Assembly: GCA_043816185.1 (NCBI GenBank) | Contig: JBDRIG010000053.1 | Coordinates: forward strand, 1 to 34,251 | Reading direction: 5' to 3' | Origin: Elusimicrobiota bacterium | GTDB taxonomy: Bacteria; Elusimicrobiota; UBA8919 | Length of the DNA stretch: 34,251 nucleotides | Shown: positions 1 through 34,251 of the stretch, one piece after another | How the letters are laid out: every line of letters starts with the position of its first letter | Numbering within the stretch: the stretch's first letter is position 1 | Notes under the pieces: generated by a model | Told to the model about the DNA's origin: nothing | Seen by the model: the letters and a program-made list of their open reading frames with translations, nothing else | The model's database searches: none | Translations under genes and position numbers: made by a program

Positions 1-772
1 TTATCGTCACTGTTCCTGTATCAATTATTGATTGGGCCGCATTGATTATAAGATTTTGAAGCATATGTTTAATTTTCTGCTGATCGATAGCAATTTCACC
101 ATCAAAATTATAATTTTTTACTATATTTATTTTTTGTTCATCTATTACCTTACATAATAAAGAACTTAAAATTTCTTCAATCAATGGAACGATTTTTACG
201 GGTATTTTGGTTACTTTTTTTGCTTTTGCAAAATCTAAAAGGTCAGAAATTATTCTATTAGATGACTCTATTTCATCATTTAATATTCTTAAGAAATTCT
301 CACATTGCTCATCTCCAGCAACCTTTTTTTTGAGAAGATACACAACGGTTTTCATCACTGCTAAAGGATTTCTTAATTCATGACTAATCACTGATGCAAG
401 TTTACCGATAGTAGCCAGCCTTTCCGTATTAGCAATCTTATCTTTTGCTTTTTCTAACTCTTCATATGTATATTGCAGCTCTTTGTACCAGCTGAGCAAT
501 TTTTCTTTTTCTTGCCTTTCTTTATCAACCAGTGTTTTATAATATTTTACTCGATATGCAGGTTCTTGAAGTATTGTTGCAAAGGTTGCTATGTAGCCAC
601 CTTTTTTTTTTAAACTTTCGCAGATTTTTTTAAATTCGTCTTCTGGATAAAATTTCTTTCTTTGTAATGATATATCTTTAATAGCATCGTATATAAACTT
701 TTCAGCCGCCTCTATACCTACCGACGGCTTCAACAATTCTACCACTACATCAATATTTATCTCCTCTTCCAT
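1..772 (-). CDS. Sensor histidine kinase (HisKA + HATPase_c), 3' end truncated by the window edge
   Basis: Not in the ORF track; hand translation from ATG at 772 gives MEEEINIDVVVELLKPSVG...ERLATIGKLASVISHELRNPLA (H-box)...QKIKHMLQNLIINAAQSI (N-box), open to position 1. Confidence 0.9.
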   Translation of the reverse strand, partial: MEEEINIDVVVELLKPSVGIEAAEKFIYDAIKDISLQRKKFYPEDEFKKICESLKKKGGYIATFATILQEPAYRVKYYKTLVDKERQEKEKLLSWYKELQYTYEELEKAKDKIANTERLATIGKLASVISHELRNPLAVMKTVVYLLKKKVAGDEQCENFLRILNDEIESSNRIISDLLDFAKAKKVTKIPVKIVPLIEEILSSLLCKVIDEQKINIVKNYNFDGEIAIDQQKIKHMLQNLIINAAQSIIDTGTVTI

Positions 773-882
773 TTTTTTTACCGTAAGGACACAGAAAAAA
801 GGCAGGATTAGGCTGTAGGTAGTAAAATTAAGTAAAAACAAAAAAAACCTAATTCTTAATTTTGTCTTCCTACTTCTTACCC

Positions 883-2076
883 TTAGTCGGGAAACAGTAA
901 GACCACAGTTGTGGTATTGTGAAATCCACTCAACTGGCCAAGTTCTAATGCAAACTCTCCGTATGTTTCAAATCCAATTAATGGGATATCGCCGATAACC
1001 TTTTTTATTTCTTCCACAGCTTTATAAAAATCGTCTCCTAAAAGTACGCCTCTTACTGCACAATCAAATACCATTGCACCTGCAAGTTTCACTCCACCTG
1101 TAGATTTTAATGCAGCTAAAGCAGCCTCCCCTGCGGAGCAAATTTGGTCTTGTTTTGAACTTTCCATAATCCTTACAACACACCCCTCGGGAATTGTGCA
1201 AGTAAATGTTAGATAATCTTTATTTATAGGTGGCACTATCCATCTTATTTTATATCCATCTCCTGTAAAAAGTCCAGGTGAGAATATCGCCGTACACTTA
1301 ACTAATTGTTCCTGAATATCATACATTTTCTCAGTATCTATTCCAAATTTTTTTGCTACTTCTTTAATGCATTCCAACCATACCTCTGTTGCGGGTTTAC
1401 CATCCAATTCGTAAACTTTGTTCCCATTGGCTTTTGTAACTCTAAACATATGGCTTATCGGATAATGGCCATGTTTCACTCCAATACTAACAGGTGTCTT
1501 AGAATTTACCAATGCCAAACTTACCGCATCTTCACTTACTACGTTACCGTTGAAAACTTTTGTTGATTTAAATTTATAGTCATCTCCAGCAGTGCCGCCA
1601 CTAACTTTTATATTAGTACCCAATTCTGTTAAAGGATTCAAAGAAACTTCTTCACCTTTTCCCGCTAATCCATCAGCTAACATTATAAGAGATGTGTATG
1701 GAAAATTTTCGGTTTTACATGGTAGTTTGTTAGCTGCCTCTCTAAAACATATAGTTTCGTCCTTTCTTAATCCACAGCCATGCCCAGTATAAAATTTGTG
1801 TGTTTGAGAAGAAATCACCCCGCAAGCCACACTACCAATCTCAACTTTTTTTTCGTTGAATACGCCCGCAGTTGTGCAACCAATAACTGGTGTATCCCCG
1901 ACAACACTTTTAATCCCTTCAAGTACAGATTTACAATCATAATCGCCAGATGTAAAAACGATACTAAAATCTACCGTCTTACAATTAGCATTTTCCATTG
2001 CTTGTTTTGCTGCTTGTTGACCTACAATGAAACTATCCTGACCTTTGCATATTGCTGTGCCAAATTTTGTATTCAT
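883..2076 (-). CDS. FIST N/C-domain sensory protein (NosP-like family)
   Basis: Motifs VIGCTTAG, GGTAGDD, VTKANGNKVYELDGKPA, FDCAVR, GFETYGE, FHNTT are typical of FIST_N + FIST_C; GGGAG Shine-Dalgarno (SD) upstream. Confidence 0.9.
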   Translation of the reverse strand: MNTKFGTAICKGQDSFIVGQQAAKQAMENANCKTVDFSIVFTSGDYDCKSVLEGIKSVVGDTPVIGCTTAGVFNEKKVEIGSVACGVISSQTHKFYTGHGCGLRKDETICFREAANKLPCKTENFPYTSLIMLADGLAGKGEEVSLNPLTELGTNIKVSGGTAGDDYKFKSTKVFNGNVVSEDAVSLALVNSKTPVSIGVKHGHYPISHMFRVTKANGNKVYELDGKPATEVWLECIKEVAKKFGIDTEKMYDIQEQLVKCTAIFSPGLFTGDGYKIRWIVPPINKDYLTFTCTIPEGCVVRIMESSKQDQICSAGEAALAALKSTGGVKLAGAMVFDCAVRGVLLGDDFYKAVEEIKKVIGDIPLIGFETYGEFALELGQLSGFHNTTTVVLLFPD

Positions 2077-2247
2077 AATTTTTCTCCCGATATAATCTGT
2101 AAAGACGGTTAATAGAGAATGAGTAATGGGGAACCAAATAGCGAGGAGGCCTCGCGACTACATTCGGTTTTCAATACCATAAATTGACAACAACAGCAAA
2201 TGGTCTTTTAACCGCAAGTATACACAGGGACTAAAAGAAGGACTAAA

Positions 2248-2290
2248 GGAGCTGTGTCACAATACAAAAAAATGATTGTAACACAACTCC
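2248..2290 (-). terminator. 16-bp stem/11-nt loop hairpin downstream of the 94-aa gene; arms resemble the MITE terminal repeat
   Basis: ggagctgtgtcacaat (2248-2263) and attgtaacacaactcc (2275-2290); both mismatches become U-G pairs on the minus strand; only a short U tract follows. Confidence 0.5.
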
Positions 2291-2353
2291 CTGAAGCCCA
2301 AGTTCCAATAAAACCCAACGTTTAATTCTCGACTCAATTTCAGATGCAACAAA

Positions 2354-2638
2354 CTATTCTTCTGTTGATTCGAGTTGAAATGTTATGTTCCCTGTAATAG
2401 GAGAAATAACATTATATAACCATACTATTGCCAATATTCCCACGACCATTATCAGGGTATACAGAACTACAAATATTAGCCATGCAAGTAATTTTCCACC
2501 AAATCCTAAACCAGCTGTTGCTGCCGCTGGGAAAAGAAAAAATGTAAAAATTCCAATAACTACACCAACCAACGCAAATATTGTTGACATCGTAGTCAAC
2601 ACCCATTTCATTTCCACTTTCTTTACTTCATATCGCAT
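2354..2638 (-). CDS. Small two-TM membrane protein (DUF3566-like)
   Basis: 94 aa, two hydrophobic helices, C-terminal WLYNVISPITGNITFQLE; strong AAGGAGG SD. Confidence 0.7.
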   Translation of the reverse strand: MRYEVKKVEMKWVLTTMSTIFALVGVVIGIFTFFLFPAAATAGLGFGGKLLAWLIFVVLYTLIMVVGILAIVWLYNVISPITGNITFQLESTEE

Positions 2639-2840
2639 ACTCTTAACCTCCTTTTAAAATCTATGTCGAACAAGGCTTTAGCCCTGCGACGACAAACAAA
2701 CCTCCCTACAGATTTCTGCGAAATTCAAACGCAGAGACAGATATAGAATTGATCTACCCATCAGCCACCTTACATCTTGCCCTATGGTGGCATTTGGGGC
2801 GGTGCACGAACTTTAAAAATTTGTTTATTCATATAGTAGT

Positions 2841-4040
2841 TTAATTTTTCATCTCTTGTTGAATTTTATTATTTTCGTATACAATTACTTTATTTCTACC
2901 TAATTTTTTTGCCTCATACAATGCTTGATCTGCAAGTTCCAAAAGTTTTCTTGGCTCCTTAGTATCGTTGGGAGAAGTGGAGATACCAGCACTTATTGAA
3001 AGTCTGCCGTCAGGCTGATTACACCTGTATTCAAATGGATATCTTTCAACATCATACCTTAATTTTTCCAAGATTTTCGTTGCACCATGTTTATCCGTAG
3101 CGGGTAGTATTATTGCAAATTCTTCGCCACCATATCTCGCAGCAATATCGGTTTTTCTTATACTTTGTAAAATTACTTGTGCTATTTGTTTAAGACAAAT
3201 ATCGCCCGCAAGATGGCCATTTGTGTCATTATAATTCTTAAAAAAATCTATATCAATTATCGCTAAAGACATGTAGCTATTATACCTCTTTGCTAATTCT
3301 AATTCTTCTCTTATTTCTTGCTGAAAAAATCTATAATTATAAAGATGTGTAAGTTCATCTATAGTTGACAATTCTTGTATTTTTGAATAAAGTTGTGCAT
3401 TTTGTAAAGCAACTGCTACTTGATTTGAAACAGTTGTAAGTGCTTTTAAATGTTGCGATGTAATATCAATCTTTACCCCGCTATTACCTACAATAATTAT
3501 ACCAAGTATTTTATTCTGAATAACAAGTGGCAAAAGAACGCATTGCTTTAATTGAAGTTTGCCCACTATTTCTCTATCTACTAAATAATTTAATTCTGTG
3601 CCAGAAACCACTACTGGCAACATTGACTTGATGGTTTGAACTATAATTCTATTCTGGTCTTCCGGTATGAATGAATATTTTTTTATGCCTCCCAATGATA
3701 GCACATTTTTTGTTGCAATACAAGTGAGCGTATTATCTTTTTCTATTAAATAAATAAACGCGGAATCAAAATATTTCTCCGCAGATAAAATATCTATTAC
3801 TAATGGTAAAAGTTTACTAATATTTGTTGTCGTAATTAATGCTTGAATAACTTCGTTTGTTTTTGTTAATCTTTGCTTTATTAACGTTTTTTCCCTGCTA
3901 AGTCGCTTAATTTTATGATATTGATATATCAAAAACAAAAAAGCAATAGATAAACTAATATAATGGTGTAAGGGTATTATTGGACCTAAAATTTCAATAA
4001 AAGATATGGCAAATAAAAACAAAGAAATTACTATTATCAT
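2841..4040 (-). CDS. Membrane-anchored GAF-GGDEF diguanylate cyclase
   Basis: N-terminal TM helices, GAF, then DELTHLYN, DIDFFKNYNDTNGHLAGD, RKTD I-site and ARYGGEEF. ATG at 4040 (1 nt after the upstream stop) preferred over TTG at 4052. Confidence 0.92.
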   Translation of the reverse strand: MIIVISLFLFAISFIEILGPIIPLHHYISLSIAFLFLIYQYHKIKRLSREKTLIKQRLTKTNEVIQALITTTNISKLLPLVIDILSAEKYFDSAFIYLIEKDNTLTCIATKNVLSLGGIKKYSFIPEDQNRIIVQTIKSMLPVVVSGTELNYLVDREIVGKLQLKQCVLLPLVIQNKILGIIIVGNSGVKIDITSQHLKALTTVSNQVAVALQNAQLYSKIQELSTIDELTHLYNYRFFQQEIREELELAKRYNSYMSLAIIDIDFFKNYNDTNGHLAGDICLKQIAQVILQSIRKTDIAARYGGEEFAIILPATDKHGATKILEKLRYDVERYPFEYRCNQPDGRLSISAGISTSPNDTKEPRKLLELADQALYEAKKLGRNKVIVYENNKIQQEMKN

Positions 4041-4041
4041 T

Positions 4042-4401
4042 TTAACTGCCAAGTATTTTCTTTATTCTATCTTTTAAATCATCTAAATCAACAGGCTTAA
4101 TTATATAGTCCGATACTTTGGATGCCCATACTTCGTACTCAGTTTTAAAAGAATCATATGCAGTGCACATTATTATTGGTACTTTTGTAAATTTTCTCCT
4201 TACAACTTCAAGAAGTTTTAATCCACTCATATCTGGCAATTTAATGTCTAATATAATCAAGTCTGGCACTTCTACTTCTATCAAATCAAGACATTGCTTG
4301 CCCGTTTTTGCAACAAAAATCTTGTAGCCCGCTTCCGTTAACTCATCATAAACTACTTCCACAAATGATTTCTCGTCTTCTGCCATAATTATGGTTTTCA
4401 T
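4042..4401 (-). CDS. Single-domain response regulator (CheY-like receiver)
   Basis: AEDE acidic pocket, DLIILDIKLP phosphoacceptor, CTA, KP. ATG at 4401 has a GGAG SD (ORF track starts at GTG 4413). Confidence 0.92.
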   Translation of the reverse strand: MKTIIMAEDEKSFVEVVYDELTEAGYKIFVAKTGKQCLDLIEVEVPDLIILDIKLPDMSGLKLLEVVRRKFTKVPIIMCTAYDSFKTEYEVWASKVSDYIIKPVDLDDLKDRIKKILGS

Positions 4402-4500
4402 TGTTGGCTCCACAAAAATCGTCGAGGATCGCTTACAGGAAAATATGTAAAATAATTTACTCTCCTGTTTCTTTATTCTCCTACTCCCTACCTCTCGAAC

Positions 4501-6036
4501 CTAATTTTTATTAGGGATTATTATCCTAAACGTTGCGCCGTGCTCCAAATTGGTTTCTACTTCTATTTTGCCATTATGCGATTCTACTATCCTGTGACAT
4601 ATTGTTAGTCCCAGTCCTATGCCGTCTGATTTCGTAGTAAAAAATGGTTCAAATATTTTCTCTATGTTTTCTTTGGATATGCCACAACCAGTGTCCGATA
4701 TTTCAATAACAAAATTACCATTACTTTGCAAGGTTGATACTTTTATTTCTTTATTATCTTTATCGGTCATAAAATGTGAAGCATTCTGAATCATATTTAG
4801 CAAAACTTGTCTCATTAATGCTGGATCCAATTTAACTTGCGTTATGCTCGGTTCAAGTAATTTTTTAAGCCGAATTTGCAATAATGTCATTTCTGGTTTT
4901 AAGAAATACAAAATTTCTTCTATAAGTTTGTTTATATCAGTTGATTGAATCTGCGGTGCTGGTTCCTTCGTGAGTGTTAGTAAATTTTTAACCACCCGAT
5001 CCAAACGATCTGATTCTTGCATAATATAATTTGTATATTTTTTGTTAGGGTCATCATCAACCATTTTTTTACCTATTCTCTGCACGCTTGCTCTTATTGA
5101 CGATAATGGATTTCTTACTTCGTGTGCTACTATTGCTGCCATTTCACCTAACGCCGATAATCGTTCTGCTTTTATAAGTCGTTTCTGTGCTGATATTAAT
5201 TTTTCCTTAGCTATTTTTATCTGTCGTTTTAATTCTTCTGTAAAACTTCTTTCAAGTTCAAACAATCGAGCGTTATCAATTGCTAAACCGGCCTGATTCG
5301 TAAATATAGAAGCTGCTCTTATGTCCCTTTCTTCTATTTTTTTCTGCGAAACAGTATTATCCACAAGAAGCAGTCCTATTACCCTATCTTTTAACATTAA
5401 CGGTATGGCAGACAAAAGTTCAGGCTTTATACCACTATATAATTCGCTAAAATTACTAGGCAAGGAACTGTTGTCTATTTCCGTATAAATTTTTGGCCTT
5501 GCTTCAATTACTGTTTTTATGATAAAATTGTTTTCATCTTCTGTGGATATAATTAATTTTTTAAGTTCAGAATCTGTAATTCCTATACCTTTTTTTGGTG
5601 TAAGTGTGTGGTCATCTAAAAGAAAAATTATTATTCTATCAAAATCTAATTCTTTTTTTAATGCATCAATTATAAGATCGAGAATTTTACTAAGATCAAA
5701 TATAGATATCATCGCTCTACTAATGTGATAAAATATGGTTAGTGTTTCGGTTTTTTGTTTGAGCATTTTAGTTTTTTCTTCCAATTCTTTATTTAATCTT
5801 TCAAGTAGATTTTTTGTTTCCTCATATTTTTCTTGAAAAATAATTTGACTTATTACATATCTTTTTAATGGCTTAAATATAAAAATTAATATAATCGATG
5901 TCAATGTAATTGAAATTAAAGTAGAGACAACTACTGAAAACCAAGGAGATGCTTTAAATAAGTATCTTAATGTAACAGATAAGACAATACTTAAAAGAAT
6001 TGTGTACACTGTTAACCAATAGATTTTCTTGACCAT
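4501..6036 (-). CDS. Membrane GAF-domain sensor histidine kinase (NtrB-like)
   Basis: Two N-terminal TM helices, GAF, AHEVRNPL H-box, QVLLNMIQNA N-box, DTGCGI G1, FEPFFTTK F-box, GIGLGL G2. Confidence 0.93.
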   Translation of the reverse strand: MVKKIYWLTVYTILLSIVLSVTLRYLFKASPWFSVVVSTLISITLTSIILIFIFKPLKRYVISQIIFQEKYEETKNLLERLNKELEEKTKMLKQKTETLTIFYHISRAMISIFDLSKILDLIIDALKKELDFDRIIIFLLDDHTLTPKKGIGITDSELKKLIISTEDENNFIIKTVIEARPKIYTEIDNSSLPSNFSELYSGIKPELLSAIPLMLKDRVIGLLLVDNTVSQKKIEERDIRAASIFTNQAGLAIDNARLFELERSFTEELKRQIKIAKEKLISAQKRLIKAERLSALGEMAAIVAHEVRNPLSSIRASVQRIGKKMVDDDPNKKYTNYIMQESDRLDRVVKNLLTLTKEPAPQIQSTDINKLIEEILYFLKPEMTLLQIRLKKLLEPSITQVKLDPALMRQVLLNMIQNASHFMTDKDNKEIKVSTLQSNGNFVIEISDTGCGISKENIEKIFEPFFTTKSDGIGLGLTICHRIVESHNGKIEVETNLEHGATFRIIIPNKN

Positions 6037-6138
6037 AGATTTATCAATATATGTTACAATATGCCGATATGCGAATATGCGAAAAAATAAAAACGCTGAT
6101 GCGATTATATGTTGATATAGTTTTTTCTATACCACATT

Positions 6139-6255
6139 CAGACTGTGTCACAATGAGCTAAAAAGTTGCATTTTTATAGAAGATAGCAACTGATGGTAAA
6201 GTATGGTACTGCAATCCAACACTAGATGGTAAAAGATGGATTACGACACAGTCTG
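6139..6255. mobile_element. 117-bp MITE-like element, copy 1
   Basis: Terminal inverted repeats cagactgtgtcacaat / attacgacacagtctg; flanked by att on both sides; 114/117 identical to 19838-19954. Confidence 0.8.
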
Positions 6256-6313
6256 ATTATCGCTATATTGCCATCGCTACCTTATACTACTATATCATCA
6301 ATACTTATCCGAC

Positions 6314-7417
6314 CTATGCGATTGTTTTTTCCGTTTTTATGTCAAACATGTGTACTTTATCCATATCAAACACAACCTCAATATCCTGATTAATTTCTGC
6401 TTTATTATAAGCATCTACTCTTGCTATAAATGTATTTTTGCCTGTTGTAAGATATAAATATTTTTCTGCACCTACTGGTTCCACAACTTCAACGGTAACC
6501 ATTACTGTCTTCCCCTCTGTTCCAATACTTGAATAAAATAACTTGTCGTGTATGTGTTCTGGTCTTATGCCGAAAGTAACTTTTTTATTTATATATTCTT
6601 CCAGTGGTGCCACCATTTTTTTGTTTGCTTCAACCACAAAGGTTCCCTCGTCAAGATATATTTTATCATCTTTTTTTACTACCGTACATTCTATAAAATT
6701 TGTCGATGGGGAACCAATAAACCCTGCTACAAACTTATTTGCCGGGCTATGATAAATGGTAAACGGATCTGCTGCTTGGTGTATGACTCCATTTTTTATC
6801 ACCACAACTTTATCTCCCATTGTCATTGCCTCTATCTGGTCGTGGGTAACATATATTATTGTTGATTGAAGCTGTTGATGTAGTTTCTTAATTTCTGTGC
6901 GCATTTGAAATCTTAACTTTGCATCAAGATTTGATAGTGGCTCATCAAATAAAAACACTTTTGGTTTTCTAACAATCGCCCTACCTACCGCTACTCGCTG
7001 TTTCTGTCCACCTGAAAGTTGTTTAGGCAATCTATCCATTAGTTTTTCTAACTCTAACATTTTCGCAATTTTTTCCACTCTTTCCGTTATGTCCTTTTTA
7101 GAATATCCTTTGAGTTTAAGTGCAAACGCCATATTTTTCCGTACAGTCATATGTGGATATAAAGCATAACTCTGAAATACCATTGCTATATCTCTATCTT
7201 TAGGTAGCTTATTGTTAATTAATTTACCGTCAATATAAATCTCACCTTCTGACGGATCCTCCAATCCCGCTATCATTCGCAAGATTGTTGTTTTACCACA
7301 ACCCGACGGTCCCAACAATACACAGAACTCCTTGTCGTTTATTTCTAAATCAATGTTTTTTACTACCTGTGTCTTACCAAACGCTTTACATACATTTTTA
7401 AGCATTACATGTGCCAT
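6314..7417 (-). CDS. Sugar ABC transporter ATP-binding subunit (MalK/MsmX/UgpC family)
   Basis: GPSGCGKT Walker A, VFQSYALYPHM, LSGGQ, DEPLSNLD, YVTHDQ, C-terminal TOBE; AGGAGG SD. Confidence 0.95.
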   Translation of the reverse strand: MAHVMLKNVCKAFGKTQVVKNIDLEINDKEFCVLLGPSGCGKTTILRMIAGLEDPSEGEIYIDGKLINNKLPKDRDIAMVFQSYALYPHMTVRKNMAFALKLKGYSKKDITERVEKIAKMLELEKLMDRLPKQLSGGQKQRVAVGRAIVRKPKVFLFDEPLSNLDAKLRFQMRTEIKKLHQQLQSTIIYVTHDQIEAMTMGDKVVVIKNGVIHQAADPFTIYHSPANKFVAGFIGSPSTNFIECTVVKKDDKIYLDEGTFVVEANKKMVAPLEEYINKKVTFGIRPEHIHDKLFYSSIGTEGKTVMVTVEVVEPVGAEKYLYLTTGKNTFIARVDAYNKAEINQDIEVVFDMDKVHMFDIKTEKTIA

Positions 7418-7420
7418 TTT

Positions 7421-9781
7421 TTACTTCCTCCTATGTTGGTTCTTGTTGATAATTTTTTCAACAATCATCACCTTAACATTGCATTCTTTTTTCTTTCCGT
7501 TATACGGTATCACATCGCCTTCCATTTCCTTGCCATCAACATAAATTTTCTTGGTTTTGTTTATTGTACCATCTTTGAAAATCTCGATATTATATGTTGT
7601 ATTGCGAAACGGTCTTACGATTTTCACCCTCTTAAATTCTGATGGAAGTGCAGGATCAATTATTAATCCTTCATACGATGCTCTTATACCCAGAATCCGC
7701 TCCATAGTAACTTTAAATAACCATTGTGCAGAACCAGTATACCAAGACCAACCGCCCTGACAAAAAAGTTCGCTTTCAGGTCCATAAATATCACCACAGG
7801 TAACATATGGCTCTGTTTTATATTTGTCTGGTTCTAAACTGCAATATATAGTATTTAATTGTTTATATATCTGAGAAACCTTATCCAATCTTTTTAATTT
7901 GCACTCCATAAGCAATGCCCAGCAAGCAGCGTGAACATATACGGCACCGTTTTCTCGTGACGCTGGCGCATACTCAGTTATATAACCAATTGTAGGATCG
8001 GGTTTTTTATATGCAGGGTAGAGCAAAATTGGACCACACTCACGATAAAGATACTTGTCGACTGAATTTAACATTTTTTTTATTTTCTGTTCATCAGTAA
8101 TTATATCATTTATTATCGCCCATGTTTGTGCATTAAGATATATTTTTCCCTCTTTATTATTTTTACTCCCAATCGGCTCACCATTATCTTTTGTTGCAGC
8201 ATAAAACCAATTGCCATCCCAAGTGTATTTATTTATATTTTCTTTTAATCTCTGTGATATTTTTAAATAATTTTTAGAATCTAACTTTAGATGTTCGCAC
8301 ATTTTAACCCAATCGTTTAATATCCCATGCAAAAAATGCCCAAGCCACACACTTTCACCCTTCCAATCCTTTCCAACCGCCGACAAACCATCGTTCCAAT
8401 CGCCTTCGCCAATAAAAGGCAATCCTCGTTTTGAAAATCTTTTAATTACTAAATTTATTGATAGTTCACAGTGTTCATATAAACTTATTTTTTCTTTTTT
8501 ATCTACGAACTCTATTTTTTCTTTTAAGATAGAAAAATCGTTAGTCTCCTTTAAATATTCCAATACGGCAAACGGTAACCACAAGACGGTATCTGAATGC
8601 TTGCTTCTCGGTCCAGTTTCCGTTATAGGATGCCACCAGTGATACACGGTTCCATCGGAAAACTGATGTTTTGCGTGAAGTAGTATCTGTTTTTTTGTAA
8701 GTTCTGGATTAAACGACAAATAAATCAAACTATCTTGCAGCTGGTCTCTAAATCCAATTCCACCAGCAGGCTGAAAATACCCCGTTCTCGCATTTATTCT
8801 GCATGATATTGTTTGATATTTCAACCATGTGTTTGTCAAAAAATCCATTTTTTTATCTTGTGTTTCAATTTTTGTTTTTGATAACATTGTTTGCCAATAT
8901 TTTTTCGTTTCGTCAAAAATTTGATTATACTCTTTATTATACTTGTCAACCAATTTCTTTGCTAAAATTTTATTTTTACTAAGACCGACGGTAAATACAA
9001 CTACTTTCTCTTCTTCTGGCAAAAATTCCATCTCCAAATTAAAACAGGAAACAGGATCAACATATCTACCAACAGCAGAATCAAGATTTTTGCTATTTAC
9101 TCCCTGCGGCGAATAAATATTACCATACTTACCTATAAAATTTTCTTTATTAGTCGTAAATGATGCTGGCTTAATAGAACAACTACTAAAAGAAAATATA
9201 TCAATTAAAGAATTTACTTTTTTCGCAAAGATAATATTATTGTCACAACTGGTCTCAATGAAAAATTTGTGAAACTCGTTATGATTACCACCTACATCTC
9301 TTAAAAACCACTCAAAATATGAATAAAAATTAAGTGTTTTTTTTGTTTTATTTTTATTTTTAATCTTCAAGATATAAACTTCTATTTTATCTTCGGGTGG
9401 AACGAACGCCGTTAACTCGGTATAAATATTGTTAATCTCTGACGATATTATGGTATAGCCAATTCCGTGACGACATTCATAAAAACTATAATTTTGACCC
9501 ATAGGTTTATGGGTAACCGACCATAGTTTTTCCTCATCCTTTACGTATATAAATTTTCCGAATTCTTCTTTGACAAGATCCTGCTCCCAGTGATTTATGC
9601 GAAATAATGCTGGATTTTTATAAAAAGAATATCCTGTTCCCAACTGTGAAATGACCATTCCATAATCATTGGGACAAATTATGTTTACCCATGGCTTTGG
9701 CGTGAATGGCGTTGTTATTACATACTCTGTTCCATCTTCATTAAAATATCCGTACTTCGTCTCAAAAAGTTTTTTTGTCAT
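7421..9781 (-). CDS. GH94 glycoside phosphorylase (candidate beta-1,2-oligoglucan/sophorose phosphorylase)
   Basis: YGYFNEDGTEYVI, TPKPWVN, GFRDQLQD, GDWNDGL, GESVWLG, RENGAVYVHA, GGWSWYTGSA. Family is firm; specificity inferred from context. Confidence 0.88.
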   Translation of the reverse strand: MTKKLFETKYGYFNEDGTEYVITTPFTPKPWVNIICPNDYGMVISQLGTGYSFYKNPALFRINHWEQDLVKEEFGKFIYVKDEEKLWSVTHKPMGQNYSFYECRHGIGYTIISSEINNIYTELTAFVPPEDKIEVYILKIKNKNKTKKTLNFYSYFEWFLRDVGGNHNEFHKFFIETSCDNNIIFAKKVNSLIDIFSFSSCSIKPASFTTNKENFIGKYGNIYSPQGVNSKNLDSAVGRYVDPVSCFNLEMEFLPEEEKVVVFTVGLSKNKILAKKLVDKYNKEYNQIFDETKKYWQTMLSKTKIETQDKKMDFLTNTWLKYQTISCRINARTGYFQPAGGIGFRDQLQDSLIYLSFNPELTKKQILLHAKHQFSDGTVYHWWHPITETGPRSKHSDTVLWLPFAVLEYLKETNDFSILKEKIEFVDKKEKISLYEHCELSINLVIKRFSKRGLPFIGEGDWNDGLSAVGKDWKGESVWLGHFLHGILNDWVKMCEHLKLDSKNYLKISQRLKENINKYTWDGNWFYAATKDNGEPIGSKNNKEGKIYLNAQTWAIINDIITDEQKIKKMLNSVDKYLYRECGPILLYPAYKKPDPTIGYITEYAPASRENGAVYVHAACWALLMECKLKRLDKVSQIYKQLNTIYCSLEPDKYKTEPYVTCGDIYGPESELFCQGGWSWYTGSAQWLFKVTMERILGIRASYEGLIIDPALPSEFKRVKIVRPFRNTTYNIEIFKDGTINKTKKIYVDGKEMEGDVIPYNGKKKECNVKVMIVEKIINKNQHRRK

Positions 9782-9886
9782 AAATTAGTGTACTTCATTC
9801 GTTAATTGATTATATGTTGGCTAACGATACGTTCCGTGTTTTATGTATATTATTATACAGCGTACTGTTAGATAACAGATAACAAA

Positions 9887-10279
9887 TTATTCACCGATAA
9901 ATTCTTTAATTTTTTCAATCAACTTCTCAAAATTTATTGGCTTGGGCATAACAAATATTTTGCCTCCATGCTTATCTACTTGTTTTTCAATAATTACTTT
10001 CACTACATCTTCAGGTGATGTACATGATATAGTAATAACTGGGATAAATACCGTATCGGTAGATATTTTCAATCTATCTAAAACTATATACCCGCCTCCT
10101 GCTGGTAACATTATGTCTAAGATAATTAAATCAGGTTTTTCTTGATGCGCCACCCTTACGCCTTGCATTCCATCAAATGCAATCACCACTTTATATCCTG
10201 CGGTTTGTAATCTATCTTTTAGCAATTCAATAATACTTTCATCGTCGTCAATGACAAGAATCTTGCGTTCTTTTGCCAT
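9887..10279 (-). CDS. Single-domain response regulator
   Basis: ILVIDDD, DLIILDIMLP, KP. ATG at 10279 has a GGAGG SD (ORF track starts at 10297). Confidence 0.88.
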   Translation of the reverse strand: MAKERKILVIDDDESIIELLKDRLQTAGYKVVIAFDGMQGVRVAHQEKPDLIILDIMLPAGGGYIVLDRLKISTDTVFIPVITISCTSPEDVVKVIIEKQVDKHGGKIFVMPKPINFEKLIEKIKEFIGE

Positions 10280-10343
10280 ATACAAAACCTCCCGCATATG
10301 AGGAAAACAATGTAATCTGATATTGTTAAAAAACTCAACAATT

Positions 10344-12809
10344 TTATTGTATCACTATATTTTGTAAATTGCCATTGGTAGAAAATTTTATTTTTAATGT
10401 CCCATTAAAATATTTAACTGATACTTTTTTTTCTGAATTTTCTGAAGACGAATTAATTTTTACAGATTTTGGTTTTTGTGGATATTTTAATTCTATCTCA
10501 GCATTATATGTAGAAGGTGCATGTACATCTAATGATAAAAATTTTCCATCAATTTTGTAATTTAGCACTTCAATATTGCTATATCTGATTTTAATCTGTT
10601 CGCTTAGAGAAACATTTAATGGCAATATCTGAGCCGTGCTACGGAACATTGATATCTCTGGAATCTTTGTATATTTTGTCTCACCTGGAAGAACTAATTT
10701 TACGCTAACCATTTCATCTTGTCTATGATAATTATGTAAAAACAAAAAGCCGAATTTATCATGCCGCTCATTTATGTAGTTATGTGTCATACCTTTGATG
10801 CGAAAGCAAGTGGTGGGATTATCACTACTTCTCAATGTTGCAGAGATATTTGAATTCGTAAGTTCTATTGTTCGCTTTATACCGAGCATATCTGCAAAAT
10901 ATTTTATTATATCTATATGATAATTAAATAAATGTGTAATACCAAATCCAAAAACTACAACCTCACCTTTTCCAATTTTTCTTTTTAACCCACAAACCAA
11001 ATTGTTCACTGTTTTAGATATGATTTCGTCTTCGGCTACCGCACTGTAAACCTGAACTTTATCTACGGTATACACATCGCTACCCCACCGATTATCCTTG
11101 ACTCGGAGATCTAATTTTTTGGTTGGCAGGCGGGCTGGATTATTTTTAACAAAAACAATATTTTCATTGATACTATTTTGTATAGAAAATCCAAAACTTT
11201 TAGCAATATTTTGTGTTACAGAGGGACCTATAACTAATTTCCCTCCACATTTAACGAATTCAACTAATTTTTGTTCTGTTTGAAAATCCATAAATTCAAG
11301 TGAAAAAACCCACAGATGCGGAATCTTTTTAAGTTCAGAGATTGCAATTGTTTCTAAATTAACAAAATTGTAATTAAATCCAGCAAGCTGCACCAATCTT
11401 GCAATACCATCAAAAAAGAAATTATTTCTTTTCATTTCAAGTTCATTTATAAATTTTCCTTGTAAAAGTTCTGTTGCATAATAAGGTGGATAAAAACCAA
11501 TTGTTGTGTCGAACATTTTTTTCGTTTGTGCCAATTTGCTTCCAAAAGATTTTATAAATGTACCAAAAAGTTTTATTGGTTTAAAATGTAATCTTTCTTT
11601 TCCTTCGGAACTAACGGGTGCCTGCCATTCATGATAACTACCAAATATACCTGTCCCTAATTGATCTTTTCCGCCTGAGAACATATAACAGTTCAATCCA
11701 TTTAATCCATGTGCAGTAGATGTTTTCAAATTTAGCTCAACATCTTGGGAATAAATTTTTGGTCTATCTAACAGTATGCCTGTTTGCAGTTCACAGCACA
11801 TACTCGGAATGTGGGGTGAGGAAACCATTTTTACCACTTCGGTAGTTATCGCTACATCGTGAAAATTTTCCCAATCTAATTCTCGCATTTGATATGCACC
11901 ACCAAAAATTACATCTGGAACATATTTTATAAAATTCTTAAACATAATTGTCGTCATAGGACTATATATTCCACGACCTCGCACATCAAAATCATAAAAC
12001 TGCGGTATATTAGCAATAACTGGAACTGTTATGCCAAATTTTTTTGCGGTTGTGTAAAGTATTCCGAAATATCTTGCATAATAATCGCAATAGAAATAGA
12101 TCCAATCACAATACAATAAAAATTTTTCTTTTTCTGCCTCATTATTTGGTTGTGAAATTTCATCAAAATTTTGATATTTTGTATCGTAAGAATTGTTCAA
12201 TTTGTTTATAGTTCCATACTTATCTTGTAGAAAATTTCTATACATCTTCTCCGTATTTTCACTATAATCAGGTGCCTTATGCAGCCATTGAATCACACCA
12301 ATTTCATTACAAAGTTGAGCAAGAATTATTGGACCATTTTTTTCAATTTGAAATTCCGATATTAAGGGTAAAAGTTTAGAATACCATCTTTCAACAAATT
12401 TTAAGTAAGTTGGATTGTGATAAGAAATAAGGGTTACTTGTGTTAGTTTCGCCAACTCTTTTGCTTTTACATATACCTGTGGATAATTTTCATATAACCA
12501 TTTTGGAAGACCCTCACAAATTAGTTCTGCGTTTGAAGCAGGACCCACTCTGGCAATAAAATAAAGATTTAATTCCTTCAGAAGTTTTATAAAAGCTAAG
12601 AGTTCATCAAAATTGAATTCTCCTTCTTCTTTTTCGTGTATACACCAAGGAATATACGACGATATTGTGTTTAGTCCTGCTTTTTTTGCTTTCAAAAGAT
12701 GTGCACGCCAATATTTTTTTTCAATACGGAAATAGTGCATTTCACCCGAATAAACAAAAAACGGTTTTTGGTTTAATAAAATCATGTTATTGATAAGTTC
12801 GATTTTCAT
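10344..12809 (-). CDS. GH35 glycoside hydrolase/transglycosylase, GlmA/SGT-like architecture
   Basis: SGEMHYFR, AGLNTISSYIPW..HE..EG.FNF, GGLP-like EGLPKWL, QLCNE acid/base, CELQTG, NCYMFSGG, and a GH42-like middle domain LWVFSLEFMD...LVEFVKCGGKLVIGP. Confidence 0.85.
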   Translation of the reverse strand: MKIELINNMILLNQKPFFVYSGEMHYFRIEKKYWRAHLLKAKKAGLNTISSYIPWCIHEKEEGEFNFDELLAFIKLLKELNLYFIARVGPASNAELICEGLPKWLYENYPQVYVKAKELAKLTQVTLISYHNPTYLKFVERWYSKLLPLISEFQIEKNGPIILAQLCNEIGVIQWLHKAPDYSENTEKMYRNFLQDKYGTINKLNNSYDTKYQNFDEISQPNNEAEKEKFLLYCDWIYFYCDYYARYFGILYTTAKKFGITVPVIANIPQFYDFDVRGRGIYSPMTTIMFKNFIKYVPDVIFGGAYQMRELDWENFHDVAITTEVVKMVSSPHIPSMCCELQTGILLDRPKIYSQDVELNLKTSTAHGLNGLNCYMFSGGKDQLGTGIFGSYHEWQAPVSSEGKERLHFKPIKLFGTFIKSFGSKLAQTKKMFDTTIGFYPPYYATELLQGKFINELEMKRNNFFFDGIARLVQLAGFNYNFVNLETIAISELKKIPHLWVFSLEFMDFQTEQKLVEFVKCGGKLVIGPSVTQNIAKSFGFSIQNSINENIVFVKNNPARLPTKKLDLRVKDNRWGSDVYTVDKVQVYSAVAEDEIISKTVNNLVCGLKRKIGKGEVVVFGFGITHLFNYHIDIIKYFADMLGIKRTIELTNSNISATLRSSDNPTTCFRIKGMTHNYINERHDKFGFLFLHNYHRQDEMVSVKLVLPGETKYTKIPEISMFRSTAQILPLNVSLSEQIKIRYSNIEVLNYKIDGKFLSLDVHAPSTYNAEIELKYPQKPKSVKINSSSENSEKKVSVKYFNGTLKIKFSTNGNLQNIVIQ

Positions 12810-12871
12810 ATTATTTCACTACAGAGATACAGAAAAAGATACTAACGCAATTATATACTGACTAGAAGCGG

Positions 12872-12955
12872 AGAAGCGAATGAAATGAGCGACGAAGCAA
12901 TCTCGGTTTTCAACACAGAGATTGCCACGAGTCCTGCGTGTAATACTTCACAATT
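12872..12955. repeat. REP-like dispersed repeat, copy A
   Basis: agaagcgaatgaaatgagcgacgaagcaatctcg...gagattgccac...gtgtaatacttcacaatt; closely matches 25373-25462 and, inverted and partial, 34077-34110. Confidence 0.8.
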
Positions 12956-12965
12956 CACTATCTTT

Positions 12966-13838
12966 TTATCCTTTCAATCCAGTAGTGCTAAAACTTCCTA
13001 TAATAAATTTTTGGGCAAATAAAAAAATTAAAATCATCGGTGCTACGACGATAAGCGAACCACCCATTAACAAACCATAATCTGTAGCATATTCACCACT
13101 AAGGTTTGCAAGTGCAACAGGTAAAGTATATTTACTCTCTTTCGTAAGAACAATCAAAGGCCATAAAAAATTATTCCACGCACCCATAAACGCAAATACA
13201 CCAAGTGCTGCAAGCACAGGTTTACAGAGAGGCAAAATTATATTCCAAAAAATTCTAAAATCCGAACAACCATCAATTCTTGCAGATTCTATTAATTCAT
13301 TTGGTATGGAAGACATAAATTGTCTTATTAAAAAAATATTAAAAGCACTTGCCATAGCAGGAATTATCAATCCAAAATATGAATTAAGTAATCCGAGTGA
13401 TTTCAAAATTAAAAAAACCGGTATCATTGTCATTTGACCAGGAACCATAAGTGTCGTCAATAAAAGTGCAAATATCTTTTCTTTACCTGGAAAATTTAGT
13501 TTTGCAAATGCAAACGCCGCCAAAGCATTAACAAATAAACTTAAAATAGTAATAGCGATAGCAATTATCAAACTATTTTTTGTACAAACACCAAAATCAA
13601 ACCCTAATTTCCCTTTTTTCTCTCTTACCTGAGGCGATTCTATACCAAAAAGCCGTTGATAATTTTCCAAAGTTGGCGATTTCGGTACCCATTGTGGAGG
13701 GTAAGTAAAAATGCTTTCGGAAGATTTAAAAGAAGTGGAAATCATCCATACAAAAGGTGTAAGTGTAATTACTAGCCCAATTAGTAAAAAAATATGCACC
13801 GAAAATCTACGAAATTTTTGTAACATTGTCTTCCACAT
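12966..13838 (-). CDS. Carbohydrate ABC transporter permease (MalG-like)
   Basis: TM profile, EAA loop ELIESARIDGCS, WNNFLWPLIV, TLPVAL; GGAGG SD. Confidence 0.95.
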   Translation of the reverse strand: MWKTMLQKFRRFSVHIFLLIGLVITLTPFVWMISTSFKSSESIFTYPPQWVPKSPTLENYQRLFGIESPQVREKKGKLGFDFGVCTKNSLIIAIAITILSLFVNALAAFAFAKLNFPGKEKIFALLLTTLMVPGQMTMIPVFLILKSLGLLNSYFGLIIPAMASAFNIFLIRQFMSSIPNELIESARIDGCSDFRIFWNIILPLCKPVLAALGVFAFMGAWNNFLWPLIVLTKESKYTLPVALANLSGEYATDYGLLMGGSLIVVAPMILIFLFAQKFIIGSFSTTGLKG

Positions 13839-13988
13839 TTAATAAACCTCCCATAAATAGGACAGGAAATAGTACTTAAGAATTGATTAAATTAACAACT
13901 CTACTATTCCACATTCCTTCGCTACAGGTTTCACCTGCGGTGAACCTATTTAATTATTTGTTGGCTTTTTTGTTCCTTACCTCGTATT

Positions 13989-16271
13989 TTATTCTTCCTT
14001 CTGAAGTTTTAGTTGTAGCATTGTAAAACTGAATATTATCGCAAACAATACATATGCAATGGCAGACGCGTATCCAAATTGAAAAAATTTAAATCCTCGA
14101 TAGTACATATGCAATACTATAGAAACCGTGCTGTTCAAAGGTCCACCCTGCGTCATAACATATGGTTCATCAAAAAATTGAAAATATCCAATAAGCGTTG
14201 TGATTGTTATAAACAGCGTGGTTGGCTTTAAGCCAGGAACTGTGATGTACCAGAAACTTTGCCATCTATCAGCACCATCAACTTTTGCAGATTCGTATAA
14301 AGACAATGGTATTGCTTGAAGACCTGCAAGAAAAATTACCATGTTGTATCCAAAACCTTTCCAAATAGCCATAGCAATAAGTGACGGTAAAGCAAGCTTT
14401 GTATCCATAAGCCAGTTTTTGGGTGATATTCCCAATAATCCTAAAAACCAATTTATAATACCATAATCGGGATTATAAAGCCACTTCCATATTACTGCTA
14501 CTGCTACGAGTGTAGTTATTACTGGAATAAAATAACATGCACGAAAAAATGATTTAAATTTGACAAAAGTTTCATTTAACACAATTGCCATAAAAAGCGA
14601 AATAACGATTGAAATCGGTACCCCTACGCCAACAAAAATAGCGGTATTTCTCAATGACTTCCAAAATACATCGTCGCTAAAAAGCGATATGTAGTTTGTA
14701 AATCCTACAAACGATATTTTTCTCCAATCGGTTATGGAATTGACATCACAATTTGACAAACTCAACAAAAATGATGTTATGATAGGAATAAACAAAAAAA
14801 TTAGAAGTATGATTGTTGCAGGAAAAATAAAAATGTAAGGTGTATAACTCAATTTATCAACATTGCTATTAGATCCTTTCTTCCATAATAAAAATAGTAT
14901 CGCACAAATTACTACAACGGTGGAAAAAATTGAAAAAAATAAAGTTGAATTATAGGATTTTGAATGTTTTCTTTCCAGCACAGTATTAATTCCAGATATT
15001 ATCTCTTTAAGCATTTTATCTTCATTTTCGCCACCCCAAGTAACACTTTCAACCTTCTGTCCGATGATATGTGTTATCTCTTCCCACTCAGGAATATTTG
15101 GTGGACTCGCTGCGTCTTCTAACTGCTGTCCAAAAACTTTTACCATCGGTTTATTATCAAAAAAAGGGTCGCCCCAAGCAGCACGCAACGACGGTAAATC
15201 AGCGGTTAATTTATACCATTTTATTTGGTTTTCGGGTCTGCTCATAAACTCAATAAATTTCCATGCAGTTTCTTTATGTTTCGATTTATTAAAAACTACT
15301 AGATTACAACCACCAACAAATGAAGTTTGTTTTTTCCTTTTCCATAAAACAGATACATCCCATTTTCCTTTTATTTCGGGACATTCTTTTTCAACAAGTT
15401 CTACCATCCAGGGACCAGAAATGAACATTGCGTAATAACCCGTCTTAAATGCTTGAAATAGATTAATATCCGCACCAGTTGTAATAGGTGCAATCTTTTC
15501 TTTTTTAAATATATCAACATAGAACTTGAATGCTTCTCGGAAACAATCTGTCCCAGCAGCGGCATATCTATTGTCGCTCGTAAGAAAATTAGCATCATTC
15601 TGCCATACAAAAAGCCCTAATTCTGTCCAAACACCACCACCACCAGATGGCAAATTTATACCCCACTTATCAATTTTTCCGTCGCCATTTGTATCTTTGG
15701 TTAATTTCTTACCAATTTTTATAAGTTCGTCCCATGTTCTTGGTGGATGATCGTAACCAACCTGTTTTAATAAGTCCTTACGATAGAAGAGAACCCTTGT
15801 ATCGACGTACCATGGAATACCATACAACTTTTTTTCTATAACATTCGTACTCCACGAGCCAGCAAAAAATTTATTTTTTGATATAAAGTTTGAGCTTTCT
15901 GCATACTTATCGAGCTGAGTAAGTGAATTCATCGCATTAAATTCTGCCATCCAAGTTGTACCAAGTTGACTTACATCAGGCGGCACTCCACCAATAACTG
16001 CCGTCATAAGTTTCTCGTGTGCAGCACCCCAAGGTATTGCCTGAGTAATTACTTTTACATCGGGATTTTCTTGTTCGAACAATTGCGCCATTTCTGGTAT
16101 TTTTCTACCCTCAGCACCCATCGCCCAAACGGTCAATGTTTCTTTTGCAGTCTTTGCAAAAACGGTCGATAAACCAGACATTAACAATGTTACAAAAAAC
16201 GTGAATTGTAGGACGTGAATTGCAAAACGTGAACCGTAAATAACAGATATTCTTTTTTTATTCATTTTCAT
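13989..16271 (-). CDS. Fused extracellular sugar-binding protein + MalF-like permease
   Basis: N-terminal family-1 binding protein (PDVSQLGTTW, YGIPWYVDTRVLFYRKDLL, AMFISGPW), then permease (LYESAKVDGA, FDEPYVMTQGGP) in one open frame. ATG at 16271 fits the AGGAG SD (track starts at GTG 16280). Confidence 0.9.
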   Translation of the reverse strand: MKMNKKRISVIYGSRFAIHVLQFTFFVTLLMSGLSTVFAKTAKETLTVWAMGAEGRKIPEMAQLFEQENPDVKVITQAIPWGAAHEKLMTAVIGGVPPDVSQLGTTWMAEFNAMNSLTQLDKYAESSNFISKNKFFAGSWSTNVIEKKLYGIPWYVDTRVLFYRKDLLKQVGYDHPPRTWDELIKIGKKLTKDTNGDGKIDKWGINLPSGGGGVWTELGLFVWQNDANFLTSDNRYAAAGTDCFREAFKFYVDIFKKEKIAPITTGADINLFQAFKTGYYAMFISGPWMVELVEKECPEIKGKWDVSVLWKRKKQTSFVGGCNLVVFNKSKHKETAWKFIEFMSRPENQIKWYKLTADLPSLRAAWGDPFFDNKPMVKVFGQQLEDAASPPNIPEWEEITHIIGQKVESVTWGGENEDKMLKEIISGINTVLERKHSKSYNSTLFFSIFSTVVVICAILFLLWKKGSNSNVDKLSYTPYIFIFPATIILLIFLFIPIITSFLLSLSNCDVNSITDWRKISFVGFTNYISLFSDDVFWKSLRNTAIFVGVGVPISIVISLFMAIVLNETFVKFKSFFRACYFIPVITTLVAVAVIWKWLYNPDYGIINWFLGLLGISPKNWLMDTKLALPSLIAMAIWKGFGYNMVIFLAGLQAIPLSLYESAKVDGADRWQSFWYITVPGLKPTTLFITITTLIGYFQFFDEPYVMTQGGPLNSTVSIVLHMYYRGFKFFQFGYASAIAYVLFAIIFSFTMLQLKLQKEE

Positions 16272-16548
16272 TTCATACACTCCTGTTTGTTATGCCTGCT
16301 TTTCGCCTACACTGGGCCTTAGATAATTCTTACAACTCTCAATTCCACCATTTTCTTATTGCTACCGATATATCATTCTTAACGGAATTTTTGATTTGCC
16401 TGTGGTTACTGTTGTTACCGAAATTGTGAAGTATTACACTTCGGAACAATTGGATTAATGCCCATGAATTTTATAATGTCCCATAGCCCCGTAGTGGCGA
16501 TATATTAGTAGAAACTCACCGCTTTTAAGGACGATTATACGGAAATTA

Positions 16549-18750
16549 CTAAAAACTTAAATTAGCAAAAATATTTAAATAATTATCGTTATATGGCGAA
16601 CCCTTTGGCTCCCATGATGAATCACCAAATCGCGTTGTTTTGTAACTTATTAAGAAACCAAAATCAGTCATTATTTTGTAGTCAACATCTGTTTGCAACG
16701 AGTGGGTTATGTATTTTCTGCTTGTTGCAGGATGATAAATTTTATCTTCTTGCAATGTAAGTTTTAAAACAAATGGCGATTTCAAACCAGGCGTATTAGG
16801 ATAAATAAAATTATATTTACAATAAATTTTTAAACTTTCAACCTCTTCGTTCTTATCTATTTCCATCGTTGTGTTTTTATACTCTTCAGTTCTTATTTCC
16901 TTATTTAATTTTAACTCCATTTCTTTGGGACCAAAATATCCTATGCCAAAATTTGTAGTTTTACGATAATATTTTTTATCGGAATTTCTTACAATATTAT
17001 CATAAAATACATTTACATTAAATCCCTTATGCCACTGCTCAAATTGAATCTTATGGCCTCTTTGATCTGCAATAACATCTTCAAATACAATTGGTTCTTG
17101 ACGATATTTTGGTTTGAAATTCGTTCCTATATCCCGATAAGAACAAACAAACTTTGTCCCTCGCCATGGTAACCCATCAAAAAATAGTTTGTATTCATAG
17201 AGTTCTGAATTCACGGTTGGAGAAGATATTGCGTGGCTATAAACAGGATTTGCGGAATCAGTATAATCTGCTTTTGCAATCTCATTGTTGTGATAATATC
17301 CATGAATTAATTCTAAATTCATTCGATAGTGAAAAAATCTTGAAAGCGAACTTATTAAGTATGAATATTCATTGCTCACTGGTTTAATTATCCAATCTTC
17401 CGATGGGACTACTATTCCATTTATTATGGACGAAGATGGTAGTTTTGCTGTTTCAGAATCATACAATCCTACAAATTGTAATCGGTGATTATCCATATAA
17501 AACATACTGCGATTACCGATAGAAAACGAGTTATAGTGTCTTTTAATTAAAAAGGTAGATTGTTCGAAGTCATTCCTTCTGCCAGATACAGAGATACCTC
17601 TCCAACCCCAGAACGGTGAAATAATGTATGGCGAATATCCTATCCATATATTGCCAACAGTTATCTTGTTGAATAGTGGGTCCACTTTATCGACGTTGAA
17701 TTGAATAGTTGGAATAGAAATTGTCGGCAAAGTTTCATTAAATTCTGTATATGGATAATCATCTATAAACTTCTGACTACCAGCTTGACCAAATTCTCGA
17801 TCTTCAATTACCGATTTTATTCTACAACTTAGTATGCCTGATTTTCCTTCAATTGTAAGTCCTGCAGAATGAAAAATTTCATTTTTTCTCTCGGGTGTCC
17901 AACGATAACTAACTCCGACATTGCCTGCTAAAAGAATCTCTGTTTTTGCCTCATCTTTTTCTGCTAAAATATCAATTTCACGGACAGTAGTTTCTGTTAA
18001 TTCTTCATTTTCATTCTCCGAAAAATAAATATTATCCAAATATATTGCCCCTGTTTTTTCGGTTGCATTTTCATTAAATACGACTGTAAACTCAGTAATA
18101 CTTTTCCAGTTATCTATTTTTTCAAATACGCTTAACGGAATAATAAATTTTTTCCAACGATTTGTTACACCGTCAATAATATATTTACTTGGCTGATTTT
18201 TTGTTTTTAATTCAATTTGAAATCTACGCGTATAGCCGTCTTTTTCACTACCACGAACAGAAAATATTAGGTATTTAGATTTGCTTAAATTTAAACCTGC
18301 ACCTGGAAAAAGAAAATAAAAACCATTAAAAGCAGTATGTGGTAAGTTATTTGTTAATCCTACGATGCTGTAGGCGGAATAATCTAATATATATGTTGGA
18401 GTGAGAAAAAAATATTTCTGTGCGGAGTCGATATCATATTCTAATTTTAGCGAATAGCCTTTCTCTCTTTTTTTGAAAGACGCTTTACAGCCTGCAGTTT
18501 TATCGTCTGGATTATTTTCCCACTGACCATTAAATTCACCAACTTTATTAACAAACTCTGCTGTATTAAAATCGTCAATCAAGATAACTTCAGATTGAAC
18601 AGATACAACTGAAACCAACAAAAAACCTGTAGCCAATAACGAATAACCAGTAGTTAATTTCAAGTGACCAGCAACCAGTTTCCAATTTTCAGTTATCAGT
18701 TTCCAGAGACCAACTGCCAATTTTAAGAAAAGCTTTTGTAAAATTTTCAT
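16549..18750 (-). CDS. Secreted protein: CBM11/CIA30-like domain + predicted outer-membrane beta-barrel
   Basis: Signal peptide; IDDFN...LKLEYDI...FQIELK...WKKFIIPLSVF...GAIYLDNIYF; C-terminal ~470 aa of amphipathic aromatic-rich strands ending NIFANLSF (terminal Phe); GGAGG SD. Confidence 0.65.
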   Translation of the reverse strand: MKILQKLFLKLAVGLWKLITENWKLVAGHLKLTTGYSLLATGFLLVSVVSVQSEVILIDDFNTAEFVNKVGEFNGQWENNPDDKTAGCKASFKKREKGYSLKLEYDIDSAQKYFFLTPTYILDYSAYSIVGLTNNLPHTAFNGFYFLFPGAGLNLSKSKYLIFSVRGSEKDGYTRRFQIELKTKNQPSKYIIDGVTNRWKKFIIPLSVFEKIDNWKSITEFTVVFNENATEKTGAIYLDNIYFSENENEELTETTVREIDILAEKDEAKTEILLAGNVGVSYRWTPERKNEIFHSAGLTIEGKSGILSCRIKSVIEDREFGQAGSQKFIDDYPYTEFNETLPTISIPTIQFNVDKVDPLFNKITVGNIWIGYSPYIISPFWGWRGISVSGRRNDFEQSTFLIKRHYNSFSIGNRSMFYMDNHRLQFVGLYDSETAKLPSSSIINGIVVPSEDWIIKPVSNEYSYLISSLSRFFHYRMNLELIHGYYHNNEIAKADYTDSANPVYSHAISSPTVNSELYEYKLFFDGLPWRGTKFVCSYRDIGTNFKPKYRQEPIVFEDVIADQRGHKIQFEQWHKGFNVNVFYDNIVRNSDKKYYRKTTNFGIGYFGPKEMELKLNKEIRTEEYKNTTMEIDKNEEVESLKIYCKYNFIYPNTPGLKSPFVLKLTLQEDKIYHPATSRKYITHSLQTDVDYKIMTDFGFLISYKTTRFGDSSWEPKGSPYNDNYLNIFANLSF
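18625..18722. repeat. Degenerate heptamer tandem array (14 units) inside a signal-peptide coding region
   Basis: acctgta gccaata acgaata accagta gttaatt tcaagtg accagca accagtt tccaatt ttcagtt atcagtt tccagag accaact gccaatt. Confidence 0.7.
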
Positions 18751-18856
18751 AGCAAACCTCCGAATTTCTTGACATAAGTTTTATACAACATTACACAACA
18801 TAGAACTCTCATTTGTTTTATAGTCAGAACTTCGCTCTACAGCCACTACTACTACT

Positions 18857-19753
18857 CTACTTACCAGCTCTTATTGATAATGTAAAAAAGTGGGTATACC
18901 CCAACATACAATGTTCAGAAAATGCCCAGTCAAATTGCAGATTATTAAAGTTTAAGCTGAGGCCATAAGCGACAATATTTTTTTTACTCGATAGATTGTT
19001 TATGCCTGCCCTTAAACCAATCGTCTTTTTTAATGTCAACAATTCAATCCCAGAATTTAATTTTTTTAATTTTTCATAATCGAATGCAATTTTTAAATTT
19101 TCTATTGGACTGTAACTCATACCTGGACGAAAATTTATGTCCAATTTATCTGTCACACCTGTATCCCAAACAATTTTTGAATTATTTAAATTTTGTAACA
19201 TCAGTCCCAAATTAAGTTTTTTGTCAAATAACTCATACAATAACCCTGTATCCAATCCCCATCCAGAAGCATTGCTTTCTGAAAATAGACGATAGAATTT
19301 AAAATTTACTCCGCAAAATAAATTTTTTGGATATGCAACTCGCCCTGCAAGTGTAACAATGTAGGTGTCTTCAGTGTAATCAAATTCAACATTATTTGTT
19401 GTACCAATTCTATGGATTGAAATTGCAGTATTTAATACATTGCCTGGAACAGAAAATGCAACATAATTTTGGGTTAACAGATTTAATGAATAAAAATCTC
19501 TATATGAAAACATTACTTGATGCTTATTAATTTTACCTATTCCAGCAGGATTGTAATATACGCTATTAAGATCGTCGCTAATTCCAGTAAACGCACCGCC
19601 TAAACCTTGTGGTCGTGCATTTAAACCAGTGTCGTCAAAAGCAGAGTGTAGGAGGGATTGAGCAGGGAGTAAAAAAAGCAAAAAAACCAGGGCGTAGAAA
19701 TAGCAGGACAAGGAGTAATAAAACCAAGATAATAGATTTATAGATTTTTTCAT
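18857..19753 (-). CDS. PorV/PorP-SprF/FadL-like outer-membrane barrel protein
   Basis: Signal peptide then SAF...ARPQGLGGAFTGISDDLNSVYYNPAGI, GWGLDTGLLY, LQFDWAF...LGYTHFFTL. ATG at 19753 preferred; the GTG at 19813 lies in repeat DNA. Confidence 0.8.
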   Translation of the reverse strand: MKKSINLLSWFYYSLSCYFYALVFLLFLLPAQSLLHSAFDDTGLNARPQGLGGAFTGISDDLNSVYYNPAGIGKINKHQVMFSYRDFYSLNLLTQNYVAFSVPGNVLNTAISIHRIGTTNNVEFDYTEDTYIVTLAGRVAYPKNLFCGVNFKFYRLFSESNASGWGLDTGLLYELFDKKLNLGLMLQNLNNSKIVWDTGVTDKLDINFRPGMSYSPIENLKIAFDYEKLKKLNSGIELLTLKKTIGLRAGINNLSSKKNIVAYGLSLNFNNLQFDWAFSEHCMLGYTHFFTLSIRAGK

Positions 19754-19837
19754 TTTTATTTTTTTGTTCTTGGAAAATTTTTTATAACTTCTTATTTTAT
19801 TCGCTTCGCACACAATGACTGGCAGGTAGCTCGCAAT

Positions 19838-19954
19838 CAGACTGTGTCACAATGAGCTAAAAAGTTGCATTTTTATAGAAGATAGCAACTGATGGTAAAA
19901 TATGGTACTGCAATTCAACACTAGATGGTAAAAGATGGATTGCGACACAGTCTG
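19838..19954. mobile_element. 117-bp MITE-like element, copy 2
   Basis: cagactgtgtcacaat ... attgcgacacagtctg; 3 substitutions relative to 6139-6255. Confidence 0.8.
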
Positions 19955-20007
19955 GATGACGACTAACTGAGATCGTCTCACTATCCATTACTTCTTTATC
20001 TTACCCT

Positions 20008-21942
20008 TTATCTTAACACTGCAATAACATTTGTTGTTTTATCTTTTTTAGTAGCGGTTTCTGCGGTAAGTTGATAAAAATACATTCCATTGCTCACAAT
20101 TGAGCCTGAATTATTATTACCTCTCCATTCAATAGAGTATAATGTATTTGCATTTTGCTGACTCTTGTCTTCTTCGTAAACAATATCCCCTGCGAGGCTA
20201 TAAATTACTAATTTTACTGATGCTGCTTCAGAAAGTAAATATGCAAAAACTGCTCCATCTTTTATGCCATCACCATTTGGTGAAAACGGATTATTTACAA
20301 TGGTAAACAACTTGATTATTTTTTCTGCCTGTACTGTTACCAGTAAATCTTTATTTATATCGTATAGATTTCTAACTGAAACTGTTCCTGCTCCACCAGT
20401 GTTCCTGGATACAACAAAGGATATCGTCTTAATCTTTTTCAAATCAAGCGTATCTACTATATTCCCCTGTAAATCTTTACCACTTTTTAACAAAGAAAAT
20501 TCTTCAAACGGAATAAGCATATCGTTCCAAACATTATTCGTATTTGTAATATTAAAAAATTTTCTATAAAATGTTGTTTCGTTTTTATCGGCAATTTTAA
20601 ACTCTAAATTATTGTTTGCACCTGAACCTTTATACTGAAACCATATCGTATCAGAATTGGCAATATTTGTTCCCCAATCACGCTCAAGAACCACCCAATC
20701 GTCTATATTCGCTGGCAAACGATTAAAACTATATTGTAACCCAATCGCATCGTCACTAAGTCCCGCCACATTTGCAATTTTTGTTGTTGTAATTTCTTTA
20801 TCCTCATCTTTACCATAATTTACCCAGCCAGAAGTTTTGCAATATGAGTTCATACTATCAATTAAACCGATTGCACTACTACTATTTGTTCCACCAGAAG
20901 TAAATCCGATGCGATCAATATATACAATTCCTGCAAGAGGATCTTGGTCAAAAACAAAATTTATTTGTTTAACAGCAGTTGAAATTAAATTAGTAAAATC
21001 GGAAAGTGGTACTAATACTTCTTGGTAGGTCGTAGAAGTTCCCGTCGGTAAATAGGCGGCAAGTTGAACAGATTTTGTAGTTGTTGATATATCGTTGAGT
21101 TCTATTTTAAATTTTCTTTCAGCAACATCACTTTTTACATAAAATTTTAGATGTGTGTATAAACTTAAATTTCTATAACCACTGTCACCAGCTGAACTTA
21201 AAAATATATAGTAGCCACACCACTTGGCTGGCGGAAGATTGTAAGTTAATAACAACGCATAAATTCCTTCGTATTTATCAGTTGTATAGCTAACCGTTGG
21301 ATTGTAAAGCCCATCTTGCGACATTATGCCTTCGTTACCACCAGCCTCATTTGGAGGTATACCAAAGTCGAAAGAATCAACAAGAAGAAAGTCGTTTGTA
21401 TCGAATTTATAGGATTCGATTTTATCAATTGCAATACTGCCACTACCACCGTCGGAAGGCGTAACAGCAAATGCTAATTTCGAAATTTTCTTTGTATCGA
21501 GTACACCGTTTCCCATTCCAGGCCAGCAAGACAAACTACTAAATGGAACGATCATTTCTGTCCACTGAGAAATATCGGTAACCTTTTCTATTTTTCTATC
21601 AAATACGTCGCCATCAGTATCGTAAATTTGCAATTTCAGATGATTTTCTGAACCAGAACCTTTGAAGTAAAATTTTATTGCATCACTTGCTGAAATATCC
21701 AAATCTGCAAATATATTGTTGTATAATTCAATCCAGTTGCCACTATTAAAATCATAACTTATTTTGTTTGCATTTTCAGAAATTACAACAGATGCAACTA
21801 CATCAGTATCAGCACTAATCGTCCAAGGCAGATTCGCATCATAACTAATACTTTTAGATTCAGATGCACAGCAATCTGTTTTAGATAATAAAAAACAAAA
21901 CAACATTAATATTATTGTTTTTTTCAGACCTTTCTCCGCCAT
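20008..21942 (-). CDS. Secreted protein with three CBM11/CIA30-like domains and a C-terminal gliding-motility/T9SS type-B-like CTD (FlgD-Ig)
   Basis: Three repeats such as FYFKGSGSENHLKLQI...W.EM.VPFS.L...I.ID.I; C-terminus NNPFSPNGDGIKD...KLVIYSLAGDIV...WRGNNNSGSIVSNGMYFYQL...IAVLR. Start overlaps the upstream stop (TAATG). Confidence 0.8.
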   Translation of the reverse strand: MAEKGLKKTIILMLFCFLLSKTDCCASESKSISYDANLPWTISADTDVVASVVISENANKISYDFNSGNWIELYNNIFADLDISASDAIKFYFKGSGSENHLKLQIYDTDGDVFDRKIEKVTDISQWTEMIVPFSSLSCWPGMGNGVLDTKKISKLAFAVTPSDGGSGSIAIDKIESYKFDTNDFLLVDSFDFGIPPNEAGGNEGIMSQDGLYNPTVSYTTDKYEGIYALLLTYNLPPAKWCGYYIFLSSAGDSGYRNLSLYTHLKFYVKSDVAERKFKIELNDISTTTKSVQLAAYLPTGTSTTYQEVLVPLSDFTNLISTAVKQINFVFDQDPLAGIVYIDRIGFTSGGTNSSSAIGLIDSMNSYCKTSGWVNYGKDEDKEITTTKIANVAGLSDDAIGLQYSFNRLPANIDDWVVLERDWGTNIANSDTIWFQYKGSGANNNLEFKIADKNETTFYRKFFNITNTNNVWNDMLIPFEEFSLLKSGKDLQGNIVDTLDLKKIKTISFVVSRNTGGAGTVSVRNLYDINKDLLVTVQAEKIIKLFTIVNNPFSPNGDGIKDGAVFAYLLSEAASVKLVIYSLAGDIVYEEDKSQQNANTLYSIEWRGNNNSGSIVSNGMYFYQLTAETATKKDKTTNVIAVLR

Positions 21943-24434
21943 TATTTAATTTTTAACTTACCTAATTTTATTCCTGCTGGTGTGTTTTTGAATGACCAAT
22001 TAATTTTTTTTTCTTCACTTCCGTCTTTATCTATGTCATGTGCAGCAACTGACATACCTAAGAAAGCATTGTTTTCTGGTTTCATGCCGAGAAACGACCA
22101 TTTTATTTTTGAATTAATTTTATATCCATCTGCTGTTTGACGAACCGAAATATCCACATTTCCTTCTGGATCTACGTTCTGAAAAAATGCGTATGCAATT
22201 GGTTTTTTCTCAATACTATTTGGCGCAAAACCAATCTGAAAATTTCTTTTATCGCCCCAAATTAAAGTATCTGAATTTGGACTCAAATATAGTTCAACAC
22301 AGTCAGATCTATAAATTCCATCTTTTTTTTCTGAAGCAATTATTTTATTATCTGTGACATCTACAATAAAGTAAAGATACTCGTCGTTGTACAAAAATGC
22401 AAATTTTGCACTCAAATCGGTTGGTGTTTTTATACTACCAAATTCAATATTTTCTGATTGCGAAAAATCAATAAAATCAGCATCTTTCAATTCATTGATT
22501 GATTTTACTGCTCTTGCAGTATACACATTGGGCATAAATTCAGATTTTTCCTCGCCAAACTTACTTTTTAGATGTGTTACATCTATTTTTTTTCCACCCG
22601 ACTTAAAATATGCTCTTTCTAATCCTTTTTGAATGTATGGATTTTTCATAAAATATTTCCACACAAAATCACTGCGATAATTTTCTATCATCACCAATGT
22701 TATACCTAAATCAATTCCAATATGTTCAGTCGAAAACCAGTTTGCATCTATATTAAATGCACTTACAAACCCATATCTATCGTCCCATACTCTATAGCCA
22801 TGTTCAAATAGAAGTTTTCGTAATGTAGAAATTGCTAATTGCGGTACAAATGGCATTGAAGCACAAATTGCATATGGTGCGATCGTACCATCGTTGGTAA
22901 AGATTGTTGCACCATAATTTTTATATCCGTAGGGACCGTCGCTTGCAGACAAACCCCAAAAACCGTCCATGTAAGTTTTGTATTTATCTTTATGCTCCTT
23001 GCAAAATTCTATACTTGATTTAGTAGCGGTAAGCGAATTGTTCCAATAGTTAGCATATTTATCATATTTATTTCTAAAATCAATAAATCCATGCGAATAC
23101 TGATATGTGAACAGCGATTCGCTTTCACAATAAATGTACGATTGATTTTTATATGATTTTACAGGTCTTCTGAATGAATCCCAAGAATCTTCGGGGAGAG
23201 GGTATGTTGGTGAGCCTAACCCCAATACATATATAAGCATCTCCTCACCAAACATATCCCATAAAATGAATTTCTTAAATTTATCTTCTGGCGTCCAACC
23301 CATATATAGTGTTTTGGATTTGTCGTCCATTATCCATGTCCATTCAACGCCAGAATATATTTCATCACATAGTAATTTTATATCCTGCTCCAAAAAGTAT
23401 TCTTTTGCCGTTATTACACCTGCAAGCAATAACGCCGTATCTACTGATGAAATCTCGGAATTCCACACGCGAGAACCAATATGCATGTTAACAAAATGGT
23501 AAAAAAAACCATGCTCACCTGCCAATTTAGTTTTTATTGCTTCAAGTGTTTTCTTCACCCTATCGTATGCCTGTTGATGTGTAATCCATTTTCTTGAATC
23601 ACCAATACAAATGGCTGTTAATCCAAAACCAGTTGCAGCAATACTTGAAGGTGAATCTAATCTTGATCTATCTTTTACAAATCCAGTTGCATAATTTGAT
23701 TCATTCCAAAAATAGTTAAATGTTTTTTTAGAAATCAACTCCAGTAGTTCATCTTTCGGTAATCGAGATATTTTTTCAAACTCTCGTTTTTTTTGCTCAA
23801 TCTGTTCTTGAATAACCACATTCCTGCTTTCATACTCGTATTCACCATGGTTATTATCAAAAACTATATCATCTAAAAATATTTCTCCAGATGAATTACC
23901 TAATCGCTCTCCTTCAAAAACAAAAACCAGTTCTGTCATTTTGCTGAAGTCGGTTATACCGCGAAACTTGTTTAACGGAATCGATATTTTCCTCCAATTT
24001 TGATTAATACCTGTCACGGCATATGAGCCAGATTCACCCAGATAATTTTTTAGTTCAATTTTGAATACCGACGGCAATACGGTTCCACATTTGATAAAAA
24101 ATTCTAACAGTGTATAAGCCCTTATGTTGATTCCGTTAAGTTTTGAATAGTAACCATTATAGGCACTTTCTGTGACCTTATAATTTAACTTCAACACTAT
24201 TGTTGGACGATTACTACCGCTGATATTATCTTGTAGAAATTCCGAAACGCAATATTCACTTTCCTCTAACAGATCTTTTTCCCAAACAGACGACAATCCA
24301 CCAATTAGATTTATATTATTTCGTAATTCAAAATCATCAACCACTAAGGCAGAGCCAAAGCACGCAATAGCAAATTCGATGATTATCAGCGGAATAAAAA
24401 CTATTTTATTTAGCGACATTTTATTTAGCGACAT
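21942..24434 (-). CDS. Secreted GH144/SGL-clan ('glucoamylase-like') glucanase with N-terminal CBM11/CIA30-like and C-terminal CBM9/DOMON-like domains
   Basis: SIAATGFGL, HGFFYHF, SEISSVDTALLLAG, LYMGWTPE, LGLGSPT, LFTYQYSH, WGLSASDGP, DGTIAP, IGIDLG..LVMIENYR; C-terminal YLYFIVDVTD...SDCVELY. Confidence 0.82.
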   Translation of the reverse strand: MSLNKMSLNKIVFIPLIIIEFAIACFGSALVVDDFELRNNINLIGGLSSVWEKDLLEESEYCVSEFLQDNISGSNRPTIVLKLNYKVTESAYNGYYSKLNGINIRAYTLLEFFIKCGTVLPSVFKIELKNYLGESGSYAVTGINQNWRKISIPLNKFRGITDFSKMTELVFVFEGERLGNSSGEIFLDDIVFDNNHGEYEYESRNVVIQEQIEQKKREFEKISRLPKDELLELISKKTFNYFWNESNYATGFVKDRSRLDSPSSIAATGFGLTAICIGDSRKWITHQQAYDRVKKTLEAIKTKLAGEHGFFYHFVNMHIGSRVWNSEISSVDTALLLAGVITAKEYFLEQDIKLLCDEIYSGVEWTWIMDDKSKTLYMGWTPEDKFKKFILWDMFGEEMLIYVLGLGSPTYPLPEDSWDSFRRPVKSYKNQSYIYCESESLFTYQYSHGFIDFRNKYDKYANYWNNSLTATKSSIEFCKEHKDKYKTYMDGFWGLSASDGPYGYKNYGATIFTNDGTIAPYAICASMPFVPQLAISTLRKLLFEHGYRVWDDRYGFVSAFNIDANWFSTEHIGIDLGITLVMIENYRSDFVWKYFMKNPYIQKGLERAYFKSGGKKIDVTHLKSKFGEEKSEFMPNVYTARAVKSINELKDADFIDFSQSENIEFGSIKTPTDLSAKFAFLYNDEYLYFIVDVTDNKIIASEKKDGIYRSDCVELYLSPNSDTLIWGDKRNFQIGFAPNSIEKKPIAYAFFQNVDPEGNVDISVRQTADGYKINSKIKWSFLGMKPENNAFLGMSVAAHDIDKDGSEEKKINWSFKNTPAGIKLGKLKIK
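24405..24434. repeat. Perfect 15-bp tandem duplication at a stop/start junction
   Basis: tttatttagcgacat twice, giving MSLNK-MSLNK. Confidence 0.9.
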
Positions 24435-25098
24435 AAATGTTGTCTATATTTATTGTACCTGTTTTAGGTGTAGATGTTATATCATCAAAAACAATGACAA
24501 ACTCTGTCATTTCTGCAAAATCAGTTATACCACGAAAATTTTCAAATACAACAACCTTTTCTTGCCATTGTTCTGTGACACCCATAATAAGAGCGCGTCC
24601 AACCTCACCTTTTGCATTTTTTAACTCTATTTTAAATTTATCAGTAAACTTTGTTGTTCTATTACCCTTGACAGATAAACACAATTTTTTATATGGTCTA
24701 AAATCAGTACCCTCAAGTTTCATCCAGAAGCCATTATACGCTGGATTTTTTGAATCAACATCATATACGAGTTTTACAGAAAATCCCTCGTCTCCAACTT
24801 TTACATCATAATCAAAGCTTTCCTTGCAGAACTGAGTTTTGTCAGTCGGATCTTTATCCCATCCACCAAAACCACCACCAAGCATATTTGGTTTTACACC
24901 AGCGTTGAAGTCGTCAATAAATAACTTTTCGGGTACTACCTTTTTAACCTCTGGTTGTTGAACTACTACCTGCTTAACTTCTTGCTGTTTAACAACAGTA
25001 AACCGTGACTTTTCCTCTTCCATTTCTAACGATGCACAACCTGCAAAAAATACAACTGTCAAAACCACTGCACAATACTGAGACGCTGTTTTTAACAT
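24421..25098 (-). CDS. Lipoprotein with a single CBM11/CIA30-like domain
   Basis: Lipobox FFAG-C; IDDFNAGVKPNMLGG...YNGFWMKL...FKIELK...TEFVIVFD...GTINIDNIY; AAGGAGG SD. Confidence 0.8.
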   Translation of the reverse strand: MLKTASQYCAVVLTVVFFAGCASLEMEEEKSRFTVVKQQEVKQVVVQQPEVKKVVPEKLFIDDFNAGVKPNMLGGGFGGWDKDPTDKTQFCKESFDYDVKVGDEGFSVKLVYDVDSKNPAYNGFWMKLEGTDFRPYKKLCLSVKGNRTTKFTDKFKIELKNAKGEVGRALIMGVTEQWQEKVVVFENFRGITDFAEMTEFVIVFDDITSTPKTGTINIDNIYVAK

Positions 25099-25250
25099 TG
25101 TGTTCCTCCTTTTTTAATTTTGGCTCCGTAAAATATTTTCATTTTTTTACAGAACCTATTTTTTTCGTTATTATGGACAACGACAAATATTGTACTAATT
25201 TTTTTTCAAATTACAACTGAATAAAATAAAAAAGAAAAGATTTTTTTATC

Positions 25251-25313
25251 TTTCCGATTTTTGATTTCCGATTTTCAATTTTCAGTTTCCGATTTTTGAT
25301 TTCCGATTCTCAA
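25251..25313. repeat. Heptamer tandem array (9 units, consensus tttccga/tttttga), resuming at 25454-25474
   Basis: tttccga tttttga tttccga ttttcaa ttttcag tttccga tttttga tttccga ttctcaa. Confidence 0.85.
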
Positions 25314-25342
25314 TGAGACCGTGCCACAATAGCAAAATGTCC

Positions 25343-25464
25343 GTCGTTGCGAGTGACCTTGCCGTCGTTGCAAGAAGCGAATGAAATGAGCGACGAAACA
25401 ATCTCGAACTTCAACTTCAACACAGAGATTGCCACAAGCCCTCCGTGTAATACTTCTCAATTTC
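25343..25464. repeat. REP-like dispersed repeat, copy B
   Basis: gtcgttgcgag...agaagcgaatgaaatgagcgacgaaacaatctcg...gagattgccac...gtgtaatacttctcaatttc; matches 12872-12955. Confidence 0.8.
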
Positions 25465-25471
25465 CGATTTT

Positions 25472-26560
25472 CTAAAATTTATACGACATTGAAACCCTGT
25501 GTGAGCCTGTGGTTTCTTGAATCTCTAACGGCCACAAAAAAGCGTAATCAAGTTGTAGTTTAAACTTAAGTTTTGCAACTCTACGATTATATTTAATTTT
25601 TGCAGGAGTCCCTATACTTAATCCAGAAGATAACTCAGTACTGTTCACGCCAAATCGTAAACCAATTAGTTCATTTGCAAACCATGCTTCAGAACCAAAA
25701 CATAAATTCAATTTATCGCTTGTCTTGCCCCATTGCTGATTACGTCCTGCAACATCTAGAGAAAATAAAATGTTTTTTATTACATTAAATTTTTTAATTT
25801 TGTATGCTCCGCCAATTCGTATTTCTGCTGGAACAATGTCTCTGGTTTTTAATCCAACGTCTGGTTGATTTATGTTTTTCAACATAATACCAAAAGATAA
25901 ATCAGACAATTTTTTAGGAAATGGTTTAGAAAATAATCCAAAATCTATTGTGATATTAGACCTTGATTTTCCTTGCACAAACACAGGATCGTCAACAGTA
26001 TAATTATCTAAAATATATGAGTGTTGTAAATATTTTATATTTAGTCCAAGTGAAATTTCTGGAACCAATTTTCGTCTGAAATAGTGTTTAATAAGATCAT
26101 TTATTTTTCTCGCATATGTTAAACTTACAGTATCCTCTCTATATTGTTTGGCAGAAATAAAACTTGCCCAGTTTAAGCCAAATGAACCAACATATTTTAC
26201 AGGAAAGACACACGCAACATAGCTTGTTTCCAAATCCACGGTATCTAAACCAGTATATAATTTTGCATACATAAAATTTAGTTCATTATATTTTACTTGA
26301 TAAATGCCGGCTGGGTTATACAATATCCCGCATGCATCGTTGCTAACTGCCGTAAATGCACCGCCCATACCAACAGGTCGTGTGCCCCAACCAGTATCCT
26401 TAAAAGCAGAGTGTAGAAGTGTAAGATGTAAAGTGTAAAATAAAATCAGTGTAAAACATAAAGTATAAAGTAACAAAAAAAATTTCTTTATACCTAATAT
26501 CCGACGAGTTACACCATTTTTATCGTTTGATATTTTATGTTGTTCCATTTTTTTTCTCAT
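25472..26560 (-). CDS. PorV/PorP-SprF/FadL-like outer-membrane barrel protein
   Basis: SAFKDTGWGTRPVGMGGAFTAVSNDACGILYNPAGI, NINQPDVG, LQLDYAF...GSHRVSMSYKF (terminal Phe). Exact start uncertain. Confidence 0.82.
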   Translation of the reverse strand: MRKKMEQHKISNDKNGVTRRILGIKKFFLLLYTLCFTLILFYTLHLTLLHSAFKDTGWGTRPVGMGGAFTAVSNDACGILYNPAGIYQVKYNELNFMYAKLYTGLDTVDLETSYVACVFPVKYVGSFGLNWASFISAKQYREDTVSLTYARKINDLIKHYFRRKLVPEISLGLNIKYLQHSYILDNYTVDDPVFVQGKSRSNITIDFGLFSKPFPKKLSDLSFGIMLKNINQPDVGLKTRDIVPAEIRIGGAYKIKKFNVIKNILFSLDVAGRNQQWGKTSDKLNLCFGSEAWFANELIGLRFGVNSTELSSGLSIGTPAKIKYNRRVAKLKFKLQLDYAFLWPLEIQETTGSHRVSMSYKF

Positions 26561-26584
26561 TTTAGTAAACCTACACCATCACTC

Positions 26585-28363
26585 TTATTTTGCCACAGCA
26601 ATTGTTCCGCTGACGAGTTTCGTTTTATCACCTACTTTTGCTTTGAATTGATAAATATACACGCCACTCTCAACAATATTTCCAGATTCGTCTAAACCAT
26701 CCCATCTTGGCCCGCTCGAACTATCCTGATTTATTGTTATTACTTTTCTACCTGTGATATCGTAAATATTTATTTCAAATTCATTATCTAACTTATTAAA
26801 ATTTGCAAAATCATTGTGTGTATCGACACTTGCTGGTGTAATTATTCTTTCTTTCGGTCGATAATCAGCAGCGGTCAACGGTTTTATTGGAAAAACTCCA
26901 AACAATGAAAAATGCATAATTTTTGCACTAACAGTATTTAACAACGTGTCTACTTCGCCACCAACAAGCCGCCATTCAAATCCATCCCACCAGAATATAC
27001 CAAGTTTTGTTTCATCGGTATCTATCTCTGTACCGTCTAACGATTCTGGCTTACCATTATTATCTAAGTCAAGATAAAGCAATGTTAGCTGTGCGGGTTT
27101 TTTAAACGATAGGCCGGATGGACCAAACTCATATATAGCAACTGGTCTTTTACTTCCAGCAGCACCATTACCGTCGGAAATATCAGGGTCAGACGGATCC
27201 CTGTTGATAACTGAAATATCTATCTCGTTTGCAAGCGCTCCGTCTGGAATATTTAAAGATGTAATGCCATCGTCAGGATTACCGTCTAAAATTTCTATAA
27301 GTCCCCTTTTTATACCAAGAAATGCAGATTTTGAATTTATTTCTATTACCTGCGGACTACTTTCATCTTTATCTTCCCACCATTTAGTAGCGTCATATTC
27401 ATCGGTTGCCTCTATTGCATAATAAACTTTACCGACAATATCTGCTTCGGTTGATTTGATTACGGCGTAGCAATTCTTACTATATGGCTGCCCATTTAGA
27501 ACCATATCTTTTGTTCGCCAATTGCTGTTATTTATTTTATAATGTAATTTCACAGATTTAACTCCATCCTCATCATCTACAGTTGCATTTATAACTATTT
27601 TATTTCCAAGCATATTAATTTTTCGAAATGATGTATGACTAATTTCAGGCGGTGTTGGTGTTCCACTAATACCTGAACATAAATCAAACCAGATTGTTCC
27701 AGAATAGTCACCTGCGGCGATATTGCTCAATACTCCCTCGACATATAGATATATTGGTGAGTTACAAAGTGTATTATCGGGCAATTTGCTATAGTTAAAA
27801 CCACCGTAGACAATTTTTGTATATCCTGCTTCTTGTGCTTTACTCCAAGATTCGTCGTCACTTGGCGTTTCAGGTATATCAACATCTCTCCTATCTTTTA
27901 GCCATAACCAACCAGACGATTCTTCGCTTGGACTACCATTCAATATTGAACTTTGCGTAGAATCAAATACTTTCCAGCCAAGTGGCAATCTTGATGTGTT
28001 GGCAGATGTATTTAACAACCCACCTTTTTGATACCCCGTTTCAGCGGTAGTGTTGTTTGTATAAACATCGATTCCCCACGCCAAACTGCCTGTTCTTGGT
28101 TGAAAATTTATTTCTAAATACTGTTGCGAGAGTTTATAGGTTTCATCATAAGATATGTTGCCAAAATCCAACCTTTCGGCTGTTTGATTATCGGAAATGT
28201 TTTTAAGTGCAACTGTTAAACTACCACTACTATAGATAGTCGCACCATTGACAGCAATTAAATTATTTTTAACGCTACTACGAGAAATTGTTAAATCACT
28301 ATTGGCGATAAGAGCCGTTATGGTAATTAACAAGTATACGAAAACAAAAATTATATTTTTCAT
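26585..28363 (-). CDS. Secreted multidomain protein: WxL/pilin-like domain, Ig-like domain, ZU5-like domain (HFS motif), T9SS-like CTD
   Basis: Signal peptide; N-domain paralogous to 28366-29088; LNIPDGAL...YEFGPSGLSFKKPAQLTL...HFSLFGV; C-terminal IYDITGRKV...WDGLDESGNIVESGVYIYQF...IAVAK. Confidence 0.75.
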   Translation of the reverse strand: MKNIIFVFVYLLITITALIANSDLTISRSSVKNNLIAVNGATIYSSGSLTVALKNISDNQTAERLDFGNISYDETYKLSQQYLEINFQPRTGSLAWGIDVYTNNTTAETGYQKGGLLNTSANTSRLPLGWKVFDSTQSSILNGSPSEESSGWLWLKDRRDVDIPETPSDDESWSKAQEAGYTKIVYGGFNYSKLPDNTLCNSPIYLYVEGVLSNIAAGDYSGTIWFDLCSGISGTPTPPEISHTSFRKINMLGNKIVINATVDDEDGVKSVKLHYKINNSNWRTKDMVLNGQPYSKNCYAVIKSTEADIVGKVYYAIEATDEYDATKWWEDKDESSPQVIEINSKSAFLGIKRGLIEILDGNPDDGITSLNIPDGALANEIDISVINRDPSDPDISDGNGAAGSKRPVAIYEFGPSGLSFKKPAQLTLLYLDLDNNGKPESLDGTEIDTDETKLGIFWWDGFEWRLVGGEVDTLLNTVSAKIMHFSLFGVFPIKPLTAADYRPKERIITPASVDTHNDFANFNKLDNEFEINIYDITGRKVITINQDSSSGPRWDGLDESGNIVESGVYIYQFKAKVGDKTKLVSGTIAVAK

Positions 28364-28365
28364 TT

Positions 28366-29088
28366 TTAATAAACCAAATCAAACCATACACTACTACTAT
28401 ATGACATTTTACCTTCAATATAATTAAACAAACCTTCTAAATAAACTACAATCGGCGAAACCGCAGATATACCATAAGACAAGTTTTTATAACTCGGTCC
28501 ACCATATAATATTGTTGGATAACCAGTGTTGTATGAGGCAGTCCAGCTTTCATCCCATGCGGTTGTATTTGGGTCATCTATGTCGGCTTTATCCTTCACA
28601 TAAATCCACGCAGCAGAAATTGTCGTAGTTGAACCATTAACTGTATTTTTTATCAATTCACCTGGCTCGCCAATATTTGCAATAGAAACAACTGAGTCGG
28701 AAACAACCAAACCAAGTGGCACACGAACGGTTGTTGTAGATGTGCTTAACAATCCGCCTTTTTGATACCCAGTTTCTGCGGTAGTGTTGTTTGTATAAAC
28801 ATCAACTCGCCAGGAAAAATAGTTACAATTCGCTGACAATTCAATATATTGTTGTGCTGATTGCCACCCAGAACCAAGAATTTGATCTGCCCAGTTAACA
28901 GACAGAACCTCTGCATTGTTGGACACGTTTTTAATTTTAATATTGATTTCGGATACGCCAAGAACTGTAGATGTGGAAGGTATTCCCACCGATACATCAA
29001 TATCAGCAAACAAATTTTTACTGCCAAAAATTGCAGATACGATAATTGATATGATAGTTAGACAAAACAATAATTTAATTTTTTTCAT
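28366..29088 (-). CDS. Secreted single-domain protein of unknown function (WxL/pilin-like)
   Basis: Signal peptide, beta-rich, ends YSSSVWFDLVY; shares DVYTNNTTAETGYQKGGLL and W...KD..D.D.P.T...DESW with the next gene. Confidence 0.7.
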   Translation of the reverse strand: MKKIKLLFCLTIISIIVSAIFGSKNLFADIDVSVGIPSTSTVLGVSEINIKIKNVSNNAEVLSVNWADQILGSGWQSAQQYIELSANCNYFSWRVDVYTNNTTAETGYQKGGLLSTSTTTVRVPLGLVVSDSVVSIANIGEPGELIKNTVNGSTTTISAAWIYVKDKADIDDPNTTAWDESWTASYNTGYPTILYGGPSYKNLSYGISAVSPIVVYLEGLFNYIEGKMSYSSSVWFDLVY

Positions 29089-29195
29089 TTTTATGCGTGT
29101 GGACTATCCCTCGTCCCGATTTATTGGGGCTTCGCCATCAGACTGTGTCACAATGACAGACAAATACCCTGCTATATCTTTTTGTTCTTCAGGTT

Positions 29196-32100
29196 CTATG
29201 GTATTACCTCTCCACTAAATCGTATATCATCAACATATATTGTTCCAGATGAAGCACCACTGTTTGTTTCCACGATAAATTCAATTGAATCCACGGATTC
29301 CCAAGCAATTCCTGTTGGTAAATTGTAGGTAAGTTCTGTCCATATGTTTGCTGTGGGAGCCTTTTTTACAGATGTTGTTGAATAGATCGCTCCGTCCCAG
29401 AAACCTATTTTTATATTATTTGTTGTGGACGAACACCGTGCCCATATCTTAACTGATTTATATCCGCTCCAATTGGCATTGAGATTATCACCACTTGTAA
29501 CCTTGGCGTATCCACTAATAGCACCACTCCATTGCAAAAATACCGATGCTGCAGAGGATACAGGGCAAGTATAGTTGTGTGTTATGGGTTCTTTTCTACC
29601 CAAGTGGCTGGCGTTCCAGTTAACAAAATCGCCACCGTAAGTCCAGATTCGAGAAGGATCGTCCATGTTGTCCCAGTCCTCTACACTGGAAGACACCAAT
29701 CTAATATTATCAAAATATACATCGCTTGCTACACCACCTAACTGCTGAATAGAAAATGTAATAGCCGCGACAGTGCTATAATCTAACGCAGATGTAAATG
29801 TATATGAAATAGGTAACCATTGGTTGAGTGCCAAATTACTATTCCAAAGAGTTTCTATTGCAGGGTCAAACGTTCGAGGTCGAGGTTGAATACCTACATC
29901 TATTGTATTGGCAGAAGAATCTATATAAACATCTGCCTTAAAACCTGTAACGGGACTCTCCCAGTTTTCGTTTGAGAAAGTCCAATCGGTGCGCATATAT
30001 CCACCGTCTGCCCCTGCATTCCAGTGAGCTTTAAGACATTGTCTTCCCTGAAAACTTACCCATGTTAAAGTAGGTGCTGTCACTCCCCATCCTTCTGGAC
30101 ACCAGTAATGTGAATTACAATCGTCCCACAATGTCCATAATCTTACTGTTGCACTGGCACTATTAGAAATACCTGACCAGTTTCCCGCTTCATCACAAGT
30201 CCAAATTCTAAAATAGTATACCGTACCTTCGGTCAAGCCAGTTACTACCCTTCCTACTACAACATTAGGATTTACGCCTGATGTAGAAATGGCAATTTGT
30301 GCATTTGTTATTGACCATGGTTCGGAAGCCGAAACCGAATATTGAATTTTGTATTGACTCCCAAGTGGTAACACTCCTAACGAGCCGTCGTCCCCAGGTG
30401 TTTGCCATGTTAAATTGATTTCTCCACCAAGTATGCCTGTAACCGCCGATAAAGTATTTATTTGAGCAGGTGGTACAGCATCAACGACTTTTGCTGGTGC
30501 ACTGGCACTATTAGAAATACCTGACCAGTTTTCTGCTTCATCGCAAGTCCAAATTCTAAAATAATATACCGTACCTTCGGTCAAGCCAGTTACTACCCTT
30601 CCTACTACAACATTAGGATTTACGCCTGATGTAGAAATGACAATTTGTGCATTTGTTATTGACCATGGTTCGGAAGCCGAAACCGAATATTGAATTTTAT
30701 ATTGACTCCCTAATAAAAGTGTATTGCTCAAACCATCATCTCCAGGTGTAGACCAACTCAAATTTATCTCTCCACCAAGTGCGCCTGTCAACGCCGATAA
30801 ATTAGTTATTGCGGACGGCAATGTTGTATCGGCAACATAAAATGTCAATTTATCTGACGATGGACTCCAATTAAATGAGTCGTCACAAAGTTTTAGCCAG
30901 AAATAATACATTTTGTTTCCTGGCAAGTTCGATATTATTCTCGATTGATTGCTTCCAGCAACAACATTTGTTGACCATATAATACCATAATCCAAATATT
31001 TATTTGGTGCCGTATCCCAAGTATCGGTAGCGACGGTTGAAAACTTAATTTCATACATTCCATTTGAAATGTTTCCCGTCGTACCGTCGTCACCTGTCGC
31101 TGTCCATATAAGTTTAACATTACCATTGGTTGTCTGCGCACTCAAATCTGTAATTTTTCCTGGCGAAGTAATGTCATTATTAAAACCTAGTATAGTAAAT
31201 GCATTTTGAATATATGTAAGATTAGAAAAAGTGTTTTTTACAAGATTTGATCGTTTATTTTCTATTGCGATTAAAGCAGCACCTTGCTGAACTCCTACCA
31301 CATCTGGAGTACGCCACATACCGCCCACCGTGTTGTAAGAATCGCAAAATGTGTATTTGCCCCAAATATTATTTTTGTAGTTACCATAGAGATACCGCAT
31401 CGCACTGATTACCTGAGTAGGACGCTCTGTTATCGCCGTGAGCAAATTGCTTATTGCAACTGTACCGTCATGATCGCCAATACCATACGCATGATAACCG
31501 CCAGAACCGTCACTACCACCAAGCCCCCAACTGTTTTCGTTGTATGTAGAATAAAGTGTGCGATTATCGTAAGCATATTTATGTTGATGAATTGTTGCCT
31601 CAAAAGTATTTGTAGCATAACAGTCATAAGCATCTTTTTTACCTTGAAGATCAATAAACAATTGTGGATACTGATGAGTAAAAAGCGATTTCTCAAAAAT
31701 ATAACTTATATCATTATATGTTGCTGGCGCCCTTGTTAAACTATTCCAACCATTCGCATTGGGCAACTTTTTCACAGATTCAGGTGAACCCACTCCAAGC
31801 ATATATGCAAGTATGCATTCGCTATAGTTGCCCATTTCGGTTTGATTAAACCCACCTTCTGGTGTCCAACCCCAATCAAGTAAATTATTGCCATTTAGCA
31901 TCCAATTCCAATCAACTCGTCTATACATCTGGTCTGCAAAATCCCATGGCGCATTGTAACCATAATTCTTAAAATATTTTCCTGCAAACAATGCTCCTGA
32001 AAGAAATATCGACGAATCTATCGTTGAGAGTTCACTTCCGCTAACTCTTGCACCACCAAAGTTTGTATAATGGTAATAAAAACCTTTATACCGAACCAAC

Positions 32101-34025
32101 ATTGGAGAACCTGCTTCACTACTTTCAGGTGCATTAAAATATGCACTCAAGATTGTATATATTCGGTTATACGCATCGGTAAAATTTATCCATCCACGAG
32201 AATGGGCTATGCAGATATTTACCAATCCGAGTCCTGTGGCAGCAACACTCGTATATCCATATGTATCACTGGTAAAATTTTTCGTTCTATCTTGGACAAT
32301 ACCTTTATCAGGATTTGATTCTACCCAATAATACCAAAAAATTTGTTTTTGAATTAAATCCAATAACTGGTCGTCAGTCATAGTAGTTATATCGGGATAA
32401 TGTTTTACCGTTAAATTAGTTTTTGGTGCCATCGCAGACTCATTCCCAGAACTATCTCTTGCAATCGCACGAAGTTCATATGTCTGTGGTGATTCGGATA
32501 GTTCTGCTGTATCCCAATATGCAGAATAAGTATTGTCTGAAATATCATAATCTGTTCCTATGGTTATCCAACTTCCAGCACTTGGACGATATTCAAACCT
32601 GATACTTTCTAACGTAGAATCTTGCAGCCCACTGTTCGCTGTACAGGTAAGCCAATTTATCCAAGTGAAATTATCGCTGTCAGCGACAGTTCTGCCGACC
32701 GCTGTATCCATAACTTTAAGATTTGTTGGTACGATTGGAAGTGTTGTATCGCCCGAATAACCGCTTTTTTCAAATTGTACATCGTCAATATAAACAGTGC
32801 CAACTTCGTGCCCGTAAGGAGTGTCCCAATATTTGATAATAAACACCACTTCGTCTATTTTATATCCAGCAGTACTTAAACCAGAAAAATGATAAAATGG
32901 TATTGTCATTTTTTTCCAAGAAGTGCTTATATCAATAATAATATATGTGTTAATAGTATACCCTGTGCGTTTAAGCTCTACTTGCATTTTTTCTGGATTA
33001 TTAACACCAGGTTTTGCTTTTATCCAAAAAGTTATTTGGCTGTATGGAGAAAAATCTTGTGCCACCTTGCCCCAGCCAGTAGTGGTACCACCAACAATAT
33101 TAAAAACACCTGCATAAGAATCTACCACTCGTACATCATAGTCCATTTGGAGACAATTTGGGGACGAATGATATTGCGATGAACTAAAACTACGGACAAT
33201 GGACGCTGTATCAAAAACATCCCCCATCTCACCACCTGTACTATTTACACCTAATTTGTCGCCATAATAATCGAAACGAACAGTGCCCTGAAATTCTGAT
33301 CCTATTATTAAGTTATCAATGTAGATTGATCCTGAGGTTGAACTATTGTTGGTAGTTGCTGCTGATTTTTCAAACACAATTGTCATTTCATATATTTTTG
33401 TCCAATCTGTAACATTACAAAAATTATCGAAAGGAATTGTAACTTTTTTCCACTGAGTAGTAACCCCACCGTCTAAATAATCATTAATATAGATACGGGA
33501 CTTCCACCCACCAGCACCTGTGGAAAGTTCAATCTTGAAAAATTCACCACCTACCCCTCCTTTCACATAAAAACTCAGATATTTGTAGTCGCTTAAATCG
33601 CGAGGATTGGTATGATGAAATCTTGTCCAGTATCCTGAATACGATTCGTTAGCGGAAACATTGTAATTTATTTGTAATGAACAACCGCTGCCACCAACTG
33701 CAACCGTTGAAACTATAATTTCATTTGCAGTACCACCACTTCCAGTAAACGATCCACCAGGAGCACCAAGATTGTTTGGCGAAACACCATCATCAAAATC
33801 GTCAATTATTAATGTTGATGGATTTTTTACATACACGCTACCAGTAGTCGATGTTGATACAGTTAACGATATTAAATTATCCACAAAAATAGATAAAACG
33901 AGTAGCGTCGTTAACGCCGTCGCAAGATTACGCCCGACTTTAACTGGTTGAAAAAATACTCCTGTTAAAGTGGAAAATAGGACAAGCGATTTTTTTGTAA
34001 GTTTGTTTTTAATTTGTGTAATCAT
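29196..34025 (-). CDS. Large secreted GH144/SGL-clan glucanase: 2x CBM11/CIA30-like, Ig-like, catalytic domain, 3x FN3-like, 2x CBM-like
   Basis: Catalytic region ~32381-31180 (SVAATGLGL, KGFYYHY, SELSTIDS, WGWTPE, YSE, LFTHQY, WGLGGSDG, HDGTVA, IENKRS); FN3-like W(T/S/Q)(A/T)(T/P)GDDG repeats ~31180-30140; CBM-like ends IYIDNL, VYIDDVQF, VYFDNIRL, IYVDDIRF. Confidence 0.82.
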   Translation of the reverse strand: MITQIKNKLTKKSLVLFSTLTGVFFQPVKVGRNLATALTTLLVLSIFVDNLISLTVSTSTTGSVYVKNPSTLIIDDFDDGVSPNNLGAPGGSFTGSGGTANEIIVSTVAVGGSGCSLQINYNVSANESYSGYWTRFHHTNPRDLSDYKYLSFYVKGGVGGEFFKIELSTGAGGWKSRIYINDYLDGGVTTQWKKVTIPFDNFCNVTDWTKIYEMTIVFEKSAATTNNSSTSGSIYIDNLIIGSEFQGTVRFDYYGDKLGVNSTGGEMGDVFDTASIVRSFSSSQYHSSPNCLQMDYDVRVVDSYAGVFNIVGGTTTGWGKVAQDFSPYSQITFWIKAKPGVNNPEKMQVELKRTGYTINTYIIIDISTSWKKMTIPFYHFSGLSTAGYKIDEVVFIIKYWDTPYGHEVGTVYIDDVQFEKSGYSGDTTLPIVPTNLKVMDTAVGRTVADSDNFTWINWLTCTANSGLQDSTLESIRFEYRPSAGSWITIGTDYDISDNTYSAYWDTAELSESPQTYELRAIARDSSGNESAMAPKTNLTVKHYPDITTMTDDQLLDLIQKQIFWYYWVESNPDKGIVQDRTKNFTSDTYGYTSVAATGLGLVNICIAHSRGWINFTDAYNRIYTILSAYFNAPESSEAGSPMLVRYKGFYYHYTNFGGARVSGSELSTIDSSIFLSGALFAGKYFKNYGYNAPWDFADQMYRRVDWNWMLNGNNLLDWGWTPEGGFNQTEMGNYSECILAYMLGVGSPESVKKLPNANGWNSLTRAPATYNDISYIFEKSLFTHQYPQLFIDLQGKKDAYDCYATNTFEATIHQHKYAYDNRTLYSTYNENSWGLGGSDGSGGYHAYGIGDHDGTVAISNLLTAITERPTQVISAMRYLYGNYKNNIWGKYTFCDSYNTVGGMWRTPDVVGVQQGAALIAIENKRSNLVKNTFSNLTYIQNAFTILGFNNDITSPGKITDLSAQTTNGNVKLIWTATGDDGTTGNISNGMYEIKFSTVATDTWDTAPNKYLDYGIIWSTNVVAGSNQSRIISNLPGNKMYYFWLKLCDDSFNWSPSSDKLTFYVADTTLPSAITNLSALTGALGGEINLSWSTPGDDGLSNTLLLGSQYKIQYSVSASEPWSITNAQIVISTSGVNPNVVVGRVVTGLTEGTVYYFRIWTCDEAENWSGISNSASAPAKVVDAVPPAQINTLSAVTGILGGEINLTWQTPGDDGSLGVLPLGSQYKIQYSVSASEPWSITNAQIAISTSGVNPNVVVGRVVTGLTEGTVYYFRIWTCDEAGNWSGISNSASATVRLWTLWDDCNSHYWCPEGWGVTAPTLTWVSFQGRQCLKAHWNAGADGGYMRTDWTFSNENWESPVTGFKADVYIDSSANTIDVGIQPRPRTFDPAIETLWNSNLALNQWLPISYTFTSALDYSTVAAITFSIQQLGGVASDVYFDNIRLVSSSVEDWDNMDDPSRIWTYGGDFVNWNASHLGRKEPITHNYTCPVSSAASVFLQWSGAISGYAKVTSGDNLNANWSGYKSVKIWARCSSTTNNIKIGFWDGAIYSTTSVKKAPTANIWTELTYNLPTGIAWESVDSIEFIVETNSGASSGTIYVDDIRFSGEVIP
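30150..30710. repeat. Intragenic direct repeat (FN3-like modules, 348-bp period)
   Basis: 30150-30362 vs 30498-30710: 6 differences in 213 bp by manual alignment. Confidence 0.9.
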
Positions 34026-34056
34026 ATTTAAATACGAACGGTCTAAAAACCGTTCA

Positions 34057-34123
34057 CTTCTCGCAACGACAACTAACCGAGATTACTTCGCTTCGCCCAT
34101 TTCATTCGCTACGCCCGCAATGG
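34057..34123. repeat. REP-like dispersed repeat, copy C (inverted, partial)
   Basis: ccgagattacttcgcttcgcccatttcattcgct is the near reverse complement of agcgaatgaaatgagcgacgaagcaatctcgg; ctcgcaacgac is the reverse complement of 25343-25353. Confidence 0.7.
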
Positions 34124-34129
34124 TATAAT
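34121..34129 (+). promoter_or_regulatory. Candidate extended -10 promoter pointing away from the locus
   Basis: TGgTATAAT is an exact extended -10 consensus; -35 region weak (ttcatt). Confidence 0.35.
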
Positions 34130-34147
34130 GGAAAAGCAAGCTTCCTT

Positions 34148-34248
34148 CCGGGGAGGTCATAAAGTAACGCATAAAAGCGCAGACCTTTTGTGATCTTTTC
34201 AAACGATCAAAAGTGGTGTATAATATATACACCGGACTTTAACCCCGG
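34148..34248. ncRNA. Candidate structured RNA / regulatory element of unknown family
   Basis: Nested complementary segments ccgggg/ccccgg, taaagt/acttta, cgc/gcg, cttttgtgatc/gatcaaaag, ggtgtata/tatacacc, plus crossing aggtc/gacct. Confidence 0.4.
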
Positions 34249-34251
34249 TAA

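What the first reader, a model, noticed from the sequence alone, without database searches (positions are those of the whole stretch)
6314..34025. SusC/SusD-free, CBM-based beta-1,2-glucan capture and utilisation locus
Seen: ~28 kb of co-oriented genes with two GH144/SGL-clan enzymes, GH35, GH94 and an ABC importer, plus seven non-catalytic envelope genes. No TonB-dependent receptor, SusD, GH3 or LacI-type regulator is in the window. Known: GH144 enzymes are endo-beta-1,2-glucanases, and GH94 phosphorylases and ABC binding proteins occur in beta-1,2-glucan loci. Inference: this is an alternative PUL design in which a CBM-fused barrel, a CBM lipoprotein and CTD-exported CBM proteins replace the Sus apparatus, possibly for scavenging cyclic or periplasmic beta-1,2-glucans made by other bacteria.
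Basis: partly seen in the sequence, partly recalled or inferred. Interest (0 to 1): 0.85.

Follow-up and report, generated by a model that had tools for sequence, protein, structure and literature searches.

The report
Beta-1,2-glucan feeding locus with CBM-barrel
An uncultured Elusimicrobiota bacterium carries a 28-kb gene cluster for eating beta-1,2-glucan, a sugar polymer made by other bacteria. Its enzymes and importer resemble a published cluster, but its outer-membrane part is an undescribed set of sugar-binding modules and barrels.

Summary
Fifteen co-oriented genes (6314-34025, minus strand) encode:
- two GH144 enzymes with intact catalytic residues;
- a GH35 protein closest to the beta-1,2-glucosyltransferase IaSGT;
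- an ABC importer whose binding protein is closest to the sophoro-oligosaccharide binder Lin1841;
- seven non-catalytic envelope proteins.

The enzyme and importer core is homologous to the published Ignavibacterium album SGL cluster (PMC8861115), so that part is known.

The envelope part is new:
- A CBM11-fold module occurs 9 times in 5 proteins and nowhere else in the genome.
- One copy is fused to a plug-less barrel of TonB-receptor size.
- Two proteins with a type IX secretion-type C-terminal domain (CTD) each precede a PorV-like barrel. That pairing holds genome-wide (9 of 12 CTD genes).

In 151 genomes sampled from the phylum, all 12 with the barrel also have GH144, and in 10 of them it lies within 8 kb.

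"SusC/D-free" is trivial, because SusD is Bacteroidota-specific. No transport or binding has been shown. The window is a whole contig that ends 226 nt upstream of the first gene.

The scan has noted CTD/PorV pairs and CBM11-GH144 loci before on other DNA.

Verdict: a new variant of a known kind, of moderate interest.

The parts
29196..34025 (-). 1609-aa multidomain GH144 enzyme. It has an N-terminal hydrophobic leader, two CBM11-like modules (aa 70-244 and 251-421), a GH144 catalytic domain (aa ~545-960), fn3-type repeats and a C-terminal CBM-like module (aa 1462-1605). No CTD.
   Evidence: PF10091 scores 147 bits, with CBM_11, CBM30 and fn3 hits. PDB GH144 chains match at E 1.8e-42 to 1.4e-27; one further SGL-clan chain, 8xuk, matches at 6.6e-07. 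D670, E736, F782 and Y844 align with the functional residues of the 830-aa paralogue.
28366..29088 (-). 240-aa exported beta-sandwich protein of an unnamed family. It is a paralogue of the N-terminal 228 aa of the next gene.
   Evidence: 35% identity to the 592-aa protein, E 4e-40. 133 representative clusters match at E<=1e-3. None of the 16 members scanned had a Pfam domain over the shared region. AF2 model pLDDT 94. The best fold matches are TasA-like and pilin subunits at only Z 7.2-5.
26585..28363 (-). 592-aa protein: a 240-like N-terminal domain, an unassigned middle part and a T9SS type-A C-terminal sorting domain.
   Evidence: TIGR04183 scores 25.5 bits against a cut-off of 23. CHU_C and FlgD_ig hits. 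Paralogy to the 240-aa protein.
25472..26560 (-). 362-aa PorV/PorQ-family outer-membrane barrel, 24 nt downstream of the 592-aa CTD gene.
   Evidence: NF033709 E 5e-21, 75.6 bits, below the cut-off of 90.
24421..25098 (-). 225-aa lipoprotein made of one CBM11-like module (aa 57-225).
   Evidence: The lipobox-like FFAGC is read from the sequence. Module HMM E 2e-69. Orthologues occur in L042-L046.
21942..24434 (-). 830-aa GH144 enzyme: a CBM11-like module (aa 29-195), a GH144 catalytic domain (aa ~215-625) and CBM9 (aa 669-814).
   Evidence: PF10091 scores 213 bits and CBM9_1 58 bits. PDB matches: XcSGL 8xul at 1.6e-61 and CpSGL 5gzh at 3.5e-46. E397, F442 and Y504 align with CpSGL E211, F268 and Y330. 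D332 aligns with CpSGL E142, and XcSGL also has D there.
20008..21942 (-). 644-aa protein with three CBM11-like modules and a T9SS type-A CTD (aa ~548-644).
   Evidence: CBM_11 E 1e-21 in 3 stretches, plus CHU_C. TIGR04183 scores 26.7 bits against a cut-off of 23.
18857..19813 (-). 318-aa PorV/PorQ-family barrel, 194 nt downstream of the 644-aa CTD gene.
   Evidence: NF033709 E 3e-18, 66 bits, below the cut-off. Orthologues follow the 644-type gene in L042 and L044-L046; in L043 a 225-type CBM gene lies between them.
16549..18750 (-). 733-aa fusion of a CBM11-fold domain (aa ~54-246) to a plug-less outer-membrane barrel of about 20-24 strands (aa ~271-733). The C-terminal Phe is invariant.
   Evidence: No Pfam or PDB sequence hit. 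There are 15 relatives, those named being called Elusimicrobiota. F733 is invariant in 16 of 16 sequences. AF2 model pLDDT 67. VIA-align: CBM11 1v0a at Z 15.8 over aa 51-249; SusC-like BT1763 at Z 15.7 and FyuA, BtuB and Cir at Z 14.6-14.9 over aa ~272-733. Atlas resemblance to DUF6029.
13989..16280 (-). 763-aa fusion of a sophoro-oligosaccharide-type solute-binding protein to an ABC permease.
   Evidence: SBP_bac_1 plus BPD_transp_1. PDB matches: 3uor at 5.7e-79 and Lin1841 5ysb at 3.7e-78; the next best is 2.8e-38.
12966..13838 (-). Second ABC permease (290 aa).
   Evidence: BPD_transp_1; UgpE/MalG-type.
10344..12809 (-). 821-aa cytoplasmic GH35 of the IaSGT (beta-1,2-glucosyltransferase) clade.
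   Evidence: 7vkw matches at E 1.3e-105, against 3e-56 for the best chain outside the IaSGT set (5gsl; the named glucosaminidase 5gsm gives 1.8e-51). The acid/base E176, nucleophile E343 and E102 are conserved. L100, R349, F180 and Q106 are replaced.
9887..10297 (-). 136-aa receiver-only response regulator.
   Evidence: Response_reg E 4.5e-17. A homologue is present in only 1 of 42 related GH35 loci.
7421..9781 (-). 786-aa cytoplasmic GH94 phosphorylase.
   Evidence: GH94 catalytic and supersandwich domains. [quoted passage not shown]
6314..7417 (-). 367-aa MalK/UgpC-type ABC ATPase.
   Evidence: ABC_tran, OB_MalK and TOBE; NF008653 scores 477 bits.

Best explanation
This is a beta-1,2-glucan (sophoro-glucan) scavenging locus of an uncultured Elusimicrobiota bacterium.

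Shown by homology:
- Two GH144 endo-beta-1,2-glucanase homologues have the family's functional residues.
- The ABC importer's binding protein is closest to the sophoro-oligosaccharide binder Lin1841.
- A cytoplasmic GH35 is closest to the beta-1,2-glucosyltransferase IaSGT.
- A cytoplasmic GH94 is closest to the beta-1,2-specific phosphorylase domain of cyclic glucan synthase.

Inferred mechanism:
1. Exogenous linear or cyclic beta-1,2-glucan is caught at the cell surface by CBM11-fold modules.
2. Those modules are displayed on a lipoprotein (225 aa) and on a three-module protein (644 aa). The type-IX-style C-terminal domain of the 644-aa protein docks it on its private PorV-like barrel (318 aa).
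3. The GH144 enzymes, which carry the same module, cut the glucan to oligosaccharides.
4. The 733-aa protein passes glucan or oligosaccharides across the outer membrane without TonB. It is a TonB-receptor-sized barrel whose plug position is taken by a CBM11-fold domain.
5. The permease-tethered binding protein and the ABC system import the oligosaccharides.
6. GH94 phosphorolyses them to glucose-1-phosphate, and GH35 handles sophorose.

The 240/592/362 trio is a second CTD-cargo/PorV-like unit of unknown role, possibly a surface fibre.
For: Substrate:
- PF10091 hits for both GH144 genes. PDB matches to XcSGL, CpSGL and the sophorohydrolase BDI_3064.
- CpSGL E211, F268 and Y330 equivalents are conserved in both enzymes, and the E142 position holds D as in XcSGL.
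- The binding protein matches Lin1841 at 3.7e-78, against 2.8e-38 for the next family.
- GH35 matches IaSGT at 1.3e-105 with both catalytic Glu.
- The best GH94 match is the Cgs C-terminal domain.
- The same core is published for I. album.

Envelope module tied to the locus:
- A module HMM hits 9 domains in 5 ORFs out of 4811 genome ORFs, all in this locus.
- Conserved gene order 225 / 644-CTD / 318 / 733 next to GH144 in 3 of the 5 loci found with the 733-aa family (L042, L044, L045). L046 has the same order on a separate contig of the same MAG as L044, and L043 has a changed order with no GH144 within its 7.4 kb.
- 9 of 42 GH35 loci carry the 733-type barrel, and all 9 are labelled Elusimicrobia.
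- In 151 phylum genomes, 12 have the barrel and 12 of those 12 have GH144; in 10 of the 12 it lies on the same contig within 8 kb. GH144 occurs in 26 of 151 overall.

Barrel and CBM folds. C-terminal Phe invariant in 16 of 16.

CTD/PorV pairing: 9 of 12 CTD ORFs are followed on the same strand by a PorV-family ORF, with gaps of -4 to 194 nt and one of 1420 nt.

Scavenging rather than own glucan: no GH94 or PF10091 outside the window and no MdoG.
Against: - No biochemical data exist for any protein here.
- GH94 is almost as similar to cellobiose phosphorylases (427 against 459 bits).
- CBM11 and CBM9 are known for beta-1,4 and mixed-linkage glucans. Beta-1,2 binding is inferred from context only.
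- Neither GH144 enzyme has a CTD or another recognisable outer-membrane export signal, so where the polymer is cut is unknown.
- The N-terminal domain of a C-terminal barrel is usually periplasmic. The CBM on the 733-aa protein may therefore not face outward.
- The model is of medium quality (pLDDT 67, pTM 0.52). The barrel matches are ties among TonB receptors and porins.
- The 318- and 362-aa barrels score below the PorV_fam cut-off.
- The T9SS machinery is doubtful. The SprA-like ORF scores 133 bits against a cut-off of 200. No PorU body was found. The GldL and GldM searches had no working control.
- The genome is 94% complete and the contig ends 226 nt upstream of the locus. Four TonB receptors exist elsewhere.
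Confidence: 0.6

Rival explanations
1. The enzymes and importer do use beta-1,2-glucan, but the envelope genes are only surface-display and anchoring parts. The 733-aa barrel anchors a CBM, as a Wzi-type lectin barrel does, and does not conduct glycan. Outer-membrane uptake goes through another route: an off-contig or distant TonB-dependent transporter, or general porins.
For: - CTD/PorV-like pairs are a genome-wide theme unrelated to glycans, and PorV-family genes number 2-54 per genome in 21 relatives.
- DUF6029-like barrels were linked by HHpred to Wzi-type polysaccharide barrels (PMC9603273; Atlas).
- The I. album authors propose a TonB-dependent transporter.
- The contig ends at the locus border, and 4 TonB receptors are present elsewhere.
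Against: - Two of the other TonB receptors look like B12, haem or siderophore types, and two are divergent.
- No TonB receptor was seen in the 21 ORFs scanned from the related Elusimicrobia loci L053 and L049.
- The barrel is kept next to GH144 in 10 of 12 genomes.
Confidence: 0.2
2. The locus turns over the cell's own periplasmic or cyclic beta-1,2-glucan rather than scavenging foreign glucan.
For: - Eight of 151 phylum genomes have open frames of 2445-3048 aa with PF10091 matches, which is the size of cyclic glucan synthases.
- In L049 a protein of at least 2281 aa with a C-terminal GH94 lies next to the locus.
Against: - In this genome, GH94 and PF10091 occur only in the window and MdoG/OpgG is not found.
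- Surface-display features such as the CTD proteins and the lipoprotein CBM fit an external substrate.
- The genome is 94% complete, so absence is not proven.
Confidence: 0.1
3. The real substrate is another beta-glucan or glucoside, such as cellodextrins, mixed-linkage glucan, laminarin or sophorosides.
For: - GH94 is nearly as close to cellobiose phosphorylases.
- CBM11, CBM30 and CBM9 folds are known from cellulases and xylanases.
- IaSGT uses aryl- and alkyl-glucoside acceptors.
Against: - The three named and characterised GH144 chains among the PDB matches (XcSGL, CpSGL, BDI_3064) act on beta-1,2 linkages.
- The binding protein is far closer to Lin1841 than to other sugar binders.
- GH35 is far closer to IaSGT than to other GH35 enzymes.
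Confidence: 0.08

Closest known systems
Ignavibacterium album SGL gene cluster IALB_1177-1187 (Kobayashi et al. 2022, PMC8861115; abstract and passages read)
   Same: Two GH144 homologues, a GH35 (IaSGT) homologue with the same catalytic Glu pair, a GH94 homologous to the C-terminal domain of cyclic glucan synthase, and a sophoro-oligosaccharide-type ABC binding protein.
   Different: The authors invoke a TonB-dependent transporter for outer-membrane passage. Here none is in the contig. Instead there are a CBM11-barrel fusion, a CBM lipoprotein, CTD proteins and PorV-like barrels. The binding protein is fused to a permease. GH35 lacks IaSGT R349 and L100.
Listeria innocua SOGP cluster (Lin1839 phosphorylase, GH3 glucosidase, Lin1841 binding protein; as summarised in PMC8861115)
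   Same: Import of sophoro-oligosaccharides through a Lin1841-type ABC system, followed by GH94 phosphorolysis.
   Different: That host is Gram-positive and has no outer-membrane stage. No long SOGP-type GH94 chain appears among the PDB matches at E<=1e-10. No GH3 was found in this genome.
Bacteroidota SusC/SusD polysaccharide utilisation loci
   Same: The same logic: surface glycan binding, endo-cleavage, outer-membrane passage, then further breakdown. The barrel of the 733-aa protein aligns best, in a tie, with the SusC-like BT1763 barrel (Z 15.7).
   Different: There is no SusD, plug domain, recognisable TonB box or PF00593 sequence match. The N-terminal domain is a CBM11 fold. The phylum is different.
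Cytophaga hutchinsonii chu_1276-chu_1280 'atypical PUL' (PMC12016534; abstract and passages read)
   Same: A glycan locus without SusC/D, in which a TBDT-like barrel protein, a further outer-membrane protein, CBM-like binding proteins and an endoglucanase act together.
   Different: Its substrate is cellulose and its host is a Bacteroidota species. The CBM and the barrel are separate proteins. Sequence homology to the proteins here was not tested.
T9SS cargo/barrel pairs: type-B CTD with PorP/SprF-like proteins, and PorU-PorV / PorZ-PorQ (PMC9143113 and PMC12618676, search listing only)
   Same: A gene for a CTD-bearing protein sits next to the gene for its own FadL-type barrel, thought to carry or anchor it.
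   Different: Here the CTDs match the type-A model and the barrels the PorV/PorQ model. The phylum is Elusimicrobiota. No PorU sortase was found and only a weak SprA-like ORF.

Membership tests
GH144 (endo-beta-1,2-glucanase family) | Sequence match to PF10091 above the curated cut-off. | tested here: met
   213 and 147 bits against a cut-off of 27.
GH144 (endo-beta-1,2-glucanase family) | General-acid Glu (CpSGL E211) and the clan-defining Phe and Tyr (F268, Y330). | tested here: met
   E397, F442 and Y504 in the 830-aa protein. E736, F782 and Y844 in the 1609-aa protein. Residue roles are taken from PMC12102758.
GH144 (endo-beta-1,2-glucanase family) | Hydrolysis of beta-1,2-glucan. | not testable with these tools
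   Needs an enzyme assay.
I. album-type SGL gene cluster | GH144 pair, IaSGT-type GH35, Cgs-type GH94 and a Lin1841-type ABC binding protein in one cluster. | tested here: met
   published description.
I. album-type SGL gene cluster | TonB-dependent transporter associated with the cluster. | tested here: not met
   No PF00593 match in the window; the 4 matches lie on other contigs. The contig ends at the locus border.
IaSGT (GH35 beta-1,2-glucosyltransferase) | Acid/base E176, nucleophile E343 and E102 at subsite -1. | tested here: met
   All three align with Glu (roles).
IaSGT (GH35 beta-1,2-glucosyltransferase) | R349 at subsite +1 and L100 in the aglycone pocket. | tested here: not met
   R349 is replaced by L and L100 by N. 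The paper says both vary among homologues.
Bacteroidota PUL (SusC/SusD pair) | A SusD-family gene next to a SusC-type TonB-dependent transporter. | tested here: not met
   No PF07980 match in the genome and no PF00593 match in the window.
TonB-dependent transporter (for the 733-aa protein) | A barrel of about 22 strands. | tested here: inconclusive
   Z 14.5-15.7 to SusC-like, FyuA, BtuB and Cir barrels with 365-384 residues aligned, but porins follow at Z 13-14. Model pLDDT 67.
TonB-dependent transporter (for the 733-aa protein) | An N-terminal plug domain and a sequence match to PF00593 or PF07715. | tested here: not met
   No Pfam hit at E<=0.01, or at E<=1 in 16 members. The N-terminal domain has the CBM11 fold.
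CBM11 / CBM30 beta-sandwich modules | Fold and sequence similarity. | tested here: met
   1v0a at Z 15.8, rmsd 2.4 A, 145 residues aligned; 2c24 at Z 15.1. Pfam CBM_11 is above its cut-off for the 644- and 1609-aa proteins. The other copies are linked by BLAST and HMM.
CBM11 / CBM30 beta-sandwich modules | Carbohydrate binding, and which ligand. | not testable with these tools
   Needs binding assays.
Type IX secretion cargo with PorV-type partner | A type-A C-terminal sorting domain. | tested here: met
   TIGR04183 scores 26.7 and 25.5 bits against a cut-off of 23.
Type IX secretion cargo with PorV-type partner | A PorV/PorQ-family barrel. | tested here: inconclusive
   NF033709 E 3e-18 and 5e-21, but 66 and 76 bits are below the cut-off of 90. 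Five other copies in the genome pass it.
Type IX secretion cargo with PorV-type partner | Core machinery: SprA/Sov translocon, PorU sortase and GldL/M motor. | tested here: inconclusive
   The SprA-like 1743-aa ORF scores 133 bits against a cut-off of 200. PorU matches cover only its CTD end. GldL and GldM were not found, but no control genome rang.

The most novel reading that the evidence does not exclude
The 733-aa family would be a new class of TonB-independent outer-membrane glycan importer. It is a plug-less barrel of TonB-receptor size whose N-terminal CBM11-fold domain takes the place of the plug, and would act as a tethered binding ratchet or gate for beta-1,2-glucan. It would work together with CBM proteins mounted on private PorV-like barrels by a sortase-less, type-IX-like display system. 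Together these would form an Elusimicrobiota-specific counterpart of the Sus apparatus.
Probability: 0.3. Interest if true: 0.8.

Novelty: new variant of a known kind. Interest (0 to 1): 0.55.

Why it matters
Beta-1,2-glucans are periplasmic and symbiosis- or virulence-related polymers of many Gram-negative bacteria. How other bacteria harvest them across an outer membrane is unknown, and the only published proposal is an untested TonB-dependent transporter.

This locus offers a defined, conserved and testable candidate set for that step in a phylum with no genetic model:
- a CBM-barrel fusion;
- a module family that may be the first beta-1,2-glucan-binding CBM;
- surface display through CTD/PorV-like pairs.

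The locus takes about 2% of a 1.44-Mb genome. No second binding-protein or permease copy of this ABC type was found with the queries used. It is therefore probably a main carbon-acquisition route for this organism.

Tried and rejected
The docking idea is therefore untested.
- The single-protein locus search with GH35 found nothing. The search with an alignment did.
- PDB sequence search with the 733-aa protein found no match at E<=1.
- Foldseek on the 733-aa model gave only generic barrels at TM 0.18-0.47.
- Foldseek on the 240-aa model gave no match at E<=1e-3. VIA-align gave a best Z of 7.2 (TasA-like TLP-1b) with pilins at Z 5-6, which is within the range of chance folds. The fibre-subunit idea stays a lead.
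- Pfam on 16 members of the 733-aa family at E<=1 showed no DUF6029 or TonB-receptor match.
- The 'longer' homologue search with the 225-aa CBM protein gave only 2 proteins, one of them fused to PF10091. That is too few to test module-enzyme association.
- Promoter and terminator scans did not clearly differ from shuffles: 95 found against 94.3 +/- 9.5, 48 against 36.0 +/- 6.1 (about 2 sd), terminators 9 against 10.2 and 7 against 4.8. No operon boundaries were called.
- Rfam found no match in the window, so no riboswitch.
- The GldL and GldM searches are uninformative because no control genome rang.
- The L049 giant GH94 protein is not a clear cyclic glucan synthase. Its only match to Cgs covers aa 1448-1711 at E 1.8e-10.
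- I considered that the small barrels are glycan channels. I rejected this in favour of CTD docks because of the genome-wide pairing.

Full report
**Observation**

The window is the whole contig C53 of a 1.44-Mb assembly that has 112 contigs and is 94% complete. All ORFs of 200 aa or more are on the minus strand.

From 34025 down to 6314 there are 15 genes. Pfam, NCBIfam and PDB sequence searches identify, in order:
- a 1609-aa GH144 multidomain protein;
- a 240-aa unknown protein;
- a 592-aa protein with a type-IX-style C-terminal domain (CTD);
- a 362-aa PorV/PorQ-family barrel;
- a 225-aa lipoprotein;
- an 830-aa GH144-CBM9 protein;
- a 644-aa protein with three CBM11-like modules and a CTD;
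- a 318-aa PorV/PorQ-family barrel;
- a 733-aa protein with no sequence match;
- a binding-protein/permease fusion;
- a permease;
- GH35;
- a receiver-only response regulator;
- GH94;
- a MalK-type ATPase.

None of the 20 ORFs scanned from the window is a TonB-dependent receptor, SusD, GH3 or LacI protein. The genome has no GH3 and no SusD match. It has four TonB receptors on other contigs; two look like B12, haem or siderophore types and two are divergent. The first gene starts 226 nt from the contig end, so the upstream border is open.

**Taxon**

Fifteen relatives of the 733-aa protein, and the loci found with it and with GH35, carry source names. Most say Elusimicrobiota or Elusimicrobia. 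Four loci are labelled Clostridia or Deltaproteobacteria MAGs; I did not test those labels. Earlier notes of this scan on the same genome say the same phylum.

**Substrate**

- GH144. Both proteins match the solved GH144 chains: XcSGL, CpSGL, the sophorohydrolase BDI_3064 and four chains deposited as putative glucoamylases. In the printed alignment the CpSGL chain numbering equals the published numbering. The 830-aa protein has E397, F442 and Y504 at CpSGL E211, F268 and Y330. It has D332 at E142, where XcSGL also has D (residue roles from passages of PMC12102758). The 1609-aa protein has D670, E736, F782 and Y844 at the same positions.
- Binding protein. It matches 3uor and Lin1841 at E 5.7e-79 and 3.7e-78. 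The next family is at 2.8e-38.
- GH35. It matches IaSGT at 1.3e-105, against 3.3e-56 for the best chain outside the IaSGT set (5gsl; the named glucosaminidase 5gsm gives 1.8e-51). It keeps E176, E343 and E102 but not R349, L100, F180 or Q106. The paper says R349 and L100 vary among homologues.
- GH94. [quoted passage not shown] No long SOGP chain appears at E<=1e-10.
- Localisation. From their N-termini, GH35 and GH94 have no leader.

**Precedent**

Kobayashi et al. 2022 (PMC8861115; abstract and passages read) describe an I. album cluster. It has two GH144 homologues, the GH35 IaSGT, a GH94 homologous to the Cgs C-terminal domain and a Lin1841-type binding protein. They suggest a TonB-dependent transporter for outer-membrane passage. 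The enzyme and importer core here is therefore a known kind.

Relatives of the GH35 occur in 72 loci of many uncultured phyla. Forty-two of these have GH35 at 35% identity or more; the search window was +/-10 kb and several contigs are short. Among the 42:
- 21 hold the GH94;
- 20 hold the binding protein;
- 21-22 hold a permease;
- 9 hold the ATPase;
- 8 hold a GH144.

**The envelope module**

1. A CBM-like module of about 170 aa is shared by five proteins. A profile built from six copies hits 9 domains in 5 ORFs out of 4811 genome ORFs of 50 aa or more, all in this locus.

2. The 733-aa protein:
   - It has 15 relatives and a C-terminal Phe invariant in 16 of 16 sequences.
   - Its AF2 model (pLDDT 67, pTM 0.52) shows a beta-sandwich at aa 55-245 and about 20-24 long strands from aa 271.
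   - VIA-align gives CBM11 1v0a at Z 15.8 (rmsd 2.4 A, 145 residues aligned) and CBM30 at Z 15.1 for the first part.
   - For the second part it gives the SusC-like BT1763 barrel at Z 15.7 (378 aligned) and FyuA, BtuB, Cir and FptA at Z 14.5-14.9. Porins follow at Z 13-14, so these are ties.
   - Foldseek lists only outer-membrane barrels.
   - The ESM Atlas points to DUF6029 clusters. One paper links that domain by HHpred to Wzi-type polysaccharide barrels (PMC9603273, passages).
   - There is no plug, no PF00593 match and no PDB sequence match.

3. Both CTDs pass the type-A model cut-off, and both small barrels match PorV_fam below its cut-off. Genome-wide there are 13 PorV-family matches and 12 CTD ORFs, the latter from the union. 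Nine of the 12 CTD ORFs are followed on the same strand by a PorV-family ORF, with gaps of -4 to 194 nt and one of 1420 nt. By my arithmetic, chance would give about 0.1 such ordered pairs among roughly 1400 genes.

4. PorV-family copies number 2-54 in each of 21 related genomes.

5. The T9SS machinery is doubtful:
   - A SprA-like 1743-aa ORF scores 133 bits against a cut-off of 200.
   - PorU matches cover only its CTD end.
   - The GldL and GldM searches had no working control.

6. The 240-aa protein and the first 228 aa of the 592-aa protein are paralogues. They belong to an unnamed family of 133 representative clusters. None of the 16 members scanned had a Pfam domain on the shared part. 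The model is confident (pLDDT 94), but its best fold matches are only Z 7.2 (TasA-like) and Z 5-6 (pilins). This is a lead, no more.

**Co-occurrence**

- The five loci found with the 733-aa family keep this gene order:
  - L042: 240 / 225 / GH144 / 644 / 318 / 733 / binding protein.
  - L044 and L045: 592 / 362 / 225 / 225 / 644 / 318 / 733 / GH144.
  - L046: the same order without the 592 / 362 pair.
  - L043: 644 / 225 / 318 / 733.
- Nine of the 42 GH35 loci hold the barrel, and all nine are labelled Elusimicrobia. Pfam on 21 ORFs of two of them (L053, L049) shows no TonB receptor. The order there is CTD-CBM protein, small barrel, CBM9 protein, CBM-barrel, binding protein-permease fusion, permease, GH35, CBM protein, GH144-CBM9 and GH94, with the ATPase following in L053.
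- In 151 genomes sampled from the phylum, 14 match the family profile and 12 of them match over the barrel part. All 12 are among the 26 genomes with PF10091. In 10 of the 12 a PF10091 match lies on the same contig within 8 kb.
- Relatives are not independent, so these counts describe conservation and are not a statistical test.
- The two small-genome families (0 of 44 and 0 of 45) lack the barrel.

**Own or foreign glucan**

GH94 and PF10091 occur only in the window and MdoG is not found. No known beta-1,2-glucan synthesis gene was seen in this 94%-complete genome. No second binding-protein or permease copy of this ABC type was found with the queries used.

**Mechanism**

Shown by homology: endo-cleavage by GH144, import of sophoro-oligosaccharides, and cytoplasmic phosphorolysis and transglycosylation.

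Inferred:
- the CBM11-like modules bind beta-1,2-glucan;
- the lipoprotein and the CTD protein display those modules on the surface;
- the CTD proteins dock on their neighbouring PorV-like barrels;
- the 733-aa barrel is the outer-membrane passage.

Open points:
- where the GH144 enzymes sit, because they have no CTD;
- on which side of the membrane the CBM of the barrel protein lies;
- what the 240/592/362 trio does.

**Novelty**

The concept of a SusC/D-free glycan locus with a TBDT-like barrel and CBM-like proteins is in print for C. hutchinsonii cellulose use (PMC12016534, abstract and passages). CTD/barrel gene pairs are in print for Bacteroidota (listing only).

My paper searches gave the following:
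- Elusimicrobia with GH144: 2 papers, both insect-gut surveys by title.
- Elusimicrobia with T9SS: 2 papers. One I read in passages and it does not treat this; the other I saw only as a listing.
- DUF6029: 2 copies of 1 work.

None of these describes this module. Supplements were not read.

Earlier AI notes of this scan report related things on other DNA: CTD/PorV-like pairs in Elusimicrobiota, CBM11-like modules on GH144-clan enzymes in Omnitrophota, and a SusD-less beta-1,2-glucan locus in an Eisenbacteria-like genome. I tested the pairing rule on this genome myself.

**Verdict**

This is a real, conserved beta-1,2-glucan locus. Its core is known and its envelope module is new and untested.

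Noticed in passing
window 13989-16280: The solute-binding protein and the first permease are one 763-aa ORF. The same fusion occurs in L042 (744 aa), L053 (776 aa) and L049 (784 aa). In G014 the two are separate genes of 407 and 298 aa.
   Followed up: partly
window 30146-30810: A 348-nt tandem duplication (1.9 copies, 87% identical) inside the 1609-aa gene. It duplicates an fn3-type module.
   Followed up: no
G000 contigs C7, C50, C67, C93, C103 and C53: Genome-wide rule: 9 of 12 ORFs ending in a type-IX-style CTD are followed on the same strand by a PorV/PorQ-family barrel ORF. PorV-family matches number 2-54 per genome in 21 relatives.
   Followed up: partly
G000:C112:37089-42320: A 1743-aa ORF with three stretches matching the T9SS translocon SprA/Sov (E 6e-39, 133 bits, below the cut-off of 200). 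No PorU body was found.
   Followed up: partly
phylum genomes G004, G014, G060, G063, G091, G106, G113, G123: Open frames of 2445-3048 aa with PF10091 matches, the size of cyclic beta-1,2-glucan synthases. Some Elusimicrobiota may make the polymer that others eat. This was not verified further.
   Followed up: no
L049:15426-22268: A protein of at least 2281 aa with C-terminal GH94 domains lies next to a related locus. Its only match to cyclic glucan synthase covers aa 1448-1711.
   Followed up: partly
L012:13528-20000 and L013:1-5495 (G014:C53): In G014 the related locus is split by an insertion carrying LexA-like, Bro-N and type I-C Cas genes. The insertion lies between the CBM lipoprotein and the GH144-CBM9 gene.
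   Followed up: partly
window 2-6036: Downstream on the same strand are a histidine kinase fragment, a FIST protein, a GAF-GGDEF cyclase, a receiver protein and a GAF histidine kinase. In G014 a GAF-GGDEF gene and a receiver gene also follow the MalK gene and a second binding protein. This may be c-di-GMP-linked regulation of the locus.
   Followed up: no
L053:2256-4121: A related Elusimicrobia locus encodes a 622-aa protein joining an OmpA peptidoglycan-binding domain to a CBM9-like domain.
   Followed up: no
G000:C50:1112-1843: A second copy of the 240-aa family elsewhere in the genome (39% identity). Some members of the family sit at the C-terminus of GH2_C/GH72-like TIM-barrel proteins.
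   Followed up: no

Follow-up and report, generated by a model that had tools for sequence, protein, structure and literature searches.

We propose that a 733-amino-acid protein encoded in the window (the whole stretch of DNA analysed, 34,251 nucleotides) belongs to a new family of large outer-membrane barrels that, according to structure models, would be plugged by their own carbohydrate-binding-module (CBM) fold domain and would belong to a conserved three-gene surface module. We lean towards the view that it is an oligosaccharide import channel without a TonB box, gated by its CBM, and that it takes the place of SusC in an uptake module of three surface components in Elusimicrobiota-type bacteria. 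Sugars are known to enter through outer membranes by small passive porins or by TonB-driven SusC-type transporters, and a barrel of this size with a CBM-fold domain as its gate would, if true, be a third design for this step. The protein would also be a single-chain candidate for the missing outer-membrane step of β-1,2-glucan uptake.

A CBM-fold domain and a large barrel in one chain

The open reading frame (ORF) at positions 16549-18750 is real: it encodes 733 residues on the - strand and starts with an ATG that has a GGAGG motif 7 nt upstream. Promoter and terminator scans returned matches at chance level. The protein is organized as follows:

18592..18750, - strand: signal peptide (residues 1-53), with a long n-region, an h-region at residues 37-51 and no lipobox; cleavage placed by homolog alignment
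18016..18591, - strand: CBM11/CIA30-fold β-sandwich (residues 54-245), predicted by fold match and docking model to be a lumenal plug on the periplasmic side
18337..18423, - strand: insertion of ~29 aa in the CBM (residues 110-138), with pLDDT <50 in the AlphaFold2 model
17944..18015, - strand: acidic, variable, low-confidence linker (residues 246-269)
16549..17943, - strand: predicted 22-stranded outer-membrane β-barrel (residues 270-733) with a C-terminal Phe
17614..17640, - strand: conserved loop that joins strands 5 and 6 (residues 371-379) and folds inward against the plug in the model
17065..17127, - strand: loop with the highest conservation, joining strands 13 and 14 (residues 542-562), with P547 and R550 invariant, partly folded inward

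The first-pass annotation had described a signal peptide, an acidic linker and ~470 residues of strands ending in Phe, and all three were borne out: residues 37-51 are the sole strongly hydrophobic stretch of the protein, whose mature form probably starts at E54, in agreement with homologs; the linker region (residues 244-270) contains 10 D/E versus 3 K/R; and the C-terminal 468 residues form 22 strands. The full-length AlphaFold2 model, built with 52 sequences (pLDDT 84.5, pTM 0.80), displays an N-terminal sandwich, a linker of low confidence (pLDDT <50 at model residues 201-204 and 206-213) and a 22-strand barrel. The protein has no match in Pfam or NCBIfam and no sequence relative in the PDB. 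Sequence searches found 16 full-length relatives at 39-66% identity, those with a named source being mostly labelled Elusimicrobiota, and one extra row, outside these 16, that matched the CBM alone; a search with only the barrel found 56 representatives at E ≤0.001.

An outer-membrane barrel outside the named families

The C-terminal region had been proposed to be an outer-membrane barrel, and this is supported by the models. The barrel modelled alone with 55 sequences (pLDDT 93.7, pTM 0.83) has 22 strands, as in the full-length model, and this excludes a soluble fold for the region. Its strands alternate lipid and lumen faces, with turns of 2-10 residues after even strands and loops of up to 24 residues after odd strands, such that the topology check suggested at first gave that of a 22-strand outer-membrane protein. 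The last residue is Phe in 52 of 54 homologs, and an Omp85 gene is present in the genome. The lumen is charged and polar, with conserved Arg, Asp and Glu and few aromatics at lumen positions.

Pfam, NCBIfam and PDB sequence searches with the protein and 55 members named no family for the barrel. The AlphaFold and Foldseek comparison, also suggested at first, yielded a high-confidence barrel with no close solved structure: the best Foldseek rows were ushers, at TM ≤0.35 and rmsd >10 Å. In a wide fold search, Deinococcus SlpA, FyuA, SusC BT1763 and PapC were tied (Z 16-17, rmsd 5.5-8.2); fold searches in general returned generic barrels, tied and at rmsd >4 Å, and the absence of a close match does not prove a new fold. 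The nearest look-alikes were DUF6029 (PF19494) barrels and unnamed Atlas barrels (features 0.95, predicted-structure TM 0.68-0.81), the DUF6029 barrels scoring TM 0.68-0.69 in the Atlas. The DUF6029 profile matched none of the 55 family members and no gene of the genome, in a search that was also silent in every control genome.

The N-terminal domain has a CBM11/CIA30 fold

The domain that the first reading had called CBM11/CIA30-like turned out to deserve this name. Its model matched CIA30 (Z 16.6, rmsd 3.3, 167 aligned) and CtCBM11 1v0a (Z 16.0, rmsd 2.2, 143 aligned) in fold searches, these two being tied as best match, and 31 of the 55 family members match CBM_11 (E ≤0.01) while 29 of the 55 match CIA30. 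The CBM of the 733-residue protein itself has no Pfam match, so its CBM11 membership is read from the galactose-binding-domain-like sandwich of the model and from profile matches in relatives. F141 and W215 align near Tyr53 and Tyr129 of CtCBM11, cleft tyrosines for glucan binding, and F141 is variable among close homologs. CIA30 is not known to bind sugars, and both this and the variable F141 count against a sugar-binding plug.

The insertion at residues 110-138 is found in the barrel-fused CBMs of this subfamily, and free CBM paralogs lack it. Many family members carry 1-3 extra CBMs ahead of the barrel-proximal one. Among two-CBM members (n=15), conservation was 40% for the proximal CBM, 28% for the distal CBM and 30% for the barrel, and the proximal CBM was the more conserved in 102 of 105 pairs, domain boundaries being approximate. 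A free secreted CBM gene that lies directly upstream of a barrel gene in another locus (L039:7480-8163) is the nearest to the CBM described here and has only a short insertion. Fusions of a CBM11-like domain to an OmpA-type peptidoglycan-binding domain, in some cases with a CBM9, are found in many barrel loci (L003:5644-6645, L032:6277-8142), and these proteins are possible periplasmic relays.

The CBM is predicted to plug the pore from the periplasmic side

The first-pass annotation had taken the CBM for a domain capturing glycans outside the cell, and this view did not hold. Since short turns follow even strands and long loops follow odd ones, strand 1 starts on the periplasmic side and so the CBM lies there. 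A domain that precedes an even-stranded barrel in the chain begins on the periplasmic side and cannot capture glycan outside the cell; extracellular capture by the fused CBM is thus ruled out by barrel topology and docking.

When the barrel and its own CBM were folded as separate chains, the docking score was 0.85 and the best control reached 0.00; the controls were unrelated proteins of similar size, and close cousins can pass. Of 157 solved pairs, 116 reached this docking mark, as did 2 of 215 mismatched ones, figures that are only rough with the alignments used here. The predicted interface has ~200 contacts, three runs share at least 85% of them and the partner pLDDT is at least 86. The CBM touches 20 of the 22 strands, with 40 of 46 contacted positions among those assigned to the lumen beforehand and nearly all of them ≤7 residues from the periplasmic end; it also contacts periplasmic turns and two conserved outer loops (residues 371-379 and 551-552), and its insertion belongs to the interface in the model. 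We counted in favour of a plug that pTM was 0.80 for the full-length protein versus 0.83 for the barrel alone. The CBM is thereby predicted to plug the periplasmic half of the pore, while the inward loops, which carry the invariant P547 and R550, would reach it from outside. A plug of ~190 residues with ~200 contacts may, in such a model, be hard to dislodge passively.

The observation that the protein has no TonB box or plug and no LamB signature was correct at the level of sequence, since no TBDT plug, LamB or other family matched, but the protein is not plug-less in the model: it lacks the Plug family of TonB-dependent transporters (TBDTs), and the CBM takes the plug role. The PF07715-type Plug profile matched neither the protein nor the 55 members, and it found 4 other genes in the genome. 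No TonB box was seen by eye at the mature N-terminus, the first residues being a CBM strand.

The barrel gene lies in a β-1,2-glucan cluster

Judging from the sequences of its genes, the locus is a β-1,2-glucan cluster. The neighbours of the barrel gene are as follows:

18857..19813, - strand: PorV/PorQ-like small barrel (NF033709, E 3e-18, below cut-off); its start may lie ~20 codons downstream
20008..21942, - strand: candidate glycan-binding protein of the cell surface, secreted, with three CBM11-like domains plus a C-terminal tail of type-IX-like kind (CHU_C/FlgD_ig)
21942..24434, - strand: CBM11-like, GH144-type β-1,2-glucanase and CBM9 domains
24421..25098, - strand: lipoprotein with one free CBM11-like domain at 24424-24933, its lipobox read from the sequence
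25472..28363, - strand: another tail-bearing protein (26585-28363) with a PorV/PorP-like barrel of its own (25472-26560)
29196..34025, - strand: large protein with CBM11-like, GH144-type and Fn3 domains
12966..16280, - strand: ABC importer, consisting of a binding protein-permease fusion (13989-16280) and a second permease
6314..12809, - strand: GH35 β-1,2-glucosyltransferase homolog (10344-12809), response regulator, GH94 phosphorylase (7421-9781) and MalK ATPase (6314-7417)

The barrel gene is directly upstream of the ABC importer, as the first reading had it: the binding-protein/permease gene follows 268 bp downstream. The importer's binding protein closely resembles Lin1841, which binds sophoro-oligosaccharides (5ysb, E 7.8e-78, against E 3e-38 for the next unrelated group). 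This homolog and the permease form a single 763-aa ORF (13989-16280), a fusion that recurs in relatives, including in genomes that lack the barrel. In the genome of origin (1.44 Mb, 94% complete), the barrel, GH144, GH35, GH94, the importer binding protein and all CBM11-like domains are found by profile only at this locus; no LamB was found in this genome, and no SusD matched among the 17 window proteins scanned. For an Ignavibacterium album cluster with the same enzyme set, a TonB-dependent transporter was proposed for the outer-membrane step, without biochemical evidence (PMC8861115). The glycan context and SusC-like role first suggested for the barrel gain support from this parallel and from the β-1,2-glucan cluster itself. 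β-1,2-glucan transporters are described as poorly characterised, and the outer-membrane step as still to be found in some organisms, in another paper (PMC13731917).

Several other elements lie in or near such clusters. A 240-aa secreted protein without family match (window 28366-29088) resembles the N-terminus of the protein at 26585-28363 and is conserved in related loci. An intergenic repeat of ~100 nt occurs in two copies (12872-12964 and 25373-25471), with an inverted part-copy (16420-16439) between the barrel and importer genes. Genes for a FIST protein, a GAF-GGDEF cyclase, a GAF histidine kinase and response regulators flank or interrupt the glucan cluster (883-6036, 9887-10297), and a PilZ gene lies inside loci L003 and L004. 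A small protein of ~210-220 aa is encoded directly before GH144 in several loci (L043:7750-8421, L078:10266-10898, L044), with a weak HAMP match in one.

The barrel travels with a PorV-like protein and a CBM-tail protein

Of the 401 genomes that make up the phylum sample, 21 have the barrel. An ortholog of the binding protein was present in 16 of these 21 and in 8 of the 380 barrel-negative genomes, and GH144 (E 1e-40) in 13 of 21 versus 40 of 380, related genomes not being independent in either comparison. Among 24 flanking regions, several of them short downstream, 22 had a PorV-like gene, 20 a CBM-tail protein and 12 the binding protein; with two added loci and lower thresholds, the first two rose to 24/26 and 23/26, with three misses at contig ends. 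These counts leave out the window itself, a locus that duplicates another, shorter versions of loci already counted, the second piece of a copy that is split in two, and locus L078, which has the same gene order. Of the first idea that the ABC importer is the partner of the barrel, what stood is that it is a frequent neighbour (12/24 loci); it is not a constant one, whereas the PorV-like and CBM-tail genes nearly are. The tightest partners of the barrel are secretion-type genes and not the importer, which counts against the import reading.

A profile of the PorV-like neighbour gave at least 296 bits for 23 full places, 207 for one truncated and ≤165 for the rest. The subfamily above this gap occurs in 22 genomes, which are all 21 barrel-positive ones and one other (G176), whose contig ends where related loci have the barrel. 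The profile was made from 12 of the 22 genomes, with six candidates scored per genome, and nine barrel-positive genomes that did not contribute were still above the gap; copy numbers of the subfamily and of the barrel match in two genomes. Tree-distance correlations with the barrel were 0.53 for the PorV-like protein, 0.54 for the CBM-tail protein and 0.68 for the binding protein, values that do not separate the partners.

The most divergent barrels keep the trio, but beside GH99/71-like, GH5/GH2 or GH130/GH65/GH2 genes, and by analogy these copies resemble transporter cassettes for other glycans. Five barrel-negative genomes carry the same GH144 and binding-protein/permease operon, and the stretch fetched around it, which in one of them stops where the contig does, contains neither the barrel nor a PorV-like or CBM gene; the barrel is thus not required for the β-1,2-glucan pathway. 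A barrel search in 20 of the 40 GH144-positive, barrel-negative genomes gave no match (best E 0.56), and none of six ORFs neighbouring GH144 in barrel-negative genomes was a TonB receptor, with no sign of mutual exclusion with TBDTs among these. In three records titled Clostridia (L003, L004, L005), the barrel occurs together with PorV-like and SprA-like genes and with OmpA-domain proteins; because this gene content looks two-membraned, the label is doubtful.

A possible reduced type-IX-like system

The genome of origin has 13 PorV-like genes, only one of which lies beside the barrel, and a 1743-aa SprA-like ORF (L075:7093-12321, - strand) made up of TIGR04189 pieces below cut-off, with a weak CBM_11 match at residues 916-999 (E 8e-5). 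A SprA-like gene separate from that of the barrel was present in 6 of 6 genomes tested, with matches mostly below cut-off. The sequences of the SprA-like ORF and of the 13 PorV-like genes suggest a reduced type-IX-like system in the phylum, and thereby point to the use of such a secretion kit outside Bacteroidota. TIGR04189 matches fall on another gene and not on the barrel, which shares no profile similarity with the SprA-like protein (probability 0.2%). We thus disfavour the barrel as a general component of type IX secretion, given a separate SprA-like gene, 12 PorV-like genes without a barrel and no profile match. No GldM was found in a genome search that was also silent in the controls.

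How the barrel may work

Sequence and models together show the barrel, its strand count, the CBM fold, the gene linkage and the substrate class of the neighbours, while the place of the CBM within the lumen is a prediction. In the mechanism that we favour, the tail-bearing multi-CBM protein would leave the cell through the SprA-like gene product, in a secretion of type-IX-like kind, and would be held at the surface by the dedicated PorV-like barrel, by analogy with type IX cargo that binds its PorP-like protein for surface anchorage (PMC9143113). There it would gather and concentrate glycan, secreted GH144 enzymes would cut β-1,2-glucan, and the fragments would enter the large barrel past the two conserved charged inward loops and then meet the CBM plug. 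This plug, for which the acidic linker is a possible release tether, would shift or come free to let the fragments cross, as in the substrate-ejected N-terminal gate reported for a chitoporin (PMC5768706). The sophoro-oligosaccharide ABC importer, followed by GH94 and GH35, would then complete uptake. We infer the direction of import, the ligand, sugar binding by the plug, its passive gating, the energy involved and contact among the three gene products. Linkage with a surface glycan-binding protein and its anchor suggests an uptake of polysaccharide fragments unlike that by SusC/SusD and sugar porins. Only tentatively would we go on to a new class of glycan transporters of independent origin in Elusimicrobiota-type bacteria, in which a TBDT-sized barrel would have a CBM as both plug and specificity sensor and would open without TonB for bulky glycans such as cyclic β-1,2-glucan, a type-IX-like multi-CBM lid and its anchor barrel completing a SusCD equivalent.

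A strict co-distribution with the PorV-like subfamily (21/21) and the CBM-tail protein (23/26 loci), tighter than with the importer, is also what one would expect of an usher-like export pore, whose lumen fits one folded CBM11-like domain and whose plug would be displaced by the like-folded domains of the CBM-tail protein, this protein then being handed to the PorV-like barrel at the surface. Such a pore would be a new protein translocon, of equal importance if true; ushers, which have a β-sandwich plug, are the top Foldseek rows (TM ≤0.35), and the weak CBM_11 match of the SprA-like protein points the same way. We nevertheless find it unlikely, since all six genomes tested have a SprA-like translocon candidate (mostly below cut-off) that shares no profile similarity with the barrel, 12 other PorV-like genes of the genome do without such a barrel, the conserved charged loops reach into the pore from its outer side, filling part of that half as in solute channels, and transporter-plus-lid cassettes yield the same co-distribution. 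Slightly less plausible still is a sugar porin that is open, if constricted by its loops, with a CBM dangling in the periplasm, where it would serve as a sink or pass sugar on to the ABC binding protein; the docking would then be a modelling tendency or a minor state. For this reading, the 24-residue linker is flexible, the 1-3 extra front CBMs of many members cannot all fit, and barrel loci often encode CBM-OmpA proteins and free CBM lipoproteins of the periplasm. Against it, the unrelated control proteins of similar size reached a score of only 0.00 with this barrel, and the proximal CBM is more constrained than the distal one and carries a barrel-specific insertion.

The same 22 strands and N-terminal plug, together with FyuA and SusC among the tied best fold matches (Z ~16, rmsd 5.5-6.7) and a genome with two TonB_C genes and four plug-bearing receptors, would fit an energised, TonB-dependent-like transporter, which TonB or some other motor of the inner membrane would open by acting on a non-canonical site. 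This is improbable in our view: Plug and TBDT barrel profiles match 0 of 55 members, the mature N-terminus is the first CBM strand and is common to free CBMs, extra CBMs stand ahead of the plug in many members, and no tonB or exbBD was noticed in the ORF listing of the listed loci. Least of all do we expect a permanently plugged barrel that transports nothing and serves as a scaffold or lectin-like partner of a surface complex, in the manner of Wzi, although the plug interface is extensive and the nearest named look-alikes are the DUF6029 barrels, which are linked to Wzi-like barrels in one paper (PMC9603273). The lumen is conserved and charged, the importer gene is directly coupled in 12/24 loci, and a transporter was proposed at the same step in the I. 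album cluster (PMC8861115), all of which argue against such a scaffold.

Comparison with known systems

No paper describing the barrel family or a CBM-plugged barrel came up in the literature searched, which consisted mainly of papers outside subscription journals. In the passages searched, a 2026 review of glycoside transporters does not mention Elusimicrobia and mentions porin once (PMC13543919), a barrel survey has nothing on a CBM-barrel architecture (PMC10629564), and a Goldbacteria paper reports many CBM11 copies and no porin (PMC7031533).

On the features tested, the barrel lies outside the TBDT, LamB, usher, SprA and DUF6029 families. With SusC and other TonB-dependent transporters (BT1763, FyuA), its model shares a barrel of 22 strands whose lumen holds an N-terminal domain, and its loci, like theirs, are glycan loci with a constant surface partner. 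It differs from them by a CBM11-fold sandwich as the plug, by the lack of sequence similarity (identity ≤10% and rmsd >5 Å in fold alignments), and by a partner that is not a SusD lipoprotein but a protein secreted in type-IX-like fashion and provided with an anchor barrel of its own. Like LamB with MalEFGK, it would be a sugar channel of the outer membrane whose gene accompanies those of a sugar ABC importer, but it has no LamB profile match, 22 strands compared to the 18 of LamB, and a fused CBM. The FimD/PapC ushers are also large barrels with a β-sandwich plug and top the Foldseek rows; yet TM is ≤0.35 and rmsd >10 Å, the plug is N-terminal and not mid-barrel, strands number 22 and not 24, no usher profile matches, and no pilin or chaperone genes accompany the barrel. 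The adjoining tail-protein and small-barrel genes of the locus resemble type IX cargo with its PorP/SprF-like or PorV/PorQ anchor, except that they occur outside Bacteroidota, match mostly below family cut-offs and are tied to an unclassified large barrel. The nearest look-alikes, DUF6029 (PF19494) and unnamed Atlas barrels, are themselves uncharacterised and have no CBM.

The closest parallel for the proposed gating is with the chitoporin VhChiP and the cyclodextrin channel CymA, passive oligosaccharide channels with an N-terminal segment as a gate ejected by substrate (PMC5768706), to which we liken the CBM plug. They too have an inward-folded constricting loop, but the VhChiP/CymA gates are short peptides in smaller barrels, against a whole folded domain in a 22-strand barrel here, and their fold scores with the barrel (Z 12-14) are no better than those of unrelated barrels. 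Altogether, in its function the protein would most resemble either SusC with a surface partner or a substrate-gated porin.
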